Part shown: positions 1-64,000 of the stretch, piece after piece | Layout: each line of letters begins with the position of its first letter | How positions within the stretch are numbered: position 1 is the stretch's first letter | IMG/VR virus record: IMGVR_UViG_3300035188_001343 | Strand: one strand, 5' to 3' | Length of the DNA: 64,000 nt | Origin: an uncultured virus (IMG/VR IMGVR_UViG_3300035188_001343) | Lineage: Duplodnaviria; Heunggongvirae; Uroviricota; Caudoviricetes | Notes under the pieces: model-generated | Told to the model about the DNA's origin: nothing | What the model saw: only the letters and a program-made list of their open reading frames with translations | Databases searched by the model: none | Translations under genes and position numbers: made by a program

Positions 1-69
1 TACAATCAATAGTTAAATTAGTCTTCAAAATTTGATGTCTACTGATAGACAAAAAAGAGGTATTGAAAA

Positions 70-300
70 GTGTTTACTCACGAACAGGATATTGATAACG
101 CATTGTTTGATATTGACCAAATGCACAAAAAATTAGCTGATCACGTTTGTTGGGTGTCAAATGTTATGCGTGATCTTGATAATACGGAAATTGAGAAATT
201 AAAAACACTGGTCACTGAGTCAGGTGCAATTGAAAAATTAAAACAAGGTATTACTGATTTTGAAGCAATGTTGGATCATCGAGGAATTAAAAATGAATGA
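70..300 (+). CDS. hypothetical protein
   Basis: 76-aa ORF, GTG start after an AGAGG RBS; no recognisable motif. Confidence 0.6.
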   Translation: MFTHEQDIDNALFDIDQMHKKLADHVCWVSNVMRDLDNTEIEKLKTLVTESGAIEKLKQGITDFEAMLDHRGIKNE

Positions 301-421
301 AAAAAGTTTAAAATCGACTGGTGTTCAACTCAGTAAATCCCACAAGAATTACATCAGCTACGTGCGTACAGTAAGAGATCTCTAAACAGATAATAGAAAC
401 CATTTAACAAGGAAATCTATA

Positions 422-805
422 ATGAATCACCAACCACCAATATCTATCACCAAAGAACACTATGACAACAGAGATGTAATTTATTCGGATACATTGTTTG
501 TGGTATGGATGCCAGATAATACCAGAAGAAAAACAATCGAACTAGCTATCAATGCAGTACGTTTATCTTGGCTTGATTTATCTTGGGCTAATTTAGCACA
601 TGACGATTTATCTGGGTTAGATTTATCGGGTTTGGATCTTTCTTATACTAATTTAACGTTTGCAAATTTGTCAAATGCTAATCTAACCAATGCGAATTTA
701 TTTCAAGCAAGTTTACGTGGTGCTGATCTTACGAACACCATGATAAATAATACAAATCTTCAATATGCTGATTTAAGTTATACATTATTAAAAAATGACA
801 GATAA
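422..805 (+). CDS. pentapeptide-repeat protein
   Basis: Runs of A(N/D)Lxx / LDLS pentapeptides (LDLSW-ANLAH, ANLSN-ANLTN-ANLFQ, ADLTN, ADLSY); AAGGA RBS. Confidence 0.9.
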   Translation: MNHQPPISITKEHYDNRDVIYSDTLFVVWMPDNTRRKTIELAINAVRLSWLDLSWANLAHDDLSGLDLSGLDLSYTNLTFANLSNANLTNANLFQASLRGADLTNTMINNTNLQYADLSYTLLKNDR

Positions 806-829
806 TTTTACAATTTTTTTAAAAATCTC

Positions 830-858
830 TTGACACCTTGACTTGTTTAAGGTATAAT
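830..858 (+). promoter_or_regulatory. sigma70-type (early) promoter
   Basis: TTGACA at 830-835, 17-bp spacer, TATAAT at 853-858, upstream of a run of small ORFs. Confidence 0.85.
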
Positions 859-895
859 ATTACTATCAAATTATTATTAGAAATATTCAAAATAT

Positions 896-1081
896 ATGCA
901 TGAAAAAGTAAAACCATTTTTGCCTGTTTACACTAGACCACCAAATGTCTTTTTGCGATATGAAGAAACAAGATTTGATGATGGATATGGGCATACAGGT
1001 ATAGCTAGAACAGCATTCTTTTTAACTAAAAAGAAAGAAGAAATGTCAATGATTGCCCAAATTATTTGGGATAACTTATGA
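896..1081 (+). CDS. hypothetical protein
   Basis: First ORF after the sigma70 promoter. Confidence 0.5.
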   Translation: MHEKVKPFLPVYTRPPNVFLRYEETRFDDGYGHTGIARTAFFLTKKKEEMSMIAQIIWDNL

Positions 1082-1091
1082 GGATTAAATA

Positions 1092-1343
1092 ATGAATTTG
1101 TACTTGTTGGAACAAGAAGAAAATAGTGGTTATGATACTTATGATTCTATGGTAGTAGCAGCAGAAACTGAAGATAAAGCCAGATTAATTCATCCAAATA
1201 CTTGGTTAGATAATCCTTGGGATAGAACAAAATTTAATAGAGATTGGGCAACTTCTCCCGATCAAGTTTCTGTTAAGTTAATCGGAACAGCGGTAGAAGG
1301 AACAAAATCTGGTGTGATTTTATCATCATTTAATGCAGGTTAG
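1092..1343 (+). CDS. small phage hypothetical protein
   Basis: GAGGA RBS; GYDTYDSMVVAAE...VILSSFNAG pattern recalled from small phage proteins. Confidence 0.7.
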   Translation: MNLYLLEQEENSGYDTYDSMVVAAETEDKARLIHPNTWLDNPWDRTKFNRDWATSPDQVSVKLIGTAVEGTKSGVILSSFNAG

Positions 1344-1356
1344 ATAAGGAAAGAAT

Positions 1357-1869
1357 ATGCCTTTTAAAAAACATAGAACTGATTGTATATCAGAGTATGC
1401 AAACACAATTGCAAAGTTGTCTGTAGAGTTGGCTGTTTTAGGTACAAACCGGGATGATGCTGTTAAATGTACCACAAAATTGATTAGTACCCTATTGAAT
1501 AAATTGATGTTGAGTCCAGGGGCAGTAGAGATTCTAAAACATGATTTAAAAAATAATGTTATTCCACTGTATAATTCTACTATTAAAAATGAGAGTGAAA
1601 ATCAATATCCTACACCTGTTAAACAAAAAAAGTTAACGGTGGATTTTAATTTCGATTTGGAGAGAATGAAAGTTGCGGTTGAATCAAAAAAAATTGAGAT
1701 TCCAAAACATGCTTTAGAAAGTTTTGAAGCTTTTGATGCCTGGTTGAATGATGATGAACTACCTAAAAAGCAAATTTGTCCACAGAAAGTAAATGGACAT
1801 TGTCCACTACATAATTTGTTTTGTAAATATCCAGAATGTGAGAAAATCCCTTTAGGGATGGGTAATTGA
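1357..1869 (+). CDS. hypothetical protein with C-terminal Cys/His cluster
   Basis: AAGGA RBS; C-terminal CPQKVNGHCPLHNLFCKYPEC. Confidence 0.6.
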   Translation: MPFKKHRTDCISEYANTIAKLSVELAVLGTNRDDAVKCTTKLISTLLNKLMLSPGAVEILKHDLKNNVIPLYNSTIKNESENQYPTPVKQKKLTVDFNFDLERMKVAVESKKIEIPKHALESFEAFDAWLNDDELPKKQICPQKVNGHCPLHNLFCKYPECEKIPLGMGN

Positions 1870-2015
1870 CAATCAACTTTTTGCAGAAATTATCAAATCA
1901 TTGCACCACTGATAATAGTAAAAAAATTGTAATAATAGAAATCGTATTGGTTGCAGAGATGTCTAAAGATTCTCTAACTATCCAATCACTTTTTTGAGTA
2001 AAGGTAGGTATAATT

Positions 2016-2276
2016 ATGAAAAATGCTAAAGCCGAAATTGTAGAAATTGTATCAAAAATTAATCCTGATTTGGTTAGTCATGTTGATTTACTAAACATTG
2101 ATAAGGCATGTTTTCAGTGTGGTCATTTTAACAAAAATTTAAAAGATGTAGATGTATATCGATGCTATAATATTGGTACGTGTATATCGGCAACATTACA
2201 TCCCGAAATCACTGATAAAATTTGGAGTGAATACACTGAAAATTTTTGGAAAGATGTTGATTGTGGTATAATATAG
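2016..2276 (+). CDS. hypothetical Cys-rich protein
   Basis: CFQC...C...C pattern; AGGT RBS. Confidence 0.55.
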   Translation: MKNAKAEIVEIVSKINPDLVSHVDLLNIDKACFQCGHFNKNLKDVDVYRCYNIGTCISATLHPEITDKIWSEYTENFWKDVDCGII

Positions 2277-2475
2277 GTGACAGATGAAAGTGTATGTGGT
2301 TTACTATACCGATGGTTTAGGGATGTCAGATCGTTTTTGTGGTGTGTTTGATTCTCCCGAATCATGTATTACATTTATCGATCGTCAAGATTTTAGTTGG
2401 TATTATGATTGGTTTTCATCAAAAGTATTATCTAAAGATGATCTAACATTGGATGATGTTTAAAACTATTATGGA

Positions 2476-2700
2476 TTGTGGGTAAAAATGGCACAAATTG
2501 AAAACCCAGATTTAAAAATTTTTAAAGTTGTTTTAACAGAATATGAACGTGGCTGGGGATCTAAAATCTGGGACACATTGTATTTTGATAATGAATTAGA
2601 AGCAAAAACATTTGCTACTGACTACAATCAACAAAATAATAGTGATTCTTATGTACCCGATTGGTATGTTAGTGCGACTTATGAAGGTAAAGTAAGATAA
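2476..2700 (+). CDS. small phage hypothetical protein
   Basis: TEYERGWG and PDWY motifs; start may be the ATG at 2488. Confidence 0.65.
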   Translation: MWVKMAQIENPDLKIFKVVLTEYERGWGSKIWDTLYFDNELEAKTFATDYNQQNNSDSYVPDWYVSATYEGKVR

Positions 2701-2706
2701 TGATGG

Positions 2707-2988
2707 TTGATTATGAAATATTATAACAGTAAGATAAGAGAGTTGGCTAATAAAACTGCGAATGAAATAGCGGATCAATTTGCAATAGGTTATTTTGATG
2801 ATCGTATGGTTGAATTACATTCTGACATTATAGAAAGAAATATGCTCACAATCGTGGATTTGTGCTCTCTAATAATATTAGAAGATGATAAGAAACAGGT
2901 TTCAATGTTTGATAAATTATTGAGAAATGATGCAGAGGAAATGCATAATCTTAGTAAAAAAATTAAACTTTATTTTGGTGTGTTATAA
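2707..2988 (+). CDS. small paralogous-family protein (N.KI.ELA ... IK.hFG type)
   Basis: NSKIRELA start and IKLYFGV end shared with neighbouring ORFs. Confidence 0.6.
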   Translation: MIMKYYNSKIRELANKTANEIADQFAIGYFDDRMVELHSDIIERNMLTIVDLCSLIILEDDKKQVSMFDKLLRNDAEEMHNLSKKIKLYFGVL

Positions 2989-3143
2989 TGCATACATATA
3001 TACAGAATATTGCCGATCAGGCTACCGAATATGCCAGTTTAAAGAAAAATTTGGTATGTGTTCAACTGCAAATGGTAATTAAACCGATGTTAAGAAAATT
3101 AAAATAACTATATTACATTAAAAAATAGTAATAACAGAATCTA

Positions 3144-3374
3144 ATGGAAATAGGAATTAATATGCATGAAAACGTAAAACGAATTATTGATCAGTGGGAT
3201 GAAATTTTAGATGATGAAGCTGATTTTGATGTCGAGTTAGCTAAATTGGTGGAAATAGTTGTTTTTGATGTTATCAACAATATCAATGATGTTAAATATG
3301 AATCTGGAAAAAGTCTTTCTAAAATTATTGAAACTGTGATTAAAAACCATTATGGTTTAGAATATGAACATTAA
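3144..3374 (+). CDS. small paralogous-family protein
   Basis: LAKLVEIVVFDVI ... IKNHYGLE; start probably the ATG at 3162. Confidence 0.6.
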   Translation: MEIGINMHENVKRIIDQWDEILDDEADFDVELAKLVEIVVFDVINNINDVKYESGKSLSKIIETVIKNHYGLEYEH

Positions 3375-3413
3375 AAATAGATATTTGTTGGTTTACCATT
3401 TTGAGTTGAATTT

Positions 3414-3671
3414 ATGAATGAAAAAATTAAAGAAATTGCAACTAGGTGTAATTGGGTAGATTTAACTGGCGACGATAACTGGATCAACATTGAAGCTAAT
3501 AAACGTGGTTATTTCACTGAAAAAGATTTAGAAAAGTTTGCAAGAGAGATAGTAAAAGAATGTATTGGTGTGTATGTGACCATTGCAAATGGTAATTATG
3601 TTGAGGATACCGATGATTACATTGTTGCGATTGGAAAAACATTTTTAACTGAGCGAAAAGTGGAAGAATGA
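3414..3671 (+). CDS. small paralogous-family protein
   Basis: MNEKIKEIA ... LEKFAREIVKECI. Confidence 0.65.
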   Translation: MNEKIKEIATRCNWVDLTGDDNWINIEANKRGYFTEKDLEKFAREIVKECIGVYVTIANGNYVEDTDDYIVAIGKTFLTERKVEE

Positions 3672-3675
3672 TATT

Positions 3676-3891
3676 ATGGTCACCAAAATTCAAAAATTGA
3701 TAAGTAAGTTTGATGATAATTTTTTAGATAAAAATGATTCATTCGAACAAATGATGGAAAAATTTGCTACATTGGTGATTTCTGATGTACTATATGTAGT
3801 AAACGATGAATTACAATATGAAATTGGTTTTGGGTTAGCAAAAACAATAAACCATGCAGTAAATAAACATTATGAAATAAAGGATGATTAG
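3676..3891 (+). CDS. small paralogous-family protein
   Basis: KIQKLI ... MEKFATLVISDVL ... VNKHYEI. Confidence 0.6.
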   Translation: MVTKIQKLISKFDDNFLDKNDSFEQMMEKFATLVISDVLYVVNDELQYEIGFGLAKTINHAVNKHYEIKDD

Positions 3892-3925
3892 AGTCCACAC
3901 AAAACATAACTGATATGGTGTTATA

Positions 3926-4204
3926 TTGATTATATTATCAGTTGGTTATTTAGAAAAACATTTTGAGAAAAAACATATGACAGATAATAATGTAGTGAAA
4001 AAAAAAGTTGTTACATACCCAATTATTGGTATTTTTCCAAAAACTGGAAACATAGTATTATTTTCATCTTTGACCACTGGAACTTTTTTAAAATGTTCAG
4101 AGAGTTGTACACTTAAAGTGGGAACAACCATTTCTAATTTTGCTCGCAATTGGATTCCCTATCCAGGGATGTTAAACATGTCAAACGATATATTATCCAG
4201 GTAA
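3926..4204 (+). CDS. hypothetical protein
   Basis: ORF ending just before a hairpin terminator; true start probably the internal ATG at about 3977. Confidence 0.5.
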   Translation: MIILSVGYLEKHFEKKHMTDNNVVKKKVVTYPIIGIFPKTGNIVLFSSLTTGTFLKCSESCTLKVGTTISNFARNWIPYPGMLNMSNDILSR

Positions 4205-4213
4205 AGAGTAATT

Positions 4214-4247
4214 AAGAAACCCCATATTTCAATTTGTGGGGTTTCTT
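4214..4247 (+). terminator. inverted repeat, probable intrinsic terminator
   Basis: AAGAAACCCCA ... TGGGGTTTCTT 11-bp stem after the small-gene run. Confidence 0.7.
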
Positions 4248-4432
4248 CCACAAAAAATTGACACAACCGTATATTTTCTTCAGAGTACACATTATGTCAC
4301 TCAATTCAACAAGCCGGTAATCCTCAAAAATTTGTTAAAAATTCCAACACACGGGTATCTCACTACCCATAAGTTGACAAAAAATTGGTATTAATTAATT
4401 ACGTTGACTTTTTTCATCACCTTGCTAAAAAT

Positions 4433-4440
4433 TATAAATA
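4433..4440 (+). promoter_or_regulatory. T4-type late promoter
   Basis: TATAAATA 36 nt upstream of the terminase fragment. Confidence 0.6.
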
Positions 4441-4476
4441 GAATAACATCAGCAAAAAACTATTTAGAGTAAGATA

Positions 4477-4800
4477 ATGAAAGATATTAATGAGTGGGAG
4501 ATTTTAACTCCAGAGGGATGGCGTGATTTTTCGGGAATTATCCAATTAGATAAGAAAGTTATCACTATTGAATTTGATAATGGTAAACAGTTAACAGGTA
4601 GTGAAACACATCGAATTTTTTCTAAAATTGGAATACAAGAATTTAACACTTTAATGGTTGGTGATGAAATCAAAACCAATGATGGTTGGACTGTGGTAAC
4701 TAAAATTTCAGATGTAAAACAAACTCAGAAAGTATATGATTTGGTAGAAGTAAAATCAGCTAACCATCAATATTATACCAATGGTTTTGTTTCAAAAAAT
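4477..4800 (+). mobile_element. atypically split intein, long C-half (108 aa)
   Basis: ILTPEGW, block B TGSETH, block F VYDL, block G YYTNGFVSKN followed by Cys+1; no block A. Confidence 0.88.
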
Positions 4801-5265
4801 TGTGATGAGATTGCGTTTATTCCCAACAGAATTCAGGAAGAATTTATGTCTGGCACAACACCGGCTCTTTCTGCTACAAAAGGAAAAATGTTAATTACCT
4901 CAACGCCCAATGGTTCGAGAGATTTATTTGCGAAACTTTGGTTTGGATCCGGTATGACATGGGATAAAAAACAATATACATACGTCAGAAAAAATGAACC
5001 AAAAAACCTTTTTAGTCCATTATTTGTACCTTTTTGGATTGACCCAGAAAAAAACACTGATGAATGGATTCACAGAGAAAAGATGACTCTCGATAGCCCA
5101 ATAGCATGGAAAATAGAGTTTGAATGTATGTATCCAGATACGTTGATTGATGTATATGATGAAAAAACTAAAAATTATCAAACAATAACTATAGAAGATA
5201 TGTATCGAATGATACTTCGAGATGAAATTGAGAATAAAGTTATTATTGATGAATCTGATAATTAG
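4477..5265 (+). CDS. terL: terminase large subunit, middle fragment flanked by split-intein halves (IntC-extein-IntN)
   Basis: Extein 4801-5124 has Walker B CDEIAF and coupling motif ITSTPNG and ends in EFE; intein halves on both ends. Confidence 0.88.
   Translation: MKDINEWEILTPEGWRDFSGIIQLDKKVITIEFDNGKQLTGSETHRIFSKIGIQEFNTLMVGDEIKTNDGWTVVTKISDVKQTQKVYDLVEVKSANHQYYTNGFVSKNCDEIAFIPNRIQEEFMSGTTPALSATKGKMLITSTPNGSRDLFAKLWFGSGMTWDKKQYTYVRKNEPKNLFSPLFVPFWIDPEKNTDEWIHREKMTLDSPIAWKIEFECMYPDTLIDVYDEKTKNYQTITIEDMYRMILRDEIENKVIIDESDN
5125..5262 (+). mobile_element. atypically split intein, short N-half (46 aa)
   Basis: EFE|CMYPDTLIDV...ITIEDMY is block A, then a stop; resembles IntN of known atypically split TerL inteins. 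Confidence 0.82.
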
Positions 5266-5273
5266 AGAAATAT

Positions 5274-6437
5274 ATGTTGTTGAAAGAAAAAATGATATTG
5301 ATAGAATTCATAATATTCGCAAAAAACAATATTAATAATATCGCTGAAAATCCAACAGATACGTTCATCGATAAAGTGGTTGAAATTTACCATCGCAAGA
5401 AAAATGTTGAATTTAAAAACCCACTAGCAAATGAATTTCCTAGAGCACCTAATACACTTGAATATTGGTTACACCGTGGATGGAATGAAAAAGAAGCAGA
5501 GAAAAAAAGGTGTGAAAAAATTCTCGCTAGTAGTTGCTCATTACAAGCTTTAATTGCTAAACATGGTGAAGAAAAAGGGTATCATTTGTTCACCGAAATC
5601 AATACTAAAAAATCAAATACTTTGGATGGTTTCATTAGAAGACACGGTGATGAAATAGGAAAAAAATTGTACGCTGCATATACCCTAAAAATGTCCACAC
5701 AAAATACTTTAGTTGGGATGATTGAAACTTATGGTGAAATTGAGGGTAATGAAAGATATAACACTATGATTTCTGGTAAGATACATAACTTAGAAAGTGT
5801 TATTAAGCGATATGGGGAAGAAGAAGGTAAAAAACGATACACTGCTAGTAATTTAAAAAGAAGTAAATCACACAGTTATGTGGGGTTCGTTGAAAGGTTT
5901 GGTTCTTACGCTGACCAAAAATGGGAGGAATTATCAAAAAATCGATCATATAGAACAACAGTAGATTATTATATTGAAAAATATGGGGATGATTTAGGGA
6001 GAAAAAAACATACCGATTGGTTTAAATCATCGATTGGTGGTGATTTTAGTCAAAGTTTTTCAAAAACATCTAAAATGTTATTTGAAAGTTTAAAAAATAA
6101 TGAATTTGCTCAATTTGGTTGTAATGAAGCTTTAATTGAATTAACTACAGATGAACAATCAGTTTTAAATAGGAAATTTATTCGCCCCGATTTTTTACTT
6201 GATAACAAAATAATTGAATTTTACGGAACCTATTGGCATTGTCATGAATCCATGTTTGCTGCAGATCAGATACATCCACAGTTTAATAAGACAGCAACAG
6301 ATATACGAAACTACGATTGTAAGAAAAATGAGGTGTTGAAATTGAAAGGGTTTGATGTTTTGGTTATTTGGGAACATAATTATTATGCTAACAAAGAAGG
6401 TATTATTGCACAGTGTAATGACTTCTTAAATCAATAA
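5274..6437 (+). CDS. free-standing Vsr-like (homing) endonuclease with (K/R)(Y/H)GxExG repeats
   Basis: Repeats KHGEEKG, RHGDEIG, RYGEEEG; C-terminal PDF...IEFYGTYWH...GFDVLVIWE; directly follows a split IntN. Confidence 0.8.
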   Translation: MLLKEKMILIEFIIFAKNNINNIAENPTDTFIDKVVEIYHRKKNVEFKNPLANEFPRAPNTLEYWLHRGWNEKEAEKKRCEKILASSCSLQALIAKHGEEKGYHLFTEINTKKSNTLDGFIRRHGDEIGKKLYAAYTLKMSTQNTLVGMIETYGEIEGNERYNTMISGKIHNLESVIKRYGEEEGKKRYTASNLKRSKSHSYVGFVERFGSYADQKWEELSKNRSYRTTVDYYIEKYGDDLGRKKHTDWFKSSIGGDFSQSFSKTSKMLFESLKNNEFAQFGCNEALIELTTDEQSVLNRKFIRPDFLLDNKIIEFYGTYWHCHESMFAADQIHPQFNKTATDIRNYDCKKNEVLKLKGFDVLVIWEHNYYANKEGIIAQCNDFLNQ

Positions 6438-6458
6438 TACCACTAAGTTACTTACAAA

Positions 6459-6968
6459 TCAAAAAATACTACTATTATTTAATTTATCGTGATTCTTTTT
6501 AAATTCGGTAATCAAGTCTGTAACTAACTGATGGTCTTTAATGTATTGTTTAATATCATCAACAGTAGCAGTTACCAATCGTTTATTTCTAAATTTAGGC
6601 CAGTTAGATGTAATATCTCGTTTGTTACCTAAACGACCGTTTGCATCGTAATAAAATTTTCTAACTTTTACAATTGTATGGAATGGATGTTCCATCGTGG
6701 GATCAAAATCCTCAGTTCCATCAAAATACCATTTAACTTGGGACTTTTTAAAATTGCCCACAAGAAAAATTATTTCTGATTTTTCACCAATCGATTCTAG
6801 ATAAGTATGCAATGCTAATGCAAATTCATAGCATTTTCCCGATTCAAATGCAGATGGTCCTCTCATTCCACGCTCAATAAAAAACATACTATTCCGGTTT
6901 AAATCCGAAATAATTTGTTCAATATTATACTGTTTCATTGAGGCTTCTAAAAGTGTTGATAATCTCAT
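6459..6968 (-). CDS. putative papain/transglutaminase-like Cys-His-Asp protein
   Basis: GKCYEFALAL ... HTIV ... YYDANG triad spacing; MRLSTLLE leader; TAAATA upstream at 7000-7005 on the minus strand. Confidence 0.55.
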   Translation of the reverse strand: MRLSTLLEASMKQYNIEQIISDLNRNSMFFIERGMRGPSAFESGKCYEFALALHTYLESIGEKSEIIFLVGNFKKSQVKWYFDGTEDFDPTMEHPFHTIVKVRKFYYDANGRLGNKRDITSNWPKFRNKRLVTATVDDIKQYIKDHQLVTDLITEFKKNHDKLNNSSIF

Positions 6969-7059
6969 AAGTGGTTTTCCTATTAATTAAAGTTTTAACT
7001 ATTTATCAACCCGAAATGTAAAATTACAAAATTGATTACATTGAAAGGAGAGTTAGACT

Positions 7060-8523
7060 TTGAGAACCATATTAAAATTTATATTGATTACACTACTTTT
7101 GTTATTACCCGTAGTATTGATAACAAATCTAGGTGTGATACAACCTTCATACTATCATATTATTATAAATCAAATTTACAATACGGTAATTATAGTTTTG
7201 TCTGTATGTTTTATTACTACTATTGTTGGTGTAACACTATCATGGGTATTTGCAATTTACGATTTCCCCTTTAAAAATAGTTTGGAAAAAATAATTATTT
7301 TAGGTATGGTTTTTCCAAGTTATGTATTGGCATTTTTTTATTCCGAAATGTTTAATATCTTTGGTTCAATTGCGTTAATTGGTACTTTAGTTGTTACCAC
7401 ATTACCTTATGTTTTTATGATGGTAACTACCAGTATCCGAATACAATCCCAACGTATGGTTGAATCGGCATTGATGTTTGGTAAAGATAAGAGATGGATA
7501 AAAGGTAAATTGATATTGCCATTAATTTTTCCAACAATCGTTTTATCAACATTATTGGTTATGGGAGATACATTTTCTGAATTTGGTGCCACTTATTTTT
7601 ATGGTGTTAATACTGTGATGACTGGAATTTACGAAATTTGGTTTGGTTTGAATGAATCTATACAAGGGATACGATTGTCAGCATGGTTGTTAACAGTTGT
7701 TATAATGGTATATTTGGTTATTAATGTTTTGAAAAAAGTATTTGTTGATAAATCCGATAATTTTATAAACAGTCGTGAATTTAAAGGTATAGTGGTCGAG
7801 AATATAGGTATTAAAGGTTGGTTTATAACTTTTTTAATATTCTTACTAACCATTATTACTTTTTTTATACCTTGTTTCGTGTTATTAACATGGGTAATTG
7901 AAAGTTATAACAAAACCGATTGGTTTAAAGTTTTAGCAACCACAATTAATTCGGGAATCTTAGCATCAATAATATCTTTAAGTGTATTATGTGTTACCAC
8001 TATAATTTTATATTTGTTTAAGCATCGGCTAGTGGCAATAATGACAATTTGTAATACGTTGTATTCAATACCAGGTATTGTTTTGGCAATAACGACAATC
8101 TTTATATCTACACATCTTCCATTGAGTTTTACACCTGTTATATTTTTGTATGTTTTAATAGTCAAGTATATTGCAATTGGTGTTGATAATATTAGTGCTC
8201 CAATTCAAAAAATTCATAAACAACATTATCACTCCTCAAAATTGTTAGGTCATAGTTCCTTATGGTATATTAAAAATGTTCAGTTTCCATTAGGTTTTCA
8301 AATATATTTGGTTGCAGGATTATTAGTTTGGATCGATGTCATTCGGGAATTAGTAATAGGGTTGACTATTAGACCACAGGGATTAAATTTATTAAGTATC
8401 GAAATTTTTAGATTTATGGATTTAGAACAATTATCTATGAGTGGTCCTTGGATTTTATCTATGGTTATTTTAACAATGGTTCCAATTTATTTTATAAATA
8501 TGGTTTTAAAGCAAAATAGGTAA
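7060..8523 (+). CDS. fbpB: Fe3+ ABC transporter permease (FbpB/FutB-like)
   Basis: About 12 hydrophobic segments; EAA-like loop MVESALMFG; SEFGA and DVIREL motifs; TTG start after AAAGGAG. Confidence 0.85.
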   Translation: MRTILKFILITLLLLLPVVLITNLGVIQPSYYHIIINQIYNTVIIVLSVCFITTIVGVTLSWVFAIYDFPFKNSLEKIIILGMVFPSYVLAFFYSEMFNIFGSIALIGTLVVTTLPYVFMMVTTSIRIQSQRMVESALMFGKDKRWIKGKLILPLIFPTIVLSTLLVMGDTFSEFGATYFYGVNTVMTGIYEIWFGLNESIQGIRLSAWLLTVVIMVYLVINVLKKVFVDKSDNFINSREFKGIVVENIGIKGWFITFLIFLLTIITFFIPCFVLLTWVIESYNKTDWFKVLATTINSGILASIISLSVLCVTTIILYLFKHRLVAIMTICNTLYSIPGIVLAITTIFISTHLPLSFTPVIFLYVLIVKYIAIGVDNISAPIQKIHKQHYHSSKLLGHSSLWYIKNVQFPLGFQIYLVAGLLVWIDVIRELVIGLTIRPQGLNLLSIEIFRFMDLEQLSMSGPWILSMVILTMVPIYFINMVLKQNR

Positions 8524-8529
8524 ATCTGT

Positions 8530-9435
8530 ATGTTTGATGTAAAAAATCTAAACCTAATAATAGATGATGTTGATATTCTACACAATATAAACTTTGATAT
8601 TCATAATGGTGAAATACTTTCTATTATTGGACCGAGTGGTTGTGGTAAATCATCTATTTTAAAATCTATAGCTGGAATTTATAAACATACTACAGGGGCA
8701 TTAATATTAGATGGTGAAAATATCGCGGACAAACCTATTAATCTCAGAAATGTCAACTTAGTTTTTCAAGATTTCCCTTTGTTTCCACATATGACTACTA
8801 TACAAAATATGCTTGTTGCCTGTGATAATAACCGAGTTATTGATATAGTCCTCGATGAAATGGGTATCAAACATTTAAAATTTAAATATCCTCATGAAAT
8901 GAGTGGTGGTGAACAACAACGAGTTGCATTAGCTCGTGCGATAGTGTATAAACCCAAATTATTATTATTGGACGAACCATTTTCAAATATTGATGTGCTA
9001 ACCACAAAAGTATTGAGACATAAAGTATTTAATTTATTGAAGCAATTTAATATTACTACTCTAATGGTTACACATGATTTGGATGATGTTTTTGAAATGA
9101 GTGAAAGATGTATCGTTATGAAAAATTCGAGTATTGTACAGTTTGATACTTTTGATAATTTATACAATTATCCAGTTGACGAATATGTTTCAACTTTATT
9201 CGGTAATGTTGTTTCTTATGCAGGTAAAAATTATAGACCAGAAAATATATTAATTATTGCAGATTATTCACCTAATTCCGTTAAAACTGTAATTAAAAAT
9301 GTAAAATTTAAATCACATTATAATGAAATAACTTTAGAATTGGATAATAAACAAGATATCATTGTTTTTGATTATTATCGTAAAAAGTATAAAATTAATG
9401 AGATTATGTATTTGAATTTTAATAACCCATTATAG
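8530..9435 (+). CDS. fbpC: ABC transporter ATP-binding protein (FbpC-like)
   Basis: Walker A GPSGCGKS, Q-loop VFQD, signature MSGGEQQR, Walker B LLLDEPFS, H-loop VTHD. Confidence 0.92.
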   Translation: MFDVKNLNLIIDDVDILHNINFDIHNGEILSIIGPSGCGKSSILKSIAGIYKHTTGALILDGENIADKPINLRNVNLVFQDFPLFPHMTTIQNMLVACDNNRVIDIVLDEMGIKHLKFKYPHEMSGGEQQRVALARAIVYKPKLLLLDEPFSNIDVLTTKVLRHKVFNLLKQFNITTLMVTHDLDDVFEMSERCIVMKNSSIVQFDTFDNLYNYPVDEYVSTLFGNVVSYAGKNYRPENILIIADYSPNSVKTVIKNVKFKSHYNEITLELDNKQDIIVFDYYRKKYKINEIMYLNFNNPL

Positions 9436-9447
9436 GAAAAACATATT

Positions 9448-10443
9448 ATGAAGAAAAATTTATGGTTGCTACTTTTTTTGTTTGGTATTTATAATGCATC
9501 TGCTTCAGATAAAAAGAGTATTCATGTTATTACTGATAGAAGTGATGCACACTTATTAGATTTAACATCAAAATTTGAAAAAGAAAGTGGTGTTGAAGTG
9601 AATTTAACATTCGTTAAAAATGGCATTATTGAAAAAGTAAAAAGTTATGATTATGATGCAATTATCAGTAAGGATAGTAGTGAATTAGTTGCGGCGAAAG
9701 ATGAGGGGTTGTTACATACTATTGATGATAGTGTGCTAGACAACATTCCAACCAATTTTAAGGATATTGATAAACAATGGTTTAATATGAGCTATAGAAT
9801 TAGATCATTTCATATGAAGAAAGGTTTAACAGATGCACCAACATCGTATGAGGATTTAGCAAAACCCCAGTATAAAAATAGAATTTGTATTAGAAGTTTA
9901 ACTCACAATTACAATTTAGAAATGTATGGAACTATGTTATCATATATGGGTGAGGAGAAATTTACTAACTGGTTTAAAGGATTTAAATCGAATATAGTTA
10001 AAGATTCGGCAGCAGGAAATGATAGAACCCAGGTTAAAGGTGTGTATGATGGTGAATGTGACATAGCAGTTGCAAATTCATATTATCGTGGATTGATGTT
10101 ACAAGATCCGGAGCAAAAAAAATGGGCAGAAGCAACATATTTATACATACCTAACCAAGAAAACGGTAGAGGAGCGATAGCATTGTATTCTGCAGTAGGT
10201 TCGTTATCGGATAATACCAATAATAAAACATTTTTGAATTATTTAATTTCAAAAGAAACGCAACAACAGTTATCATATGATAATTATGAATATCCAATTA
10301 AAACTGAAAATACATCACCTACTGTTAAACAATATGGTGATGCACAGAAATTGGACTATAAATCAATCAAATTATTTGATAATGTTCAAAACGATTTATT
10401 TGAATTGAGAAAAAAAGCTTATTTAATTATTAAAGCCAACTAA
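9448..10443 (+). CDS. fbpA: Fe3+ ABC transporter periplasmic binding protein (FbpA/FutA-like)
   Basis: Signal peptide MKKNLW...ASA; SYEDLAKPQYKNRICIRS, HNYN, GNDRTQ, GECDIAVANSYY (tandem Tyr iron ligands), NYEYP. Confidence 0.88.
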   Translation: MKKNLWLLLFLFGIYNASASDKKSIHVITDRSDAHLLDLTSKFEKESGVEVNLTFVKNGIIEKVKSYDYDAIISKDSSELVAAKDEGLLHTIDDSVLDNIPTNFKDIDKQWFNMSYRIRSFHMKKGLTDAPTSYEDLAKPQYKNRICIRSLTHNYNLEMYGTMLSYMGEEKFTNWFKGFKSNIVKDSAAGNDRTQVKGVYDGECDIAVANSYYRGLMLQDPEQKKWAEATYLYIPNQENGRGAIALYSAVGSLSDNTNNKTFLNYLISKETQQQLSYDNYEYPIKTENTSPTVKQYGDAQKLDYKSIKLFDNVQNDLFELRKKAYLIIKAN

Positions 10444-11411
10444 AACAAAACCAATTTTGCAATTGGGGTGAGTTTAATAAATTCACCCCAATGTTTCCAA
10501 TCTCTTTCAGCTGATATAGTTTTTACAAACACTTTTGATCTTGAATTGAGGTCGGCAATCAAATCCTCATCAAATAATATTTTATCATCTTTTAATAATG
10601 AAATAGCTAATTGTTTCCATTCATCGTCAGAAAATTTAAAAAAATCTAAATATTTTGGATTCTCAACGTATAAATCTGACATATTTTTAATAACTACTTG
10701 ACCAATAGCTGTTGATGATATTCTCACAAATGGCAATATCTTTTCTAATGATCTGGATGATAAATTTCGTAAAAATGGATAGGTATAAACTGATAGTCCT
10801 GTCAATACTTTACCATCTCTTATAATACCCATTTTTATATAAAAATCAATAGTTTCATCTTCTCTATCAAGTGAACGACAATTCAATAATATTGATGCCA
10901 CCCAATTATTGTCAATGATGGGATAGTTTTTAACACCGTAAGTTTTAACCAACCATTCCATTGCAGGTAAATTGTGAAATTTATAAAACAATTGAAAGTA
11001 TTTTATATCACTGAAATTTGTTAATTTATTTTCCTTGTATAACTTATCAAGTATTGGTACAACATTGGGATCATCATACTTTATACTTGATAAATCGGCA
11101 TCAAAGAAAAATTTACGCAATTCTGGTGTAAATTTATCAATGGTTAATTTTTTTAACATTGCCGCAGTTATTGAATATCTACCCTTTGGTGTTTTTTTGA
11201 TTTCTATACCATTTGCTTTTAAGGCTGATACAATAATTTCGACTTTTTTATTGAATTCATCGATTTTTAGATTTGATGTGTAATTGTTTCCTCGTCCAAA
11301 ATAATCCAATATTTCTTCACGCAATCCACATTGTGAATTTCTAAAGGTTTCTAACCATTCGATTATGTTTAATCTTCCAGAAAGGGGTAAACTTAATAAT
11401 TTTGATGCCAT
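10440..11411 (-). CDS. hypothetical protein
   Basis: 323-aa ORF convergent with fbpA; no motif recognised. Confidence 0.7.
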   Translation of the reverse strand: MASKLLSLPLSGRLNIIEWLETFRNSQCGLREEILDYFGRGNNYTSNLKIDEFNKKVEIIVSALKANGIEIKKTPKGRYSITAAMLKKLTIDKFTPELRKFFFDADLSSIKYDDPNVVPILDKLYKENKLTNFSDIKYFQLFYKFHNLPAMEWLVKTYGVKNYPIIDNNWVASILLNCRSLDREDETIDFYIKMGIIRDGKVLTGLSVYTYPFLRNLSSRSLEKILPFVRISSTAIGQVVIKNMSDLYVENPKYLDFFKFSDDEWKQLAISLLKDDKILFDEDLIADLNSRSKVFVKTISAERDWKHWGEFIKLTPIAKLVLF

Positions 11412-11547
11412 GCAGATTTCTCCAAACGTAATGATTATATTTAATTATACTAAAATAATTTATACTAAAACAGTATTTATCCTCACATTTTTAAAAATAA
11501 TGAATAAAAATGGGATAAATAAATTCATATTTAAGGAGATAAATACT

Positions 11548-11766
11548 ATGATAGATGGTTATAATTTATTTTTACAAAATTTAGAATCAAAATATCCTGA
11601 GGTATATTTCAAACTTTGTAGTTTACCACAGGCATCGATATATGGTATTATTAATGGGTTTCAATCATCGAATGTTAATTTTAATGATGAGGATAAGGTT
11701 GTCACTTATTTTAAAAACATACCATCATTGCGAGAATATACTGAAATTGAATTTAAAATCAAATAG
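11548..11766 (+). CDS. hypothetical protein
   Basis: AAGGAG RBS before the ATG at 11548 (shorter than the ORF-track call); TAAATA at 11516. Confidence 0.6.
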   Translation: MIDGYNLFLQNLESKYPEVYFKLCSLPQASIYGIINGFQSSNVNFNDEDKVVTYFKNIPSLREYTEIEFKIK

Positions 11767-11782
11767 CCGTTGGAGATAAAAT

Positions 11783-12457
11783 ATGGTTGATAATATCACG
11801 AATGTTGAACATACAATTAATTATTTTAGAAAGAATTACATAAGTGATGGATTGGAAATAAATTATCAACTTGTTGGTTCGGAAAAATTAAAATTTAAAA
11901 TACCAAAAAACGAATATGGTTTAATAACTCAAAAATTAAAAGCTGACAATATTGATTTTGAAGTAATCCCATCCGATAGAAAAATGGAATTGGAATTTCA
12001 GCAATATGATGGTTTTCAGTTATTGACAAAAACGTTTAAAATGGATATATATTTTGTTGAGTATGCAGCACTTAAAAATGTTGAAAATATTCATAATTCC
12101 ACGGATTTAAACATTAAAAATTGGTCTGATTTTTTTGATCTAATTGATCCGGAGTATCGCAATTTATTGCTTCATATTATAAATGGTGTGCCTATAGCAA
12201 CTCATAAAAATGAATACAATAAGGTCATTTCGAAGAAAGTATATTGGATTGATCCCAAAGATGGTTTATTTGAAAAGAAAGAAAAATTGGTAAATGATGA
12301 GTGGAAAGTTACTTATCAATTGGTTACAAATAATTTACACCAAATATTTAAAATGTTTTTTAAATATTTTGATGAAATTCCATTTAATGAGTTAGCCGAT
12401 TTTGAAAAATTCAAAGAAATTGTTGCCAACACAAAATATAAAACTTATTTGTATTAA
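11783..12457 (+). CDS. hypothetical protein
   Basis: 224-aa ORF with GGAG RBS. Confidence 0.65.
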   Translation: MVDNITNVEHTINYFRKNYISDGLEINYQLVGSEKLKFKIPKNEYGLITQKLKADNIDFEVIPSDRKMELEFQQYDGFQLLTKTFKMDIYFVEYAALKNVENIHNSTDLNIKNWSDFFDLIDPEYRNLLLHIINGVPIATHKNEYNKVISKKVYWIDPKDGLFEKKEKLVNDEWKVTYQLVTNNLHQIFKMFFKYFDEIPFNELADFEKFKEIVANTKYKTYLY

Positions 12458-12515
12458 AAAATATTTTTTGAGTAAATAAAGGAATGTTGAAATACTTTAT
12501 AAAGGATAGTGTTAT

Positions 12516-14075
12516 ATGACTTATACTGAAAATGATCTAATTTATTATAAAAACCACCCAGAACATATAACGTCGGAACTTGATCACGATTTATTATTAG
12601 CATTAATATCTTATAACGTTGAAAATATGTCGCGTATTAAGAAACAAACCACCGAATTTATAAGTGCAGCTTATGATATAAGTCATTCAGTTTTTAAATA
12701 TATTGATTTCAGTGAAGTATCTATTCACTTTTTAGAAATTGCAATATCAAATAACCCTACATTTATTCAATACCTATATTCACCAAGCCCAGAAATAATT
12801 AAATTAGCATTATCGAAAGACATCAACGTGTTTATGTATGTTGAGAAATACTTGGATGCTAGTATGTTTGAATGGTTGTTATCACAAAATGGATTGATGT
12901 TAGAATATGTCCCGGCAGAAATACAAACTGAAAAAATGGTATTGATAGCATTAAAAGAAAATGTACAGTCGTATAAATTTGCACATATAAAAACAAAAGA
13001 AACAGATATTTGTTTAATTAATATCGACCAAACAAAAATAAGTTGGATAACTGGTTTTTGGACAGAATTAGTTAAACCGATAATTGAATATAATCCTTTA
13101 TACATCGCCAAATTTTTCGATACCCCTGAAATATTAACCAATGATATTGTAAAAATGGCATTAAGAAAAAACCCAAAAATTTATAAAATTCTACCAAATC
13201 CAAACCCAGAATTAAAATTGTATGCCGCTGAATTGGATATTTCTTTACTTGAACACATGAAATTTGACAGAACACTGATTGAACATATTGTTTCTAAAAA
13301 CGGGTTAGCTCTTAAATATGTAAAGAAAAAAGATTTGTATATAATAAAAATAGCAATTTTACAAAATGTATTTTCACTCGATTATGTTGTAAATGTTGAT
13401 AGACCTAGACAATTTCTTATTGATTATGCGTTTAAGCATGATGGTGCTGCATTAAAATATATGACGTCACCTACATACAAACAATGTTTAGACGCAGTTA
13501 CTAGAAATCCATTGGCAATTCAATTTGTTCCAGCGTTACATAACACTGAAGAGATACAATTGGTGGCGTTGCATGGTGGGAAATATGAAGTGGTACAGTA
13601 TATTTCTACACCTGCATCAAATGTGGTTATTTTGGCAATGATTGAATGTGATCCAAGTTATATATTTAAAATTCCAAATCCAACAAAAGAAATATATAAA
13701 CTTGCGTTTAAACATGATGGTCGATTGATGATGCAATTTCCAAATTGGAATAATAAATTTGATCCTGATGTTATTTCTGTTGCACTTAGTCAAGATGGTG
13801 AAATATTTGAATATGTTGAACGCAAAACTAAAACTTACGCGACTGTCGCAATTAGTCAATATCCACCAGCGATACAATGGGTTATATTCCAGGATTTAGA
13901 ATTAGCTACTTTAGCGGTAAATTTAGATCCAAGAACGATATTTTTCGTCGATAAAAGTATATTAGATAAAAAATTATTTGAAACTGCACTTACATTAGAT
14001 CCAGACTTTTTTGAACATACAGCTGGTGAGATGACATGGGATGAATGGTTGAAAATAATTACACCAATACAATAA
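12516..14075 (+). CDS. helical-repeat protein (DUF4116-like)
   Basis: Repeated A(V/L)xxNG/PxAL(Q/K)(Y/F)V units, e.g. NGLMLEYV, NGLALKYV, DGAALKYM, NPLAIQFV. Confidence 0.7.
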   Translation: MTYTENDLIYYKNHPEHITSELDHDLLLALISYNVENMSRIKKQTTEFISAAYDISHSVFKYIDFSEVSIHFLEIAISNNPTFIQYLYSPSPEIIKLALSKDINVFMYVEKYLDASMFEWLLSQNGLMLEYVPAEIQTEKMVLIALKENVQSYKFAHIKTKETDICLINIDQTKISWITGFWTELVKPIIEYNPLYIAKFFDTPEILTNDIVKMALRKNPKIYKILPNPNPELKLYAAELDISLLEHMKFDRTLIEHIVSKNGLALKYVKKKDLYIIKIAILQNVFSLDYVVNVDRPRQFLIDYAFKHDGAALKYMTSPTYKQCLDAVTRNPLAIQFVPALHNTEEIQLVALHGGKYEVVQYISTPASNVVILAMIECDPSYIFKIPNPTKEIYKLAFKHDGRLMMQFPNWNNKFDPDVISVALSQDGEIFEYVERKTKTYATVAISQYPPAIQWVIFQDLELATLAVNLDPRTIFFVDKSILDKKLFETALTLDPDFFEHTAGEMTWDEWLKIITPIQ

Positions 14076-14094
14076 CAAAGAAGGAAATCAAACA

Positions 14095-14622
14095 ATGAAA
14101 TTAGGTAAATTAAGTGAAAGTTTTACAAATCCAGATACATTTTTTCTGAAATTGTATCAGACTGAAGATTTGTCAAATTGTACAACATTAAATGAAACCA
14201 AAGAAACTATATCTACCATATTTGCAGCCGCAGATACTTATGCAGTTAATAATAAGTTTAAACACAAATATTTTGATTTGGCACATACTCCCCTGTGGGA
14301 AAATTTAGAAATTGAAAAACACCATTTTATTTTAAAAGGTTTTGATGCGTTTATTGCGATCGATTTAACTGAAAATTTGCATGACATTAGACCATTTGTA
14401 TTGGTTCAACACAATAATGTTGAAGATTTGGAATATGGGCATCGAATTGAAATCACTGAAGAATTTATAAATTCTATGGTTGTATTTCAGAAAGAACTTT
14501 TTTTAGAAGCATTACATAGATTTGAAAGTGAAACTGTGGAAACATTAAAGGCTGTTTGGAAGGTTGAACAGCAAAGAATAGATAAATGGGTTAAAACTTG
14601 TAAAATTGATTTGAATTCGTAA
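14095..14622 (+). CDS. hypothetical protein
   Basis: AAGGA RBS; MKLGKLSE leader. Confidence 0.65.
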   Translation: MKLGKLSESFTNPDTFFLKLYQTEDLSNCTTLNETKETISTIFAAADTYAVNNKFKHKYFDLAHTPLWENLEIEKHHFILKGFDAFIAIDLTENLHDIRPFVLVQHNNVEDLEYGHRIEITEEFINSMVVFQKELFLEALHRFESETVETLKAVWKVEQQRIDKWVKTCKIDLNS

Positions 14623-14637
14623 ATCAGTGTAGTATAA

Positions 14638-14952
14638 TTGGTATTTAATTATACAAATAGGATAAACATGGAAATCTTGGATATTTCAACAGTTCGTGAA
14701 AAAACTATCAATTCACAACCCATTGAAAAAGAATATGATACTATGATTTCTGACTGGAATAATATCATTGATTGGACATCTAATAATCACTTTGGATATA
14801 CTAAAATTTGGTTTTATGAGCATCAACTCGAAGAATTAGAAACTGATATTTTACATGTTTCTAATTTGTATAGGGTTGGTGGTTATAAAGTGAGTGACAT
14901 CGGGTTTGATAAATACTTCTCTTATTATTTTGTAGAGATATCGTGGGCATGA
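14638..14952 (+). CDS. hypothetical protein
   Basis: ORF; true start probably the internal ATG after AGGA. Confidence 0.55.
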   Translation: MVFNYTNRINMEILDISTVREKTINSQPIEKEYDTMISDWNNIIDWTSNNHFGYTKIWFYEHQLEELETDILHVSNLYRVGGYKVSDIGFDKYFSYYFVEISWA

Positions 14953-15419
14953 CAATATTTCTTGATAAAATCAAAGATTTGTTAACTGTACAGAAAAACA
15001 TTATAATTTCTGATATTACCCCAGTTATACATGTGGCCCATATAACTAACAATGGGTATCTACATTTGGGAATTGAATTTCATGAGGAGTTACAGGTAAG
15101 AATGTTATATCATGGTTTTAAACCAAATAATGTGTGGCAGTTATCACTTACGGGGTTATTTGACGAACATGAAAACATAATCACTTATATATCGGAACAT
15201 TATTTAACCATACAGGTAACAAATAATCGGTGGTATCAATTAGATTTATTCACCGATAATGAGGTAAGTGATTACAGTTTAACTATCGAAAGTATTGAAT
15301 TCTCGAAAGTAGTTAAGTCACTATTACAGTTATCAGAAGAAAAAACAATCCATTTAAGAGTTAGAATTGGTGAGTCAAATTGGTCAGAAATAGTGAAATT
15401 TGATGTTTCAAAAATTTAG
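14943..15419 (+). CDS. hypothetical protein
   Basis: ORF overlapping the upstream stop. Confidence 0.55.
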   Translation: MGMTIFLDKIKDLLTVQKNIIISDITPVIHVAHITNNGYLHLGIEFHEELQVRMLYHGFKPNNVWQLSLTGLFDEHENIITYISEHYLTIQVTNNRWYQLDLFTDNEVSDYSLTIESIEFSKVVKSLLQLSEEKTIHLRVRIGESNWSEIVKFDVSKI

Positions 15420-15643
15420 GAACCAAATTATCTACCTAAGAGGAGATTAAACTCAATGAATCATAATCGTGTTTTGATGGTGTATGAACAATCTAAGAAA
15501 AAATTACTACCTCACAATATCACTAAAATATGGGAATATATTTCTCATCACATTCCAACTAAAAAAATACCAGTTAAAACTTTTTTATCACCAAAAAATA
15601 TTGTAAAATTGTTATCATCAACAATAAAATAGGATATTAAATT

Positions 15644-15937
15644 ATGGCTAAGAAAGACACAACCACATCTACATCTAAAAGTGCCACACCTAAAAAAAAT
15701 GATTTATTCACCAAAATGAGAAAAAACATTCTTAAAAAGAATGAAGATGCAATGTTAGATTTAACGGAACCTACTGTTTGGGCATCATCTGGAAATTATG
15801 TATTAAATCATATTTTGAGTGGTAGATTTCATAGAGGTTATCCTTCTGGAAGAATTGTACAAATTTTTGGTGATTCTGGGTGTTTATTGCCACATGAAAA
15901 AATAAAAGTGTATGAATTCAAATCAAATATTGTATGA
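15644..15937 (+). CDS. uvsX: UvsX/RecA recombinase, fragment 1 plus 18-aa IntN
   Basis: SGNYVLNHILSG...GYPSGRIVQIFGDSG is the RecA N-terminus up to the first half of Walker A; then CLLPHEKIKV (block A, 15881-15934). Confidence 0.9.
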   Translation: MAKKDTTTSTSKSATPKKNDLFTKMRKNILKKNEDAMLDLTEPTVWASSGNYVLNHILSGRFHRGYPSGRIVQIFGDSGCLLPHEKIKVYEFKSNIV

Positions 15938-16000
15938 AATACTTGTTAAATTATTATAAAACTAACAATCAAAAAATAAAAAACTTTATTGGAGAACAAA

Positions 16001-17323
16001 ATGATTGAAAACAATGTTAGAGAATTAACTGATAAAGAAAAATTACTGGAATTAAAAGAATGGTATTCCTCTGATGAATTATCAAAATCCCTTGATGTTA
16101 CTGAAGAAATGCTTGGTAATTTTTTAAATGATAAAAGTTCTTTTACATTAACAAATTCTGAGAAATTGAACGATTTTTTTAATAACCATGTTCATGAAAA
16201 TTCAAAATTTGAAATGATTAAAAATGTTTATGGTTTGTGGGAAACTGATGAAAAACAATTTATGGTTGATACTCCTGATGGGTTTCAATTTGTTAGTGAA
16301 TTTATTCATAAAGATTCAAGAAGTTGCTTTGACTTAAGAACCGATAATTTTCATATTGAATGTTCGGGTGACCATTTGATTGAAACTGATAAAGGTTGGG
16401 TGAAAACTGAAGATATTGTAGTTGGTTCAAAAGTGTTAACCCGTGTTGGTTTTGAGGAAGTTAAATCAAATGCACAACTTAGTGATAGTGATGTTTACGA
16501 TATGACTGTTGAACATGATAATCATCGATATTGGGGTGGTGCCGGTATTTCATCACATAATTCTGGTAAATCTTTTCTTATGGCTAAAGCGATTGTTGAG
16601 GCTCAAAAAGAAGGTTATATGGTGGCAGTATTAGATTCGGAACAAGCGGTTTCACAGGATTATTTGAAAAAAATTGGGGTTGATTTAGACCCATCAATGT
16701 TAATGACTGTGCAGGTACAAACAGTTGAACAAACTCAAGATATGCTTCTAGAAGTTTTGGAAGGTGTTAAGGAAGAACAAGAAGCTTTAGGAAATACCAA
16801 AGAACTAAAATTATTACTGATTGTTGATTCCATTGGTATGCTTTCATCTGGAAAAGCACTAGCAAATGCTGAAGCTGGACATCACGCGGCTGATATGGGT
16901 ACTAAAGCAAAAGCATTAACCAATATGTTCAACCAAATTGTACAAAAAGTTGGTATTACTGAAACTGTTTGTTTAGTAACTAATCATGGAGCATTAGAAG
17001 TTGGAGTTATGTTCCCACAACTCAAACCAAAAGGTGGACAATGTTTAGTAGCAGGTACAAAAGTACAAACTGATAAAGGTTATAAAAATATTGAAGAAAT
17101 CCAAGTTGGTGATATGGTGAGAACACACTTGAACCAAATTAAACCTGTTGAAAAATTATTTAGTTTCGATAATCTTGATATTCTTAATTTTGAATTAGAA
17201 ACAGGACAAAACATTAAAATGTCGAAGGATCATAAAATGTTAGTTTTGCGAAATGGTGAAAAATTGTGGTTGGAAGCTCAATTTATAACTACTTATGATT
17301 CATTGTTAGCACTTGATGTTTAA
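16001..17323 (+). CDS. uvsX: UvsX/RecA recombinase, fragment 2 (IntC1-extein-IntN2)
   Basis: GGAG RBS before ATG 16001. IntC1 16001-16561 ends SSHN|SGKS. Extein has LDSEQA, Walker B LIVDSIG, MGTKAKAL, VTNH, PKGGQ. IntN2 17042-17320 starts CLVAGTKV and has block B SKDH. Confidence 0.92.
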   Translation: MIENNVRELTDKEKLLELKEWYSSDELSKSLDVTEEMLGNFLNDKSSFTLTNSEKLNDFFNNHVHENSKFEMIKNVYGLWETDEKQFMVDTPDGFQFVSEFIHKDSRSCFDLRTDNFHIECSGDHLIETDKGWVKTEDIVVGSKVLTRVGFEEVKSNAQLSDSDVYDMTVEHDNHRYWGGAGISSHNSGKSFLMAKAIVEAQKEGYMVAVLDSEQAVSQDYLKKIGVDLDPSMLMTVQVQTVEQTQDMLLEVLEGVKEEQEALGNTKELKLLLIVDSIGMLSSGKALANAEAGHHAADMGTKAKALTNMFNQIVQKVGITETVCLVTNHGALEVGVMFPQLKPKGGQCLVAGTKVQTDKGYKNIEEIQVGDMVRTHLNQIKPVEKLFSFDNLDILNFELETGQNIKMSKDHKMLVLRNGEKLWLEAQFITTYDSLLALDV

Positions 17324-17336
17324 TAATTAAATGGAT

Positions 17337-17369
17337 TGGGGTGGATATTGAAATCCACCCCATTTTTTT
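17337..17369. terminator. probable bidirectional intrinsic terminator
   Basis: TGGGGTGGAT-ATTGAA-ATCCACCCCA followed by T7; lies between convergent genes. Confidence 0.8.
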
Positions 17370-17864
17370 ATTGTACAGCCCCATATCTAGAACCAGTAAC
17401 CAACCATGTAATTGAACTGTTTCCACTTATTGATGCACCACCTGAACCACCACCTGAACCCATATCGTTGTATGATGTTTTACCACCGCCACCACCACAG
17501 ATTGCACCTGCTTGACCTGTAAATGCTGAACCGCCTGTACCTGCTGTCCTACCATATGAGTTAGAACCATTAGTTCCGTATGTCGCACCTATCCAGTTTT
17601 CAGTACCACTTCCCCATGGTGAAGCACCACCAGCACCACCTTGAGTTTGTGTACCACTGTTACCATTACCACCAGCGGCATAACCAAAACTTGTTTCCGT
17701 TCCACCTGATGCAGGTGAATTATTCGAATCGGACTGTCTAGCAGTTGTTTCTGCAGCTAAATTAGTAGTTAAAGTTGCATCTGCAGCTTGTCTCGCAGTT
17801 ACCTCATTTGCAATATTGGTAGCAACAACACTACCGATTTTTTTTTAAATATTGAATCGACCAT
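17368..17864 (-). pseudogene. frameshifted glycine-rich tail-fibre/gp38-like adhesin (165 aa if one A is added in an A9 run)
   Basis: AGGAG RBS and ATG at 17864; A9 run at 17838-17846; shifted frame reads EVTARQAADATLTTNLAAETTARQ, then Gly-rich blocks, ending GGASISGNSSITWLVTGSRYGAVQ-stop. Confidence 0.72.
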
Positions 17865-17944
17865 TTGTATCTCCTATTTAATAACTATTAAAAATCGGTA
17901 TGATTTTTTGAATGAATCCACTTGTGTGGAATATGTTATATTTA

Positions 17945-18256
17945 TCAAATAGTATCATTTTGCGGAACTAAATTTCGTTCTAAAACACCCCATTTATGTA
18001 ATCTTCTTAGTTCTGCAGAATGATCACGGCAGCAGGTTTTATTAAATCCAGCACCAATTGACACAAATTTTGTTACTTTATTACATTTTGGATGTTGACA
18101 TATATTGCTGTCTGGATGATAAAATAAATAAATTTTTGCATCTGTCGGTGTACCTTCAAAAAGTTTGGAATCCTCACATTCATTTAACCATAACCCAACG
18201 TTATGTTTGAATCCTTTTTCTTTGTTTTTTATAAAATATGTTTCAAAATTATTCAT
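17945..18256 (-). pseudogene. truncated endonuclease (N-terminal Cys-rich domain only)
   Basis: IYLFYH...CQHPKC...FVSI..GF.KTC matches the N-terminus of ORF 47103-47585; no nuclease domain follows. Confidence 0.65.
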
Positions 18257-18412
18257 TTGTTTTTTTCTCCTGAAAATAATATAGTATTATACATTAAGTG
18301 ACAATTCATCTTATTATCGAGTGATAGGCAAAAAATAAATTTTTAAGATTTTACTTTTATCTCATTTGATTGTAAAATAATAGTTAATAACCATTCACTA
18401 AAGGAGTATTTT

Positions 18413-19081
18413 ATGAACTCAAATGAGTTTTTAGTCGATTCAAATTATAAACCAGTTAAGATTAAATCTATTACCCCTGTGGCAATAGAAAAAACTTATG
18501 ATTTTCAAGTTGCTGACGATCATAGTTTTTTATTAGAAAATAATATAATTTCAAGTAATTGTATGGAATTTGTACCATCAATTTCTTTGCGTGTAACTAA
18601 AGGTAAGATTAAACCCACTGATTTGGCAGAATTAGAATATTTGTATGATGGTGGAATACCAAAACATTTGGGTGCTTTAGGGATTGTATCGAGAATTGAA
18701 TTGTATAAATCCCGATTTACCCGACCTTTTAGAAAGGTACAATTGATGATTCCATACGATTTTGGATTACCTGAATATGCGGGATTATTTGATTATCTCA
18801 AAGATAATGGTATAATTATTGAAAATGGTAGAAAAGGTTATTATAATTGTACTGAGGTACAATTTGAAAAAGATTTTACTAGAAAAGATTTTATTAAAGG
18901 TGGTTGGGCTGATTTAATTATGGAACATTTATTAGCTGAGGAAACCAAAGGTAGAATTTATGATTTTATTATGAAATCTAGTGATGATGATGCCCGAGAA
19001 AAAGAACAAGGATTAGATTCAATTGATGACTCTTACATTGAAGATGATGATATGGATGAATCGGAATTTAATGTTGAATAA
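18413..19081 (+). CDS. uvsX: UvsX/RecA recombinase, fragment 3 (IntC2 plus C-terminal extein)
   Basis: AAGGAG RBS; IntC2 18413-18559 VKIKSI...TYDFQVADDHSFLLENNIISSN|C; extein CMEFVPSISLRV, KSRFTRPF, acidic tail. Confidence 0.9.
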   Translation: MNSNEFLVDSNYKPVKIKSITPVAIEKTYDFQVADDHSFLLENNIISSNCMEFVPSISLRVTKGKIKPTDLAELEYLYDGGIPKHLGALGIVSRIELYKSRFTRPFRKVQLMIPYDFGLPEYAGLFDYLKDNGIIIENGRKGYYNCTEVQFEKDFTRKDFIKGGWADLIMEHLLAEETKGRIYDFIMKSSDDDAREKEQGLDSIDDSYIEDDDMDESEFNVE

Positions 19082-19099
19082 CCATAGTGAGAAAAAAAT

Positions 19100-19546
19100 A
19101 TGTTTAGAGTAGTTTCAATTAATGGTACTATGAATGATATTTTTAATGAAGGGAGTTTTCTCGTTGAAGAAGCTTTCTTCTTCACTATTAAATCAACTTC
19201 ATATTACAATGTTTATAATAAAAGAGAAGAACTTATTGGTGTGATTCCTGATGGATACAACTTATTCTTTAAAGTTGAGGAACATGATAATTTTGAAGAA
19301 ATTGATATGTTTAATGTGCTCAGATTATTTGAAATGGGTGAAGAATTTCAAATTGTTGGAACTATTAGTAATAGTCAACAGGTTAAATTGATTTCAAGTA
19401 ATATTATTAAAGAATTTAGATTGGTCGATGATGATGTTATTAATATTCCATTTACTAATAAGGCATTTGATTCTGAGGGAATCATCGTATTCAAAAATAT
19501 GGTATCATTGGCTGAATCTATTAAATTAGAAAATGATTCACATTGA
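19100..19546 (+). CDS. hypothetical protein
   Basis: 148-aa ORF in the replication cluster. Confidence 0.6.
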   Translation: MFRVVSINGTMNDIFNEGSFLVEEAFFFTIKSTSYYNVYNKREELIGVIPDGYNLFFKVEEHDNFEEIDMFNVLRLFEMGEEFQIVGTISNSQQVKLISSNIIKEFRLVDDDVINIPFTNKAFDSEGIIVFKNMVSLAESIKLENDSH

Positions 19547-19584
19547 TTGTGTTATTAAAAAATTATATTGGTTGGTGATAAATA

Positions 19585-20172
19585 ATGGATATTTTTGAAA
19601 TAGCTCAGAAAGGTATGGAAATCCAAGAAGTTGAAAGGGTTGAAAAACTTAAAGAAGCGGCTGAAATAGAAAAAACTAAAGCGTACAAATTAGAAATTTT
19701 TGATGTTATTAGAGCTGCCGAAAATAAAGATTATGATTGGTTTAATCGTTTGGGTGAGAACCAAAAACATTTTCAACCGTTTATGTTAAATTTATGGTTG
19801 GGTATGTTGTGGAATGTAAAAAATACACAAAAAAAATTCAATAATAATGATATGATTTATGCTGAGTTGATTAAAAGTATAAATCATAATTTAAACAGAC
19901 ACGTATACAACACTCCAAAAGAATTATTTTGGTTATTAGCTTGTATAATTCAAGAGTATGACGCACCATTCGATGTAGATTATAAAAAATCATTAAAAAA
20001 AATATCAGGCGAAAAATATAATAAAAAGGTTATTGATTATATGTCTAAAGAATTATTATCTTCAAAAGAGAAAATTCTTGATATGATTGATATGGGTTTA
20101 ATAACCAATGAGGATATGATTGAAATTGAAAAAGATTTGGAAACTCTTGAAGATCAACGAAAAAAGAAGTAA
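19585..20172 (+). CDS. probable clamp-loader small subunit (gp62-like)
   Basis: LEIFDVIRAAENKDYDWF...FQPFMLNLWL...N pattern resembles gp62-family proteins; replication-gene context. Confidence 0.5.
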   Translation: MDIFEIAQKGMEIQEVERVEKLKEAAEIEKTKAYKLEIFDVIRAAENKDYDWFNRLGENQKHFQPFMLNLWLGMLWNVKNTQKKFNNNDMIYAELIKSINHNLNRHVYNTPKELFWLLACIIQEYDAPFDVDYKKSLKKISGEKYNKKVIDYMSKELLSSKEKILDMIDMGLITNEDMIEIEKDLETLEDQRKKK

Positions 20173-20208
20173 CACTTTTAATTTAAAAATCTAAAAAAGG
20201 AACATGTC

Positions 20209-20418
20209 ATGAAACTAAAATTTCGCAATCCATTGTTAAATAAAAACAAAAAACCATGTAAATTTACATGTCATAATCAATCAATCAGATCTAAAGGAGT
20301 AGTTATTACTTATTCAACGGAAGAAAGTTATGAACTTAGGAGTTGTACCTCCTGTGGTAGAAAATATACTGCTGTATTAACCCCTGTTGGCTTGATTGAA
20401 ACACAAAACAAATTTTAG
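20209..20418 (+). CDS. small zinc-ribbon protein
   Basis: CKFTC ... CTSCG; AAGGA RBS. Confidence 0.55.
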   Translation: MKLKFRNPLLNKNKKPCKFTCHNQSIRSKGVVITYSTEESYELRSCTSCGRKYTAVLTPVGLIETQNKF

Positions 20419-20426
20419 GATTTCTT

Positions 20427-20804
20427 ATGTTGAGTTTAATAGAAGAGTTTAAACAAGATGCAACAATTTTCATCTTGGTAAAAAATACAAAGGATTTTTT
20501 ATATGGTGAATACCACGTTGTAGATGTCAAATATCGAAGTATGAATAATCAGTATGCTAAATTAGCATTGAAAGTTGCACCTAAAAAACAAAGGTATTTT
20601 AAACCTACCTTTGAATTTGATGGGTTTCATATTGAATTTAAAAATCATTCAAATCAGGAATATTTAGTTTTTGAAACTTATGATGATTTAGTTCGAGAAT
20701 TTTGTAATATCTTAGATAAAAATGGTGATTATGATTCAAAGTTATTTAAAAAGTTTAAAAAACTGTATCCTCAATTTTTTAAATTTAAACATTATGATCT
20801 GTAA
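20427..20804 (+). CDS. hypothetical protein
   Basis: ORF with AGGA RBS. Confidence 0.6.
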   Translation: MLSLIEEFKQDATIFILVKNTKDFLYGEYHVVDVKYRSMNNQYAKLALKVAPKKQRYFKPTFEFDGFHIEFKNHSNQEYLVFETYDDLVREFCNILDKNGDYDSKLFKKFKKLYPQFFKFKHYDL

Positions 20805-20825
20805 AAACTGATAGGATAAGTTAAA

Positions 20826-21263
20826 ATGTCAATTACAATTTACACTGATGGCAGTTGTCGTGGAAACCCTGGACCAGGTGGTTGGGCTACATTGATAAAA
20901 AAAAGTAACGGTGGTGAAGAAAAAGTTTTACATGGTAGCAATGAAAAAACTACCAATAATGTGATGGAATTAACTGCCATCATTGAGGCTTTGCGAGAAA
21001 TTCAATTATCTACCGATACAACTTTACCCATAAAAATATATTCTGATAGCACTTATTGTGTTAAAGGGATTTCTGAATGGCTTCCAGGTTGGATAAAAAC
21101 CAATTTCAAAGGTAAAAAAAATGTGGATCTTTGGAAAGATTACATTTCCTGTTCAAAAGGCTTAAACATTACCGTTGAATGGGTTAAGGCACATAATGGT
21201 CATGAAGAAAATGAATTCGTTGATAGGTTAGCGTTTGAAGAAGCTAGTAGGTATTTTACATGA
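20826..21263 (+). CDS. rnhA: ribonuclease HI
   Basis: IYTDGSCRGNPGPGGW, TTNNVMELTA, SDSTY, WVKAHNGHEENEFVDRLA. Confidence 0.97.
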   Translation: MSITIYTDGSCRGNPGPGGWATLIKKSNGGEEKVLHGSNEKTTNNVMELTAIIEALREIQLSTDTTLPIKIYSDSTYCVKGISEWLPGWIKTNFKGKKNVDLWKDYISCSKGLNITVEWVKAHNGHEENEFVDRLAFEEASRYFT

Positions 21264-21419
21264 TCATCCGATATGGATTAGTAAAAATTGATTATAATTG
21301 GATTAATACTCGAGCATATTATATTTACTTAGAAACTAACGAAGATGATGATTTTAAAAATTGGTTACAGGCTCAGGAAGAATATTTCATTTTTGTTAAT
21401 ATGGATGAAGGAAGAATAA

Positions 21420-23159
21420 ATGGCTAACTATATTGATTTTGCTTATTTAGGTAAAACCGCAGACCCAACAGGCATTAGAGTGTGGGAACAAAATTATGAA
21501 ACAGGTAAAATTGATGAGAAAGATTATGACATAAAAGATTATTTGTATTTTTACATTGATGCTACTGACGAGAACAAAATTGAAAAAAATTTAATTTCTC
21601 AAAGGGGAACAAAAGTTAAAAAAGTGGTTGCAGATAACTTTAAAGTTCTTAGAAATGGTGAATCTGCGAAAATGTTTCATAGTTTAAATCTTAATACTTA
21701 TGAGTCTGATATTGAACCCTTACATAAGGTAATGTTGGATAATTATGGAAAAGATCATCAAAAAGCCACTAATTGGAATTTAGCTTTATATGATATTGAA
21801 ACGGATGTTCGTATGGAGGATTCTTTTATGGGTATGCGAGCAAATGCAGATCGAGAGATAAACGCTATTTCTGTGTGGTATTCGAAACCAAATAAATTTT
21901 ATAATTTTACCGTTGTACCACCTATGCTGCGAGATGAATGGGATTTTGATACTATTGAAACTCGTGGTAATTTTGAGATTATCTATTTTGATAATGAAGA
22001 AGAAATGCTGGAAACATTTTTCACAGTTACAAAAAAACATGAAACTATGGCATTAGGTGCGTGGAATGGGGATTTTTTCGATACCAAGTATATTTTTGAT
22101 AGATGCAAAAATATTTGGAAAGAAAAAGGTGCTGCAGAACGAATGGGGCGGTTTACAAAAGTTAAAAAAACTAAAATCATGTTGGGTGAAAAAGAAGAAA
22201 TTTTGGTTAGACCAATTGGTATGATTTGGTACGATTGTATGGAGGCTTATAAGAAAAATGGTCCAGAATTAGAATCGTTTGCTCTAAATGCTGTAGTTGA
22301 ACATGAAAATTTGGGAAGTAAGTTAGATTTTGAAGGGTCGTTTGAAACTTTATATCACGGAAGTAGAAAAGATAGAGATAGATTTTTAGAATTAACACCA
22401 AAGAAAAAAAGAAAAAATTTGATTAAAAAATCTAATGAGATTGGAAACTCGGTTATTTCTGATTTGGGGTTATATAGCGAATGTAAAGATATGTTGAAGA
22501 TGGATACAAGCATCGAAGAATATGAATTGGAAACTCGAATTCAAATAAGTATTACTGATAGATTGGAAGAGCTTCTCAAAATGAATGAAACCAAAGAAGA
22601 TTTAGGTGATATGTTTGAGGATTTTGAACGATTTGTAGTGTATAAAAAGTTAACAGATACTTATAGACTTTTTGTTGATTATTCTAATCAGGATAGTCAA
22701 CTTTTACATGATTTAGAAATGAAGTTGGAAAAATTTAAAACTCTTATGATGTTGGCACAGTATAATGTATCATCGTTTTATGATGTATTTTCTACACTCA
22801 AACAGGTTGAACAGGGTATTACTAATTTTGCTCATTTATATAATAATAAAGTTGTTATTGATCGAGAGTATGATAAGAAAAAACAGATTTATAATAAATT
22901 TGTTGATAAAGATTTGTTACAAATCAGAATCGACAATGATACTCGTATACAACCAAATGATAATCGGAAGATAAGAGAAATAAAAACTCTTTTGGAGCAA
23001 AAAAAAATACCTGGAGCCAACGTGCTTCAACCATACGTAGGATTGATTTCTTACAATGAGGCGGAAACACCACAGTTAGCAAGAGAATTCAAATCATTAA
23101 AAAATGAATTGCGAGAAATAGATGAACAGTTAAAACAATTTGAAATGGATGAAAATTAG
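21420..23159 (+). CDS. family B DNA polymerase, N-terminal and exonuclease fragment with C-terminal coiled-coil tail
   Basis: ExoI YDIETD, ExoII WNGDFFD, ExoIII YSNQD, PGANVLQP just before motif A; ends in a heptad tail; motifs A, B and C absent. Confidence 0.9.
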   Translation: MANYIDFAYLGKTADPTGIRVWEQNYETGKIDEKDYDIKDYLYFYIDATDENKIEKNLISQRGTKVKKVVADNFKVLRNGESAKMFHSLNLNTYESDIEPLHKVMLDNYGKDHQKATNWNLALYDIETDVRMEDSFMGMRANADREINAISVWYSKPNKFYNFTVVPPMLRDEWDFDTIETRGNFEIIYFDNEEEMLETFFTVTKKHETMALGAWNGDFFDTKYIFDRCKNIWKEKGAAERMGRFTKVKKTKIMLGEKEEILVRPIGMIWYDCMEAYKKNGPELESFALNAVVEHENLGSKLDFEGSFETLYHGSRKDRDRFLELTPKKKRKNLIKKSNEIGNSVISDLGLYSECKDMLKMDTSIEEYELETRIQISITDRLEELLKMNETKEDLGDMFEDFERFVVYKKLTDTYRLFVDYSNQDSQLLHDLEMKLEKFKTLMMLAQYNVSSFYDVFSTLKQVEQGITNFAHLYNNKVVIDREYDKKKQIYNKFVDKDLLQIRIDNDTRIQPNDNRKIREIKTLLEQKKIPGANVLQPYVGLISYNEAETPQLAREFKSLKNELREIDEQLKQFEMDEN

Positions 23160-24391
23160 ATTCTCTCTTTAATTAGATTCACACATTTTTCTACCATCTG
23201 TTCTATATTTTCTTTTGTTTCATAATCCCAAATTTCGATTACAGTGAACCCTTTTTTTTCAGCAGATGCTAATTTTAATCTGTCCAATTCAAATTTTTCA
23301 TCTGCTGATTTTCCTGTCCAAGGACATCTCCATCGTTCCCATTGCTCAGTTGTTAATTTTTCTTTTGATGGGTGTACATGACTTCCATTATATTCAAAAA
23401 TTAATTTTAGTGGTAAAATAGTATAATCGAATGAATGCAGTTTTGTACCTTCTTCAATTTTGTATTCACAAGAGTTTTCAACGCCGTAAAAAATATCAGA
23501 AAAATCAATACCGTGTGCAAGTGAAAAATCAGTTAAATGTTTAAAAAATGCCAATGATTCTTTGGAAGCAATATAACCTGCATTGCTGTTTTTGTATTTT
23601 TTCCATCTGGTCAACCCTTCTTCATATCCATGAACTCTGATGAAATTCTCTTTAGTATTTGCAGATCGTTTACAAAATAGGTTGTATTTCTTTTCACCTA
23701 ATTCTGTACCATACCGGGAAATGAAATTCTCCTTACTTAATTTAGATTTTTCTTTAAATTCTACCCATTTTTGTTTTCCCAATTCTTCTCCATGCCGAAG
23801 TTTAAAATTTTCTTCGGATAGCATGCACTTTTTTTTCCATGATTTGTATTTCTTTTCACCCAATTCAACACCATGACGTTTTTGCATTTTTTCTAAAGTT
23901 TGTCCACCTCTTGTAGAAATTGCCTTGGTAAACAATTTCAACCCTTCATCATTTCCATATTTCTTAGTGAATTTTTCTAAGGTAAGCACTTTTTTTGAAT
24001 TCATTTCAGTGTATCTTCTAGATCCTTCTTCCAATCCATATTTTTCTACTTGTCCCTCTAACGTGTTACCAATACCTTTTTTTCTGTTATTATCAAGATA
24101 TTTTTTTAAACCTATCTCGTCACCATACTTTAACCTAAAATAATGTTCAGTGTTAGATTTAGTCTTTAGAAATTTTTTAAATCGGACTACTAAATTTTCT
24201 TCTAGGGTAGTGGTAGATATTAGCATACAATGAAACGAATATCTTTGTTCTTGTGTTAAATTTCCTCCCAATACTAAGTTGACGTCTTTTAATCTTTCAA
24301 TCCCAATGTTTTCAAAAGTAATCCCATTCTCCTTAAAAAACTTATTGGTGAACGCTCTTTTCGTTTTTAAATTTAATTCTGAATATTTCAT
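23156..24391 (-). CDS. free-standing Vsr-like (homing) endonuclease
   Basis: KYGxExG repeats; FDY...FEYNGSHVH...GFTVIEIWD; paralogue of 5274-6437; abuts the polymerase break point. Confidence 0.8.
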   Translation of the reverse strand: MKYSELNLKTKRAFTNKFFKENGITFENIGIERLKDVNLVLGGNLTQEQRYSFHCMLISTTTLEENLVVRFKKFLKTKSNTEHYFRLKYGDEIGLKKYLDNNRKKGIGNTLEGQVEKYGLEEGSRRYTEMNSKKVLTLEKFTKKYGNDEGLKLFTKAISTRGGQTLEKMQKRHGVELGEKKYKSWKKKCMLSEENFKLRHGEELGKQKWVEFKEKSKLSKENFISRYGTELGEKKYNLFCKRSANTKENFIRVHGYEEGLTRWKKYKNSNAGYIASKESLAFFKHLTDFSLAHGIDFSDIFYGVENSCEYKIEEGTKLHSFDYTILPLKLIFEYNGSHVHPSKEKLTTEQWERWRCPWTGKSADEKFELDRLKLASAEKKGFTVIEIWDYETKENIEQMVEKCVNLIKERI

Positions 24392-24461
24392 GTTAACCGA
24401 TTATTATTGTATAATTTAAATATATTATTATACAAATTTATGTATTTGAAGGTGTTTTCTT

Positions 24462-25439
24462 ATGAAAATGAAAAAAAGTGTTGATATAATTATAGCAGAA
24501 ATGTTTGATAATTACGATATTAACGCAGATGATGATGCAAAAGATGATTTTTGGCATGAATTAACCGATGAAGAACAATATATGGTTAATAGTCGAGTAC
24601 AATTAGAAAATGGGAATCCCAAATATGACTATCTTTCATGTTCAGAACCAGGTAGATTCGATAATAATGAAGTTGTTACCGATTATGAAACTTTATATGA
24701 GGTTGACTATAAATGGTGGGAATTTCAGAAAAAATGTAGATGGGATGGCATTGAGGAAATGAAAGGTCATATGAATGCAAATGATACTGAATATTATTCC
24801 CCACAAAAAGTTTCGGAAGTTATTAACGCATTTAACGATGATTATGATGGAGGTTATACTATTTACCTTACTGGCGATTGGTATCGGTTGATTGAAAATG
24901 GTAAACTTTTATATTCACAATTTATTTCCGCCAGATGGTATTTGTATTATGAACTTGAAAATTTATTGGATACTTTGGGTGATGAAAATATTCCTTATTC
25001 TTACAAAGATAGTGATGATAAATTGATGTTTATCAATGAACCCGATGCTGCTAAGAAATATGATGCCCAAGGAAGGGAATATGAGTTGGAAAGTTTTAAT
25101 TGCGAAATTATGAAATATCAACATGATGAAATGATTGATAAAATTGATGTGGTTGTTGATAAGTATAAGTGTAAATTTAGTGGAAAAGTATTTAGAACTC
25201 AACGTGATGAGACTATTGTCAATGATTGTGATGATTTTGTTGATTTTATTTTTTATGATGAACAGTCGTTAAAAAATGTTTCTCCAAAGAATTTTTTAAA
25301 AACATTTAAACAAAATCAGGAAGAATTTTCCGAATTTGCATTGTTATTTTCTGAATTGGTGAAAATAGTTACTGATGATTTTTATAGAATATATGATGCA
25401 AATAAACTTAAATACAGTGACACCATTAGTTATTCTTAA
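24462..25439 (+). CDS. hypothetical acidic protein
   Basis: 325-aa ORF; no motif recognised. Confidence 0.7.
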   Translation: MKMKKSVDIIIAEMFDNYDINADDDAKDDFWHELTDEEQYMVNSRVQLENGNPKYDYLSCSEPGRFDNNEVVTDYETLYEVDYKWWEFQKKCRWDGIEEMKGHMNANDTEYYSPQKVSEVINAFNDDYDGGYTIYLTGDWYRLIENGKLLYSQFISARWYLYYELENLLDTLGDENIPYSYKDSDDKLMFINEPDAAKKYDAQGREYELESFNCEIMKYQHDEMIDKIDVVVDKYKCKFSGKVFRTQRDETIVNDCDDFVDFIFYDEQSLKNVSPKNFLKTFKQNQEEFSEFALLFSELVKIVTDDFYRIYDANKLKYSDTISYS

Positions 25440-25466
25440 AATTACTACCTTTGTTGGGGTTATATT

Positions 25467-26177
25467 ATGCTTAGTGAATTTTGTGAATTGATTGCAGCAG
25501 AAAATGTCGATGAATTAAAATTTAAAATGATCGAAATTGGAGCACATTATAATATCATAGTAACATTTGAAGATTTTCGTGATGAATACTACAATTGGTC
25601 TACATACTCAAACATTATTGTTGTTGGGCATTATGATAACTTAGATATGATGATTGCATCATTTTTTCATGAATTAGGTCACCACACATCTAAATTTGAT
25701 AAAAATGGATATAAAAAATTGAAATTTCACCAAGAATTAGATGCATGGAATGCAGGATTAATTATTGGGCATGCTAATGGTTATTATATAAAACCTGATA
25801 CTTATCGAAAATGTATGGATAAAATGTTGTATTCTTATATCCCCTATGACATTAGAGAATATTCGGGATTTTATCAATCACCAGCAGCAAATTATTTTTA
25901 TGGTGAAAATAATATAAAATTTTGGACTTATTATAATAATATTTTTTCTTTTAACATTAACGATAATAATTTAATTACATCAATATTTGAAAACCGAAAG
26001 TTTATAACTGAAAATAAAAATATGTTTGAAATTGATAATCATCTAAAGCAAAATATTATGCGAGCAGATAAAAAGTTATTTACTATTTACACACAGTACA
26101 ATGTCCCAGAATATCATGAGAATAAAAATTTTATGATACTTAGAGATACTGTAGGGTTATTATCTTTTAATGTTTAA
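25467..26177 (+). CDS. HExxH zincin-like protein
   Basis: FFHELGH ... QELDAW. Confidence 0.6.
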   Translation: MLSEFCELIAAENVDELKFKMIEIGAHYNIIVTFEDFRDEYYNWSTYSNIIVVGHYDNLDMMIASFFHELGHHTSKFDKNGYKKLKFHQELDAWNAGLIIGHANGYYIKPDTYRKCMDKMLYSYIPYDIREYSGFYQSPAANYFYGENNIKFWTYYNNIFSFNINDNNLITSIFENRKFITENKNMFEIDNHLKQNIMRADKKLFTIYTQYNVPEYHENKNFMILRDTVGLLSFNV

Positions 26178-26215
26178 ACAATACTATTACTTTCACATAT
26201 TTTAATGAGGAAAAA

Positions 26216-26692
26216 ATGAATACTTTCAAATTAGAATTGAATATCGTTTATCCAAATTCAGATGAATTTAATGAACACACATTAAATGCCAGAATTTTTG
26301 TTGATGGTGAAGAACTTTCTACTGAATTTGTTTCACTGTATGATTTGTTTAACAGTTTAAAAAAACCAGGTGAACATTTTATTTATAATTGTTCGTGCTG
26401 TGTGCCGGGTTGTGCTAGAATTGCTAATGGTGTTATGGTTAAACATAAATTGTATAAAATTCGATGGAAAACAAGGTTGCCGGCATCATATACAGGATTC
26501 AAAAATTACCATGTTTATTTAAAAAAGGTAAAGAATAGAACATTTGAATTTGATAAACATCAAATGATAACAGCAATTAAAGATGAATGCTATAAATTTT
26601 TAGAAATCATTCCACCTGATATTATCTTTGATGAATTTGACGATAATTCTACATTCATCACTGAAAAATTTGAAACATTGAAAAGTATCTGA
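26216..26692 (+). CDS. hypothetical protein with CSCCxxGC motif
   Basis: GAGG RBS; IYNCSCCVPGC. Confidence 0.6.
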   Translation: MNTFKLELNIVYPNSDEFNEHTLNARIFVDGEELSTEFVSLYDLFNSLKKPGEHFIYNCSCCVPGCARIANGVMVKHKLYKIRWKTRLPASYTGFKNYHVYLKKVKNRTFEFDKHQMITAIKDECYKFLEIIPPDIIFDEFDDNSTFITEKFETLKSI

Positions 26693-26891
26693 GTAAATTA
26701 TAAATATGAAAAAAGATCCAAATACATACTGTATTAACTATGAAGAAAATATTGGTTGGGAACTTTTACATGATTTGGTTGCTCATCCATTAATGGCACT
26801 AACCTTATATAAATCGAAATTAGTGATTTCCTTTCACGATTTTACATCTTCTAAAGCCTGGATTAGAAAAAACTAACACGAGTAAAAAAAT

Positions 26892-27806
26892 ATGACTGAA
26901 TTATTAATTAAATTGCGTGAGTTAAGAAATTTTGATCCTGACAATTATATTGATTTGAAAACGAAACAAATCAACGAATTTTTCAAAATTAACAACTTGG
27001 ACTCTGTAATCTTAGGAATATCTGGTGGTATTGATTCGGCAACCACATTAGCGTTGTTAATGCGTTCAGCTAACATAGTTGGTTCACCAATAAAAAAAGT
27101 AGTTGCTATTTCTATGCCTATTTTTTGTAGTGGGACGACTGGTCAAGTTGATGCAATAAACATTGCACTCGATGATATTGAAAAATATAAATCTGATAAA
27201 AAATTTAAAATACAAGTTGATGATTTGTCAAAAGCACATTCTGCTTTTTTAGAACAGCGAAAAGGCGAATCTACACCATTTTCATCTGGGCAATTGGCAT
27301 CTATTGTTAGAACACCACATTTGTATTTTAACGCTGCTATTTTACAAACTGAAGGATACAAATCTCTTGTTTGTGGAACTACAAATCGAGATGAAAGTTA
27401 TCTTATTGGTTTTTATGGAAAAGCATCCGATGCGATGGTTGATTTACAACCTATATTTGATATTCACAAAAGTGAGGTATATCAAATTGCAAAAAAAATG
27501 AATGTTTCCAATGAAATAGTGGAACGTCAACCAATGGGTGATGTTTTTGATGGAAAAACGGATATTGAGATGATTGGAGCATCATATGATTCTATCGAAT
27601 TGGCTGCACATATTAATGAATATCATTTGTTTATCAATGATAATGTGTATCTTAGTGAACTAAGAAACACATTTACTGAGTCCGCAGAATATAAAAATAT
27701 TTTTAAATTACACCATATTAATAGTCATAAATATAAAGTGGGATTACCATTTCATATTTTAAGTGTTTTTAAACAACATGATCGATGGGAAGATTTTAAT
27801 CAATGA
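26892..27806 (+). CDS. nadE: NH3-dependent NAD+ synthetase
   Basis: PP-loop LGISGGIDS, GTTNRDE, GFYGKASD, PIFDIHKSEVYQIAK, TDIEMIGASY, HK. Confidence 0.9.
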   Translation: MTELLIKLRELRNFDPDNYIDLKTKQINEFFKINNLDSVILGISGGIDSATTLALLMRSANIVGSPIKKVVAISMPIFCSGTTGQVDAINIALDDIEKYKSDKKFKIQVDDLSKAHSAFLEQRKGESTPFSSGQLASIVRTPHLYFNAAILQTEGYKSLVCGTTNRDESYLIGFYGKASDAMVDLQPIFDIHKSEVYQIAKKMNVSNEIVERQPMGDVFDGKTDIEMIGASYDSIELAAHINEYHLFINDNVYLSELRNTFTESAEYKNIFKLHHINSHKYKVGLPFHILSVFKQHDRWEDFNQ

Positions 27807-28573
27807 ATAAAATTCCAAACCACATTACTCCTACGTCTAATTGTATTCCTGGATTTTGGGAAGTACCAAAAACTGAATTGAAACTTAAATCTCACAATGT
27901 TGTTAAAACAGAAATAATGACACACGTTAAATCGTTAGAAGGAATACTTGATGATGACTCATGTGATGCTATCATTTCTTTATTTAATTCATCAAAAATA
28001 GAATCTGCTGTATCGGTTTCTGGTTTAATGAACGATAGTTATGGTGTGGGTTCAATTAGAACTACTGGTTGGTCATTAGATATTGCAAATGAATTAACAA
28101 AATTAATTATTCCACATTTAGAAATAAAAATGTGTGATGATTTAACCCCAACAGATTGGTGGCAAAATGATGGTGGTAAACTTTGGAAACCTCATTCTGT
28201 GTCACCACTTTTAAGATTTATGCGTTATAATAAAGATAGTGAGCATTATGCACATTATGATACAGGTTATATATACGATTCAAATTTTAGAACATTAAAA
28301 TCGATGGTTATTTATTTGACGAATAATAAAATCGGTGCTACTAGATTCATCGAGGATTATCAGCAGAATATTCCCATACAGTTTAGACATCATCATGATT
28401 GGCATTCAAGAGTAGATAAATCTGAAATAATTGCTTCATGCTATCCAGAAAAAGGTAAAGTGCTGTTATTCGATCATAGGTTATGTCATGATGTTGAAAA
28501 GTATGATGGCATGGAATCATCTGGAAGAATTATTATACGTGGTGATATAATTTATGAACGATTGGAAAATTGA
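27803..28573 (+). CDS. 2-oxoglutarate/Fe(II)-dependent oxygenase
   Basis: RFMRY, HYD, VIYL, GATRF, LLFDH.LCHD, RIIIRGD. Confidence 0.85.
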   Translation: MNKIPNHITPTSNCIPGFWEVPKTELKLKSHNVVKTEIMTHVKSLEGILDDDSCDAIISLFNSSKIESAVSVSGLMNDSYGVGSIRTTGWSLDIANELTKLIIPHLEIKMCDDLTPTDWWQNDGGKLWKPHSVSPLLRFMRYNKDSEHYAHYDTGYIYDSNFRTLKSMVIYLTNNKIGATRFIEDYQQNIPIQFRHHHDWHSRVDKSEIIASCYPEKGKVLLFDHRLCHDVEKYDGMESSGRIIIRGDIIYERLEN

Positions 28574-29957
28574 TACAGATCCATATTATAGTGAGTTACA
28601 TAAAACTTTTGGTAAACAATATATTTTTGATGCTGGATTTTTTCATGATTGTTATGAAAAACCATTAGACCTTCATGAAACTTTAAAAATATTATGTACA
28701 CCAATCAAACATATAAAAACTCCCAAAACTAAAAAACACTGCATTTTACTTACGAGTGGTGCAATGGATCCAATACATCTTGGTCATATTGACATGATGC
28801 TTTCAGCAAAAATTAGATTAGAGCAAGATGGATATGAGGTATTGGGTGGTTATATTTGTCCGGCACATGATTCTTACGTATCATCAAAAAATGATGATGC
28901 TTACCCAATTCATATTAGAGTAAGATTAATTTCCGAGTTTATAGAGGCGTATAAACAAACGAATTGGTTATCGGTTGATCCCTGGAGTGGTATTTTTACT
29001 AAAGGTGATATAAATTTTACATTGATGTTAGAACGATTAAAACTATACATTGCAAAATATTTAAATCTTGAAACTGAAATAATTTATGTATGTGGTGAGG
29101 ATCGAGCTACATTTTCTGAAACTTTTCGTTTAAAAGGTAAATGTGTTGTTGTGGGTAGAGGGGAAAATACAAGCAATTTTAATGAAACTGATTATGCTTT
29201 ATTTGCGAGCTGTGACAACAACAGAACATCATCTAAAATAAGTAAAATTCAATCATTAAAAAAACGAGATGTAATAATTCGAGATGATAAAACTTTCAGT
29301 GTTGCACAATTCAATAATGTGTTTAGTAAATATTTCAACAGTATAACGTTTAAAGATTTTGATGAACAAAAAAACCGATTTTTTCAATTAGATCAAGAAA
29401 AAATTATTAGTATAGATTCCATGTTAAAAAGTAAATACTATGTAACCATATCAAGATTATATGATTTTTTTGGTTGTACTCAACATGGATATTTGGTTAA
29501 ATCTATGAATTTACCAGTAAACGTGGATAAGGCATATACTTTAGTAGACGATGATTGTGTTTCTGGAAGAACTATGGATACCGTCAAAGTATTGTTATCA
29601 CATCACAAAATCTGTGTTAACGACACTTTTATTTTTACGGAAGAAAAAAATAATATCGAAATTTTAGATATGCGTGATTTTGTTTTATTTGGAGAAAATA
29701 GTGGTTTAGTTGCAGGTGATGATTTAAGATTACCATATATTTATCCATTTGTTGATCCCTTTACGCGTTGTTCTGTAATCGATCCTTTAAATTTTTCTTT
29801 AGATATATGGTTGATTAACAAAGCCTTTATATCTAACATTGGAATAAATAAAATACCACAGTTTAATTTATTTTCAATGCTTGGATTTGATAGTCAAATA
29901 ACAACTCATGAAATTTGCGATTATTACATTCGACTGTTGAGAGAATTAAAAGCGTGA
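28554..29957 (+). CDS. NadD/NMNAT-like HxGH nucleotidyltransferase fused to a type I phosphoribosyltransferase-like domain
   Basis: SGAMDPIHLGH, GYICPAHDSYV, YVCGED; C-terminal LVDDDCVSGRT PRPP-binding loop. Confidence 0.8.
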   Translation: MNDWKIDTDPYYSELHKTFGKQYIFDAGFFHDCYEKPLDLHETLKILCTPIKHIKTPKTKKHCILLTSGAMDPIHLGHIDMMLSAKIRLEQDGYEVLGGYICPAHDSYVSSKNDDAYPIHIRVRLISEFIEAYKQTNWLSVDPWSGIFTKGDINFTLMLERLKLYIAKYLNLETEIIYVCGEDRATFSETFRLKGKCVVVGRGENTSNFNETDYALFASCDNNRTSSKISKIQSLKKRDVIIRDDKTFSVAQFNNVFSKYFNSITFKDFDEQKNRFFQLDQEKIISIDSMLKSKYYVTISRLYDFFGCTQHGYLVKSMNLPVNVDKAYTLVDDDCVSGRTMDTVKVLLSHHKICVNDTFIFTEEKNNIEILDMRDFVLFGENSGLVAGDDLRLPYIYPFVDPFTRCSVIDPLNFSLDIWLINKAFISNIGINKIPQFNLFSMLGFDSQITTHEICDYYIRLLRELKA

Positions 29958-29985
29958 TGATAATACAATTAATTAAGGGTGAAAA

Positions 29986-30189
29986 ATGTACGATTACAGA
30001 AACATGAATGATGCTAGTGATTTATACTATGTATTCGAAAATGGTTTTAATTCACGGGAAACATATATAGTTGAAAATTTAACAATTCAACAAAGTAAAT
30101 TAGTTTGTGAGGAATTAAATAAATTGAGAATATTAACGGTTCAATACACGGATTTGCTTGACAAAATATACAGTAACATACGAAAGTAA
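29986..30189 (+). CDS. hypothetical protein
   Basis: Short ORF with AAGGG RBS. Confidence 0.5.
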   Translation: MYDYRNMNDASDLYYVFENGFNSRETYIVENLTIQQSKLVCEELNKLRILTVQYTDLLDKIYSNIRK

Positions 30190-30225
30190 AGTAACAAATT
30201 ATTTTTTTAAAACCACGGAGTTAAA

Positions 30226-30486
30226 ATGAAAAATTCATTAAAAATGTTTCTAGACCCATACAAAAAGTTCATATTTTTCATGCTTATATTTTTAGGCGTG
30301 GTTGCGATATGTTATTACAACCTGATTTTTGATGATAACCAACGTGAAAAAAACAAAAAATACCTTTCTTCCTTATCCCAATCTACACAGTTGGAAATAT
30401 TGAAAATTTGCTATGAACAAAAAGATGTTGGATGTGTGAAAACAATCGATAATTTTAAAAAAAATGAGCAAATTCCTAACAGTTGA
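30226..30486 (+). CDS. small membrane protein
   Basis: One hydrophobic segment; C-terminal L.ICxxxxxxxC pattern resembles 42270-42503. Confidence 0.55.
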   Translation: MKNSLKMFLDPYKKFIFFMLIFLGVVAICYYNLIFDDNQREKNKKYLSSLSQSTQLEILKICYEQKDVGCVKTIDNFKKNEQIPNS

Positions 30487-30506
30487 TAGAATGTGGTTAT
30501 AATGAT

Positions 30507-31124
30507 TTAATTTTTGAAGATATAAGAATTTGCATCATTGGGTAATTGTGTGAATCCATATTTGAGAAAAAAATTACTCTCATTACTTGCATATATACCA
30601 CTTTCATCATAGTAGGATAGTGTGTCAAACTTTCTAACTGCTTTATCAACTAAAGATTTGAAAATATTATATCTGTCGTTGCTTCGTGGTAAACAATAAT
30701 CGACGATTTCTCCACTGGGTTTTAAAATTAATTTTCCCCAAATTCCTGATCTTCGGTAAAAAACATCGATTGTTTTTTCGGTAGAACAATTACCGAATAC
30801 TGATTCTTGTATTGGTGTAGTGGGTGTAACAGTGGTGTTATCAATTTTTTCATCGGTAGGTTTGTTATATTCAATGTAAAATTTTGATGTATTTTTGATT
30901 TCATCAATTATTCCAGCATCACTTAGAAAGAAATTTTTAAAACTTTCTTTCATTTCATATTCTCTAAATTGAAATGTATTTAAAATGATAAACATACCAT
31001 TTTCATCAAATTGAATAGTCGGTGTATCATCAAAAATAACTTTCAATTCATCTTCAACCATACTTATTTTTACAAAATTGTTTGTGAAGATTCTAACTTC
31101 CATTATTAAATCATGTATTTTCAT
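30507..31124 (-). CDS. hypothetical late protein
   Basis: MKIHDLIME leader; TATAAATA at 31155-31162 on the minus strand. Confidence 0.65.
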   Translation of the reverse strand: MKIHDLIMEVRIFTNNFVKISMVEDELKVIFDDTPTIQFDENGMFIILNTFQFREYEMKESFKNFFLSDAGIIDEIKNTSKFYIEYNKPTDEKIDNTTVTPTTPIQESVFGNCSTEKTIDVFYRRSGIWGKLILKPSGEIVDYCLPRSNDRYNIFKSLVDKAVRKFDTLSYYDESGIYASNESNFFLKYGFTQLPNDANSYIFKN

Positions 31125-31282
31125 TATTTTTTCCTAAGTTGAAAAAGACTATATTATTTATAGTATAATTTTATTAATTTAAAAAATTCTGTGAGTAATT
31201 AACGGTTGAGTTTAACCTATTCCACTGTACAAAATTGTGAACTACTCATGAAGAATAACGGTTAATTTTTGGTGAACACAGT

Positions 31283-31567
31283 ATGAATTTTCAAAATAAA
31301 TTTAAAGATTATAAAATTGAATGGCAACCCCATTTCGCCAATGGGTATGTTAATGTTGATACGTGTAATACGTGTAAATACCAAATAAAAATTTGTAAGC
31401 ATCCTTGGAATGAACGTGAATTTTCAAAAGGTGGTATTTCTGAAATAATTTCGTATGGATGTTCGGTACAGTTTGATTCTACAACTGATAAAAACCCACG
31501 AATAATAATGATGGATCATGATACCAGTGTTTCAAGTTGCGAATTGTATCATTTAAGGAAAGATTAA
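31283..31567 (+). CDS. Cys-rich hypothetical protein
   Basis: CNTCKY...C...C...CELY. Confidence 0.55.
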   Translation: MNFQNKFKDYKIEWQPHFANGYVNVDTCNTCKYQIKICKHPWNEREFSKGGISEIISYGCSVQFDSTTDKNPRIIMMDHDTSVSSCELYHLRKD

Positions 31568-31589
31568 TATTTTTTTCATAGGAGTAAAA

Positions 31590-32297
31590 ATGCTTAGTAA
31601 AGAAGAACTTTTAGAAAAACGAAAACAAATAAAGAAACGTATTTGGGATATTGAACAAATCCTAAAAAACAAATCACTGGTATCCGTAGTCGATTTTGCT
31701 TCAATGTATCCATCAATTCTTAGATTGTTAAATGCTGCTATTGAATCGTTGGTTGGTTTTCTTGATGATGATCCAATCGCATACAGAAAAGTAGGATTAT
31801 CAAAAACTTTTTTGGATTCCAAAGAAAAATCTAAGGAGCTAGTAAAAACTACTTTAACTGATAGTAGACACGTTAAATTTGTAGGTAAAAATGATGAAAA
31901 AGTTTCATTGCGACTAGATTTATATGCTGGAAAATATGATGAATCGACTATTGATGATATAACTGAAACACCATTTGAACGGTATTTTTTAGCATCTATG
32001 GGTGTATTTGATCCCGATCAAACGGAAATAAAATTTCAAGGTAAAATTTATACAGTTGCACAACTAAATAAATATTTTAAAGAAATGAATTACAGTGTGA
32101 GTGGTAGCGGTAGCGTTTTTGAAAAAACTGGTAAGGATGGTAAACAGGGTCTTATTCCAAGTTATTTAGAATATATGTTTGTTGAGAGAAAAATACAAAA
32201 AAAAGCCGCTTTCGGACATTTCAAAAATAAAAATACCCTACAACGTTTTAGAAAAGCAGCAATTGCAGATGGATTATATACCGAGGTAAAAAAATGA
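31590..32297 (+). CDS. family B DNA polymerase, second fragment (motif A to first fingers helix) with N-terminal coiled coil
   Basis: AGGAG RBS; SVVDFASMYPSI is motif A; SGSGSVF and GLIPSYLEYMFVERKIQKK; stops before motif B. Confidence 0.9.
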   Translation: MLSKEELLEKRKQIKKRIWDIEQILKNKSLVSVVDFASMYPSILRLLNAAIESLVGFLDDDPIAYRKVGLSKTFLDSKEKSKELVKTTLTDSRHVKFVGKNDEKVSLRLDLYAGKYDESTIDDITETPFERYFLASMGVFDPDQTEIKFQGKIYTVAQLNKYFKEMNYSVSGSGSVFEKTGKDGKQGLIPSYLEYMFVERKIQKKAAFGHFKNKNTLQRFRKAAIADGLYTEVKK

Positions 32298-32309
32298 TAT
32301 ATTTAATTA

Positions 32310-32708
32310 ATGTGGTTAAATTACAGAGGCGTAAATATGATTAACGCAACAAATTTAAAAAATTATACTATGTTGGATTTTAAAATTGACCGATTTTTTA
32401 AAAAATTAGATAACAAAGTTAGACGCAAAATGGCAAATGGTGGTAGACGATTAGAAGTGGTGGTTTATGATAAATTTGTAAACAATCCCATAATTTTTTC
32501 TGAACAAAAAAGAAAATCTTTTCATAGTGATTTATATGCAGATTATGTTATTTGTGATCCAGAAGTGTTTTTAGGTAACAATCGGTCATTGTATATGTTT
32601 ACAATACAAAGACAATTAGTTCATGATTTTGGGTATAGTGGTGTTTCATGGACACCATTGGATAATGATATGGTGTGTAATGGAATGCAGTTATCATTTT
32701 ACTGGTAA
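32310..32708 (+). CDS. hypothetical protein
   Basis: ORF; start probably the ATG at 32337 after GAGG. Confidence 0.55.
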   Translation: MWLNYRGVNMINATNLKNYTMLDFKIDRFFKKLDNKVRRKMANGGRRLEVVVYDKFVNNPIIFSEQKRKSFHSDLYADYVICDPEVFLGNNRSLYMFTIQRQLVHDFGYSGVSWTPLDNDMVCNGMQLSFYW

Positions 32709-32757
32709 AACACAATACCGAGATTTACACAGTGATACATGTTAATTTAATATGTAA

Positions 32758-33093
32758 TTGTATAATATATTCTATAACATATTATTTTGTGCTTGTTTTT
32801 TTAAAATTAGTAAAAAAAGGTTAAAAATGCCAAAATGTTATTGTAAGATGGAAACAGAATACGAATGCATTTCAAAAGAAAATATTTCGATTGTTTTAAA
32901 GTTTCTCAACTTATCAGAATCCCAGGTAGATGCAATACTTGATGATTCCTGTATTATTGATGGGGTACATTATAATTTTGATAGTGTTGTTGTGAAAATA
33001 CCTGATCAAATGGGAACATATATTCAAGTGTATGAAAGTTATGATGAATTTTTAAAAGAAAATATATTGGTGGAGGATATTCAATTATTATGA
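32758..33093 (+). CDS. hypothetical protein
   Basis: ORF; true start probably an internal ATG. Confidence 0.5.
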   Translation: MYNIFYNILFCACFFKISKKRLKMPKCYCKMETEYECISKENISIVLKFLNLSESQVDAILDDSCIIDGVHYNFDSVVVKIPDQMGTYIQVYESYDEFLKENILVEDIQLL

Positions 33094-33479
33094 GTGACAA
33101 TTATGTATTAGAGTTAGATTCAGACCAACTACAACTTATTTCCAAATCATTGGATTTTTATGCACGCATTCAAACTGGACAAATTTCGGAATTAATTAAT
33201 CCTTATATGGTGCCGTTAGATAATGCTGATTACACTAATGTCGCTGAAAAAGTCAATGATTTAAAACAAAGTATGTTCCCCGATTTACCGATTGATGCCC
33301 ATTTTTCTATAAAATCCCCTAGAATGCCAGACACTATCAGACAAATGGTGGATATTTGTGAGGTGATTCGTTATGGGTTATTAGTAACTTATAATTCTAC
33401 CCCTGATACCGAAAATCCTATATCAAAACCTAGAAGTTGGTCAGTAGAAAAGAATTTACCAGTTTTAAAAAAAATATAG
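33090..33479 (+). CDS. hypothetical phage protein
   Basis: ATGA overlap with upstream gene; QLQLISKSLDFYARIQTGQ. Confidence 0.65.
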   Translation: MSDNYVLELDSDQLQLISKSLDFYARIQTGQISELINPYMVPLDNADYTNVAEKVNDLKQSMFPDLPIDAHFSIKSPRMPDTIRQMVDICEVIRYGLLVTYNSTPDTENPISKPRSWSVEKNLPVLKKI

Positions 33480-33491
33480 TATAATATATTT

Positions 33492-33830
33492 TTGCCTTAT
33501 CTTATAAATTATATGAACGAATTTTTTACTAAAAATGTGGATGGCACATTTGAGCCTGTTGGTTATGAATTTACTGGTTGGCCAGCTAATGGAATATGGT
33601 TAGTTGAGGATTCCAGACAAAGTTTAATTTATCCGTATGAAGGGGTAGAAAAAAAACCTACACCCTCATTGATTAGTTATTTACAATATCAGAATGAATT
33701 ACAGGAACATTTAACCCAACAATGGAAAGATAAACCATTATCGATTATGGATATTGCTGCTATTTCCTGTGAATTTTTTGCAATTAAAGCTGGTGCTATA
33801 TCAGTTTTAGGTGAAATTATTGAGAATTAA
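33492..33830 (+). CDS. hypothetical protein
   Basis: GWPANGIWLV; start probably the ATG at 33513. Confidence 0.55.
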   Translation: MPYLINYMNEFFTKNVDGTFEPVGYEFTGWPANGIWLVEDSRQSLIYPYEGVEKKPTPSLISYLQYQNELQEHLTQQWKDKPLSIMDIAAISCEFFAIKAGAISVLGEIIEN

Positions 33831-34467
33831 AATGAAGGATATAAGAATTATTTTGGTAGAAACACTTTTACAATTAAATTCGTTACCCACAGATAGAATA
33901 ATTGGTTTGTATCCATTTGGGTCCGTTATGTATGGTACAACTCACCAAAAATCAGATTATGATTTTGTGGTTATTTTGGATGTAGAAGGTGAATTGTATA
34001 TGCAATATGAAACCACCGATTTGGATTTGCATGTTATGTCAATTGAGACATTTAAAAATAAATTACTGGATCACGATATATTGGCACTTGAAACATACTT
34101 CAATGATTCACCAATTGTAGCATTGCCGGCAATTGATTTTAAGTTAGATTTAGTTAAATTGCGTCATAAAATTTCTGCGATTGTTTCAAATAGCTGGGTT
34201 AAAGCTAAGAAAAAATGTTTAATAGAAAATGAAAACCACTTTGTTGGATTAAAATCATTATTCCATTCGTGTAGAATACTTTCATTCGGACTACAACTTG
34301 CCGAAACTGGGAAAATTACTGATTTTAGTTGTTCGCAGGAAATTTGGTATGAGATTTTGAAGATGGATGCAGATGGTATTGGAATCATTGAAATTATGTT
34401 AAATTTTAAACCACAACATAATGCAAATGCTACCAAATTTAGAAATTTAACACCTAAAGAGTATTAA
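33811..34467 (+). CDS. Pol-beta superfamily nucleotidyltransferase
   Basis: FGSVMYGT...SDYDFVV (GS plus DxD), DLHV, C-terminal KSLFHSCR. Confidence 0.8.
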   Translation: MKLLRIKMKDIRIILVETLLQLNSLPTDRIIGLYPFGSVMYGTTHQKSDYDFVVILDVEGELYMQYETTDLDLHVMSIETFKNKLLDHDILALETYFNDSPIVALPAIDFKLDLVKLRHKISAIVSNSWVKAKKKCLIENENHFVGLKSLFHSCRILSFGLQLAETGKITDFSCSQEIWYEILKMDADGIGIIEIMLNFKPQHNANATKFRNLTPKEY

Positions 34468-34542
34468 CAAACTAATGATTTCAAAAACTAAAAATATTGA
34501 TTTTTGAATCAAAACTATGATAAAAATTGAGGAGAGTTAGTA

Positions 34543-35220
34543 ATGAAATTTGATTATAAAGGAAATTCATATAAACTTATTTTATTGAGTGTTACTGGAT
34601 CGAGATTGTACGGTACTTTTTATGATAGTGCCGATCCAGATAGACAACATCCATTTTTACAAAATTATTCGAGTGATGACGATTTTAGAGGAGTTATGGT
34701 TGCTCATCCTGATACCAAAGTTGGTTTGGAAGGTAAAATAGAAGAAATTGAGTTGAAGAAAGATTCTGATGGAAATGTAACACAGGATAGTATTGATTTG
34801 ATTGACGAAATTAATAAAAAATTAGGAAAACAGGTTCTTAAACATGATGCCGATCTAATTATTTACGAAGTAAAAAAATTCATTAAATTGGCATTAGAAA
34901 ACAATCCAAATATAATGGATATTATTTATACCGATGATGATGCGGTTGTTTACGAAAACAAAAAAGGTAAAAAATTAAGAAAAAATGGTAAAGATATTTT
35001 TATGTCTTTAAAAACCAAATTTACTTTTTCCGGTTATGCTGTTGGTCAATTAAAAAGAATTAGAGGTACCATTCAATATTCTGACAAGACATTGAAAATT
35101 TTAACAGAGGCTTTGAAATCTGGTGATATTGATGATGCCTGGTTACAAAACAATTTTAAAGGTTTGCATAGACAAAAATTAATGCAAGATCACATTAAAG
35201 TTATCAATCATACTACCTAG
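34543..35220 (+). CDS. RlaP/NrdC.11-like nucleotidyltransferase, N-terminal fragment
   Basis: VTGSRLYGT, SDDDFRGV, YEVKKFIKLALENNPNIMDII, FSGYAVGQLKRIRG. Confidence 0.82.
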   Translation: MKFDYKGNSYKLILLSVTGSRLYGTFYDSADPDRQHPFLQNYSSDDDFRGVMVAHPDTKVGLEGKIEEIELKKDSDGNVTQDSIDLIDEINKKLGKQVLKHDADLIIYEVKKFIKLALENNPNIMDIIYTDDDAVVYENKKGKKLRKNGKDIFMSLKTKFTFSGYAVGQLKRIRGTIQYSDKTLKILTEALKSGDIDDAWLQNNFKGLHRQKLMQDHIKVINHTT

Positions 35221-35234
35221 ATAGGGATTTAAAA

Positions 35235-36257
35235 ATGAATGTAAATGAAATTTTTGAAAAATATAACACTGATGAATCATTGACCTATGAACAGTTTGTA
35301 ACACCTAGTTTTTCTGGTGGTCATAATAAATGGATAAATCGGTATCCAAAAACAAATGTGGTTTTTAAAATTTTAGAACGTGCATGTTTGAAAAATGATA
35401 TTGATTATAATTGGATAACAGATTTTTTTGGTGGTAATGTATCCACTTATGTTTTAGGTATAAGTCAGCAAGATGCAAATAAATTAGGAAAACAAGTATC
35501 AATTAGTTGGGATGAATTCACTGAAAAATACTGTGACGATGATGCTTCTGAAACAACGATTACTGCTGATGAAATAAACACATACCGAAAACCAAAATTG
35601 GTGGATTATGTAACTGTAAAAAATTTAAAAGCCCAAAAAATACCAATGTCAACTTCAATATATGAATTTATTAATAAACCTTTAACCGATGGTCAAATAT
35701 CAATTTCTGATTTACAAATGACTGTTAGGGATTTTTTGATGAATTTTGCGAGTTTTCGGTCTATATCAAAAACACAATATAACATTTTTACATCTGTCAA
35801 TGGTAAAGGTGGTATTTTTGGTAGAAATGGGGATTTGAAGGCAATTGAACCTGTAGAAGTAGGAGAATTTTTATTCCAGGTAAGTATCGATGAGTTGAAC
35901 TATAAACGTGATGTAGATGAAATTCAAAAATTGTGGGAGTGGAGAACAGGTCGCAATGAATTGCGTGGAAAATACGAGGAACATTTTGGGTACGATGTAA
36001 AGCATATGAGTCATTTGTTTAGATTACTATTAGGTGCTATTAATATTCTCGAAACGGGTGAGTATCACCCTAGATTAAAAGGTGAAAACCTCAAATTTGT
36101 TAGAAATATTTTACGTGGTCAATATACTTACAATTATTTAATTGAATATACCTCGGTGTTGGAAGAAAAGATGGAAGAGGCTTATAAAACCTCTACTTTA
36201 CCAGAAACAGCTAATCATAAGAAAGCCAACAAACTACTTTTGGAATTATCATACTAA
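35235..36257 (+). CDS. RlaP/NrdC.11-like nucleotidyltransferase, C-terminal fragment
   Basis: GHNKWIN; WEWRTGRNELRGKYEEHFGYDVKHMSHLFRLL; IRxG.Y-like ILRGQY; STLPE. Confidence 0.8.
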   Translation: MNVNEIFEKYNTDESLTYEQFVTPSFSGGHNKWINRYPKTNVVFKILERACLKNDIDYNWITDFFGGNVSTYVLGISQQDANKLGKQVSISWDEFTEKYCDDDASETTITADEINTYRKPKLVDYVTVKNLKAQKIPMSTSIYEFINKPLTDGQISISDLQMTVRDFLMNFASFRSISKTQYNIFTSVNGKGGIFGRNGDLKAIEPVEVGEFLFQVSIDELNYKRDVDEIQKLWEWRTGRNELRGKYEEHFGYDVKHMSHLFRLLLGAINILETGEYHPRLKGENLKFVRNILRGQYTYNYLIEYTSVLEEKMEEAYKTSTLPETANHKKANKLLLELSY

Positions 36258-36336
36258 GTTGTTGATAAATATTTGTGATTATTTTGAAATTAAAACAACC
36301 AATTGGGGGTGTCACCCCATATTTTTAGAGAGATTT

Positions 36337-36837
36337 ATGAAAGTTAATGAGTTATTAGAAAAAGAGACAGTAAAAGGATTGTATGCTGCGGTAAAATTTT
36401 CCAAGGATACAATTGATAGAATTTTAAAGTATTGTGGGGATAAGGACATTCCAAATATTTTAAACCCTGAAGATTTCCATAGTACATTATGTTATTCTCG
36501 CAAACTTGTTCCTGATTTTAAACCAGTAGATGAATTATTTGAAGAGGGTAAACCAAAAAAATTTGAAATTTGGGAAAGTCCACCAAATGCGTTTAAAGAG
36601 GAAAAAACCTTTTGTTTGGTATTAAAATATTCATCATCTTATATGGAAAATAGATTTAAAGAAATTATGGATATGGGTGCAACTTATGATTATGATGAGT
36701 ATAAACCCCATTTAACCATTAGTTATGATGTTGGGGAAGGGTTTGATGTTAGTAAATTGGTTGATATTGATGCTATCGCACCTTTAGATATTATTGGTGA
36801 GTATTCGGAAGAGTTGGATTTGGATAAAAACTATTAA
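36337..36837 (+). CDS. acb1: Acb1 / T4 gp57B-like 2H phosphoesterase (anti-CBASS nuclease family)
   Basis: GLYAAVKFS, FHSTLCYSR and GATYDYDEYKPHLTISYD (two HxT motifs); ATG 36337 after GAGAG; TAAATA at 36266. Confidence 0.85.
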   Translation: MKVNELLEKETVKGLYAAVKFSKDTIDRILKYCGDKDIPNILNPEDFHSTLCYSRKLVPDFKPVDELFEEGKPKKFEIWESPPNAFKEEKTFCLVLKYSSSYMENRFKEIMDMGATYDYDEYKPHLTISYDVGEGFDVSKLVDIDAIAPLDIIGEYSEELDLDKNY

Positions 36838-36848
36838 AGGTTTAGTTC

Positions 36849-37205
36849 ATGTTAGAAATAAAAGAAATAAATTATAAATCTATTTTGGATAATCATTTTG
36901 CAAATGGTGATATAGTGGTATGTGCTGTCGTTGCAAATCCAAATTGTTTTAGTTGTATCACCAATGGTAAAAATATTAACAATTTTAGGTTACAATACCC
37001 TAAAAATAACATTCATTTTTATTTTGTTGATTATGTAAAATCGAATATATTACAGAATTACAGTGAATTTTCACAAATTTCGGCATACCCCAAAATTATT
37101 ATTTTTGATGGAAGTTGGGATAAAAAAGAATTTTTGGGTGGTGTTATTCCTGTAAATAAATTGGAACAGTTATTTAAATCATCTGTTAGATATAATATTG
37201 ATTAA
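36849..37205 (+). CDS. thioredoxin-fold protein
   Basis: CFSC, FYFVD, ISAYPKIIIF (cis-Pro strand), G near the C-terminus. Confidence 0.65.
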   Translation: MLEIKEINYKSILDNHFANGDIVVCAVVANPNCFSCITNGKNINNFRLQYPKNNIHFYFVDYVKSNILQNYSEFSQISAYPKIIIFDGSWDKKEFLGGVIPVNKLEQLFKSSVRYNID

Positions 37206-37230
37206 ATTAAAATAATTAAACTGTGTTGGG

Positions 37231-38289
37231 TTATTTAATGATAAGTTTAAAATTATAACCCAATAATTTAACTGCGTCAAATTTTGCATTGTTTCTATTT
37301 AAACAAACATTTAAAGTGTATTTCGATTTTACCTCAATAATTATGTTTTCATTTGGAATGAAAATATCTGGGTAGTATCTACTAGTTATACCTTCAAATT
37401 CATAATATATAACCGGCATGTTATTTGCATCGGTGACAATATCTTCAAACTGATAACCTGAATTTTCTAAGTCGTTTAAAACCATAGGTTCATATCCTTG
37501 AACAATGGAAACTTGACCAGTTTTCCAACTATATTCCTTTTTACGAAAACAGTTTTTTCTGTTCTTTTCAAAAACGGTGGTTGATTTCATTGGATGTATA
37601 ACACCATATTTTTTAAGGTTGGTTTCCTGTGTCTTATTTAATAATTGTTGGCATTGTGATGGATGATCAACACCATATATTTCATTCATTTTTTTAGTAA
37701 GGTGCGATGAACCAAAAATGAAATCACAGCCGTACTTTGTTTGATTGGTAGCTTTAATCTTGTTTCGAATTTTCAAATTTTGGATTGGTCTTCTCACACC
37801 ATATTTCTCTAAATTTGAATTTTCCACTTTTTCTTTAATTGACGCACATTGTGATGGGTTCTCAAAACCAAACACTGTCATTGAGGTATTTTTAAATTTG
37901 TTTTGTATGTTTTCGTTTTGCATAGGAAATTCAACACCATATTTTTCAAGATTTGATTTCTTAATTTTTTCCTTGACTGAATTCAGTTTTGAAACATTGT
38001 CAACACCATACTTAACGATATTATTCACTTTTCTGGTATGTTCTCGACAACAACCACTGGTAAGAATTGTTTGCTTTGTGAAAATTCGTAAGTTTTCACA
38101 TCCTGATAATCCACATCTTGGCACAGAACTGAAACCATGTTTAAGTAAGTAGAAAATCTCATGTATAGTATAATCCACAAAATTATATTGTTTAGCCTTT
38201 AAAGATAGGTAATCTTTCAATTCTTTGGAGAATTGTGCTGGTTTTGGTTTAATTTTTTCAAATTCTATTTTTAACATTTTTTCCATCAT
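37231..38289 (-). CDS. free-standing PD-(D/E)xK endonuclease with KYGVxxxxQ repeats
   Basis: Cys-rich N-terminus, KYGVDNVSK and KYGVEFPMQ repeats, QGYEP, YYPDIFIPNENIIIEVKS. Confidence 0.8.
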   Translation of the reverse strand: MMEKMLKIEFEKIKPKPAQFSKELKDYLSLKAKQYNFVDYTIHEIFYLLKHGFSSVPRCGLSGCENLRIFTKQTILTSGCCREHTRKVNNIVKYGVDNVSKLNSVKEKIKKSNLEKYGVEFPMQNENIQNKFKNTSMTVFGFENPSQCASIKEKVENSNLEKYGVRRPIQNLKIRNKIKATNQTKYGCDFIFGSSHLTKKMNEIYGVDHPSQCQQLLNKTQETNLKKYGVIHPMKSTTVFEKNRKNCFRKKEYSWKTGQVSIVQGYEPMVLNDLENSGYQFEDIVTDANNMPVIYYEFEGITSRYYPDIFIPNENIIIEVKSKYTLNVCLNRNNAKFDAVKLLGYNFKLIIK

Positions 38290-38380
38290 ATCACCATATT
38301 AATTTTTAACAATGTTACCATTTTATATTGTTTGTTGTATAATATATTAAATTATAAACAATTATTTATTTGGATTACTA

Positions 38381-39865
38381 ATGGCTAAAGAATATAATGA
38401 ACCAAAAGAATTTGATGTATCCACTTTAACCGAACAAGCAATTGCAGAAGCATTAGCGGAGGTACAATCAAAATGGCATGATTTAGGTAATGGTATTAAA
38501 GCAAAATCTAAATTAACCGATAAAATGGAAGAAAAATTAACGTCATTAGTTTCAGCTGCAAAATCTGGTAATTGGAAACAACAGTTAGAAGAAGCTATTG
38601 TACAGATGATTACTTATAATTATTCTACACAGGAATCTCTACTGTGGTATGGACATCTGATTTGCCAATGTGAAATTAAGCGTGATTTATCTATGCCATC
38701 ACCTGCTGGTGTTAGATTTATGTTTAATAAATATGAACTGTTTATTAATCCACTATTATTTGGTTTATATACCACAGATGAACAAATCGCCATTTTAAAA
38801 CATGAAATGTTGCATATCATCAACATGCATATTGTTCGTCAAAAAGATAGAGAACATAAAAAATGGAATTTTTCAACGGACATTTCTATCAACCAGTTGA
38901 TTAAAAATATCCCTGTCGATGGTTTACAACCCGAAACCTTTAAATTTGATAAAAATCTTAATGCTGAACAATACTATGAATTATTTCCTATCGGTTTTGG
39001 TGGTTCGGGAGAAAATGATGATGACAGTGAAAACCAAAGTAATGCGGATACAAGCGGCAATGGTAGTGGAAATTCAACTGGTAAAGGTGATGAAATAGTT
39101 GATAATAATAAAAAATTAAAGGACATGATTTCATCTGCGTTACACCAAGTAAATTCGGGAATGGTCGGTGATCATTCAAAATGGCAGGAATCTGAAGGTG
39201 ATGCTGAAGCAGCAAAAGAAATTGCGAGACAAATGGCAGATACCGCAACACAAAAAAGTCGTGGATTGATGCCATCTGAGTGTTCGGATGCGATTACGAT
39301 GTTGAAAATGCAGGAACAGGTTAATTGGAAAAAAGAACTTAGAAAAATTGTTGGAAATAGAAAAGCGTTTTCTAAATTAACTATTAAGAAAAATGATAGA
39401 AGATTTCCCGATAGAAAAGATTTGCGTGGAAAAACCAATGATCATATTGCTGATATTTTGGTTGTTTTAGATGTTTCTGGATCTATGAGTGACGAGGAAT
39501 TACTATACGGTTTGAATGAAACTCGGGCTATTGCAGAAAAAGCTGGTGCTGCAGTTAAGATTATGCAAGTTGATACCGAACCCAAGTTGATAGAAAATTT
39601 TGACCCAAAATCTCGAAATTTTAACCGTCGTGGTTGTGGGGGAACTTATTTGTATCCTGCGATTGAATATGTGATGAAAAATAAAATTAGATTTGATGCA
39701 GTTGTTTTGGTAACTGATGGATATATAGAAACCACATGGGATTCTAAAATTCCAAGAGTTCCATTTATTTGGCTTGTTACTCAAGATAAAAATAATCTTG
39801 CACTTGATATTTCAACCTATCCAAGAATGAAATCACATACGTTGATTATTGAAAAGAAAAAGTAG
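38381..39865 (+). CDS. HExxH metallopeptidase-like plus VWA domain protein (DUF2201-like)
   Basis: LKHEMLH, WNFSTDISIN, MIDAS motif DVSGSM, GCGGT, VTDG. Confidence 0.85.
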   Translation: MAKEYNEPKEFDVSTLTEQAIAEALAEVQSKWHDLGNGIKAKSKLTDKMEEKLTSLVSAAKSGNWKQQLEEAIVQMITYNYSTQESLLWYGHLICQCEIKRDLSMPSPAGVRFMFNKYELFINPLLFGLYTTDEQIAILKHEMLHIINMHIVRQKDREHKKWNFSTDISINQLIKNIPVDGLQPETFKFDKNLNAEQYYELFPIGFGGSGENDDDSENQSNADTSGNGSGNSTGKGDEIVDNNKKLKDMISSALHQVNSGMVGDHSKWQESEGDAEAAKEIARQMADTATQKSRGLMPSECSDAITMLKMQEQVNWKKELRKIVGNRKAFSKLTIKKNDRRFPDRKDLRGKTNDHIADILVVLDVSGSMSDEELLYGLNETRAIAEKAGAAVKIMQVDTEPKLIENFDPKSRNFNRRGCGGTYLYPAIEYVMKNKIRFDAVVLVTDGYIETTWDSKIPRVPFIWLVTQDKNNLALDISTYPRMKSHTLIIEKKK

Positions 39866-39877
39866 ATGCCACTACAT

Positions 39878-39906
39878 TAAGTGAGACTTTAAAACAGTCT
39901 CACTTA
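39878..39906. terminator. inverted repeat between convergent genes
   Basis: TAAGTGAGACT-N7-AGTCTCACTTA. Confidence 0.7.
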
Positions 39907-39915
39907 TGTGTAATA

Positions 39916-41010
39916 TTATGAATTGTGTAAATAATAATTACTCATTACTTCGTATCTACTCACCGGTTCACCGGTACGTTTTAAAATGAGAAATTCAAAA
40001 TCAAAACCTGCATTTTTTGATGCTTGTTCCTTTAAAAGATTAATTTTTAAGTATTTTGTGAAGGTATATTCACTTTTTACCTCGATGAATTTGTTTTCTT
40101 TGGGAATGAAAATATCAGTAACATACTGATGTTTGTTATTTTCACCATAATGAATTTTAGGGATGTTTTTTCTTTCTAAAATTAAGTCATTTTCATCATA
40201 TGTTTGCAAAAGAATATCTAATGCTAAATTTTCATATCCTTGAATTTTCACTAACTTACCACTAGGTAGAGTATAATCTTTCCACCTATACTTTTGTTGT
40301 TTCTCAAAAATTGCAATATCGTGTGATGGATTTCTTACACCATAGTTCTTAAAGCACGTTTTTTCTTTCTGAATTTTAACAGATAACAATTGTGATGGGT
40401 TGTCGACACCATATTTTTTAGCGAATGTAACTTTTGATTTTTCTTTCACTGTTTCCAATTGAAAAACATTGTCAACACCATATTTTTTCTGATTATTTTC
40501 TTTAAGGCATAACATTCTTGATGTGGCATTTACTTTGTTTTTCACAGAAATTTTGTTTTTGATTTCTTGGGAATAACTAGGGTTCACGACACCATATTTT
40601 TTTAACATGGTTTGTTCCTTTCTTAACTGGATTTCTTTCTTCTTTTCATTCGACTTAGAATTGAAGGTATTTTTAGCCTTATCAGCTATTTCTTTGTTTT
40701 GTTTCACATTTTCACATCCATATTTGATTAAGTTAGTCAATCGATAATTGTGATCTCTACAACATCCAAGTGAATATCCTCTCGAACCTTGTTTACCAAA
40801 TGACGCAAATTCGTTACAATTATGGTATTGGCATTTTGGTTTTTTCTCAACATGATTTTTTAAACAGAACATAGCTTCTTTTCTAGCAGTACACCAAGGA
40901 AATTGTTCTTCTAAATATAGTATTTCTACCACTGAGAGATTTTTAAATCTTTTCTTACGAGATAGATTTTCCAAATTTAGCATTTTCACCCACCCTATTG
41001 TATAATTCAA
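39916..41010 (-). CDS. free-standing PD-(D/E)xK endonuclease with KYGV repeats
   Basis: KYGVVNPS and KYGVDNPSQ repeats; QGYEN; YVTDIFIPKENKFIEVKS. Confidence 0.8.
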   Translation of the reverse strand: MNYTIGWVKMLNLENLSRKKRFKNLSVVEILYLEEQFPWCTARKEAMFCLKNHVEKKPKCQYHNCNEFASFGKQGSRGYSLGCCRDHNYRLTNLIKYGCENVKQNKEIADKAKNTFNSKSNEKKKEIQLRKEQTMLKKYGVVNPSYSQEIKNKISVKNKVNATSRMLCLKENNQKKYGVDNVFQLETVKEKSKVTFAKKYGVDNPSQLLSVKIQKEKTCFKNYGVRNPSHDIAIFEKQQKYRWKDYTLPSGKLVKIQGYENLALDILLQTYDENDLILERKNIPKIHYGENNKHQYVTDIFIPKENKFIEVKSEYTFTKYLKINLLKEQASKNAGFDFEFLILKRTGEPVSRYEVMSNYYLHNS

Positions 41011-41047
41011 AACAGTTAAAATTATTTATAAAATTTGAGGACAAAAA

Positions 41048-42022
41048 ATGACAGATTATACCAAATGGAATACATTTTTATCTTGTGATGTGGGATATGG
41101 TGATATTAAAATTTCTCTAAAAAAAGAGGATGGAACTTTGTTGATAGCTAAGTTCCCGTCTGCTATTAGTTCCGTCAATCCAAAAAAATTTGGTGCGGGT
41201 GAAGCAGTTGAGTTTGAAGGTGCACACTACTTAATTGGTGAACAGGCCATAAACTATAAACCAGTTGAAATGAATGATTATGAAACATTAGAAAAATATG
41301 CACCTTTGTTGGTTTATCAGGCATTTAGAAAGTATGGTGAATTTGATACTCTTGTTACTGGATTGTCAATTAGGCAGGAAGATAAATCCCAGGATTTCAA
41401 AGACAGATTATCAAATTTTGTTATTGATGGACAGGAATACAACATTGATGTTAAATTATTACCTCAAGGTATTGGTGCAAAAATTGTCGTTGAAAAACAA
41501 TTTGGTGATATTTCCAATTATTTAGTTTGTGATGGTGGTTTTAATACTGTTGATTTAGTACCTGTATTTGATGGAAAAGCAGATATTCATTCAGTAGATG
41601 CTTTAGAAAACAGAGGTATTATTGAAGTTATTAACGAACTAATTGATTATATTGCCGGTGAATATAATATAGAACTAACACCAAAAGAAGCAAAGTATGC
41701 TCTCGATAACAAGAGTATTGAAATTTATGGTAAAGAAATTGATTTGACATTAGAAATCAACAAAATAACAAAAGAATATTCAAAAGAATTAATTCGACAA
41801 ATTGAAAGAAAATTCAAAAAATCATGGCATAAGTTTCAAAAAGTTATTATTGTTGGTGGTTTATCTCACTTTGTTGATACTACAGTATATGAACATCTAG
41901 TAACTGTTCCTAAAGGAGAGTATTATAATGTTATTGGATTCCAAAAATTCGCAGAAGAAAGATTAACAGATGTTTCACCTACCAAACCAAAAGTGGTTAG
42001 ACGTAGAGTATCAAATCTCTAA
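41048..42022 (+). CDS. parM: ParM/StbA-family actin-like ATPase
   Basis: Phosphate-1 DVGYGDIK, VTGL, PQG, phosphate-2 DGGFNTVD, adenosine IVGG, NVIGF. Confidence 0.82.
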   Translation: MTDYTKWNTFLSCDVGYGDIKISLKKEDGTLLIAKFPSAISSVNPKKFGAGEAVEFEGAHYLIGEQAINYKPVEMNDYETLEKYAPLLVYQAFRKYGEFDTLVTGLSIRQEDKSQDFKDRLSNFVIDGQEYNIDVKLLPQGIGAKIVVEKQFGDISNYLVCDGGFNTVDLVPVFDGKADIHSVDALENRGIIEVINELIDYIAGEYNIELTPKEAKYALDNKSIEIYGKEIDLTLEINKITKEYSKELIRQIERKFKKSWHKFQKVIIVGGLSHFVDTTVYEHLVTVPKGEYYNVIGFQKFAEERLTDVSPTKPKVVRRRVSNL

Positions 42023-42053
42023 TCACTAATCCAAATTAATAGTTCAATAACTT

Positions 42054-42091
42054 AAAGCTGTAGCCAACCTTTCATTAGTTGCTACAGCTTT
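42054..42091 (+). terminator. probable intrinsic terminator
   Basis: AAAGCTGTAGC ... GCTACAGCTTT stem after the parM-like gene. Confidence 0.65.
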
Positions 42092-42269
42092 TCTATGTTG
42101 GTAACTAAATTTAAAACTGCTAAATATCCATTCTCAAAAGTTATGTCGGTGGGAATAATAATCTTCGGTTCCTCTCAATAATTAAGATTTGCCGACTTTT
42201 TAACAATTTCTCCATTTTCACTTATTTCATTGTATAATAAGTCATATTTTATTATTTTAGGAGTTTGAT

Positions 42270-42503
42270 ATGTCTTATATAATCAGTGTTGTTTCCGTTG
42301 TGGTTTTTGTTATTTTACTTTCATCGTATACTATGGTATCAAAAACTTCGGAGGAAGACAGATTGAGAATGATTGATTCATTAACACTTGATGAAGCAAA
42401 AAATATATTACGTATTTGTGCATTGAATTCATCTTCATGGTCGGATTGTTATAATGGTATGCAAATTATTCGGATGGATACAAAACAAGAAACCCAATTG
42501 TAA
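42270..42503 (+). CDS. small membrane protein
   Basis: N-terminal hydrophobic helix; AGGAG RBS. Confidence 0.55.
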   Translation: MSYIISVVSVVVFVILLSSYTMVSKTSEEDRLRMIDSLTLDEAKNILRICALNSSSWSDCYNGMQIIRMDTKQETQL

Positions 42504-42517
42504 AAAAGGAAAAATAT

Positions 42518-42763
42518 ATGATTAATTATGATGAGTTGACTGCTGTTGAGATTGAAAAACTTTTCGATAAATGGTTTGACACTCAAACAAAACAAGGGTT
42601 GACAGATTTTAGAATTTCAATAAATGAAACCACCAAAGATCCTGTTGATGTAAAAAGAGAAATTTTAAAAATGGAGCAACATATCACAAATGGTAATTTT
42701 GAAATTGTTTCAGAACATGACTCATTTGACGATTTTCCAATGAATATAATTGTGAAAAATTAA
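42518..42763 (+). CDS. hypothetical protein
   Basis: AAGGA RBS. Confidence 0.55.
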   Translation: MINYDELTAVEIEKLFDKWFDTQTKQGLTDFRISINETTKDPVDVKREILKMEQHITNGNFEIVSEHDSFDDFPMNIIVKN

Positions 42764-42828
42764 CCCCCAGAATTTTATCAATTTCACCACCCTAATGGGT
42801 GGTGTGATTAATTTGAAAGAGAGATAAT

Positions 42829-43197
42829 ATGATTACGCGGGCTGAGTGTTGTAAACAAATTAAAAAGCCAATACATTGGCTTGAAGCAATAGAAAAGGAA
42901 TTCAGTATCCAACTTATTTCGCAGGAGGATGGCACCTATTCTGTTGATGAGTTACTAAAATTACAACGGTTAGATAAGGAAAGATATGATTCTGCAATTA
43001 ATCTTAATGAGGTGTTGTGGAATCAATATGGTGATTCGGTTGATAAATTATGGTTGTCAGAATTGAAAAAATCTTGTTTTGAGATTGGTGTACCCGAAGA
43101 GAAATTTGAAAAGATTTATTCTTATGTCGATAGTAAAATAAACAATCCGGATGATTTTTTTAAAGAAATTTCAGAATTATGGGAAGTATTCAAATAA
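42829..43197 (+). CDS. hypothetical protein (possible HTH N-terminus)
   Basis: MITRAECCKQIKKPIHWL resembles a MerR/excisionase-type HTH start. Confidence 0.5.
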   Translation: MITRAECCKQIKKPIHWLEAIEKEFSIQLISQEDGTYSVDELLKLQRLDKERYDSAINLNEVLWNQYGDSVDKLWLSELKKSCFEIGVPEEKFEKIYSYVDSKINNPDDFFKEISELWEVFK

Positions 43198-43223
43198 TGT
43201 TAGATTTAAGAATAAGGTAAAGT

Positions 43224-43700
43224 ATGTCTACTCAAACAGATGAAAAAATTTATATGACCTGGGAAAGATTTGATAAAGATATTGACATTTTTGTTGAATT
43301 TATTACTGAACAGAAATTTATTGCAGATTCGGTTATCCTTACACTTAAAAGAGGAGCATTCCCAACTGCCTGCAAATTGTCAAATAAAACTGGTATTCCT
43401 ATCTCGGTAGTATCTTATCAAACCAGAGATGGTAATGATGAAAAACCCGTATTTTTAGAACCGGATCTCATTAGAAACGCAAAAAGAATTATTATACCCG
43501 ATGATATTTACGATACTGGAAAAACGGTAACTGATGTTATCACTGCACTGATTAGTGGCAATGCAGATTTTAATATTGGTATAAATGATATTTTGGGTTT
43601 ATTTCATTATGGCAGTGATGAAATCCATAATAGCATACTCAATAATTATAAAATTATCACACCAAATAATGGAAAATGGGTAGTCATGCCTTGGGAGTAA
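43224..43700 (+). CDS. type I phosphoribosyltransferase (purine PRT-like)
   Basis: MTWE, LKRGA, IIPDDIYDTGKT PRPP loop, WVVMPWE. Confidence 0.85.
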   Translation: MSTQTDEKIYMTWERFDKDIDIFVEFITEQKFIADSVILTLKRGAFPTACKLSNKTGIPISVVSYQTRDGNDEKPVFLEPDLIRNAKRIIIPDDIYDTGKTVTDVITALISGNADFNIGINDILGLFHYGSDEIHNSILNNYKIITPNNGKWVVMPWE

Positions 43701-43757
43701 ATTATTTTTAGACTAATTTAAAATAATGTAAAATTAACCTATAATTGATATAATGGA

Positions 43758-44144
43758 ATGGGTTTAACTATGGATGATGATAATGTAGGACAGCAACTTA
43801 TTGATTGTGGTAAAGTGAGTGGTGGATATGACGAAACTTTAGTTGTTGGTAGTTTATCAATAAACGATATTTTACACCAACCGTTTGATAAACATATTGG
43901 TTCGTTTGAAATACCTAATGCTTTAACTGATTTATTAAATGTTGATGAAATAAATGCCGTTATAACCTGGTATTATAAATGGAAATTAACAGAACCAGTT
44001 ATAACTCAAAATACTTGCACGATAAAAAAATTATTTGGATTTTATGATGGTGTTAGAGTTATAATAGCAATAAATTTATACAAATATCTAAGAAATAAGG
44101 GATATGATCCCGATGTGATGGAACAATTTTTAAATAAACAATAA
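43758..44144 (+). CDS. hypothetical protein
   Basis: ORF only. Confidence 0.5.
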   Translation: MGLTMDDDNVGQQLIDCGKVSGGYDETLVVGSLSINDILHQPFDKHIGSFEIPNALTDLLNVDEINAVITWYYKWKLTEPVITQNTCTIKKLFGFYDGVRVIIAINLYKYLRNKGYDPDVMEQFLNKQ

Positions 44145-44164
44145 ATAAGTAAGGATTAAATAGG

Positions 44165-44560
44165 ATGCATGATAATAATATGAAAACTAATAATACAAAT
44201 ACAAATAATACAAATACAAATAATTTTCAACCCCAAGAGGAATTTCTTCGCCAGGTTATCTTTATGAAAGATGATGAAAAAGTGTTGGCAATTTTTCCAT
44301 TTTACCATAATATCAGTGATCAAGAGTATGAGATGGTTGTTGGTAATTTTTTTAATGGTGTTGAAGATGACATTGATATTCCACAAAAAAGAGATTTTTG
44401 TCTTATGCATGAATCTGAATTTGGTTGGGGTTGGATACATAACAAAATGGTTAGTCATCTAGAAATTGCCGATGAAGATGAATATGCTGATTTTAAAAAA
44501 ATACTGATTACGAGTAAAGTTATTAAACCGACGTTTATATTGAATTTAACTGAGTATTAG
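44165..44560 (+). CDS. hypothetical protein
   Basis: AGGA RBS; NNTNT low-complexity start; VLAIFP motif. Confidence 0.55.
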   Translation: MHDNNMKTNNTNTNNTNTNNFQPQEEFLRQVIFMKDDEKVLAIFPFYHNISDQEYEMVVGNFFNGVEDDIDIPQKRDFCLMHESEFGWGWIHNKMVSHLEIADEDEYADFKKILITSKVIKPTFILNLTEY

Positions 44561-44563
44561 AAT

Positions 44564-45082
44564 ATGGCTATTTTAGGAAGTGTAAATTACCGAGTAGGAT
44601 TAATTATAGCTCGTTCTCAACCATTTCATAATGGTCATCTAAAAATTATAACCGATGCATTTATGCATTGTGATGAAGTTATATTTTCTATACGTGATTA
44701 TGATACAGCTTTTTTTGATTATAATTGTGCACAAAAACTTTATAGAGAACTTTTTAATCTCGTTGATAGAGTAGCTTTTTTTGGAACTGAATCTGATTCA
44801 AGATTAGGTACACCAAAACAATATATCACTAGAACGATTGAGTCATTAAAAGAAGCTCGTTATCATATGCCTACACATTTTTTTCATGATGATGATTTAT
44901 GGTTGGATGCATCAAGGGAATTACAGTTACTACCTATGAAAATTTCAAGATTACCAAATGTAGATTCAAATTTAATCATTAAAAGTATTATGGATGGTAC
45001 AGATTATTGGCAAGATAAGGTTCCATATCGGTTAATTGATTCTATCAAAACGTATATCGCTACAAAAAATAGAAATTTTTAA
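44564..45082 (+). CDS. NadM-like HxGH nucleotidyltransferase (NMN adenylyltransferase-like)
   Basis: GLIIARSQPFHNGHLKII; C-terminal WQDKVP. Confidence 0.7.
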   Translation: MAILGSVNYRVGLIIARSQPFHNGHLKIITDAFMHCDEVIFSIRDYDTAFFDYNCAQKLYRELFNLVDRVAFFGTESDSRLGTPKQYITRTIESLKEARYHMPTHFFHDDDLWLDASRELQLLPMKISRLPNVDSNLIIKSIMDGTDYWQDKVPYRLIDSIKTYIATKNRNF

Positions 45083-45142
45083 TATTATTTTTTATTTTTT
45101 TTGTAAAATTAATAAAATATAAATTATAAGAGAAGCATTATT

Positions 45143-46267
45143 ATGAATGAAGATTTAGATTATAAAAATAAATTTGGTATTTCATTGAGAAACATATTAG
45201 ATGTTTTGAATAGTGAACAAATGATAGGAAAAAAAGAAATTCAAACTGCGTTAAATACTGATAAAAGTATTGACACACTATTAAAAAAATTAGAAGATAT
45301 TTCTTTAATAGAGAAAAAGAAAAGTGGCACTAAAATTTTATATACTGTTACATCTAAGGTAGAAACCACAGTTGAACCTAAAGTAACACAAACTAAAAAA
45401 ACTAAAAAAAGTAATAAGACAAAAGAAATTTCAGATTCAGTTTCACCTGTTTTAGAAGAACCTGTTTTAGAAGAACCTGTTTTAGAAGAACCTGTTTTAG
45501 AAGAACCTGTTTTAGAAGAACCTGTTTTAGAAGAACCTGTTTTAGAAATTCAAGAAGAACTCACTGTTCATGAACCAGTTACATCTATAGTATCACCTGT
45601 GATTGAAGAAACGATTCAACCTAGGAAAGCAATAAAAGCAAAACCATCGAGAACAAAAACTCCAGCAGAGATCAATAAAATAAACCAACAAACTGAAATC
45701 GTTTCCAAGGAACATCAAATAACGTCTTTAGTAGAGGTTACTGAAAAAAAACAATCAAGAGGACCAAAAACCGAGGAAGTAGATGATTCCGCACTCTCAA
45801 CCCTTAAAAAGGAGATGGAATCTAAGTTGGGCAAAGAAGTTACCGCAGTGTTACATAAACGAAATGATCGAGTTGTTAAGGCTAGAAAAAAAACTGCCAG
45901 TGAAATTTATGAAGATCAACAAAAAATAAGTGGTGATGTTAATGACCTTGATATGGATAACCCATATAGATTCGTTTTAAACTTTTTTACTACTACAATA
46001 AATGGCGAAAATGCTACACCATATTTTAGAAGACGTGATGAATATGTGGTTAAATCAATATATAATAAATTTAAATCGTTATGTGAAATTGCCGATCCCT
46101 ATGTGGTTGATCAGCAAAATTTACCATTTTATAGAGTGTTAACTATTAATATGAAAGATCGAGTTGTTAAAATGTATCACATTGATATGAATCGAGTTGT
46201 TAGAGGAGTATATACTCTTTTTAAATTGAATTCATTCGATGATATGTTTATAACTTTTAAAAATTAA
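45143..46267 (+). CDS. winged-HTH protein with low-complexity linker
   Basis: ILDVL...IDTLLKKLEDISLIEKKKSGTKILY resembles a wHTH; EEPVL repeats. Confidence 0.6.
   Translation: MNEDLDYKNKFGISLRNILDVLNSEQMIGKKEIQTALNTDKSIDTLLKKLEDISLIEKKKSGTKILYTVTSKVETTVEPKVTQTKKTKKSNKTKEISDSVSPVLEEPVLEEPVLEEPVLEEPVLEEPVLEEPVLEIQEELTVHEPVTSIVSPVIEETIQPRKAIKAKPSRTKTPAEINKINQQTEIVSKEHQITSLVEVTEKKQSRGPKTEEVDDSALSTLKKEMESKLGKEVTAVLHKRNDRVVKARKKTASEIYEDQQKISGDVNDLDMDNPYRFVLNFFTTTINGENATPYFRRRDEYVVKSIYNKFKSLCEIADPYVVDQQNLPFYRVLTINMKDRVVKMYHIDMNRVVRGVYTLFKLNSFDDMFITFKN
45446..45547 (+). repeat. 15-bp perfect tandem repeat (CCTGTTTTAGAAGAA), 6 full copies plus 12 nt
   Basis: Read directly from the sequence; encodes (PVLEE)n in frame. 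Confidence 0.97.
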
Positions 46268-46279
46268 AGGAAAAAACTT

Positions 46280-46480
46280 ATGACAAAAAGAATTTGCTTG
46301 GAAAATATTACTGGACAATGTAGAAATCCAATGAAAGATTCACCAGTTGATAATAATCAAACCTTCGAATGTCAATATTGTTTGCGTGAAGATGGAAATG
46401 ATGGACATGGTGATTTTTTGGTTGCACCCGAAAAAGCTCTAAAAGTTTTTGAAATTTTAAAAGATAAGGTTAAATATTGA
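46280..46480 (+). CDS. small Cys-rich protein
   Basis: AAGGA RBS; C...C...CQYC. Confidence 0.5.
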   Translation: MTKRICLENITGQCRNPMKDSPVDNNQTFECQYCLREDGNDGHGDFLVAPEKALKVFEILKDKVKY

Positions 46481-46539
46481 AAAATTAAAAAGGAGAAGAA
46501 ATGGGTACATTTATTCATCCATTTCTTCCAAAATTATTT

Positions 46540-47585
46540 TCATCTTATTTCTAACTTAAATACATACCCCAATTTTTTTACAGCATCAAATTTAGCCTGA
46601 TTTTTTTCAAAATCGATGTCTAATGTCCAATGTGATTTTACTTCAATAATTATATTTTCTGTTGGAATGAAAAAATCGGGATAATATCTTCTTCTCCGAC
46701 CTTTAAAAAAATACCAAATTTCAGGCATATCATTTTGACAGGTTTTGATTTCATCATAGGAATACCCCATATCCTCTAATTCTTTCAAAACTATGGGTTC
46801 AAATCCCTGAATATATGATATTTCCCCTGTTTTCCACATATATTCTTTTTTTCTAAATGCTGCCTGTGCGGATTTTACGAATACTGCTGTAGTTTGCATA
46901 GAACTGACAACACCATATTTTTCTAAATTTGATTCTTTAATTTTTTCTTGTATTTTGTCGGATTGAAATGGAAACGCATAACCGTATTTTTCCACATTTT
47001 CTTTTTTTAATTTCAACATGAATTCGGGATGTTGACTGAGATGCTCAACCCCATATTTTTTCAAATTAGATTCTTTTATTTTTTCCGATTTCATGGGGTT
47101 TTCTACACCATGATTCTGTAGATTCGTTTTTTCTTCTTTTCTTTAATACTGTCAAGTTGACTTACATTTTCTACCCCATATTTTTTTAAGTTTGACTGTT
47201 TTATTTTTTCGGAGATACCGGAAATTTGTGAGGGATATTCAACACCATATTTTTTTAAATTTGTTTTTTTCACCTGTGTTCTAAATTCGGGCAACTGACT
47301 TTTGTATTTGACACCATATTTTCTTAATGATGTTAGTTCCACAGAATGTTTTGTTGAACATGTTTCTTTAAAACCTCTGGTAATGGAAACAAATTCAGTT
47401 TGATTGTCACATTCTGGATGTTGACATTTATTTTCAACGTGATGATAAAACAAATATATTTCTAACTCTGTTATATTTTGTGTATAATTTTTGTAATCAT
47501 CACAATTGTCTTTCCATATTTTTAAATTTTTTTCAAACCAATTTGTCTTGGGTTTAAAAAAATATTTTTCATAATTTTGGTTCAT
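46540..47585 (-). pseudogene. KYGV-repeat PD-(D/E)xK endonuclease interrupted by a 1-nt frameshift
   Basis: Adding one A to the A6 run at 47127-47132 gives KEKKKKTNLQNHGVENPMKS and fuses both ORFs; YYPDFFIPTENIIIEVKS is in the downstream part. Confidence 0.75.
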
Positions 47586-47757
47586 TGATAATTTCTCTAC
47601 TATGTGATTTGTTATATTTTACAATTTTTTGTATAATTTCAATTGGAATTAGTGAATCTGAAACTTCTGATATTCAATTTTTTCAATATATTTTTGATTG
47701 TTTCAACATAAATACAAAATATAAATGACAATAAATTGTATAACTGGAGAATAAAAT

Positions 47758-48204
47758 ATGTTATCATCTCATCATTATGATGCCCCGTGGTGTATGGTTG
47801 GCGAAATCGTGATTATGTATCATACCACAATATCTACGAGTATATCTGTACAATATGATGAAAGAACGGTATTTGGTTCACATGGTGCGTATGCAGTATG
47901 GACTGGAACATCACCAAGATCATACAGTGTAAGTGCAAATTTAGTTGCTGCAAATTCTGCAGAAGTAGTTTTTAATTTACTGTCGGTTAAATTGGCTTAT
48001 ATGTGGACACAAAATAGCCCACCTGGATGTAAAATATTATTATTACCTACTTCATTAGGTGCAAGTTTAATATTTGGAACGATGGTAAGAATCGAAAGTA
48101 TGGATGCCAACATTGATGAAGGTGTACATTTAGATCCTATTTCGGGTGGTTCACCAATTCAAATAACATTTTCAATGAGTTTAAAAGAATGCAAACCTAT
48201 TTAG
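47758..48204 (+). CDS. putative tail tube/baseplate-type structural protein
   Basis: Beta-rich pattern (WTGTSPRSYSVSANL, ITFSMSLKE); TAAATA at 47709; GGAG RBS. Confidence 0.45.
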   Translation: MLSSHHYDAPWCMVGEIVIMYHTTISTSISVQYDERTVFGSHGAYAVWTGTSPRSYSVSANLVAANSAEVVFNLLSVKLAYMWTQNSPPGCKILLLPTSLGASLIFGTMVRIESMDANIDEGVHLDPISGGSPIQITFSMSLKECKPI

Positions 48205-48214
48205 GAAAAAAATA

Positions 48215-48613
48215 ATGGGATTATATAGTTCGTTCAACACATCACAATATTATGATGAACCTGTAAAAAGTAAAGCTGTAGTTGATGAAAAACCAGTTGT
48301 ATCATACAAAAAACCACATAGTGCAGATTACGGATTAACTGAACAAAAAAGAAAATCATTATACGCTGAAGCACAACATGCAGCATCTTCAAGAACAGAA
48401 TTTGGAAACATTGATTTTAGAGATTTATATCGAGTGGGACAAATGATAATGGTGCAGAATCCAAATGGTGTTTATAGAACAAAATTAGGAAGAATTATCG
48501 AAATTGTTGCAAGAGATTTAATGTATGTTGGTATGGAAGATTCACATAGAGATGTTAATGGTGCATGGTTAGTTGATTTCGTTTTACCAAAAGATAAAAT
48601 AACCAAAATCTAA
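48215..48613 (+). CDS. hypothetical protein (SH3-like C-terminus possible)
   Basis: YRVGQMIMV...GRIIEI. Confidence 0.55.
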   Translation: MGLYSSFNTSQYYDEPVKSKAVVDEKPVVSYKKPHSADYGLTEQKRKSLYAEAQHAASSRTEFGNIDFRDLYRVGQMIMVQNPNGVYRTKLGRIIEIVARDLMYVGMEDSHRDVNGAWLVDFVLPKDKITKI

Positions 48614-48703
48614 AAAATTGTTTGGTTTTGGAAAAAGTTTGGTATAATGTTAATCACAAAACAAATTAAATAATTTTTAAACATAAATAAAAGAGGATTT
48701 AAA

Positions 48704-48889
48704 ATGACAACAGACGAAACACAAACTTTAATTTTAGGATATGTAAAACTTTCATATATTTTAATGTGGGCAATTAGTATTGCTTTCACTATTTTAACTG
48801 GGTTTTTTATATATTTTGGTTTTGAAGCAATGCAAATTATCAATCACATACCTGATGCATCACATCTTGTGCTTGGTGTAGTAGAATAA
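48704..48889 (+). CDS. small membrane protein
   Basis: GAGGA RBS; one long hydrophobic segment. Confidence 0.55.
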   Translation: MTTDETQTLILGYVKLSYILMWAISIAFTILTGFFIYFGFEAMQIINHIPDASHLVLGVVE

Positions 48890-48991
48890 ATGATGCAAAC
48901 ATTTTCGTAACATTCGTTACACAACAGAAGACCACAGGTCTTTAAATATAACTGAAACAGTCTACAAGACTTTAAACATGGAGAATTAAAA

Positions 48992-49999
48992 ATGGCTATC
49001 AACTTAAGACAAACCGTAAACAAAGATAAATTAAAAGCAAAATTTGAAGCAGAATCACAAGGTGGCATACAAGGTCCAAGTGATTTTCTACCTTATTTCA
49101 AACTAAAAAATAAAGATTCAGTCACTATGCGTTTTCTTTCAGACGCAAATCCAAACAACCAAGATTCATTTACTTATCCGGAAGAAGTATTTAATTTCAA
49201 TGGTAAAAACATGAAATTTGATGGTCTCGCAAAAGATTGCCCAGCATCTAAAATCGCAGCAGATTTATTCGCAGAAGTTAAAGCAGTAGGTGAAGAAACT
49301 GCTGAAGGTAAAGAATTGAGAGAAAAAGCGTTAAAATATTACAAAAAACGTAAATTTTTGGCAAATGTATATATTGTTGATGCACCTGAATATTTTTGGG
49401 TTGAGTCTGGGTTAGATCCTGATAAAATTGAAGATCGGGTTAAAGTTGTTTCGTTACCAAAAAAAGTTCATGATAGTATTAAGGATACTGTAATGGATGA
49501 TGATTTTGCTGATGTAGAATTTTACAATTTTGGTGATGATGTTGTTAATTTCAAACTAACTGTTAAGAAAAATACAGGTGGTTTTAATGATTATTCCTCA
49601 TCTAAATTTGAAATTAAACCAAAAGATTTGGATTTAGATGATGATGCGATTGATATTATCGCAGAAAATTTAAAAGATTTATCTACTATTTTTAAAGCAC
49701 ATTCACTAGCTGAATTTGAAGAAGCCATTGAAATCGAACAAAGTGGTGAAGAAAATGATGATGATGAACCTAAAGCAAAACGTGCTACAAAAAAACCTGC
49801 AGCATTAAAATCTGATGATTATGATGACGAGGATGTCACTGAAACTCCAAAAGTAAAATCCACTAAAAAAGCAGTAGTGGTTGAAGATGATGATGAAGAT
49901 GATGATGAGGATGTCGAACCAGTGGTTGAAGGTAAAAAAGATATTAAATCATTGAGAAGCGGTATTCTAAATAAATTGGCTTTAGATGCTGATGCATAG
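48992..49999 (+). CDS. single-stranded DNA-binding protein (gp32-like)
   Basis: VTMRFL, CP, KKRKFLANVYIV, FKLTVKKNTGGFNDYSSSKF, long acidic C-terminal tail. Confidence 0.8.
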   Translation: MAINLRQTVNKDKLKAKFEAESQGGIQGPSDFLPYFKLKNKDSVTMRFLSDANPNNQDSFTYPEEVFNFNGKNMKFDGLAKDCPASKIAADLFAEVKAVGEETAEGKELREKALKYYKKRKFLANVYIVDAPEYFWVESGLDPDKIEDRVKVVSLPKKVHDSIKDTVMDDDFADVEFYNFGDDVVNFKLTVKKNTGGFNDYSSSKFEIKPKDLDLDDDAIDIIAENLKDLSTIFKAHSLAEFEEAIEIEQSGEENDDDEPKAKRATKKPAALKSDDYDDEDVTETPKVKSTKKAVVVEDDDEDDDEDVEPVVEGKKDIKSLRSGILNKLALDADA

Positions 50000-50020
50000 T
50001 TTTTAATTTTTAGATTAAGG

Positions 50021-50305
50021 GTGTTGATATTAATGCAATCATATAAAGAAGAAAAAGACAGACAATCCGCAGGAATACCACTTTTTACAGATAAAAAAGT
50101 AAAAGATGGTTGGGTTTTAAATCTTGTTAAACAAAATGATGAGTTATTATCAACATCCCTGTATGATCCATCGGGAACTGTTATTGAGAACAAAGTATTT
50201 TTAACTCAAAATGATGTGGATGTTTTACATCTAAAAGAATATATTACATTGTTTGACGATGGTCCAGATAAAAATATTAGGGCTATAACTAAAATTAAAT
50301 CTTGA
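50021..50305 (+). CDS. hypothetical protein
   Basis: ORF only. Confidence 0.5.
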   Translation: MLILMQSYKEEKDRQSAGIPLFTDKKVKDGWVLNLVKQNDELLSTSLYDPSGTVIENKVFLTQNDVDVLHLKEYITLFDDGPDKNIRAITKIKS

Positions 50306-50312
50306 AGAATAG

Positions 50313-50726
50313 GTGATTTTCATGGCTGTAAAACCAAAAAAAACTATTGATTCCACAACTACTGAACCTAATGAAAGAATTAAATTAAAAACGATTTATA
50401 CTTTTGTATTTGGTAGGAACGTTTATACTGTTAGAATGCGAGATATTAAAAAAGTTACACTACTTGGACATAATTTCATTGATGACAGTGAAGGAAAAAA
50501 TGAAGTAACAAAAACATTATACATCTTTTCAGTTGTTGGCGATCAAATACAGGGGCATTCTGAGGAAGATGCTAATGGACATAATAGACCGATGTATGAA
50601 ACTATTATGGAAGTAAAGGCAGAAGAAGATGATTATTCTGCACTTTATAATATATATGAAGATTTAATTATTAAGTGGGATGAATATCAACAATCAGTTA
50701 TATCTACAAATGTTTCCCTAGGTTGA
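50313..50726 (+). CDS. hypothetical protein
   Basis: ORF with AGGTG RBS. Confidence 0.55.
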   Translation: MIFMAVKPKKTIDSTTTEPNERIKLKTIYTFVFGRNVYTVRMRDIKKVTLLGHNFIDDSEGKNEVTKTLYIFSVVGDQIQGHSEEDANGHNRPMYETIMEVKAEEDDYSALYNIYEDLIIKWDEYQQSVISTNVSLG

Positions 50727-51377
50727 TAAAAATTTACTTATTTTTGATTTTGGTAAAGTAAAATGTTTAACTTTTGTAATATCTTCTTCCGAAAATATGT
50801 TAAAACATAAAACTGATCCTGATGTTGTTACATGAGTAAATACGAGTGGATAGGTTTGAATATCAAGACCACTTTTTGAATTTGGTAATGAAAATGATAA
50901 TTGTTCCTTAAAACATTTTTTGGATATATCCTTCCCCTCTAATTCTTCAGTTGAAATAATAACCTTGAATTTATCTAATGTAGTGAATTCGAGGTTATCA
51001 ATTTTGCCACTTAAAACTTTTTTCATATTTTTGAAGTTTTCATCATTAATAGTGATATTGTGAGCATTTAAAATTGATTCAACAATATGCTTATTTTTGA
51101 TTGTGAACGTTAATGTTACAGAATAATCCATGTAATTGTTGGTGGTTACAAAATTTGGAATGATATTATTAGTCTCATCTAATCCATTGAAAAAACTTTT
51201 TAAGTCAACTTCATACTGATAAGTATTATAATATTGTGGTAACTCATTAAACACTTTAGTAAAATATTTAATATATGTAGATTTCAAAATTTTTGAAACT
51301 TTTTTATTTCCTATCAAATAAGATAAAATTTGTGCTTGTATTAATTTGTTGTCCATATTTTGAATTTTTTCAATCAT
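50718..51377 (-). CDS. hypothetical protein
   Basis: 219-aa ORF; AAGGA RBS; TAAATA upstream on the minus strand. Confidence 0.6.
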   Translation of the reverse strand: MIEKIQNMDNKLIQAQILSYLIGNKKVSKILKSTYIKYFTKVFNELPQYYNTYQYEVDLKSFFNGLDETNNIIPNFVTTNNYMDYSVTLTFTIKNKHIVESILNAHNITINDENFKNMKKVLSGKIDNLEFTTLDKFKVIISTEELEGKDISKKCFKEQLSFSLPNSKSGLDIQTYPLVFTHVTTSGSVLCFNIFSEEDITKVKHFTLPKSKISKFLST

Positions 51378-51519
51378 CGATTTTCGTTCCTTAACCGTTG
51401 TAATTTAAAATATTTATGTAATATTTTTACCCATTAATATAATTTTTAATAATTTTTAATAATTTTAAAAAAATAATTGTAAAATATTAAAAATGTAAAC
51501 CTAGTATAGAGATAATAAA

Positions 51520-52143
51520 ATGACAGAGAAAAATGAATTAGAAGGATATAATAATATTTGGTCTATTAAGGACTCAATTATTGACAAAAACAATACAATT
51601 AAAAAAAATGCAATCGGTCTATCAGATGAAGATAAATTGTCGTCAAATATTGATGGTTATATCATCAATCATCATGGTAATCTGGTAGCTAAATTTGGTT
51701 TTTTTGTTGAAACTGCTGGTAAAGATCGAATCGATTTAAAAGTTAGTCCAGATGGTTTCCTTGGTACGATTTACAACAAACCTATTAATATTATTGTTGG
51801 TTACGGACATCCATTGGGTTTTACTGGTATGGTGGATATTACTAAATCTGATATTTTACATTTAGGTCCTGAACAAACTAAAGGTGATCAAATCATTTTT
51901 AGTATCGCAAATGATGAATCTTTAGAAGAGCAAGGGGTCGTTGTTATTATGCGTGATATTGATGTAACTGCCGATCTTTTACCAGATGAAGTGAAAATGG
52001 ATTTTGCAGAATCATTGCGAGAGGCATCAACTCCAGTTACCGATATGAATGAACTGGAAACCTCTTACAATGCGTATATCAAAGAAATGTATAATATTTT
52101 AGGTCAAGCATTTAAAGAACAATCTGGGGAAAATAATGAGTAA
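51520..52143 (+). CDS. hypothetical protein
   Basis: 207-aa ORF. Confidence 0.65.
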   Translation: MTEKNELEGYNNIWSIKDSIIDKNNTIKKNAIGLSDEDKLSSNIDGYIINHHGNLVAKFGFFVETAGKDRIDLKVSPDGFLGTIYNKPINIIVGYGHPLGFTGMVDITKSDILHLGPEQTKGDQIIFSIANDESLEEQGVVVIMRDIDVTADLLPDEVKMDFAESLREASTPVTDMNELETSYNAYIKEMYNILGQAFKEQSGENNE

Positions 52144-52900
52144 AAATAAATTTGTAAGTGACACTATTTTGATTGATGAAGGTATCGACGACAGTAATAT
52201 TGACGTCAGTAAAGTTACAGTTGGTGAGTTAAAAGCTGTATTTTTACCCTATTACATTGATCCAAAATCTTTAGAATTGAAAGTTGTTTTAAAGAGAAAA
52301 ATTATGCCTGGTCAATTTTTAAGAAATGGGAAAAAAATGAGTTTGACTGCTCTAACGGTAACTTTACCTGCAGATGAACCACCATTATCAGTTGAACAAG
52401 CATTTGATAGGTTAAATTTAGATACTAAAATTACAAATTCAACTCCATTTGGTAGTGTTATGCCCGATCCAGAATCATCATCACTAGCCTATGAATTGGT
52501 ATTGGTAAACATTGAACCATTAAATCTGATTAATGAGGAACATGGTATTTTTTACCAACAAATTGGAGAATATGAAATTGGTGTTGCTGATTTTAAAGAT
52601 TTGGTAGAAGGTATCCAAAAGAATGTAATTCAGGATTTAAAAACACGGTTGGTATTGAATGAATTGTATGTTTTGGCACTTGAGGAAGCTCAAAATCCAC
52701 AACAACAATACATTACTGGTGATCCAAATCTTATTGGTGGTGGTGCAAATTTACCACCTGGATTTGGATCACAAACTGAAACAATGCCCACCGCAGATAT
52801 TCCAGAAGAGATAATTAAAGAGAATTCCCAAATGAATTATGGTGCAATGTATTCACAAATCAAAAAAACCACTACTTTTGAAGAAGTAACGAAACCATAA
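52136..52900 (+). CDS. hypothetical protein, possibly degenerate Nudix fold
   Basis: AVFLPY...KVVL and IQDLKT resemble ADP-ribose pyrophosphatase framing, but the Nudix box is absent. Confidence 0.45.
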   Translation: MSKNKFVSDTILIDEGIDDSNIDVSKVTVGELKAVFLPYYIDPKSLELKVVLKRKIMPGQFLRNGKKMSLTALTVTLPADEPPLSVEQAFDRLNLDTKITNSTPFGSVMPDPESSSLAYELVLVNIEPLNLINEEHGIFYQQIGEYEIGVADFKDLVEGIQKNVIQDLKTRLVLNELYVLALEEAQNPQQQYITGDPNLIGGGANLPPGFGSQTETMPTADIPEEIIKENSQMNYGAMYSQIKKTTTFEEVTKP

Positions 52901-53003
52901 TTAAAACTATAATCGGTTTGAGAAAAAAACACTTAAACCGATTTTAAATACTGACCCAAAATAAATAATAATTGAAAAATTATCTCAGAAAAGGAAAATT
53001 TGA

Positions 53004-53654
53004 ATGTTGTTATTATCACTTAATGAAAAAGTCCATGAGTTAAAAAATTTATCAATAGATGAATTGACATCAAAAATTGAATCTTCCAATGAACCATTTT
53101 ATATCGTGGTCTGTGGTTCGGTAGGTTCAGGTAAATCGTTTATTGTTAATAAACATTTACCAAATATCGACACTATCGATCCAGATAAATTTACAATGGA
53201 ATTGGGTGATGGTGTATATAATGAAAAGAATGTTGCTAAATCTATGGCGATGGTAAAAAAAGCTGTCGATGATCGATTAAACAATAAACAATCTTTTTTA
53301 CAACAAGGGACATCTGCAAATTTACAGGCAACTATCAATAAACTTGAGGTTGCCAAAAATAAAGGTTTTATTACTGTGTTACTATATGTGGATACACCAA
53401 TAGATCAAGCAATAAAACAAATAGAAAACCGAGTTTCTACTGGTGGTCATGGTGAAACCATAGATACTAAAAAAGTCGAAAATACATCTGCAGGTGCAAA
53501 ATTAACATTTAGAACTTTAACTGGTGTGGATTTTGATAAAGCGACTGTGGAAGATATAGATCGTGTCGAACAAGCATTAAACAAAACAAAAAAAACAATT
53601 GATGCAGTAAGAAAAAAACTGGATTATTATGTTAAAATAGATAATAAGTATTAA
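53004..53654 (+). CDS. P-loop kinase (zeta-toxin/AAA_33-like)
   Basis: CGSVGSGKS, IDPD, QGT, RVSTGGH. Confidence 0.75.
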   Translation: MLLLSLNEKVHELKNLSIDELTSKIESSNEPFYIVVCGSVGSGKSFIVNKHLPNIDTIDPDKFTMELGDGVYNEKNVAKSMAMVKKAVDDRLNNKQSFLQQGTSANLQATINKLEVAKNKGFITVLLYVDTPIDQAIKQIENRVSTGGHGETIDTKKVENTSAGAKLTFRTLTGVDFDKATVEDIDRVEQALNKTKKTIDAVRKKLDYYVKIDNKY

Positions 53655-53733
53655 AAAAAAATGATATGGATTTTTTTAATCGAAAATCCATATTATCTCC
53701 ATTAAAGATAACTTCACAAAAGAGAGAAAAAAC

Positions 53734-54636
53734 ATGAACATTGATAATGAATTGACCAACTTTATAGCAACCAACAATTTAAACCCAGATAACTTTGAAA
53801 ACACTATTAAAAAAATGCAATATGTTACTTTTTTTAATGATTTCACAATCCAATGTTTGGGTGAACCAGTTAATATGTTTACTACGAAAAAGAACAGATT
53901 TTCGGCTTCTATAATATACTTACCAAACGATTTTCCAAATAAATTGATACCTGAATTTGACCAAGTGACTATATCGAACTTTTATCTTGGTGTTATTTGT
54001 AATGGGACATTGAAATTTAACTTTGATAATTACAACGGATTTTTAAAAGAAATGTTCAATTATCGGATTCAACTCAATAAAGAACTCGCAGTTGAAACCA
54101 ACTTCATAGAAAAGCAACTTTTAAATACTAAAATTTCTACTATCAAACTTTATTTAAACCTTGTTTACGGTATGTTAAACAACTATAATTCAGTAGTCAC
54201 TGTAACACATGAATATGGTCGAGATTATGTAGTGGAAACATCAAAAACCGTTTTATTGAGGTGTGTTTCGTTTCTGCTCAATAAATCAACTCCAATATAT
54301 TATATTGATACTGACGTAATATTTATTCCGTCAAATAAACGGGAAATATTTAATGAGTTAGTAGAGACATTTCACAATACATGTTCTGATATGATTGATA
54401 CAGATATATCATTCCCGTACATCGATGAAAATGAAAAAAGTATGACCGGATTTATATTTGGTCGAAAAAAAATGATTATGGCAAAAAAAGAACACATGTA
54501 TGTTAAAAATGTGGATACTATTGATGATGATGTGATTTTAAATGTTAACAAAAATTTTTTTGGGGCGAAGTATAAAGACATTTTTCCGGAATATGTCGTT
54601 TGGGATTATAAGTATAATGCTAGATTAGATTCATAA
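53734..54636 (+). CDS. stand-alone degenerate family B polymerase palm/fingers protein
   Basis: LKEMFNYR, motif B KLYLNLVYG, motif C YIDTDVIF; no clear motif A. Confidence 0.7.
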   Translation: MNIDNELTNFIATNNLNPDNFENTIKKMQYVTFFNDFTIQCLGEPVNMFTTKKNRFSASIIYLPNDFPNKLIPEFDQVTISNFYLGVICNGTLKFNFDNYNGFLKEMFNYRIQLNKELAVETNFIEKQLLNTKISTIKLYLNLVYGMLNNYNSVVTVTHEYGRDYVVETSKTVLLRCVSFLLNKSTPIYYIDTDVIFIPSNKREIFNELVETFHNTCSDMIDTDISFPYIDENEKSMTGFIFGRKKMIMAKKEHMYVKNVDTIDDDVILNVNKNFFGAKYKDIFPEYVVWDYKYNARLDS

Positions 54637-54704
54637 TATTCTTTTTAGGATTAAAGATGTCGCATAAATAAGTTAAATCAATAAATTAAACGGGATGATA
54701 CGCT

Positions 54705-56069
54705 ATGAAAAAAGAAATAACCCCATCATTATTAGAAGGTGGTAATGCAAGGTACATTAATCGTGAAACTGGTGAAGTTGCTGGTTTTGCAGGTAAAATG
54801 GATTTGAAACAAATTCCTAGAACCAAATTGGTAGATGAAGTTATCAAAGTTTTAGATTCAATCAATACACTGTTTGAAAAAAAATATGATGAAAAACTGT
54901 GGAAAAATTTTGATGTTATTGCGAATGGTAAGGCACTTAATGGTTCTAGTTCGTCGTTATTTAATAAAGATATTACCGATGAAGAATTTGTTGAACACAA
55001 ACCACTAGTAGGTGATATTGATATTACTTTTCCAAATGAATTAATGGGACAATTATGGGAATTATTGAATGACATTGAAGGTAAGAAACTTGGTGATTTT
55101 ACTACTTATTTAGGACATAAAAATTCTAATATGAATCCCGATGCAGCAAAAAATCAAGGTCAAATTAATGCAATTTTTGAAATTAGTGCTGATGGTTACA
55201 AAACAAACGCACAGATAGATTTTGAAGCCTCAGAATATGAAAATCACGAACCAACAAAATGGGCTTCATTTTCACATAATTCAACATGGGAAGATATTAA
55301 AGCTGGGTTTAAAGGAGTTGCCCATAAGTACACATTACTTAACCTTGCAAGAGCTTTATCTAAATTAGATGGGATTTCAGTTATCACTGTAGCAAATGCT
55401 CAAAAAGTTTCTGAACTAACAAAAGATGAATATGAAACTGGTAAACCTGTAAAAATATCAACATCACAGGAATTTGTAAATCCAACTGATTTGGCATTTT
55501 CAGTTGCAAAAGGAATTAGAAGAAAATTTGCACCTGTATTTTTTAAGGATGGCAAAGAACAATTGATTATTGATGGTCGTCCAGTGTTTTACAAAGAAGA
55601 AACATCAAAATCTACTTATATTACTGATTTAGAAATACAATTTGAGATGATCTTCCAAGTAAAACCTAAAGGTTCAGACATGAAAGATTTTGAATCATTT
55701 GTCGGTTTGGTTAAATTACTGAAAAAATACGGTAAAAAAATGGGAAATAGTGTTATTGAAGATTTCTTTATATCATTAACCCAGGAATCTTTATGGGGTG
55801 TTGGACAAAAATTAGAACGTGATAGTGCTGCTGCAGATTATGATATTAAAGATAAAATTATCAGTCATTTGTTTGATGAATTGCCCGAATTAACATCCTT
55901 AAAAAATAATGTTGATAAATTGATTATGGATTATTATGATTTCAATGATAAAGGTGAAATCGTAGATTATAAGGGGAATTCGACTTTAGCAGAAAAATTC
56001 ATTCCATTTGGTAGTAAATTTTCTGCTATTTTTGAAGCTGTTTCTTCAACACCAAGATTAAAAAAATAG
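54705..56069 (+). CDS. putative Pol-beta-like nucleotidyltransferase (late gene)
   Basis: LLEGGNA start, NGSS, VGDIDI (DxD), QIDFE, KGVAHK; TAAATA at 54665. Confidence 0.6.
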   Translation: MKKEITPSLLEGGNARYINRETGEVAGFAGKMDLKQIPRTKLVDEVIKVLDSINTLFEKKYDEKLWKNFDVIANGKALNGSSSSLFNKDITDEEFVEHKPLVGDIDITFPNELMGQLWELLNDIEGKKLGDFTTYLGHKNSNMNPDAAKNQGQINAIFEISADGYKTNAQIDFEASEYENHEPTKWASFSHNSTWEDIKAGFKGVAHKYTLLNLARALSKLDGISVITVANAQKVSELTKDEYETGKPVKISTSQEFVNPTDLAFSVAKGIRRKFAPVFFKDGKEQLIIDGRPVFYKEETSKSTYITDLEIQFEMIFQVKPKGSDMKDFESFVGLVKLLKKYGKKMGNSVIEDFFISLTQESLWGVGQKLERDSAAADYDIKDKIISHLFDELPELTSLKNNVDKLIMDYYDFNDKGEIVDYKGNSTLAEKFIPFGSKFSAIFEAVSSTPRLKK

Positions 56070-56086
56070 CATTTGGGGGTGATACT

Positions 56087-57886
56087 ATGGTTAGAGAAAA
56101 AGTATTGATGGAATTTGCAACATGGGATACGGAACGTCAAATTGCAGAATTACAAGGTTACAGAAACAGTGATTCGGTTGAGTTTTCTGATGAGGATTTT
56201 CACATTATGGAAGTCATTATCAATAATAAAAATTTAGAATTAATAGTTGCATGTGACAATGGAATTTGTGAAATTGTAAATACTGAAAAGTACCATGAAA
56301 GTATCACCCATCAAGATGTAGATATTTTATCGGAAGATCATTCTAATTTTCATGATAATTCATCAACCGATAATGTAGAATTAGAAGAAATTAATGAAAT
56401 TGCAAATGTAGATAAAGCATTTAATTTGGATGAAATCAAAGGAATCCAACTAATTTTTGATACTATATTTGCACGAGTTGGTAAATCCCATAACGATTCT
56501 ACTTCTGAAACCGATACAAGATACATTTATTCAAGTTTAGGAACATTAAAAAAAAGAAAAAGTGATCAACTGGGGGATGATTTATTATTTCATAAAATCC
56601 CACCCAGTGATGATGTCAATATTAAAAGTATCATTACTATGTTTGCCCAAGAAAAAGAAGAGTTGGAATTAAAGTTACAAAAAGCAGAATCAAACCAATC
56701 ATCTCCAAAAGACGTTGCGTTGATAACCAAGTTGCAAAATGAACTAAATAATTTCGATGAAAAGAAAGATTTTGAGTTGGTCGGCATGATCGAAAAAATG
56801 AAAAAAAATGTAGATATAAGTCCTGAAAATAAACGATCAGAATTTTTAAAACATTTATATAACAATGATTATGCGTTGGAAAAAGTTAATTTTGCACTCA
56901 AAGATTTACCCGAACCATCTCGAAACAATATTATAACGGGAATAAAATCTGGGTGGGAGATTTTAAAACAGTTAGAAGAAAATAATCCTGATCTTAAAAA
57001 TTTATCTATGCAGTTGTTTAATCTTAAATTTACTGGAGAGGGTAAAGGTGAAAGATTGATTGAATTTTTATACCCTGATGCAAAAGTTTCTGGTGGATCA
57101 TTATCGTATGATATTGAATTGAATTCACAAAAATATGAAGTAAAAGCTTATCCACCAAACACCGATATAAAATTAGGTAAAGAAGCGAGAGCTACAAATT
57201 TTAATAAGTTACAAGATTTACAATCTATTATCAACGCATTGAGCGTTATTTTTTCTAATGAGACGAATGTACGTATATTAGATGCACAAATTGGTGGTTT
57301 ACAGGATAGTGAGAATGAGGTAGTTAGGTTGAAAAATTCTTTACTTAATCCTGTACCTGGTTCAAAAAATACACTCAGTGACGCATTTTCGACAGGCGAA
57401 ATAAGTAAAACATCAATTGATGTAATGAAAGATGCATTAAAAAATTTTTCAGAAATTGTTGATAAAATAAAAAATAACTCATTTTATTACATGAAAATTT
57501 TTAATAAAAATGACAATACCATTTATAAAGTTGAAACTGGTCCAACTGAAATAAAAGGTGGTGAAGTTGGGTTTACTGCAAAACCATTAGCAAATCCAGA
57601 ATCAGAACAATTTGTGGTTAATACCCTATTGTCAATTATCGATAACACGGTGTTTATGGCTGATCCTGCACAGTATTTAGTTAATACGTTTAAAGAAATT
57701 GAGGACCATATCAATGATTTATTTGAAAAACATCCTATGATTTTGTTGAATGATTCTAATACTAAAAATGACAAATCTGGAAATACTACCACCCAATTAA
57801 ATAGAATTACTGAAATGGATGAGGTGTTGACAAAATTTAAAGTTGTCACCATTACAAGAGGACATGCAGCAGTTCTACCTGTTTAG
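56087..57886 (+). CDS. hypothetical protein with possible PD-(D/E)xK motif
   Basis: GKGE...SYDIELNSQKYEVK. Confidence 0.55.
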   Translation: MVREKVLMEFATWDTERQIAELQGYRNSDSVEFSDEDFHIMEVIINNKNLELIVACDNGICEIVNTEKYHESITHQDVDILSEDHSNFHDNSSTDNVELEEINEIANVDKAFNLDEIKGIQLIFDTIFARVGKSHNDSTSETDTRYIYSSLGTLKKRKSDQLGDDLLFHKIPPSDDVNIKSIITMFAQEKEELELKLQKAESNQSSPKDVALITKLQNELNNFDEKKDFELVGMIEKMKKNVDISPENKRSEFLKHLYNNDYALEKVNFALKDLPEPSRNNIITGIKSGWEILKQLEENNPDLKNLSMQLFNLKFTGEGKGERLIEFLYPDAKVSGGSLSYDIELNSQKYEVKAYPPNTDIKLGKEARATNFNKLQDLQSIINALSVIFSNETNVRILDAQIGGLQDSENEVVRLKNSLLNPVPGSKNTLSDAFSTGEISKTSIDVMKDALKNFSEIVDKIKNNSFYYMKIFNKNDNTIYKVETGPTEIKGGEVGFTAKPLANPESEQFVVNTLLSIIDNTVFMADPAQYLVNTFKEIEDHINDLFEKHPMILLNDSNTKNDKSGNTTTQLNRITEMDEVLTKFKVVTITRGHAAVLPV

Positions 57887-57953
57887 TTTTAAAAAAAGAT
57901 AATAACTATTAAAAAAATTATAAATATATTTAAAATTTTAAAGGTGAATACTT

Positions 57954-58106
57954 ATGAAACTTAGTCAAATGGTTGAAGAACAATATGTTGTGGATGGTTT
58001 CCATGAAGAAGAAAATGTGATGTCTAATTCACATGAATCAAATTTACAGGATGATGTAGAATTATCCACAGAAATAAAAAGATTACAGGATCTAGCGGGG
58101 GTTTAA
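57954..58106 (+). CDS. small acidic late protein (50 aa, not in ORF track)
   Basis: TATAAATA at 57919, AAGGTG RBS, MKLSQMVEE...EIKRLQDLAGV-stop. Confidence 0.65.
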   Translation: MKLSQMVEEQYVVDGFHEEENVMSNSHESNLQDDVELSTEIKRLQDLAGV

Positions 58107-58109
58107 AAT

Positions 58110-59159
58110 ATGATATTATCACAATTGAATTTTACTGTACAATTGTTATTAGAATCTAAGGATATGCTAGATATTTCAATTGAAAACGCGGATAAAGTGA
58201 AAAATAAAGAAAAATTTTTAAATAATACTTATAAGGTAGAAGAAAAATTTGACGGTGTTAAACTTACTATCTGGAGAAATAATGAAGAATGGTCTGATGA
58301 TTATGAAAAAAATTGGGTTGTCGCCTTTAAAAATCAGGTATTGTACGGCTCAGAGTTTGAATCTGTAGATAGAAATAAAACTAAAAAACATTCTGTTGGT
58401 ATTTCTCAATATGCGTTTGTTCATGACCATTTAAAATCCATACATAAAAATACAAAATCAATTCCAAAAAACACTGAAATTTTTTGTGAATTTATCCAAA
58501 ACAAATTAACTACTACTAGAGATTATAAAAATAAACATGGTATGTATATCATTGCTTATTCACCAGCAACAGGTGAAGTTGATGGTGGAATGTTAAAAAC
58601 TAAACCTACTGGATTTTTCCAGGATGATATTGAAAATTACGCAAAAATTCTAAAACTCAATTTACCACCGGTTGTTTTTCAAGGTAAATTGGACAGTGTT
58701 TCAAATATAAGTAAAGGTATTTTGAATGATAAGTTAAAAAATGCATGGGAAAACAACAAGGAGGATTATGAATCGAATCCTTACGAATCTGTTAAGAAAA
58801 CATTTTTGGAATTTGAATCAGAGTTAGGTGGTAAAACTGAAGGGGTAGTTTTACATACCATAGAAGATGGAAAAATATTTAAATTTGTTCAAGATGACCA
58901 ATATAACAAAGATGTACGATTTGCTAAAAAAGTAAAATACCAGTCTAACGATCCTGCAGTTGAATCAGATTATTGGGATACTATTAATAAATTGAGTGGT
59001 TCGATTGTTGATAATTTATCATATGAATTCAGTCATTTGGAATACAAGGATATTTTAAACCAATATAACACACAGATAAATGCTATGTCTGATTCAGAAA
59101 TTGAAAAATTGTTTGCCACTAAATTTAAAGCAATGCGTGATGAAGGGAAAATGGAGTAA
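58110..59159 (+). CDS. ATP-dependent ligase-like nucleotidyltransferase (KxDG family)
   Basis: Motif I EEKFDG, EIFCEF, motif IV TEGVVL, motif V FKFVQ. Confidence 0.7.
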   Translation: MILSQLNFTVQLLLESKDMLDISIENADKVKNKEKFLNNTYKVEEKFDGVKLTIWRNNEEWSDDYEKNWVVAFKNQVLYGSEFESVDRNKTKKHSVGISQYAFVHDHLKSIHKNTKSIPKNTEIFCEFIQNKLTTTRDYKNKHGMYIIAYSPATGEVDGGMLKTKPTGFFQDDIENYAKILKLNLPPVVFQGKLDSVSNISKGILNDKLKNAWENNKEDYESNPYESVKKTFLEFESELGGKTEGVVLHTIEDGKIFKFVQDDQYNKDVRFAKKVKYQSNDPAVESDYWDTINKLSGSIVDNLSYEFSHLEYKDILNQYNTQINAMSDSEIEKLFATKFKAMRDEGKME

Positions 59160-59164
59160 TAATT

Positions 59165-59731
59165 ATGCTTACAAAAAATGATATAATTCAAAAAGTTAAA
59201 GATGATCTATATTTAACGGGTAAACAAACCATTATGAATAATTTACCTGAAAATCAAAATGCCCTATTTATTGGTAAATTACGAGTGCCAACATCTGCAC
59301 ATATAGGTATTATCGAAAGTGCTCTTAAAAAGTTTAATCAGGTGGTTGTTTGTATAGTAAAATCTGCAAAAGACGACAAAGAAAGTTTACCATTTGAAAC
59401 ACAGGAAAAACTACTTGATTCAATATTTGGTGATAAAATTACAGTTATTTCTTATTCGACTGGAAATATAACTTCAATTATAAACAAATCACCAAAAAAA
59501 GTTAGGTATCTGTTAGCGGGTTCTGATAGAGTGGAAGGATACAAAACTCAGTTAGAAAAGCACCCATCTATTTCAATTGTTGAAACATCACGTGATCTTG
59601 AAGATGATGACAATGTTTCAGCTACAAAGGCTATTGATGCTATTAAATCTGGTGATAGAGAAACTTTTAAAAAAATGATGGATAAAAGAACCTGGTCATG
59701 GTTTGATAAATTACAGGAGACATTTAAATGA
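59165..59731 (+). CDS. cytidylyltransferase-like (HxGH superfamily) protein
   Basis: FIGKLRVPTSAH, LAGSDRV, VSATK. Confidence 0.75.
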   Translation: MLTKNDIIQKVKDDLYLTGKQTIMNNLPENQNALFIGKLRVPTSAHIGIIESALKKFNQVVVCIVKSAKDDKESLPFETQEKLLDSIFGDKITVISYSTGNITSIINKSPKKVRYLLAGSDRVEGYKTQLEKHPSISIVETSRDLEDDDNVSATKAIDAIKSGDRETFKKMMDKRTWSWFDKLQETFK

Positions 59732-60111
59732 AATTACAAGATTTGAATGGTGAAATGTTGATTGAAATGAATTTACATCATGTATCTACTCACGTATCTA
59801 ACAAAGCTAAAAAGATAACTGATAATACAAAAAATACTCTACTAACAATTAAAAAAGTACTTGTTGATGAGTTTAACGACAACATTGCTGCATTTAAGGT
59901 GTTAAAAAATAAATTCAAAGAGAAAGACTCAGTTAATGTCGAAGATTTTAAAAAAGCATTGGAACAAATATTTGTTGATAATACCAAGTTACTAACCATT
60001 GCAGGTATTAGTGTTTTACCTGGTAGTGCATTAACTCTACCATTAGTAATGAAATTCGCAAAAAAAATTGGAATAAATCTTGTTCCGTCAAAAACATACG
60101 AATCATTATAA
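59728..60111 (+). CDS. hypothetical protein with LETM1-like hydrophobic motif
   Basis: ISVLPGSALTLPLV...LVPS. Confidence 0.5.
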   Translation: MKLQDLNGEMLIEMNLHHVSTHVSNKAKKITDNTKNTLLTIKKVLVDEFNDNIAAFKVLKNKFKEKDSVNVEDFKKALEQIFVDNTKLLTIAGISVLPGSALTLPLVMKFAKKIGINLVPSKTYESL

Positions 60112-60177
60112 GATATGTTACCCAATTATAATCCTTATAGTATAATTAATTGATCGATTATACTATAAGGATTTTTT

Positions 60178-60417
60178 ATGTTACACACAAAGAAATTTAC
60201 TGTTATGAAATGGTTTGCTTCATTCACAGGATTCATCGGGGCAATGTTGATAGCCTTACATATTGATGAATCAAAATACGCATTCTTCATTTTTTTAAGT
60301 TCATCGACAATATGGATTTACGCTGGTATAATCATGAAAGAATATAGTATCGTATTTCTTAATATAGGGTTTATGACCGTTGATCTAATAGGCATTTACA
60401 GGTGGATTTTGCAATAG
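60178..60417 (+). CDS. small 3-TM membrane protein (half-PnuC-like)
   Basis: Three hydrophobic helices, ends GIYRW; AAGGA RBS. Confidence 0.5.
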   Translation: MLHTKKFTVMKWFASFTGFIGAMLIALHIDESKYAFFIFLSSSTIWIYAGIIMKEYSIVFLNIGFMTVDLIGIYRWILQ

Positions 60418-60463
60418 TTAATGTAAAATATAGTATAAAAATACGAACATAATTGGAAATAAT

Positions 60464-61789
60464 ATGAATAAAAATAAAGAGTTAGAATTAGAATATTCTA
60501 TCAGTGGTTTTTGTGCGTCTTTTAGGTTAGGAACCCCATTTAAAGATTTTGAGGAAGGTATTTCCCGAAATCTTATTCCTGCATCACAATATCTCAAAGA
60601 TAAATTAAATGATCATGTTAAAATGTCTGGTCTTTTTAATGCTTTCACGGAAGAAACATTTGCAAATAGAGTTGAGGAATCTGGTCATAATTTCCAAGAT
60701 TTGTTTCCCGATAATATGTATGCTGATAGTGGTGGTTTACAGGTACTTACGCAAGGGAAGATGATTGATGCAGCAATGAAGAAAAAAATCTATACAACTC
60801 AAGCAAAATATGCAAATTATGCAATGAGTTTTGATGAGATGCCATTTAAAATGGTTGATGGACAAAAAATATATTTACCAGATAGAGTTTCGATATGTGG
60901 CACTATGGCTGGTGAAAATTTAAAAGAGCAGATTGAATTTTTTGATAGTATCGATTCCAAAACTAAAATTTTTCCAATTATTCAAGGATTGGGTCTCAAA
61001 GATATGAGTACCTATACCTTGAACATGTTGAATGTTTTAGATAAACAACAACTCAGTAAATTAGAATGTCTCGCCGTTGGTGGTATTCAGTCGGAATTTG
61101 AATTATTAGAACGATCGGTTAATATATATAAAATTGATGGGATACCAAAAAAAATTAAAAATCATTTTCACGTTTTGGGTGTAACAGGATTTAGAAAATT
61201 ATTGCCTATTATGATTGGTGCCAGAAATGGTTTACTTCCTGATATTGGAAGACTAAGTTTTGATTCAACCACATTTTCTAAAAGTTATTTGTTGGGCAAC
61301 ATACAACCAACATTGTCGGATATTAAAAAAGGTTCTCCAAAAAGAAGTTTGGGAAAAGTTAGAGACGCATTTGTGGAAGATTATTACCAGCAAATGTGGG
61401 ATTTTTGGAAAGATATTCCTGAAAATGTGTTTTATAGTGTTGAGGACATGATTGAACACAGTTGTTTTAATTCCAAAGGTTTAACTACAGCAGCACAACA
61501 ATATAAGGAGTTGGGTGCCGAACATGGTATCAAAACAATTACTCAAAAATATGTGTATGTATATTATAATACATTTAAATTCTTAGAAATTTTAGAAGGA
61601 TATTTAAAAAATGAAATAATCTTATCTGATTTTATGGGAAACTATAAACAATTGAGTTTATTACAGGCTTTAGAAGATGTTAAAAATACAAAAGATTTCG
61701 AACAATGGTATAGTTCGGTGAGAAAATCTACAAAGGTAGATAAAAAATCAGTTGATGATGGTGAATCAACTACCGACTTTTTATTTTAA
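60464..61789 (+). CDS. TGT/DpdA-family guanine transglycosylase-like protein, paralogue 1
   Basis: YADSGGLQ, MSFDEMP, PIIQG, AVGG, HVLGV, SFDST. Confidence 0.82.
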   Translation: MNKNKELELEYSISGFCASFRLGTPFKDFEEGISRNLIPASQYLKDKLNDHVKMSGLFNAFTEETFANRVEESGHNFQDLFPDNMYADSGGLQVLTQGKMIDAAMKKKIYTTQAKYANYAMSFDEMPFKMVDGQKIYLPDRVSICGTMAGENLKEQIEFFDSIDSKTKIFPIIQGLGLKDMSTYTLNMLNVLDKQQLSKLECLAVGGIQSEFELLERSVNIYKIDGIPKKIKNHFHVLGVTGFRKLLPIMIGARNGLLPDIGRLSFDSTTFSKSYLLGNIQPTLSDIKKGSPKRSLGKVRDAFVEDYYQQMWDFWKDIPENVFYSVEDMIEHSCFNSKGLTTAAQQYKELGAEHGIKTITQKYVYVYYNTFKFLEILEGYLKNEIILSDFMGNYKQLSLLQALEDVKNTKDFEQWYSSVRKSTKVDKKSVDDGESTTDFLF

Positions 61790-61826
61790 AATAACAATCC
61801 CACTTTAAAAGTTAATTATTAAAATT

Positions 61827-63383
61827 ATGACTAAAGCAACTAAATTTATAAGCGGAATTGAATTAGAATATGTCTCAGGTTCCTTCACAGGATTAATAAA
61901 AATACCAAACAAAAACAAGGAAATTGAAAAAGAAAACATTGCTGACGCATCAAAGTTAATTACTTTTATCCATAAAAAACTTAAAGGTTATTTTACATTG
62001 TCATCCTTATTCAACGCTTATCAAGAAGAAAAAGATGGTAAATTAATCAATGATAATGATAGATTTAATCATACCTCATTATATGCAGATAGTGGTGGAT
62101 TACAGGTAATCACCGCAGGTAAAACCATCAATGATGAGGTAAAAGAAAAAGTTTATAAAACTCAAGCAATGTATTGTGATTATGCTATGACATTCGATGA
62201 AATGCCTGTAAAAATTGTTAAGGAGTTAGCAACTGGTTCGGTTGCAGGTGCTGACGGTCAGGTATTCATAGATGAATTGATTTCGATTTCTGCAAAAAAA
62301 TCAGCAAAACATATACAGAAGCAGATAGATATGTTTGAAGAATTAAAAACAAACACTAAAATAATGCCTATTTTACACGGATACAGTGGTGAGACATTCA
62401 TTGAATATGCACAAACAATTTTAAATGAATTGCACCATATAGGGGATCATATTCAAGGTGTTGCCATTGCATCATTAAGAGGTCACGCAGACAATAAAGT
62501 TGGTATGATGAAAGTATTCGATTATGTACCCAAAGTTATCAATAGTGAAAAAATACCATCGGAGTATAAAAAACATGTGCATTTATTAGGTGTGGGTGCA
62601 CATCAACGATTACTACCTGCATTGATGATGGTTAAAAAGGGTATTTTACCTATTGAAAAACTATCATTTGATTCTACAAAAATTATGAAATCATACACTT
62701 ACGGTAAAGTTTTTCAATCTGTAGAGGAACTTATTAACCCAAAAAATTTTAATCCTGTGTTGACATTAAAAAAGTATGATGATAAAACACAACCAAACAT
62801 TAAACAATTCTACGAGAATGTACATAATTTATTTTTCGATTACGATGATTATGTTTTTTCAGATTGGGAAGATTTAGCGAAACATTCCCAGAATAATGGT
62901 GAACCTATTACTATGGGAAAACAATTTGAAAAGTATGGTGTGGAATATGAACGAAAATATTTATCACAGGTTCGGTATGCAACCATGTACCACATTTATA
63001 CGTTCTTGTCCGTTTGTGAGGCATATTTAGATGATGAATTAACCATTGAAAACATTATGGGGTATAATGATAGTATTTTGCACATATTTCAAAAATTTGA
63101 TTCTGTTAGTACACATGAGCAATTTGCTGAAGTATGTGATTATTTTTATACTACTGCGAAAACTGGCAGAACCGATTTAAGAATTGTAAAATGTAAAACA
63201 TTAAAAGAATTTGAGGAACGATTCGAACATAACCGGGTTGATAGTTATTTGGAACTGGGTATTGAAAAAGACGTAGAAATTCTAAATGAGGAATTAAAAA
63301 AACCATGGATAAAAACCTCAATGAAACGAGCAAAGGTAGTTGATTATTCGAATGAAATTCATCCCAGTGATGGATTGTTTTGA
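61827..63383 (+). CDS. TGT/DpdA-family guanine transglycosylase-like protein, paralogue 2
   Basis: YADSGGLQ, MTFDEMP, PILHG, HVHLLGVG, SFDST. Confidence 0.82.
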   Translation: MTKATKFISGIELEYVSGSFTGLIKIPNKNKEIEKENIADASKLITFIHKKLKGYFTLSSLFNAYQEEKDGKLINDNDRFNHTSLYADSGGLQVITAGKTINDEVKEKVYKTQAMYCDYAMTFDEMPVKIVKELATGSVAGADGQVFIDELISISAKKSAKHIQKQIDMFEELKTNTKIMPILHGYSGETFIEYAQTILNELHHIGDHIQGVAIASLRGHADNKVGMMKVFDYVPKVINSEKIPSEYKKHVHLLGVGAHQRLLPALMMVKKGILPIEKLSFDSTKIMKSYTYGKVFQSVEELINPKNFNPVLTLKKYDDKTQPNIKQFYENVHNLFFDYDDYVFSDWEDLAKHSQNNGEPITMGKQFEKYGVEYERKYLSQVRYATMYHIYTFLSVCEAYLDDELTIENIMGYNDSILHIFQKFDSVSTHEQFAEVCDYFYTTAKTGRTDLRIVKCKTLKEFEERFEHNRVDSYLELGIEKDVEILNEELKKPWIKTSMKRAKVVDYSNEIHPSDGLF

Positions 63384-63440
63384 AAATATAGTATAATTTA
63401 AAATAACATAATATTAAAAATAAAAAATTGGAGTATTAAT

Positions 63441-64000
63441 ATGATGGCTTTAACTGAGGTTTTCTGCTCAATTCAAGGGGAAGGTAGTAGTGCAGGCAAC
63501 ATTTCAATTTTCATTAGATTTTCGGGATGCAACTTTCAATGTCCGGGTTTTGGAGTGGAATATACAAACCCAAAAACGGGTGAAACGAAAAGGGGATGTG
63601 ATAGTTTTTATTCGGTTGATCCAGCATTTAAAAAAACATGGGATTATGTTGAAACTTTTGAAGAAATTGTGGATCTTGTTGATGCAATTATGCCAAAATA
63701 TCCAAAGGCACTTTTAACAAAACCCGATATTGTTATTACAGGCGGGGAACCAACAATAGCTTGGAAAAATCCAGAATTTCAAAAGTTGTTGGCTTATTAT
63801 ATATCAAGAAACCATGAGGTAACTATTGAAACTAATGCAAGTTTATACATTGAATTTAAAAGAGAATATCAAAGAAAAGTTAAATTTTCAATGAGTGTTA
63901 AACTAGCTGTTAGTGGTGAACCAGAACATAAAAGAATTAATATAGATAATATTACCAATATCGTTGAAAATTCACCACAAAGTTATTTAAAATTTGTAGT
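63441..64000 (+). CDS. queE: 7-carboxy-7-deazaguanine synthase (radical SAM), truncated by window end
   Basis: GGAG RBS; MMALTEVFCSIQGEG...FIRFSGCNFQCPGFG...GCDS...VITGGEP...TIETN; open to the end of the window; missing from the ORF track. Confidence 0.93.
   Translation, partial: MMALTEVFCSIQGEGSSAGNISIFIRFSGCNFQCPGFGVEYTNPKTGETKRGCDSFYSVDPAFKKTWDYVETFEEIVDLVDAIMPKYPKALLTKPDIVITGGEPTIAWKNPEFQKLLAYYISRNHEVTIETNASLYIEFKREYQRKVKFSMSVKLAVSGEPEHKRINIDNITNIVENSPQSYLKFV

Follow-up and report, generated by a model that had tools for sequence, protein, structure and literature searches.

This locus raises the question of how a phage can use core genes that are broken into separate open reading frames (ORFs). 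The window, i.e. the whole 64,000-nucleotide stretch of DNA that was analysed, derives from one 306-kb, T4-like virus contig (30% GC) from lake metagenomes, a linear fragment with a CheckV completeness estimate of 85%. A sequence-only reading had proposed that terL, uvsX, the DNA polymerase and an RlaP-type nucleotidyltransferase (NTase) are all broken in the window and are reassembled at the protein level by at least three mechanisms. All of its ORFs were recovered at the same positions, and ORF coordinates, translations and profile matches bear out that these four genes are broken. Judging from the sequences, the core-gene pieces are most likely reassembled as proteins, either stitched or clipped together. 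We give a probability of roughly 0.78 to the explanation as a whole, in which terL and uvsX are spliced, the polymerase is a non-covalent assembly of three proteins and the NTase was split recently. Mobile elements (inteins and free-standing homing endonucleases) would have broken essential genes in a clade of T4-like lake phages, and the breaks would then have been fixed.

The terL gene is present in four pieces, all of them on the contig, and its three inteins, of the Cat/AceL-TerL kind, are split atypically. The pieces (contig 184957-185298 (-), 169358-170110 (-), window 4477-5265 (+) and contig 200201-201511 (-)) are scattered over both strands, up to 60 kb apart. Their exteins sum to about 600 aa (636 with piece 1 taken from stop to stop, about 34 fewer from its adopted start), and the intein halves measure 32-46 aa (IntN) and 108-129 aa (IntC). 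The ORF at 4477-5265 (+), in which Pfam found no family, is composed of three parts. The 108-aa IntC of intein b (4477-4800) ends in FVSKN before Cys+1; it matched CatC (6DSL_B) over residues 7-106 (E 3.9e-7, phmmer against PDB) and is conserved in an alignment of 16 relatives of the same architecture. It has Lys instead of His before the terminal Asn, which counts against the splicing reading. The 108-aa extein, piece 3 of 4 (4801-5124), carries Walker B (CDEIAF) and the coupling motif (TSTPNG) and matched the terminase large subunit phrog_36964 (E 1.9e-10); its residues D110 and E111 and the core S142-T143-P144 are invariant in alignment A1, as is C217 of the 46-aa IntN of intein c (CMYPDT.., 5125-5265 with the stop). 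The partner of this IntN is the IntC at the start of piece 4 (contig 200201-201511), which also matched CatC (6DSL, E 4.2e-4). The other three terL pieces, which the sequence-only reading had named as missing, were found on the contig.

At E ≤ 1e-5, relatives of terL piece 3 fall into 77 clusters (90% identity). Among the best 56 of these 77, most are 246-302 aa long, with more than 90% query cover and 40-67% identity. The terL and polymerase pieces are kept as separate proteins in dozens of such clusters. Pieces 2 and 3 are fused in one relative (P0052, ..KFVYCDEMAFI..) and pieces 1 to 3 in another (P0055, ..SRQMSKT-TLAAAY..); both fusions lie exactly at the predicted junctions and thereby confirm two terL splice junctions. 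In a further relative (G002) the break of intein b is still at the in-situ 'fractured gene' stage. TerL would accordingly be translated as four polypeptides and ligated in order by the three inteins, whose sites would be the Walker A lysine, Walker B and a point ahead of the nuclease domain. The IntN of inteins a and b are identical at 12 of 27 positions (44%), so that cross-reaction between these two is possible; mutual orthogonality of the inteins is something we infer.

Three pieces make up the uvsX gene, and its two inteins differ in kind: a is a VidaL-type ultra-short split intein, b a canonical split intein. Piece 1 (15644-15937, +) consists of a 79-aa extein and the 18-aa IntN of intein a (..FGDSG/C, the slash marking the junction), and matched positions 1-84 of the UvsX-like recombinase profile phrog_97 (E 6.5e-10). 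Piece 2 (15989-17323, +; probable start at ATG 16001) comprises IntC a (to 16561; ..SSHN/SGKS), a 160-aa extein (16562-17041; Pfam RecA, E 2.8e-11; phrog_97 positions 83-239) and the 93-aa IntN of intein b (17042-17320; ..KGGQ/CLVAGT), and has a Pfam Hint_2 match of 39.2 bits, above the cut-off of 28.4. IntC a matched VidaL (6VGV) over 114 residues (E 4.4e-15) and has an extra N-terminal extension of about 70 aa. In piece 3 (18413-19081, +) the 49-aa IntC of intein b (..ISSN/CMEF) is followed by a 173-aa extein starting with CMEF (phrog_97 positions 363-494, E 1.6e-7). The breaks in terL and uvsX carry complete intein blocks with Cys1, a terminal Asn and a +1 nucleophile, and the translations verify the earlier count of six intein halves from four inteins in the window. 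UvsX would be translated as three polypeptides; the VidaL-type intein would join the first junction at the P-loop, and the canonical split intein the second.

Endonuclease genes or remnants had been placed at three of the breaks (5274, 17945 and 23156), and they are there. Next to terL piece 3, a free-standing endonuclease-like gene (5274-6437, +) has YG.E.G..Y repeats and a C-terminal DUF559/MTES_1575-like nuclease region (phrog_22677, E 5e-23; phrog_13076 'endonuclease', E 1.6e-4; Pfam MTES_1575 and DUF559 matches below their cut-offs). Its paralog (phmmer E 2e-20) at 23156-24391 (-) lies tail to tail with polymerase piece A, with a 4-nt overlap (phrog_22677, E 6.3e-29; DUF559 below cut-off). 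In uvsX, a 1.09-kb spacer separates the two halves of intein b and holds a remnant of a DUF7487-type endonuclease gene (17945-18256, -), namely its N-terminal zinc-finger part of 103 aa; tblastn detected nothing of the rest of this gene beyond that segment. A Vsr-like endonuclease was considered for this remnant and rejected, as the similarity is to a DUF7487-type paralog on the contig (272636-273118; phmmer E 3.6e-27; tblastn 44% identity over 97 aa, E 6e-27).

The family B DNA polymerase is encoded in at least three ORFs without inteins. Piece A (21420-23159, +) contains the N-terminal and exonuclease domains (Pfam DNA_pol_B_exo1, E 1.3e-15; RB69/T4 gp43, E 8e-11; phrog_262 positions 37-377) and ends in an acidic heptad tail of about 34 aa (23055-23156). 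Piece B (31590-32297, +) begins with a basic heptad head (residues 1-28; helix 4-27 in an AF2 model of pLDDT 75), followed by motif A (VDFASMYPS), an insert and finger helix 1 (ERK..KK); it matched phrog_262 positions 399-492 (E 1.4e-10), and the 19 sequences compared all share D35, S38, Y40, R200, K201 and K204. Relatives of piece A form 43 clusters besides the window's own, most of them 555-582 aa and the longest 630 aa in a search that admitted lengths up to 1014; those of piece B form 64. Seven heptad a/d positions are hydrophobic in all 41 anchored piece A tails, the tails are net negative in 41 of 43 cases (median -6), and the piece B heads net positive in 39 of 46 (median +3). Of the complementary coiled-coil tails claimed at this break, the conserved heptads of opposite charge therefore stand, while binding is a prediction from the sequence pattern. 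A two-helix coiled coil of the A tail and the B head would hold the two proteins together.

Piece C (53734-54636, +), the third polymerase piece, lies inside the window yet is missing from the sequence-only finding. It encodes a complete palm and fingers module with motif B (KLYLNLVYG), motif C (YYIDTD) and a KKxY-like motif (Pfam PF00136, E 8e-5, below cut-off), and its family profile matched P. abyssi PolB (E 2.5e-10). The AF2 model (pLDDT 92) has a PolB fold: among the Foldseek matches listed all are family B polymerases, and a structure comparison (VIA Z 14.7) placed model residues 15-261 on chain residues 326-638 (KOD residues). The thumb is a short stub of about 65 residues past the KKxY-like motif. 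The polymerase would work without splicing, at least three proteins assembling non-covalently; piece B would contribute the Asp of motif A and the Arg/Lys of the fingers, and piece C motifs B and C.

Alternatively, piece C may be a paralog in its own right that derives from a PolB, perhaps a pseudo-polymerase that is inactive or has an accessory role, with the true fingers/palm-2/thumb piece in the unassembled part of the genome. We consider this unlikely, although several observations agree with it. The model of piece C is self-contained and includes the region that piece B encodes; piece C thus overlaps piece B structurally and retains a degenerate copy of its part, with no Asp at the motif A position. 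Because its palm is already complete, down to the strand expected from piece B, the access of piece B's motif A to the active site lacks an explanation, which counts against the assembly of B and C. The T4-type profile phrog_262 detects A and B but not C, the B and C profiles resemble each other weakly around motif A (hhalign probability 4%, E 0.0097), and no thumb-bearing piece was found in the 306 kb. A further polymerase piece, or an intact copy of a broken gene, could sit in the missing part, because the contig is linear and estimated to be about 85% complete. Against the paralog, searches with PF00136 and phrog_262 found no other polymerase part in the 306 kb, and a second phage record (G001) has both B and C, about 53 kb apart. 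Conservation is complementary at the sequence level, as B keeps D35/S38/Y40/R200/K204 and C the motif B Lys/Asn and motif C Asp. The latter (K138, N142 and D194) are nearly invariant across 24 diverged sequences, which argues for catalysis and not decay.

For the NTase, the duplicated subdomain had been counted among the joining mechanisms. The gene is in two ORFs matching two halves of phrog_388, and a duplication of about 40 residues marks the break. The N-terminal ORF (34543-35220, +; Pfam RlaP 39.9 bits, cut-off 23; phrog_388 positions 37-179) ends, by alignment to intact relatives, with the degenerate copy of this duplication; the C-terminal ORF (35235-36257, +; phrog_388 positions 225-329) has a new 28-aa leader and then a well-kept copy. 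In all four relatives examined the NTase is whole, as one open frame of 498-519 aa spanning both ORFs, so the split is young and may be decay, i.e. a young pseudogene. The duplication is real, but it is a scar of gene breakage and no means of joining. A recent tandem duplication would have split the gene, whose product may or may not still work. Reassembly by several routes thus loses one of its proposed mechanisms; it is supported in part, by the presence of the partners, the lack of intact copies in the 306 kb, the split state of terL and polymerase shared by many related uncultured phages, the endonucleases flanking breaks and the fractured stage of one terL break in a relative.

The NTase, split only in this genome among five compared and with one duplicate copy degenerate, also fits the idea that the broken genes, all of them or some, are pseudogenes or artefacts of a linear, incomplete metagenome assembly, with intact copies elsewhere or a helper providing the function. 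This idea is improbable. Logan contigs from four independent lake runs bridge four break points with no differences: terL piece 3/endonuclease (2 records), uvsX piece 1/piece 2 (1 record), the end of uvsX piece 2 (3 records) and polymerase piece A/endonuclease (2 records). The junction into uvsX piece 3 (18413) was not counted as bridged, because the sole contig reaching across has 8 nt beyond it. Piece boundaries and catalytic residues are the same across dozens of diverged clusters, the four terL pieces are all present, and tblastn (E ≤ 0.01) found no second copy of any piece in the 306 kb.

A joining of the pieces in RNA, by introns or trans-splicing, is barely credible. The clade does use RNA splicing at some sites, since motif A of polymerase piece B is interrupted by a group I intron in the relative G001 (RF00028, E 6e-8 over the full model length; its 37.9 bits are below the gathering score of 50). 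Across the whole 64-kb window, however, no Rfam family reached gathering score, intein blocks are complete at the breaks of terL and uvsX, the terL pieces are dispersed over both strands and up to 60 kb, all 12 pieces start with ATG, and a Shine-Dalgarno-like purine-rich stretch precedes most of them (by-eye reading of the 30 nt upstream of each start).

The ultra-short split intein VidaL, reportedly the work of Burton and colleagues in 2020, has an IntN of about 16 aa. The uvsX intein a resembles VidaL (6VGV/6VGW) in its matching IntC and its 18-aa IntN; unlike VidaL, it is seen here in a genomic setting, in the same gene as a second, canonical split intein, and with the IntC extension. Relatives of the Cat/AceL-TerL and VidaL families splice in vitro, and inteins of the AceL-TerL/GOS-TerL type have an IntN of 25-37 aa and an IntC of 104-115 aa, according to the available text of PMC11766414. 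The terL inteins share with AceL-TerL, GOS-TerL and the consensus Cat (6DSL) the host gene, the short IntN and long IntC, Cys1 and Cys+1, and two terL IntC match CatC directly by sequence. In contrast to AceL-TerL and GOS-TerL as covered there, three such inteins occupy three sites of one terL, with pieces over 60 kb and on both strands. In the literature searched, no paper was found that reports more than one such intein per gene.

Fractured genes are described in the accessible part of Dassa et al. 2009 (PMC2677866): phage genes for replication and packaging, a terminase among them, contain split inteins together with free-standing genes for GIY-YIG or Vsr-like endonucleases. One fractured gene there lacks an intein and has additional residues where it is broken, and in the model proposed the parts become uncoupled later. 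Compared with those single loci on short metagenome reads, many breaks occur at once on one contig here; in terms of the model as outlined there, terL is at the uncoupled, dispersed stage, and uvsX has a decayed endonuclease. For the polymerase, excerpts from two papers offer two precedents. In Aeromonas phage Aeh1, nrdA-a/mobE/nrdA-b is an endonuclease-associated split that has assembly tails (Crona et al. 2011, PMC3045599). In T4-related phages with a bicistronic gp43, a T4-type polymerase is made as two proteins (Petrov/Karam, cited in PMC2677866). As in Aeh1 nrdA, an essential enzyme is split beside an endonuclease without intein or intron and has oppositely charged C- and N-terminal tails; unlike the Aeh1 tails as presented there, those of this phage are heptad helices of the canonical kind, and about 40 clusters conserve them. 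Unlike the bicistronic gp43 as cited, the polymerase is in three pieces and not two, 8 and 21 kb apart, and, in contrast to both precedents in those excerpts, its second break (B/C) shows an overlapping degenerate duplicate and no tails. Each mechanism singly has published precedent; so many in one genome are unusual.

The window corresponds to positions 225534-289533 of one virus contig of 306,333 bp, which is classed as linear, has a GC content of 30% and an estimated completeness of 85% (CheckV). T4-type gp23, gp20, gp15, gp25, gp53 and gp5 were identified on the contig by Pfam searches. Cultured phages gave no megablast match to 10 kb of the window, and the polymerase exonuclease domain is ~27% identical to the domains of jumbo phages; at the sequence level, no close cultured phage is apparent. 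In a check for joining at the RNA level, no Rfam family reached its gathering score within the window. Relatives in IMG/VR were found only when alignments served as queries; scans with single proteins (terL piece 3, uvsX piece 2, polymerase piece B) returned none or trivial ones.

The sequence-only reading had proposed that terL, uvsX, the DNA polymerase and an RlaP-type nucleotidyltransferase (NTase) are broken into separate ORFs and joined at the protein level by at least three mechanisms. That these core genes are encoded in pieces was confirmed: all named breaks were recovered, and the terL partners and a third polymerase ORF were located on the contig. Near-identical sequence turned up in 24 metagenome runs of lakes or fresh water (24 studies, Logan contigs). 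At least half of the sampled words are present in six runs, and two runs are possible sources. Four break points (5265/5274, 15937/15989, 17323 and 23159) are spanned, with identical sequence, in contigs of four lake runs outside the possible sources. The start of uvsX piece 3 (18413) was left out of this count, because a single contig reaches that junction and continues for just 8 nt. Small joints with sides of 20-25 letters were treated as noise in the Logan comparison.

The terL gene is distributed over four ORFs, which carry between them the halves (IntN, IntC) of three split inteins, TerL-a, TerL-b and TerL-c (splice junctions are marked by a slash). Piece 1 (contig 184957-185298, minus strand) consists of the extein ..ASRQMSK/C with a 32-aa IntN. 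Piece 2 (contig 169358-170110, minus strand) starts with an IntC ending in ..SHN/TTIGAF.. and continues with an extein (..KFVY/C) and a 33-aa IntN. Piece 3 (window 4477-5265, plus strand) combines a 108-aa IntC (FVSKN), a 108-aa extein (CDEIAF..) with Walker B and, as coupling motif, TSTPNG, and a 46-aa IntN (CMYPDT..). Piece 4 (contig 200201-201511, minus strand) contains an IntC (..THN/CAFITF..) followed by the nuclease domain. Pieces 1, 2 and 4 were all located on the contig through in-genome phmmer, a profile made from long IntC and a scan of tails. The exteins are all single-copy in the contig, and together they amount to ~600 aa (636 with piece 1 taken stop-to-stop, ~34 fewer from its assigned start). 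The predicted junction at TerL-c would read KIEFE-CAFITF. The IntN of TerL-a and TerL-b share 44% identity. The IntN/IntC lengths of the three inteins are 32/129, 33/108 and 46/111 aa, and the IntC of TerL-b and TerL-c match CatC (6DSL_B; E 3.9e-7 and 4.2e-4). Judged by sequence, the inteins fit the atypical TerL split, which lies between blocks A and B with an IntN below ~50 and an IntC above ~100 aa. Downstream of terL piece 3, a set of three ABC transporter genes (permease, ATPase, solute-binding protein) is located at window 7060-10443.

A total of 77 clusters were related to terL piece 3 at E <= 1e-5; the best 56 of these are mostly 246-302 aa long, with >90% query coverage and 40-67% identity. 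In an alignment of 20 sequences, no variation is seen at D110/E111 (Walker B), in the STP core of the coupling motif or at the Cys of the IntN, and N108/C109 and H45 are nearly invariant. Two relatives carry fused pieces. In P0052, pieces 2 and 3 are joined in an uninterrupted ..KFVYCDEMAFI.., and in P0055 pieces 1 to 3 are fused with an uninterrupted ..SRQMSKT-TLAAAY.., and therefore the predicted TerL-a and TerL-b junctions are true extein junctions. The related uncultured phage G002 (290 kb) has pieces 1 and 2 fused and piece 4 80 kb away. Its TerL-b shows the classical fractured-gene layout, in which a gene for the N-part with IntN, a free-standing endonuclease gene and a gene for IntC with the C-part are adjacent in that order; here the series is IntN, a 726-aa endonuclease-like ORF, a 446-aa ORF and IntC. 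In the present genome, the halves of the terL inteins lie 15-60 kb apart, outside this layout, and its terL is a more scattered descendant of a G002-like state. GIY-YIG SegE-like genes adjoin terL pieces 2 and 4, and the gene at 5274-6437 adjoins piece 3. The ORF beside piece 1 (183571-184890) was considered as an endonuclease and rejected, as it has no endonuclease features. The arrangement of IntC and Walker B also matches Campylobacter phage terminase genes (~32% identity, residues 5-226) and occurs in five IMG/VR records of 132-135 kb (L063, L065, L067, L072, L078). With these phage matches and 505 related stretches in IMG/VR, an intein at this terL site seems to be widespread.

The three uvsX ORFs match phrog_97 positions 1-84, 83-239 and 363-494 and carry the halves of two split inteins. 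UvsX-a has an 18-aa IntN and an IntC that matches VidaL (6VGV; E 4.4e-15, 114 residues), and its halves are separated by a 51-nt spacer without an endonuclease. UvsX-b is split canonically into a 93-aa IntN and a 49-aa IntC. Splicing would restore the P-loop GDSGSGKS at UvsX-a and yield ..KGGQ-CMEF.. at UvsX-b, for a UvsX of ~410 aa. All that the 1.09-kb spacer of UvsX-b contains is the initial stretch (~100 codons) of a DUF7487-type endonuclease, together with a Gly-rich frame without a start. The order of a fractured gene is thus kept with the endonuclease reduced to a remnant, and the locus reads as a decayed fractured gene. The Gly-rich frame (window 17330-17900, minus strand, ~170 codons) resembles Gly-rich tail-fibre-like proteins of the contig, and the local rise of GC to 0.34 is due to it. 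Neither uvsX (at E 1e-5) nor polymerase piece A was matched in G002 or in G001, a further uncultured relative; these absences are uninformative because both records are incomplete.

All four inteins of the window and the five atypical ones start their IntN with Cys, the block A nucleophile. Block B (Thr/Ser-x-x-His, read by eye) is represented by TGSETH in the IntC of TerL-b, CSGDH in the IntC of UvsX-a and SKDH in the IntN of UvsX-b. Block G ends with Asn followed by Cys or Ser in the window (..SKN/C, ..SHN/S, ..SSN/C), and reads ..SHN/T and ..THN/C in the other terL pieces; two IntC (SKN, SSN) lack the penultimate His. In Pfam, uvsX piece 2 scored 39.2 bits with Hint_2 (cut-off 28.4) and 31.1 bits with Intein_splicing (cut-off 35.8). 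No Pfam family was assigned to terL piece 3, the IntC of which matches CatC in the PDB. The natural or consensus split inteins AceL-TerL, GOS-TerL and Cat, with IntN of 25-37 aa, splice in vitro (PMC11766414). Sets of natural short-IntN split inteins, presumably working together in one cell, are of practical value for the ligation of proteins from several fragments.

Further genes of the contig are interrupted. The ribonucleotide reductase large subunit is encoded by three ORFs (586, 344 and 163 aa; contig 106996-110468, L006:11558-15030) with two canonical split inteins (..GNL/CLSGDT.., ..VHN/C.., ..SHN/T..). An AAA ATPase (contig 1110-5032, L001) has its P-loop broken by a fifth atypically split intein (..GEPGIGK/C with a 29-aa IntN; IntC ..IHHN/T), and its halves are neighbouring genes with a 272-nt spacer without an endonuclease. 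A topoisomerase II Toprim piece (contig 117459-118697) begins with an IntC, for which a search did not locate the IntN partner. The portal protein (1055 aa, contig 63460-66627) contains contiguous intein sequence, and thymidylate synthase (557 aa, contig 126567-128240) a large insert. Hsp70/DnaK is encoded in two ORFs (205 and 440 aa; contig 14835-17048, L001), as is a UvrD-type helicase with a DUF4379 zinc-finger ORF in between (contig 25265-28074, L002); no intein motifs were seen at these two breaks. DnaJ, GrpE, Hsp20 and ClpP are also encoded on the contig.

The free-standing genes at 5274-6437 and 23156-24391 are paralogs, both assigned to phrog_22677. Their Pfam similarities are below threshold (MTES_1575, 20.1 bits, cut-off 38.2; DUF559, 16.5 and 16.3 bits, cut-off 20.6), and a PDB sequence search revealed no match to Vsr or I-Bth0305I. 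With this sub-threshold similarity, it is plausible that the two genes are Vsr-like. DUF7487 is probably a homing-endonuclease family. Three DUF7487 copies are found on the minus strand of the window (37231-38289, 39916-41010 and 46540-47585, the third broken in two), with KYGV..P.Q repeats and a C-terminal end resembling ..D-x-EVK; the remnant in the uvsX spacer and the 726-aa ORF inside the fractured terL of G002 belong to the same family.

The NTase break is of a different kind. The ORFs at 34543-35220 and 35235-36257 cover phrog_388 positions 37-179 and 225-329, and the Pol-beta-type NTase domain and the C-terminal helical domain are both present, in two ORFs of different frames. Both halves are found in one gene in the cultured phages A7_1 and fHe-Yen9-04, and four of four related contigs have one open frame of 498-519 aa, the fourth being cut by the locus end. 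Alignment to these relatives placed the same ~40-residue segment at the end of ORF 1 and the start of ORF 2, with the second copy well kept and the first degenerate. Direct comparison of the copies gave a 23-residue local alignment with a score of 44, which was reached by 5 of 2000 shuffles. The duplicated subdomain that had been suspected at this break is real, and it marks a lineage-specific break. A second, shorter nucleotidyltransferase just upstream (window 33811-34467; NTP_transf_2, phrog_388 positions 31-140) is a paralog and no third fragment. An Acb1 anti-CBASS homologue (E 1.4e-34) lies directly after the split gene at window 36142-36837, and an Apyc1-like gene is located at contig 166220-167080.

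Polymerase piece A (579 aa; 21420-23159, plus strand) aligns to the RB69/T4 gp43 exonuclease (E 8e-11) and to phrog_262 positions 37-377, and piece B (235 aa; 31590-32297, plus strand) to positions 399-492. Read by eye from the translations, the break lies just ahead of the motif A strand. Piece A ends with ..GLISY and a 34-aa tail, and piece B starts with a 28-aa head ahead of SLVSVVDFASMYPS; both extensions are presumably absent from unsplit RB69/T4 gp43. In all 41 anchored relatives, the A tail has seven hydrophobic positions at 4-3-4-3-4-3 spacing, and the positions between are almost never hydrophobic. In 45-46 of 46 B heads, positions -28, -21, -17, -14 and -10 are hydrophobic; an AF2 model shows head residues 4-27 as a single helix. 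The net charge is -5 for the A tail and +4 for the B head of the window; A tails are net negative in 41 of 43 cases (median -6) and B heads net positive in 39 of 46. Tail and head thus show a textbook coiled-coil pattern and are a putative binding pair. Relatives of piece A were collected with its C-terminal 200 residues as query, covering lengths of 318-1014 aa. Besides the window's own, 43 clusters were obtained (mostly 555-582 aa, longest 630), and no A+B fusion was found in the clade among clusters of this length range. Piece B has an invariant Asp/Ser/Tyr in motif A and an invariant Arg/Lys in the finger, with the motif A Asp (D35) present in 46 of 46 sequences. In G001, an element resembling a group I intron interrupts piece B within motif A, at its Met codon (DFASM/YPS; L021 10104-10429); it matches RF00028 over the full model length with 37.9 bits, below the gathering score of 50 (E 6e-8).

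A six-frame search with PF00136 revealed the third ORF, piece C (53734-54636, plus strand), in the window, at an E value of 8e-5 that falls short of the cut-off. Its 27 representative relatives are at most 300 aa long. The family profile matches P. abyssi PolB residues 473-635 (E 2.5e-10), a range that spans both finger helices, motif C and the KKxY motif. An AF2 model (pLDDT 92) had family B polymerases only among the listed structure matches; in the best VIA match (Z 14.7, rmsd 3.4 A, 234 residues), model residues 15-261 were superimposed on chain residues 326-638. K138, N142 and D194, corresponding to the motif B Lys/Asn and the motif C Asp, are nearly invariant. By profile and model, piece C has a family B palm/fingers fold with motifs B and C. 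Single-sequence PDB searches with pieces B and C gave nothing useful, and tblastn of piece C against phages gave no match. Pieces B and C occur together in G001, ~53 kb apart. They overlap, because the aligned range of piece C takes in a palm part that B also encodes; the direct B-versus-C profile match is weak. The motif A Asp is invariant in B, and the corresponding position in C (Thr79) is Asp in none of 24 aligned sequences (read by eye). Since the catalytic residues are conserved in this complementary manner, we read the B/C break as a fission by partial duplication and complementary loss. A thumb-bearing piece was looked for and not found; the ORF directly downstream of piece C (54705-56069) was rejected as the thumb, as it looks like a nucleotidyltransferase-type protein (Atlas features only). 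A complex prediction with PolA(330-579), piece C and piece B gave a score of 0.12 (mark 0.32), which speaks neither way.

Jointly, these data raise the tentative view, to which we give a probability of about 0.4, that the replicative polymerase of the clade is an obligate heterotrimer arisen by duplication and complementary degeneration and held by an acidic/basic A-B coiled coil, and that three mutually orthogonal atypical inteins order the four-piece terminase. In such a heterotrimer, piece C would retain a dead copy of palm-1 and the finger helix, and B would hold the Asp of motif A and the Arg/Lys of the finger in live form. The proofreading piece A would be tethered to B, in the manner of a leucine-zipper-style reconstitution of a split enzyme. 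If true, the genome would come with a natural set of tools, ready for joining proteins from multiple fragments. The split family B polymerase, with catalytic residues apparently divided between two polypeptides, is a testable case.

Several of these arrangements have counterparts in earlier reports. Fractured genes, including a terminase, were described together with a model of later uncoupling (Dassa 2009, PMC2677866), where a split gp43 is also cited. The jumbo phage MIJ3 has a single split PolB intein (PMC6892783). In Aeh1 NrdA, where an endonuclease made the break, the oppositely charged tails at that site are essential (PMC3045599); the polymerase A/B break is similar in having oppositely charged C- and N-terminal extensions, here with putative binding. 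In a literature search that mostly did not reach subscription journals, reports of a dispersed terL with several inteins, or of a polymerase in three pieces with heptad tails, did not turn up. One nearly complete genome and its relatives show the whole predicted fractured-gene path, from intein invasion, endonuclease insertion and in-situ fracture to endonuclease decay and dispersal of the parts. A phage lineage can thus persist for long with packaging motor, recombinase and polymerase built from pieces. Taken singly, the mechanisms all belong to known kinds or are variants of them. What is new is how densely the breaks occur, a terL dispersed in four pieces, and a polymerase in three pieces that combines conserved zipper-like tails with complementary degeneration.

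What the first reader, a model, noticed from the sequence alone, without database searches (positions are those of the whole stretch)
15644..19081. UvsX/RecA encoded in three genes joined by two different split inteins
Seen: removing the intein halves restores Walker A exactly (GDSG|SGKS) and the GG motif region (PKGGQ|CMEFVPS). Intein 1 is split 18 aa / 187 aa and intein 2 is split 93 aa / 49 aa. Each ORF has its own RBS. The gap between fragments 1 and 2 has three in-frame stops, and the gap between fragments 2 and 3 holds a terminator and two antisense genes. Inference: natural three-piece trans-splicing with two orthogonal inteins, so recombinase activity depends on at least two transcripts.
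Basis: partly seen in the sequence, partly recalled or inferred. Interest (0 to 1): 0.85.

Follow-up and report, generated by a model that had tools for sequence, protein, structure and literature searches.

The report
Phage recombinase gene in three pieces
A large uncultured lake phage encodes its only RecA-type recombinase (UvsX) as three separate proteins, which two unrelated split inteins should stitch into one normal enzyme; the parts are known kinds, and only their use together in one natural gene is unusual.

Summary
ORF1, ORF2 and ORF3 carry UvsX residues 1-79, 80-239 and 240-412. Against intein-free relatives they align end to end with no residue lost or gained.

Intein 1 sits in the P-loop (GDSG|SGKS). 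It is split 18 + 187 aa and is a relative of the known VidaL atypically split intein (PDB 6vgv), with an extra helix-turn-helix-like domain. Intein 2 (KPKGGQ|C) is a canonical 93 + 49 aa split. The two inteins are not detectably related in register.

Relatives in metagenomes show every state:
- no intein
- only intein 1
- only intein 2
- both inteins
- contiguous forms

Some relatives carry homing-endonuclease genes in the gaps. Here gap 1 is empty. Gap 2 holds a truncated endonuclease remnant and a frameshifted glycine-rich ORF.

All intein pieces are under purifying selection and keep their catalytic residues. No other RecA gene was found in the 306-kb record. Splicing itself is inferred, not shown.

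This scan has noted three-piece UvsX genes before on other DNA (e1-5910491, e1-6049024, e1-5957281). I found no paper describing a natural case. Verdict: real, a new variant of a known kind, moderately interesting.

The parts
15644..15880 (+). UvsX extein 1 (79 aa), ending in the first half of the Walker A loop, ...FGDSG
   Evidence: PHROG 97 UvsX, residues 1-80 to profile 1-84. Aligns to residues 4-65 of intein-free P0037.
15881..15937 (+). IntN1: 18-aa N-fragment of intein 1 (CLLPHEKIKVYEFKSNIV) plus the TGA stop
   Evidence: 13 of 14 non-self hits of the ORF1 search are the same piece, ending 17-22 aa after Cys1. It is contiguous with IntC1 in 6 relatives.
15938..16000 (+). Gap 1: 63 nt with two further in-frame TAA stops and GGAG (15991-15994) before ATG 16001. 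No endonuclease gene here.
   Evidence: Independent contig X6 record 15 spans it unchanged. Relatives L002 and L003 carry a ~408-aa same-strand endonuclease gene at this place.
16001..16246 (+). IntC1 N-terminal helical insert (residues 1-82), XRE-type HTH-like
   Evidence: Model helices 11-19, 24-31, 35-42, 50-67 and 73-82. Pfam HTH_3 E 0.0054, below cut-off. Foldseek top hits are all Cro/XRE-type HTH proteins, but E is only 0.18-0.65. The insert is absent from the contiguous relative P0022.
16247..16561 (+). IntC1 HINT core, ending ...GISSHN
   Evidence: phmmer to VidaL 6vgv E 3.3e-16, residues 73-190 to 28-145. Foldseek 6vgv E 6.9e-11, TM 0.79, rmsd 1.5 A. Block B SGDH and the terminal SSHN are invariant in 21 sequences.
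16562..17041 (+). UvsX extein 2 (160 aa): SGKS... to ...KPKGGQ, the RecA ATPase core
   Evidence: Pfam RecA E 2.8e-11. PHROG 97 E 2.6e-27. Aligns to P0037 66-225.
17042..17323 (+). IntN2: 93-aa N-fragment of intein 2 (CLVAGTKVQTDKG...) plus stop
   Evidence: Pfam Hint_2 E 1.2e-9 (over cut-off) and Intein_splicing E 2.5e-7, below cut-off. Weak match to the gp41-1 intein, E 0.002. Cys1 and the block-B His are invariant in 12 sequences.
17337..17372 (+). Terminator-like hairpin (10 bp, 6 G-C) followed by a T run, 13 nt after the ORF2 stop
17365..17864 (-). Glycine-rich antisense ORF, broken by a -1 frameshift at the A9 run (17838-17846). Cargo in gap 2, not part of the recombinase.
   Evidence: The run length is reproduced in independent contigs X3 record 10 and X6 record 18. 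No Pfam or PHROG family.
17945..18256 (-). Truncated remnant (103 aa) of a DUF7487-type free-standing homing endonuclease
   Evidence: About 50% identical over residues 1-99 to the N-termini of antisense 415-420-aa ORFs at the same place in L002, L005 and L006. Those ORFs hit Pfam DUF7487 at E 6e-103 and PHROG 'homing endonuclease'.
18413..18559 (+). IntC2: 49-aa C-fragment of intein 2, ending ...NNIISSN
   Evidence: 25 other IntC2-extein-3 pieces start at the same position and share the ...DDHSFLL.NN[IV][IV]SSN motif.
18560..19081 (+). UvsX extein 3 (173 aa, CMEFVPS...) plus stop
   Evidence: PHROG 97, residues 88-216 to profile 363-494. Aligns to P0037 228-386.

Best explanation
The phage's single uvsX gene has been invaded at two sites by two unrelated inteins, and both are now split. 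Three polypeptides are made:
- ORF1: extein 1 plus an 18-aa IntN1.
- ORF2: IntC1 (187 aa, with a helix-turn-helix-like insert), extein 2 and IntN2 (93 aa).
- ORF3: IntC2 (49 aa) plus extein 3.

ORF1 and ORF2 are probably co-transcribed, because the gap is 63 nt and has no hairpin. ORF3 lies behind a terminator-like hairpin and two antisense ORFs and needs its own promoter.

After translation, the short IntN1 peptide completes the VidaL-like HINT fold of IntC1. Class-1 splicing (Cys1, SGDH, SSHN, Ser+1) then rebuilds the Walker A loop GDSG-SGKS. Independently, IntN2 and IntC2 associate like a canonical split intein and rebuild KPKGGQ-CMEFVPS through Cys1, SKDH, SSN and Cys+1. The product is a 412-aa UvsX.

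Cross-reaction is unlikely. The fragments belong to different intein families, and the wrong pairings would leave out or duplicate most of the fold.

The splits are best explained as relics of homing-endonuclease genes that inserted into the inteins. The one in gap 1 has been lost. The one in gap 2 is truncated.

What is shown: the anatomy, contiguity, homology, conservation and population polymorphism. What is inferred: splicing, orthogonality, transcript structure and the history.
For: Contiguity against intein-free relatives is exact at both junctions. The alignment shows FGDSG-SGKS and KPKGGQ-SCEFVPS in P0037.

Architectures among the 94 hits of the ORF2 search:
- 30 intein-free
- 14 IntC1-ext2-ext3
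- 13 ext1-ext2-IntN2
- 9 middle pieces like ours, including our own
- 6 with a contiguous intein 1 plus IntN2
- 3 single mixed forms: P0068 (both inteins contiguous), P0075 and P0076
- 19 other or partial

Separate end pieces exist in numbers. 13 of 14 non-self ORF1-search hits are ext1-IntN1 pieces. 25 of 41 non-self ORF3-search hits are IntC2-ext3 pieces.

Catalytic residues are invariant or nearly so. Pairwise dN/dS of the intein pieces is 0.09-0.35. The exception is the helical insert against L003, at 0.93 over 48 codons. dS is near saturation throughout.

Intein 1 matches VidaL by sequence (E 3.3e-16) and by fold (TM 0.79, rmsd 1.5 A). The VidaL chain carries the same C-extein, SGK.

Only 1 RecA-family match was found in the 306-kb record. 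The hairpin follows ORF2. Relatives carry endonuclease genes in both gaps. Independent metagenome contigs reproduce the broken layout.
Against: No protein or splicing data exist for this locus.

Transcription is not shown. Exact contigs from two RNA libraries of one sample cover 16335-16923 and 18900-19091, but these are assembled contigs and may derive from DNA in the library.

General sigma-70-type promoter matches are not above chance (21 against 22.0 +/- 4.6). The conserved block before ORF3 is not enriched in the window.

IntN2 and IntC2 show no overall charge complementarity (both net -3).

The virus record is estimated at 85% complete, so a second recombinase gene cannot be excluded.

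Six relatives keep intein 1 contiguous, so the split is not required for function.
Confidence: 0.8

Rival explanations
1. Decaying gene: the uvsX of this phage is a pseudogene broken by mobile elements, and the pieces are no longer joined or used.
For: The endonuclease in gap 2 is truncated and the neighbouring ORF is frameshifted, so this locus does accumulate damage. ORF1 and ORF2 lie in one frame, separated only by three stops, as a recently broken contiguous intein would look. Contiguous versions exist.
Against: The same start of the middle piece, and the same 17-22-aa IntN1 ends, recur in relatives 63-80% identical. All catalytic residues are kept. dN/dS is 0.06-0.35 for exteins and intein pieces. 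Each piece has a ribosome-binding site. No other RecA match exists in the record.
Confidence: 0.08
2. Non-covalent assembly: the intein halves serve only as docking domains that hold the three fragments together without splicing, as described for a fragmented phage ribonucleotide reductase (PMC3045599, abstract seen in the listing).
For: There is a precedent for fragment assembly by domains derived from a mobile element (listing).
Against: Intein 1 interrupts the Walker A loop itself. An unspliced complex would carry about 205 foreign residues inside the ATP-binding motif. The nucleophiles, the block-B His and the terminal Asn are all conserved, which docking alone would not require.
Confidence: 0.05
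3. Intein 1 is in effect contiguous: ribosomes read through or bypass the three stops of the 63-nt gap, or the phage uses another code, so only two polypeptides are made.
For: ORF1 and ORF2 are in the same frame. Six relatives have a contiguous intein 1 with a short linker at this place.
Against: Three stops of two kinds (TGA and 2 x TAA) would all have to be read through. Table 11 gives long, well-formed ORFs across the window. GGAG-N6-ATG sits at exactly the start used by relatives. In L002 and L003 a whole endonuclease gene lies between the halves, so those are certainly separate.
Confidence: 0.02

Closest known systems
VidaL atypically split intein (PDB 6vgv/6vgw; 16-aa IntN, split at the S1 site after beta-strand 2, as stated in passages of PMC13014065; from recall it comes from a Lake Vida metagenome uvsX-type locus, Burton et al. 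2020, a paper not held)
   Same: Homologous HINT core: 33% identity, phmmer E 3.3e-16, TM 0.79. A very short IntN (18 aa here). Cys1. The same C-extein SGK of a P-loop.
   Different: IntC1 here is 187 aa because a ~60-70-aa helix-turn-helix-like domain is inserted just after the split point. Here the intein works beside a second split intein in the same protein.
Fractured genes of Dassa et al. 2009 (PMC2677866, passages read): phage and bacterial DNA-metabolism genes broken by a split intein, with a free-standing homing-endonuclease gene between the halves
   Same: A DNA-metabolism enzyme gene broken by split inteins. Relatives L002 and L003 have a same-strand endonuclease gene (weak DUF559/Vsr-like signal, PHROG 22677) between IntN1 and IntC1. 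Our gap 1 without an endonuclease parallels their gp41-7 locus.
   Different: The passages I read list one split intein per host gene and do not list UvsX as a fractured host; UvsX appears there only as a neighbouring ORF. Here there are two split inteins in one gene, giving three pieces. The gap-2 endonuclease is on the opposite strand, of the DUF7487 type, and truncated.
gp41-1 and other canonical split inteins (PDB 6qaz)
   Same: Intein 2 has the canonical split, about 90 + 50 aa, at the usual endonuclease-insertion point, with Cys1 and a C-terminal Asn. Weak sequence match, E 0.002.
   Different: Different host protein and site (KPKGGQ|S/C of UvsX). The penultimate residue is Ser. The +1 residue is Ser in 21 and Cys in 5 of the 26 pieces.
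Engineered three-segment ligation with two orthogonal split inteins (tandem protein trans-splicing; mentioned in passages of PMC13014065 and in the reference list of PMC11766414)
   Same: Three polypeptides joined in a fixed order by two split inteins that do not cross-react.
   Different: Those are laboratory designs. This one is encoded by a natural phage gene and recurs in relatives.
Contiguous RecA/RadA inteins (Mtu RecA intein, PDB 2in0/3ifj; Pho RadA intein, 4e2t)
   Same: Inteins in RecA-family recombinases. They are structural matches of the IntC1 model (ranks 3-8, 29, 39, 43).
   Different: Those are cis-splicing. From recall, the mycobacterial RecA inteins sit at other sites and the RadA intein in the P-loop; I did not test the sites here.

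Membership tests
RecA/UvsX recombinase (host protein) | RecA ATPase core with Walker A GxxxxGK[ST], recognised by family profiles | tested here: met
   Pfam RecA E 2.8e-11, over cut-off. PHROG 97 'UvsX-like recombinase' hits all three ORFs in profile order 1-84, 83-239 and 363-494. Walker A is GDSG|SGKS across junction 1.
RecA/UvsX recombinase (host protein) | The pieces, with inteins removed, align without gap or overlap to uninterrupted homologues | tested here: met
   P0037 residues 4-65, 66-225 and 228-386. P0033 and P0048 show ORF3 residue 50 mapping to 226.
Class-1 intein (HINT splicing domain), intein 1 | Cys/Ser at position 1, block B (T/S)xxH, C-terminal HN, and +1 Ser/Thr/Cys | tested here: met
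   Cys1 (nearly invariant). SGDH, SSHN and Ser/Thr+1 (S122, D124, H125, H186 and N187 invariant in 21 sequences).
Class-1 intein (HINT splicing domain), intein 1 | HINT fold | tested here: met
   AlphaFold model, mean pLDDT 85.9. 52 PDB matches at E <= 0.001, and every match listed is an intein or intein-like (BIL) domain.
Class-1 intein (HINT splicing domain), intein 2 | Cys1, block-B His, C-terminal Asn, +1 nucleophile | tested here: met
   C348 and H411 are invariant in 12 sequences. ...SSN|[SC] occurs in all 26 IntC2 pieces. Pfam Hint_2 is over its cut-off.
Any intein | Protein splicing actually occurs | not testable with these tools
   Needs expression and mass spectrometry.
VidaL-type atypically split intein | Natural split close to the N-terminus (IntN about 15-37 aa), encoded as two ORFs | tested here: met
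   IntN1 is 18 aa, followed by stops, an RBS and a new ATG. It is 17-22 aa in 13 relatives. The range of known lengths is taken from passages of PMC13014065.
VidaL-type atypically split intein | Sequence and structure homology to VidaL | tested here: met
   E 3.3e-16 over 118 residues. Foldseek rank 1, 33% identity, TM 0.79.
Fractured gene sensu Dassa 2009 | Free-standing homing-endonuclease gene between the two intein halves, on the same strand | tested here: not met
   Gap 1 is 63 nt with no ORF. Gap 2 holds only a 103-aa N-terminal remnant, on the opposite strand. The feature is met for gap 1 in relatives L002 and L003. Our locus is best called an endonuclease-less or decayed derivative.
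DUF7487 homing endonuclease (gap-2 ORF 17945-18256) | Presence of the DUF7487 nuclease-type domain | tested here: not met
   The 103-aa ORF has no Pfam hit. It matches only residues 1-99 of the 415-420-aa relatives, whose DUF7487 domain begins near residue 194.

The most novel reading that the evidence does not exclude
Splitting is not just tolerated damage but a control device. The last piece of the recombinase is made from a separate transcript, and the large fragment of intein 1 carries a DNA-binding-type HTH domain. Maturation of UvsX by two orthogonal trans-splicing reactions would then be timed by the infection programme, or triggered by DNA, as is known for ssDNA-activated splicing of the archaeal RadA intein (passage in PMC10663303). 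This would be a naturally evolved, one-pot, three-fragment protein ligation system with an 18-residue tag.
Probability: 0.12. Interest if true: 0.8.

Novelty: new variant of a known kind. Interest (0 to 1): 0.55.

Why it matters
Split inteins are core tools for protein ligation, and orthogonal pairs that work side by side are sought after. This locus and its relatives offer a pair that evolution has already required to work together in one protein, without cross-reaction. One member has an 18-residue N-fragment, short enough for peptide synthesis.

The family also captures, within one gene of one phage lineage, every stage of the proposed intein life cycle:
- an empty site
- a contiguous intein
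- an intein split by an endonuclease gene
- a split intein left behind after the endonuclease is lost

This makes the origin of split inteins directly comparable across alleles. In the papers held here I found three-fragment trans-splicing described only as an engineered method.

Tried and rejected
- blastn of the locus against GenBank phages found no match.
- Two scans of viral contigs, one with the protein and one with an alignment, found no relatives.
- Complex prediction of IntC1 (1-200) with the ORF1 tail (55-97) gave 'no answer', score 0.01. This is no evidence either way.
- The ESM Atlas look-up of the helical insert gave no usable hit.
- Conserved block TTGTAAAATAA about 35 nt before ORF3, shared with L005 and L006. 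It is not enriched in the window (18 matches against 17.1 expected), so I do not call it a promoter.
- The general sigma-70 scan is not above shuffles.
- RNA-library contigs (X23, X24) match ORF2 and the end of ORF3 exactly. Being contigs, they cannot show transcription, strand or transcript ends.
- Parts of the locus without cover in runs X3 and X6 say nothing.
- A check for overall opposite charge between IntN2 and IntC2 found none.
- I asked whether other antisense DUF7487 genes in the window (37231-38289, 39916-41010) mark further three-piece genes. Their neighbours are unrelated genes (Acb1, a metallopeptidase-like protein, an actin-like protein), so they do not.
- I asked whether the PolB-exo ORF 21420-23159 and the ORF after its antisense endonuclease-like gene form a split-intein pair. 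No intein motif was seen.
- Earlier-findings look-ups by sequence and by place returned nothing.
- Literature: six full-text searches found no natural gene with two split inteins. The library lacks most subscription journals. Burton et al. 2020 is not held, so prior description elsewhere is possible.


Full report
**Context.** The window is bases 225534-289533 of a 306,333-base virus record, estimated 85% complete. G+C is about 29%. Near-identical DNA occurs in lake-water and freshwater metagenome runs from many studies. A profile search of the whole record finds one RecA-family match, the locus studied here.

**Observation.** Three plus-strand ORFs are present as described.

| ORF | Coordinates | Content |
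|---|---|---|
| ORF1 | 15644-15937 | 97 aa, ends ...FGDSG then CLLPHEKIKVYEFKSNIV |
| ORF2 | ATG 16001 to 17323 | 187 aa ending GISSHN, then SGKS...KPKGGQ (160 aa), then 93 aa starting CLVAGTK |
| ORF3 | 18413-19081 | 49 aa ending NNIISSN, then CMEFVPS... (173 aa) |

- ATG 16001, not TTG 15989, is the likely ORF2 start. GGAG lies 6 nt before it, and relatives start at the same residue.
- ORF1 and ORF2 are in one frame and are separated by TGA, TAA and TAA within a 63-nt gap.
- The 1089-nt gap before ORF3 begins with a 10-bp hairpin and a T run.
- An independent 2016 metagenome contig spans gap 1 with no difference, so the break is not an artefact of one assembly (X6 record 15).

**The host protein is UvsX and the pieces are contiguous.** PHROG 97 (UvsX-like recombinase) matches the three ORFs in order, at profile positions 1-84, 83-239 and 363-494. 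Pfam RecA matches ORF2. A search of 5.8 billion proteins with ORF2 gave 94 hits. BLAST of the three ORFs against the 30 intein-free hits shows exact abutment. In P0037, for example, ORF1 18-79 maps to 4-65, ORF2 188-347 to 66-225 and ORF3 52-210 to 228-386. ORF3 residue 50 maps to 226 in P0033 and P0048. The intein-free sequence reads FGDSGSGKS and KPKGGQSCEFVPS.

**Intein 1.**
- The IntC1 core matches the solved VidaL intein (6vgv): phmmer E 3.3e-16, residues 73-190 to 28-145.
- An AlphaFold model of ORF2 1-195 (pLDDT 85.9) has 6vgv as its best structural match: E 6.9e-11, TM 0.79, rmsd 1.5 A, 33% identity.
- The VidaL chain ends ...SHA-SGK, the same P-loop C-extein.
- VidaL is a known natural atypically split intein with a 16-aa IntN, split after strand beta-2. 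Natural IntN fragments of 15-37 aa are on record (passages of PMC13014065).
- Our IntN1 is 18 aa. In 13 relatives it is 17-22 aa, with consensus CL[LIV]P.E.IK[VI]Y.
- What differs from VidaL is a helical insert of about 60-70 aa at the start of IntC1. It models as 4-5 helices. It gives a sub-threshold Pfam HTH_3 hit (E 0.0054). Its best Foldseek matches are all Cro/XRE-type HTH proteins, but at non-significant E values of 0.18-0.65. I call it HTH-like, not proven.
- The insert is absent from the contiguous relative P0022.

**Intein 2.** This is a canonical split of 93 + 49 aa. It has a Pfam Hint_2 hit over cut-off and a sub-threshold Intein_splicing hit, and a weak match to the gp41-1 intein (E 0.002). 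Cys1 and the block-B His are invariant in 12 relatives. All 26 IntC2 pieces end ...SSN, followed by Ser (21) or Cys (5, including ours). Intein 1 and intein 2 do not align in register. The only BLAST matches are an off-register 42-residue stretch, which I read as the internal pseudo-symmetry of the fold, and 29% over 35 residues at E 0.05.

**Population picture.** The 94 ORF2-search hits fall into these classes:

| Architecture | Hits |
|---|---|
| Intein-free | 30 |
| IntC1-ext2-ext3 (only intein 1, split) | 14 |
| ext1-ext2-IntN2 (only intein 2, split) | 13 |
| IntC1-ext2-IntN2, middle piece (our own plus 8 others, 36-78% identical) | 9 |
| Contiguous intein 1 plus IntN2 | 6 |
| Single mixed forms (P0068 with both inteins contiguous, P0075, P0076) | 3 |
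| Other or partial | 19 |

- The ORF1 search gave 15 hits: our own, 13 true N-pieces and 1 intein-free fragment.
- The ORF3 search gave 42 hits: our own, 25 IntC2-ext3 pieces, 2 truncated intein-free and 14 full-length intein-free.
- P0102, P0003 and P0122 all list a longest contig of 53,730 bases. This is consistent with another complete three-piece locus, but I could not check the contig.

**DNA of relatives.** The single metagenome scan matched 107 stretches, of which 10 encode relatives.
- L007-L011 have an uninterrupted uvsX. The same downstream genes follow it in L007, L009 and L011.
- L004-L006 have only the split intein 2.
- L005 and L006 carry a 420-aa antisense ORF in the gap. It hits Pfam DUF7487 (E 6e-103) and PHROG 'homing endonuclease'.
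- L002 has the middle piece flanked upstream by the end of a same-strand endonuclease-like ORF and downstream by the antisense DUF7487 ORF.
- L003 has ext1-IntN1, then a 408-aa same-strand ORF (PHROG 22677, weak DUF559), then IntC1.
- Both gaps can therefore hold endonuclease genes. In our window gap 1 is empty. The 103-aa antisense ORF in gap 2 equals only residues 1-99 of the DUF7487 protein, at about 50% identity. It is a remnant.
- The other antisense ORF (17365-17864) is glycine-rich, has no family, and is broken by a -1 frameshift at an A9 run. Two independent runs reproduce that run length.

**Selection.** Pairwise Nei-Gojobori estimates against L002-L005 are as follows:

| Segment | dN/dS |
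|---|---|
| Exteins | 0.06-0.25 |
| IntN1 (15 codons) | 0.09 |
| IntC1 core | 0.14-0.15 |
| IntN2 | 0.12-0.21 |
| IntC2 | 0.22-0.35 |
| Helical insert vs L002 | 0.19 |
| Helical insert vs L003 (48 codons aligned) | 0.93 |

dS is 0.6-2.9, near saturation, so the ratios are rough. The intein pieces are clearly not neutral.

**Mechanism.** Shown: the anatomy, contiguity, family membership, conservation and polymorphism. Inferred:
- ORF1 and ORF2 share a transcript.
- ORF3 has its own transcript, behind the hairpin and the convergent antisense ORFs.
- Two independent class-1 trans-splicing reactions give a 412-aa UvsX.
- Orthogonality follows from unrelated sequences and incompatible split positions.

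RNA-library contigs match ORF2 (16335-16923) and the end of ORF3 (18900-19091) exactly, but they cannot prove transcription. The complex prediction gave no verdict.

**Novelty.**
- Split inteins, atypical splits, VidaL relatives and endonuclease-fractured phage genes are all known (PMC2677866, PMC13014065 and PMC11766414, passages read).
- In the passages of Dassa 2009 that I read, each fractured gene has one split intein, and UvsX appears only as a neighbour.
- Six full-text searches found three-fragment splicing only as an engineered method. The library is incomplete and the VidaL source papers were not available.
- Earlier notes of this scan report three-piece UvsX genes in three other genomes and VidaL-like two-piece ones in five more. 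By sequence, none is a close relative of this window. I did not test those notes.
- I rate this a real, well-supported new variant of a known kind.

Noticed in passing
window 17365-17864 (-): Glycine-rich ORF with RBS and ATG at 17864. It stops after 22 codons, and a 155-aa open frame continues in the -1 frame from an A9 run (17838-17846). Two independent metagenome runs reproduce the run length, so this is either a real pseudogene or a slippage site. N-terminal repeat-like matches lie elsewhere in the genome.
   Followed up: partly
own genome G000:C1 about 64.4-65.3 kb, 108.5-110.1 kb, 117.5 kb, 159.5 kb, 169.7 kb: Eight further matches to Pfam Intein_splicing outside uvsX, three of them over the cut-off and some with stops inside. 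The phage appears rich in inteins and possibly in other split genes.
   Followed up: no
window 37231-38289 (-), 39916-41010 (-), 46540-47585 (-, broken): Further DUF7487 homing-endonuclease-like genes, lying antisense between unrelated genes. Two more sit elsewhere in the genome, near 73.4 kb and 119 kb.
   Followed up: partly
window 5274-6437 (+) and 23156-24391 (-): Two ORFs of PHROG 22677, the family of the endonuclease-like gene that sits between the intein-1 halves in relative L003. The second lies antisense directly after a family-B DNA polymerase exonuclease-domain ORF (21420-23159). No intein motifs were seen there.
   Followed up: partly
window 36142-36837 (+): Pfam Acb1 (anti-CBASS nuclease) hit at E 1.4e-34. 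An actin-like ALP/MreB-like protein lies at 41048-42022, and a DUF2201 metallopeptidase/VWA-like protein at 38381-39865.
   Followed up: no
L004 5952-6362 (+): In one relative the intein-2 gap holds an unrelated 136-aa ORF (weak DUF6934) instead of the endonuclease, so the gap acts as a landing site for varied cargo.
   Followed up: no
L002 192-1646: The middle piece of this relative is 484 aa, with a ~45-residue extension after IntN2. Its third piece was not found before the contig ends.
   Followed up: no

Follow-up and report, generated by a model that had tools for sequence, protein, structure and literature searches.

A freshwater jumbo phage encodes its T4/RB69-type family B DNA polymerase (PolB) in at least three separately translated genes. 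The window, that is, the whole 64,000-nucleotide stretch of DNA analysed here, is part of the 306-kb record of this phage (completeness ~85%). The first break (break 1) falls at the tip of the palm β-hairpin leading into motif A, and none of the catalytic residues varies in any of the three pieces, as seen in the alignments of relatives and in the G001 homologue. We consider it probable that an antiparallel two-helix clasp joins the separate pieces with no splicing, that endonuclease invasion made the breaks, and that fragment 3 gives motifs B and C. The features concerned are as follows.

21420..23159, + strand: PolB fragment 1, 579 aa; N-terminal domain, 3'-5' exonuclease, first palm strand, C-terminal tail
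23049..23156, + strand: coding region of the fragment-1 C-tail (residues 544-579; acidic linker, heptad helix ~551-575, acidic end)
23156..24391, − strand: putative homing endonuclease, 411 aa; convergent with fragment 1, stop codons overlapping (TTAG)
24462..31567, no strand assigned: cargo between fragments 1 and 2, with hypothetical genes and three genes with predicted products
26892-27806: NAD synthase (cargo)
27803-28573: 2OG-Fe(II) oxygenase-like gene (cargo)
28554-29957: cytidylyltransferase-like gene (cargo)
31580..31584, + strand: Shine-Dalgarno sequence AGGAG, 5 nt upstream of the fragment-2 ATG
31590..31673, + strand: coding region of the fragment-2 N-tail (residues 1-28)
31590..32297, + strand: PolB fragment 2, 235 aa; N-tail, motif A strand and helix, palm insertion, finger helix N
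53734..54636, + strand: probable PolB fragment 3, 300 aa; finger helices, motif B (138-146), motif C (190-195), KK motif (~245)

The pieces of the polymerase

The ORFs and sequences of fragments 1 and 2 match their description in the original prediction. Fragment 1 carries the exonuclease motifs ExoI (DIETD, 125-129), ExoII (NGDFFD, 216) and ExoIII (YSNQD, 421), the catalytic columns of which are invariant (n = 41 sequences); it matches Pfam DNA_pol_B_exo1 (PF03104; E 1.3e-15) and covers positions 37-377 of phrog_262 in a profile search; and in Foldseek the AF2 model of its relative P0037 (pLDDT 82) is matched best by RB69 gp43 chains (E 7e-15). A helical extra region of ~100 aa had been proposed to precede ExoIII, and the spacing bears this out: ExoII and ExoIII are 205 aa apart in fragment 1 compared to 110 aa in the XacN1 polymerase, and the extra region is all helix in the P0037 model. 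The first palm strand, IPGANVLQPYVGLI, occupies residues 530-543, after which 36 residues remain.

Fragment 2 begins with a 28-aa N-tail, which is followed by SLVSVVDFASMYPS. Its motif A (VVDFASMYPS; D35, S38 and Y40) and its finger helix N (R200, K201 and K204) have residues that are invariant in 45 sequences. The fragment matches Pfam DNA_pol_B (E 2.6e-4) and covers positions 399-492 of phrog_262 and 398-493 of the 502 positions of phrog_2062; its family profile aligns with T4 gp43 residues 401-436 and 450-500. As had been proposed, it stops in the fingers, its end falling after finger helix N. This second break coincides with the end of the phrog_2062 profile and is what we take to be a known type of fingertip split; the published 43A/43B break of Petrov and Karam is likewise said to lie at the fingertip.

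The third piece that had been predicted was located at 53734-54636. This ORF has motif B (KLYLNLVYG) as well as motif C (YIDTDV), and no other ORF in the 306-kb record has a motif B. Judged from its sequence, its role as a PolB piece is probable and less sure than that of the other fragments. Its match to Pfam DNA_pol_B positions 123-241 (E 6.8e-4) is under the cut-off, and its profile match to P. abyssi PolB residues 473-633 (E 5e-4) is weak; the ESM Atlas model resembles PolB clusters (TM 0.66-0.72), the AF2 model is uninformative (pLDDT 35), and a word-indexed protein search returned no relatives of it. The G001 homologue keeps both motifs at 36% identity, compared to 58% for fragment 2, fragment 3 being the faster evolving of the two. 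Fragment 3 seemingly has both finger helices, so that helix N would be present in fragments 2 and 3 alike. It lacks most of the thumb: 105 aa follow motif C compared to 264 aa in the XacN1 polymerase; the thumb or T4-like C-terminal half (phrog_262 positions 495-856) was not found in G000 or G001, the spans of which are complementary if both genomes are collinear. The thumb may be divergent, encoded by another gene, or located in unsequenced DNA.

It is highly unlikely that the split PolB is a decaying relic in a phage whose genome is replicated by another polymerase. Such a relic could account for the thumb that was not found in a record only ~85% complete, and a Pol III α-like fragment occurs (G000:C1:23737-23961; E 1e-5, marginally below the cut-off), a situation that has been described in group 2.2 jumbo phages (PMC7824862). 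However, relatives show no variation in the exonuclease motifs or in motifs A, B and C, neither PolA nor protein-primed PolB was found, and phrog_262 positions 495-856 are absent in G000 and G001 alike.

Conserved helical tails at the palm break

The claim of an intein-free split at an unusual site is upheld: break 1 lies just before motif A, and both fragments are Hint-free. In the unsplit polymerases XacN1, P0122 and P0124 the GAxVxxP strand and motif A are contiguous and have no insertion (G386 to D404 in XacN1), in agreement with the closeness that the original prediction had assumed; the tails are therefore extra sequence. The break and the C-tail are found in 44/44 fragment-1-family sequences that reach the palm strand, with the stop 31-39 aa beyond the strand, and 46 fragment-2-family sequences have a tail of 29-43 aa upstream of motif A. 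Recurrence in 44 and 46 relatives puts the pattern far outside what chance would give. No fused form was detected at break 1: none of the 48 fragment-1 matches is longer than 630 aa (search range 318-1014 aa), fusions number 0/12 among the fragment-2 matches of an all-length representative search, and neither a fused nor a tail-less allele of the palm site, which could support the hypothesised severing of an earlier hairpin there, was found among the relatives.

Both tails are conserved heptad helices of mostly opposite charge, as had been claimed. C-tail positions 553, 557, 560, 564, 567, 571 and 574 are 85-100% LIVMFW (41 sequences); N-tail positions 7, 14, 18, 21 and 25 are 98-100% LIVMFW, and position 11 is 93% K/R (45 sequences). 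The majority fraction in the tail approaches that in the body for both fragment 1 (0.65 vs. 0.76) and fragment 2 (0.62 vs. 0.72), and helix 604-629 of the P0037 model corresponds to the C-tail helix. The hydrophobic moment of the C-tail is high (z = 3.1), and that of the window's own N-tail, in which two of the seven register positions are basic (K4 and R11), shows no excess over shuffles (z = 0.38, p = 0.32). The earlier charge counts hold exactly: the 31-aa string has 9 acidic residues and 5 basic ones, and the 28-aa string has 5 and 9, respectively. Net charge is negative in 42/44 C-tails and positive in 39/46 N-tails; the N-tail mean is only mildly positive (+2.2), with 7/46 at zero or below and P0114 at −10.

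We infer from these sequence patterns that the tails bind each other and are needed for assembly. The acidic C-tail helix and the basic N-tail helix, ~25 residues each, would pack antiparallel in the layers L553-L25, F557-I21, L560-I18, L564-I14, I567-R11 and L571-L7; the clasp would set strand VGLI beside strand LVSVVD and so rebuild the palm sheet; the exonuclease fragment 1 and the catalytic fragment 2 would thereby form one enzyme with neither RNA nor protein splicing; and fragment 3 would supply motifs B and C.

The tails could instead be conserved for other partners (the polymerase body, fragment 3, a clamp or helicase, or a second polymerase copy), with the shared β-sheet and the usual contact of exonuclease and palm as the main bonds between fragments 1 and 2; we regard this as unlikely. 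The N-tail has a broad hydrophobic face (L8 and W19 lie off the main register) and a low moment, which suits packing on more than one surface. Moreover, the tails of Aeh1 NrdA are reported to be dispensable for the heterodimer and essential for its dimerisation (PMC3045599), so the PolB tails could also serve another contact. On the other hand, the two helices are equal in length and their 4-3-4-3-4-3 heptad spacing is mirrored; in L020 (P0044/P0111), the most divergent genome-linked pair, both tails are longer together (39 and 41 aa); and a fused analogue in the exonuclease domain, described below, is modelled as a self-contained hairpin.

The pieces carry signals for independent translation. 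A conserved stop follows the fragment-1 tail, and AGGAG and an ATG then precede fragment 2, the gap from stop to ATG being 8,430 bp; independent lake-metagenome contigs span both gene ends with 0 differences, and none of them links ~23159 to ~31590 in joined DNA. In relatives, fragments 1 and 2 lie anywhere from 565 bp to 9.7 kb apart, with varying cargo content, and the interval would later have become a cargo hot spot.

We assign hardly any probability to a joining of the pieces, whether intron halves are spliced in trans or a degenerate split intein acts. What speaks for joining is that relatives L004 (E 6e-8) and L014 (E 1e-8) carry a group I intron four codons into motif A, and that true split inteins occur in UvsX of the window. 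Against it, Rfam gave zero matches at E ≤ 1 across 21000-33000; Pfam detects no Hint/intein domain in fragments 1 and 2, in a search in which the UvsX ORF of the window gave Hint domains as a positive control; the tails measure only 36 and 28 aa and provide no conserved nucleophile, the residue right after the fragment-2 tail being T, S, A or V; and fragment 2 has its own Shine-Dalgarno sequence and ATG. A split intein at break 1 was accordingly rejected on the Hint-free fragments and the variable residue after the tail. The PolB breaks have no Hint domain; assembly must be non-covalent.

Endonuclease-like genes and a second site

The original prediction had overlooked the endonuclease-like gene whose stop codon overlaps that of fragment 1. 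This 411-aa ORF adjoins the fragment-1 stop in 7/13 informative loci; L009, L010, L011, L014, L018 and L023 have the same ORF in the same place and orientation at 46-59% identity. It belongs to a family present in multiple copies in the window, with a paralogue at 5274-6437 (E 3e-16) that has weak REase/endonuclease matches; the 411-aa ORF itself also matches phrog_22677, and its nuclease fold match is weak (PDB 3hrl, E 0.26). The gene is missing at 6/13 informative loci, among them the most basal relative L020, and it may therefore postdate the split.

A site in the exonuclease domain occurs in three states among relatives: without insertion (39/41 full-length relatives), with a fused helix-loop-helix of ~50 aa (P0037 and P0043), and split in the loop (P0046, P0048 and P0049, which terminate inside the insertion). 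In the AF2 model, the fused insertion consists of two helices (307-329 and 335-356) joined by loop 330-334 (DDFDD), with pLDDT ≥90, and the ends of the split relatives fall exactly in the loop. In L025 a 349-aa endonuclease-like gene sits between the insertion halves on the opposite strand with an overlapping stop, and break 1 shows a like geometry, with an opposite-strand endonuclease-like gene at the stop. By this comparison, the hairpin, fused in some relatives and severed at its loop in others, is a natural analogue of the palm break in the same protein. The breaks accompany free-standing endonuclease-like genes and would most likely have arisen from their invasion.

It is quite unlikely, and somewhat less likely than binding to other partners, that the tails are tolerated scars of an endonuclease-cassette insertion (stop, start and leader peptides) with no role in assembly. 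The overlap of the fragment-1 stop codon with that of the endonuclease-like gene fits such an origin, as does the absence of a counterpart of the tails in unsplit polymerases. Neutral scars would not, however, be expected to keep 85-100% hydrophobic heptads and near-body conservation in relatives down to 47% identity, and the tails persist unchanged in the 6 loci that have no endonuclease gene.

Our preferred reading, an assembly clasp left at a break made by an endonuclease gene, admits a further and more tentative extension: the unit of helix, endonuclease gene and helix might be a mobile element with its own heterodimerising clasp, which fractures essential genes non-lethally at surface hairpins. 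We put this forward as a possibility because carriers of the exonuclease-site insertion do not group together on a quick host-gene tree but are dispersed over it, its starred branches forcing at least two changes per state, and because these carriers share the flanking signature NFEELYHGRR, where alleles without insertion have NFETLYHG(S/T)RK. If this is true, loss of the endonuclease would leave either a permanently split gene (the palm site, fixed in the clade) or a fused helical hairpin insertion (the exonuclease site of P0037 and P0043), and selfish DNA would have created new subunit boundaries and new insertion domains in core replication enzymes.

Relation to published split enzymes

The non-covalent alternative to split inteins had been presented as new, which overstates it: the principle is already published, in the tails of Aeh1 NrdA (PMC3045599) and in the split PolB of PhiKZ (PMC13648687), and, as far as these accounts describe it, the PolB tails would be a further example. 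In the Aeh1 NrdA-a/mobE/NrdA-b system, tails were shown experimentally to reassemble an endonuclease-fractured gene, and the authors predicted similar tails in other fractured genes (Crona 2011, PMC3045599). By that account, the likeness extends to an essential phage enzyme cut between adjacent β-strands of its active-site domain, to separate translation of the pieces with no splicing, to a free-standing endonuclease gene at the break (only putative in the phage PolB), and to unique oppositely charged tails absent in unsplit homologues (PMC3045599). Compared to the Aeh1 case as described there, our enzyme is a PolB and not an RNR. Its tails form clear heptad helices that match in length, and their charges have the reverse polarity, the C-tail being acidic and the N-tail basic; the endonuclease-like gene belongs to another type and runs in the opposite direction, on the other strand; and the break, fixed throughout a clade, can have as much as 9.7 kb of cargo separating the pieces. 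An assembly role for the tails is predicted.

PhiKZ encodes PolB in two genes, and the DNAP-N/DNAP-C complex is reported to be stable and active, with segments of both subunits folding together in the solved structure (Basu et al. 2026 preprint, PMC13648687). Shared with our case, according to that preprint, are a jumbo-phage PolB in separate genes and a split palm helical insertion (PMC13648687). The PhiKZ split, as described, falls after motif A (D562 is in DNAP-N) and involves a domain of ~350 aa, whereas the split in the window phage falls before motif A and involves a two-helix unit of ~64 aa, in a T4/RB69-like lineage with further breaks. A PhiKZ-type split was thus rejected, since motif A sits on the downstream fragment in the window phage.

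Split gene 43 (43A/43B) of T4-like Aeromonas phages (Petrov and Karam, as cited in PMC2677866) is also a broken T4-type PolB, and one instance has a putative homing endonuclease in the gap; as far as PMC2677866 describes it, there is no break before motif A, there are no helical tails and there is no division into three or more pieces. The fractured genes of Dassa et al. 2009, who also introduced Vsr-like endonucleases, are described as having split inteins and a free-standing endonuclease gene between the halves (PMC2677866). They resemble our locus in the order of N-piece, endonuclease gene and C-piece and in their occurrence in phage-like metagenomic DNA, and differ from it in that the PolB breaks have no Hint domain. 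UvsX of the window, by contrast, is of the fractured-gene type described in that study (PMC2677866).

A family B polymerase broken ahead of motif A

The T4/RB69-type family B DNA polymerase (PolB) of this phage is a real, well-conserved and intein-free enzyme in three pieces, and the site of its first break is new. The pieces, with the gene convergent with the first of them, are as follows:

21420-23159 (+): fragment 1, 579 aa, with ExoI, ExoII and ExoIII, then the palm strand IPGANVLQPYVGLI
23156-24391 (-): 411-aa gene, putative homing endonuclease
31590-32297 (+): fragment 2, 235 aa, starting MLSKEELLEKRKQIKKRIWDIEQILKNK, then SLVSVVDFASMYPS
53734-54636 (+): candidate fragment 3

After the palm strand, fragment 1 continues for 36 residues (SYNEAETPQLAREFKSLKNELREIDEQLKQFEMDEN, the C-tail); 8,430 bp further on, fragment 2 opens at an ATG with AGGAG 5 nt upstream, and it ends just past finger helix N. 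The two strands are contiguous in the unsplit polymerase of phage XacN1 (GAAVLKPRVGMHERVAALDVNSLYPS) and alike in the related proteins P0122 and P0124; this makes the 36 residues of the C-tail and the 28 at the start of fragment 2 (the N-tail) an insertion at the palm β-hairpin tip. The position of this break, one strand ahead of the catalytic motif A, has no described precedent in PolB. The tail charges counted in the original prediction were exact on recount, and the absence of intein motifs that it noted is borne out by fragments 1 and 2, neither of which carries a Hint domain.

The break is fixed throughout an entire freshwater jumbo phage clade: among 48 proteins found with fragment 1 in a search covering 318-1014 aa, none exceeds 630 aa, and each of the 44 extending as far as the palm strand terminates 31-39 aa beyond it; with fragment 2, 46 of 64 proteins begin with a tail of 29-43 aa ahead of FVSSVDFASMYPS, the remaining matches being N-terminally cut calls. 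No fused form occurred among the 12 proteins of an all-length representative search with fragment 2. Single-protein searches of viral contigs returned no relative of fragment 1 and, for fragment 2, only a 16-residue match at chance level (locus L003); alignment-based searches returned the related genome G001 only.

The helices at the break probably form a two-helix clasp, for which the tails are the candidate halves. The C-tail consensus is S(Y/F)DEExTPxLAREFKxLKAELxEIDxQLAxFEEEE and that of the N-tail KEELLEKRxxIKKxMWDIExxLKDK; C-tail positions 553, 557, 560, 564, 567, 571 and 574 are 85-100% LIVMFW (41 aligned sequences), and N-tail positions 7, 14, 18, 21 and 25 are 98-100% LIVMFW, position 11 being 93% K/R (45 aligned sequences). 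The heptad spacing of one tail is 4-3-4-3-4-3 and that of the other is its mirror image, and every layer is therefore paired in antiparallel register. Conservation of the tails approaches that of the enzyme body (0.65 vs. 0.76 for fragment 1; 0.62 vs. 0.72 for fragment 2). Net charge is negative in 42 of 44 C-tails and positive in 39 of 46 N-tails; the hydrophobic moment is significant for the C-tail (z 3.1) but not for the N-tail (z 0.38), which runs counter to the simple picture. Charge outliers fall in the most divergent relatives (C-tail of P0047, +1; N-tail of P0114, −10; unlinked contigs), and if the two come from one phage they would represent a compensatory charge swap.

Rejoining of the fragments by RNA splicing finds little in its favor here: Rfam gave no match at E ≤ 1 within 21000-33000, nor did any hit over the whole window reach gathering score, and contigs from four other runs, which span both gene ends without differences, contain no joint linking fragment 1 to fragment 2. 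In relatives, a group I intron does interrupt motif A (DFAS/MYPS; locus L004 10104-10429, Rfam E 6e-8; locus L014 9925-11334, Rfam E 1e-8); it is absent from the window and shows that the region is a target of mobile elements. L014 has an intact fragment 2 without the intron and, upstream of it, a diverged copy of the tail and motif-A exon, then the intron core and an endonuclease-like gene of 350 aa; this arrangement looks to be left over from homing or recombination.

Endonuclease-like genes and a second insertion site

The 411-aa ORF is on the strand opposite to fragment 1 and runs up to its end, with the stop codons of the two genes overlapping. It occupies the same position in six related loci (L009, L010, L011, L014, L018 and L023; 46-59% identity) and is missing from six others (L012, L013, L016, L017, L020 and L022). 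Pfam gave nothing meaningful for its product even at E ≤ 5, and the fold assignment is weak; a paralogue in the window (5274-6437 (+), E 3e-16) has weak restriction-endonuclease-like matches. Fragments 1 and 2 lie 565 bp apart in L020, and the gap widens to 7.9 kb in L014, 8.4 kb in the window and 9.7 kb in L017; the cargo between them varies among loci, with a TnpB gene in L014. The L017 cargo includes 329-aa and 1,227-aa genes (11737-16413 (-)), whose sequences suggest, respectively, products like a response regulator and like a sensor.

In L014, a DUF7487 gene (12176-13333) adjoins the fragment-2 stop on the opposite strand. Free-standing endonuclease-like genes are numerous in the window, among them the paralogue above and three DUF7487 genes:

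37231-38289 (-): DUF7487 gene
39916-41010 (-): DUF7487 gene
46540-47094 + 47103-47585 (-): DUF7487 gene, as two adjacent ORFs

A second site, in the exonuclease domain directly past NGPELESFALNAVAEEE..K.DF, exists in three states. It is un-inserted in 39 of 41 full-length relatives, the window included; P0037 and P0043 carry a fused insertion of ~50 aa; and P0046, P0048 and P0049, each of 335 aa, end within the insertion (...DYEE[DG]), with P0051 as the matching C-piece. In an AF2 model of P0037 (pLDDT 82; ≥ 90 over both insertion helices), the insertion is a helix (307-329), a loop (330-334, DDFDD) and a second helix (335-356), and the ends of the split forms coincide with the loop. At locus L025, the insertion halves flank an opposite-strand endonuclease-like gene of 349 aa that overlaps the stop by 16 nt, the same geometry as at the break before motif A.

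In a quick ML tree (IQ-TREE) of the N-terminal 300 residues, with P0047 left out as it did not match the site pattern used, the five insertion carriers are scattered among un-inserted alleles, and the starred branches require two or more changes per state; the carriers also have a common flanking signature. This scatter and signature fit a mobile insertion, though repeated loss may also account for them. The un-inserted, fused and severed alleles make up a natural series that bears on how a break originates and on whether the helices travel with an endonuclease. Homology of the exonuclease-site and palm-site clasps is unsupported, as Smith-Waterman scores between their tails were no better than those of shuffles (p 0.19-0.47), and the 411-aa gene shows no similarity to the 349-aa gene of L025 (E 0.13).

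Fragment 3 and the thumb

The original prediction called for an extra polymerase piece with motifs B and C elsewhere, and a probable match was located: in a motif scan of the 306-kb record, 53734-54636 is the sole ORF with both motifs, and no second copy of either turned up. We consider it somewhat likelier than otherwise that this ORF is the third PolB piece. Its homologue in G001 (36% identity) keeps both motifs and conserved synteny, an ESM Atlas model shows likeness to PolB polymerase domains, and its profile matches archaeal PolB weakly. Our doubt stems from the stretch matched to P. abyssi PolB (residues 473-633), which apparently spans both finger helices and would thus overlap helix N of fragment 2, and also from the protein-search and thumb results below. 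In the ESM Atlas model, the N-terminal ~100 aa align with the PolB palm but lack the motif-A aspartate. A word-indexed protein search found no relatives of fragment 3, and an AF2 model from a 2-sequence alignment was unusable (pLDDT 35). The rate of evolution is far higher in fragment 3 than in fragments 1 and 2 (36% identity for window 53734-54636 vs. L032 1462-2313, against 58% for fragment 2 with the same relative).

Fragment 3 ends ~105 aa past motif C, so the thumb is unaccounted for; tblastn with the XacN1 polymerase gave nothing past residue 506. Since no thumb is recognizable in the three-piece enzyme, one may ask how it grips DNA. Neither PolA nor a protein-primed PolB is present. Outside the window, a 175-aa ORF (G000:C1:23737-23961 (-), in the source virus record) falls just short of the cut-off for the Pol III alpha family (E 1e-5; 22.6 bits vs. 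23.9), recalling the minimal split Pol III alpha that group 2.2 jumbo phages are reported to carry beside PolB (PMC7824862).

Known split systems and the phage

The principle of tail-mediated reassembly is already known, and the PolB of the window adds a variant with a new break site. For Aeh1 NrdA, a phage gene fractured by an endonuclease, tails borne by the severed ends were shown to bring back function with no splicing step, and the authors foresaw further cases (PMC3045599); this is the one biochemically proven case, which the window would extend to a replicative DNA polymerase. PhiKZ PolB is split within a helical palm insertion and its parts fold together, but that split falls after motif A (PMC13648687), whereas ours falls before it. 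T4-like 43A/43B polymerase splits are known as well (cited in PMC2677866). Full-text literature, with most subscription journals outside its scope, yielded no account of a PolB divided ahead of motif A and bearing heptad tails. The tails described here are unusually legible, being two equal heptad helices, and together they are a naturally occurring candidate for an orthogonal split-protein tag.

The window spans G000:C1:225534-289533 in a virus record of 306,333 bp that is about 85% complete; its G+C content is ~29%, and no tRNA genes were found in it. Several studies (2016-2024) of lake and freshwater metagenomes contain near-identical DNA. Its genes are typical of T4-like jumbo phages, with UvsX, RNase H, Acb1, an actin-like protein, many endonuclease-like genes and metabolic cargo:

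7060-10443: ABC transporter set (permease, ATPase, binding protein)
26892-29957, 36142-36837, 41048-42022 and 43224-43700: NAD synthase, nucleotidyltransferase and PRTase-like genes; Acb1 anti-CBASS nuclease; Alp7A/ParM-like actin

The UvsX/RecA-like recombinase is itself in three pieces, with two true split inteins:

15644-15937 (+): piece 0, ending ...IFGDSG then CLLPHEK..., a very short N-intein
15989-17323 (+): piece 1, starting with a ~190-aa C-intein that ends SHN/SGKS, completing the Walker A motif, and itself ending ...KGGQ/CLVAGTKV...
18413-19081 (+): piece 2, starting with a C-intein that ends SSN/C

One genome thus holds a recombinase doubly fractured with split inteins and a polymerase with putative non-covalent tails.
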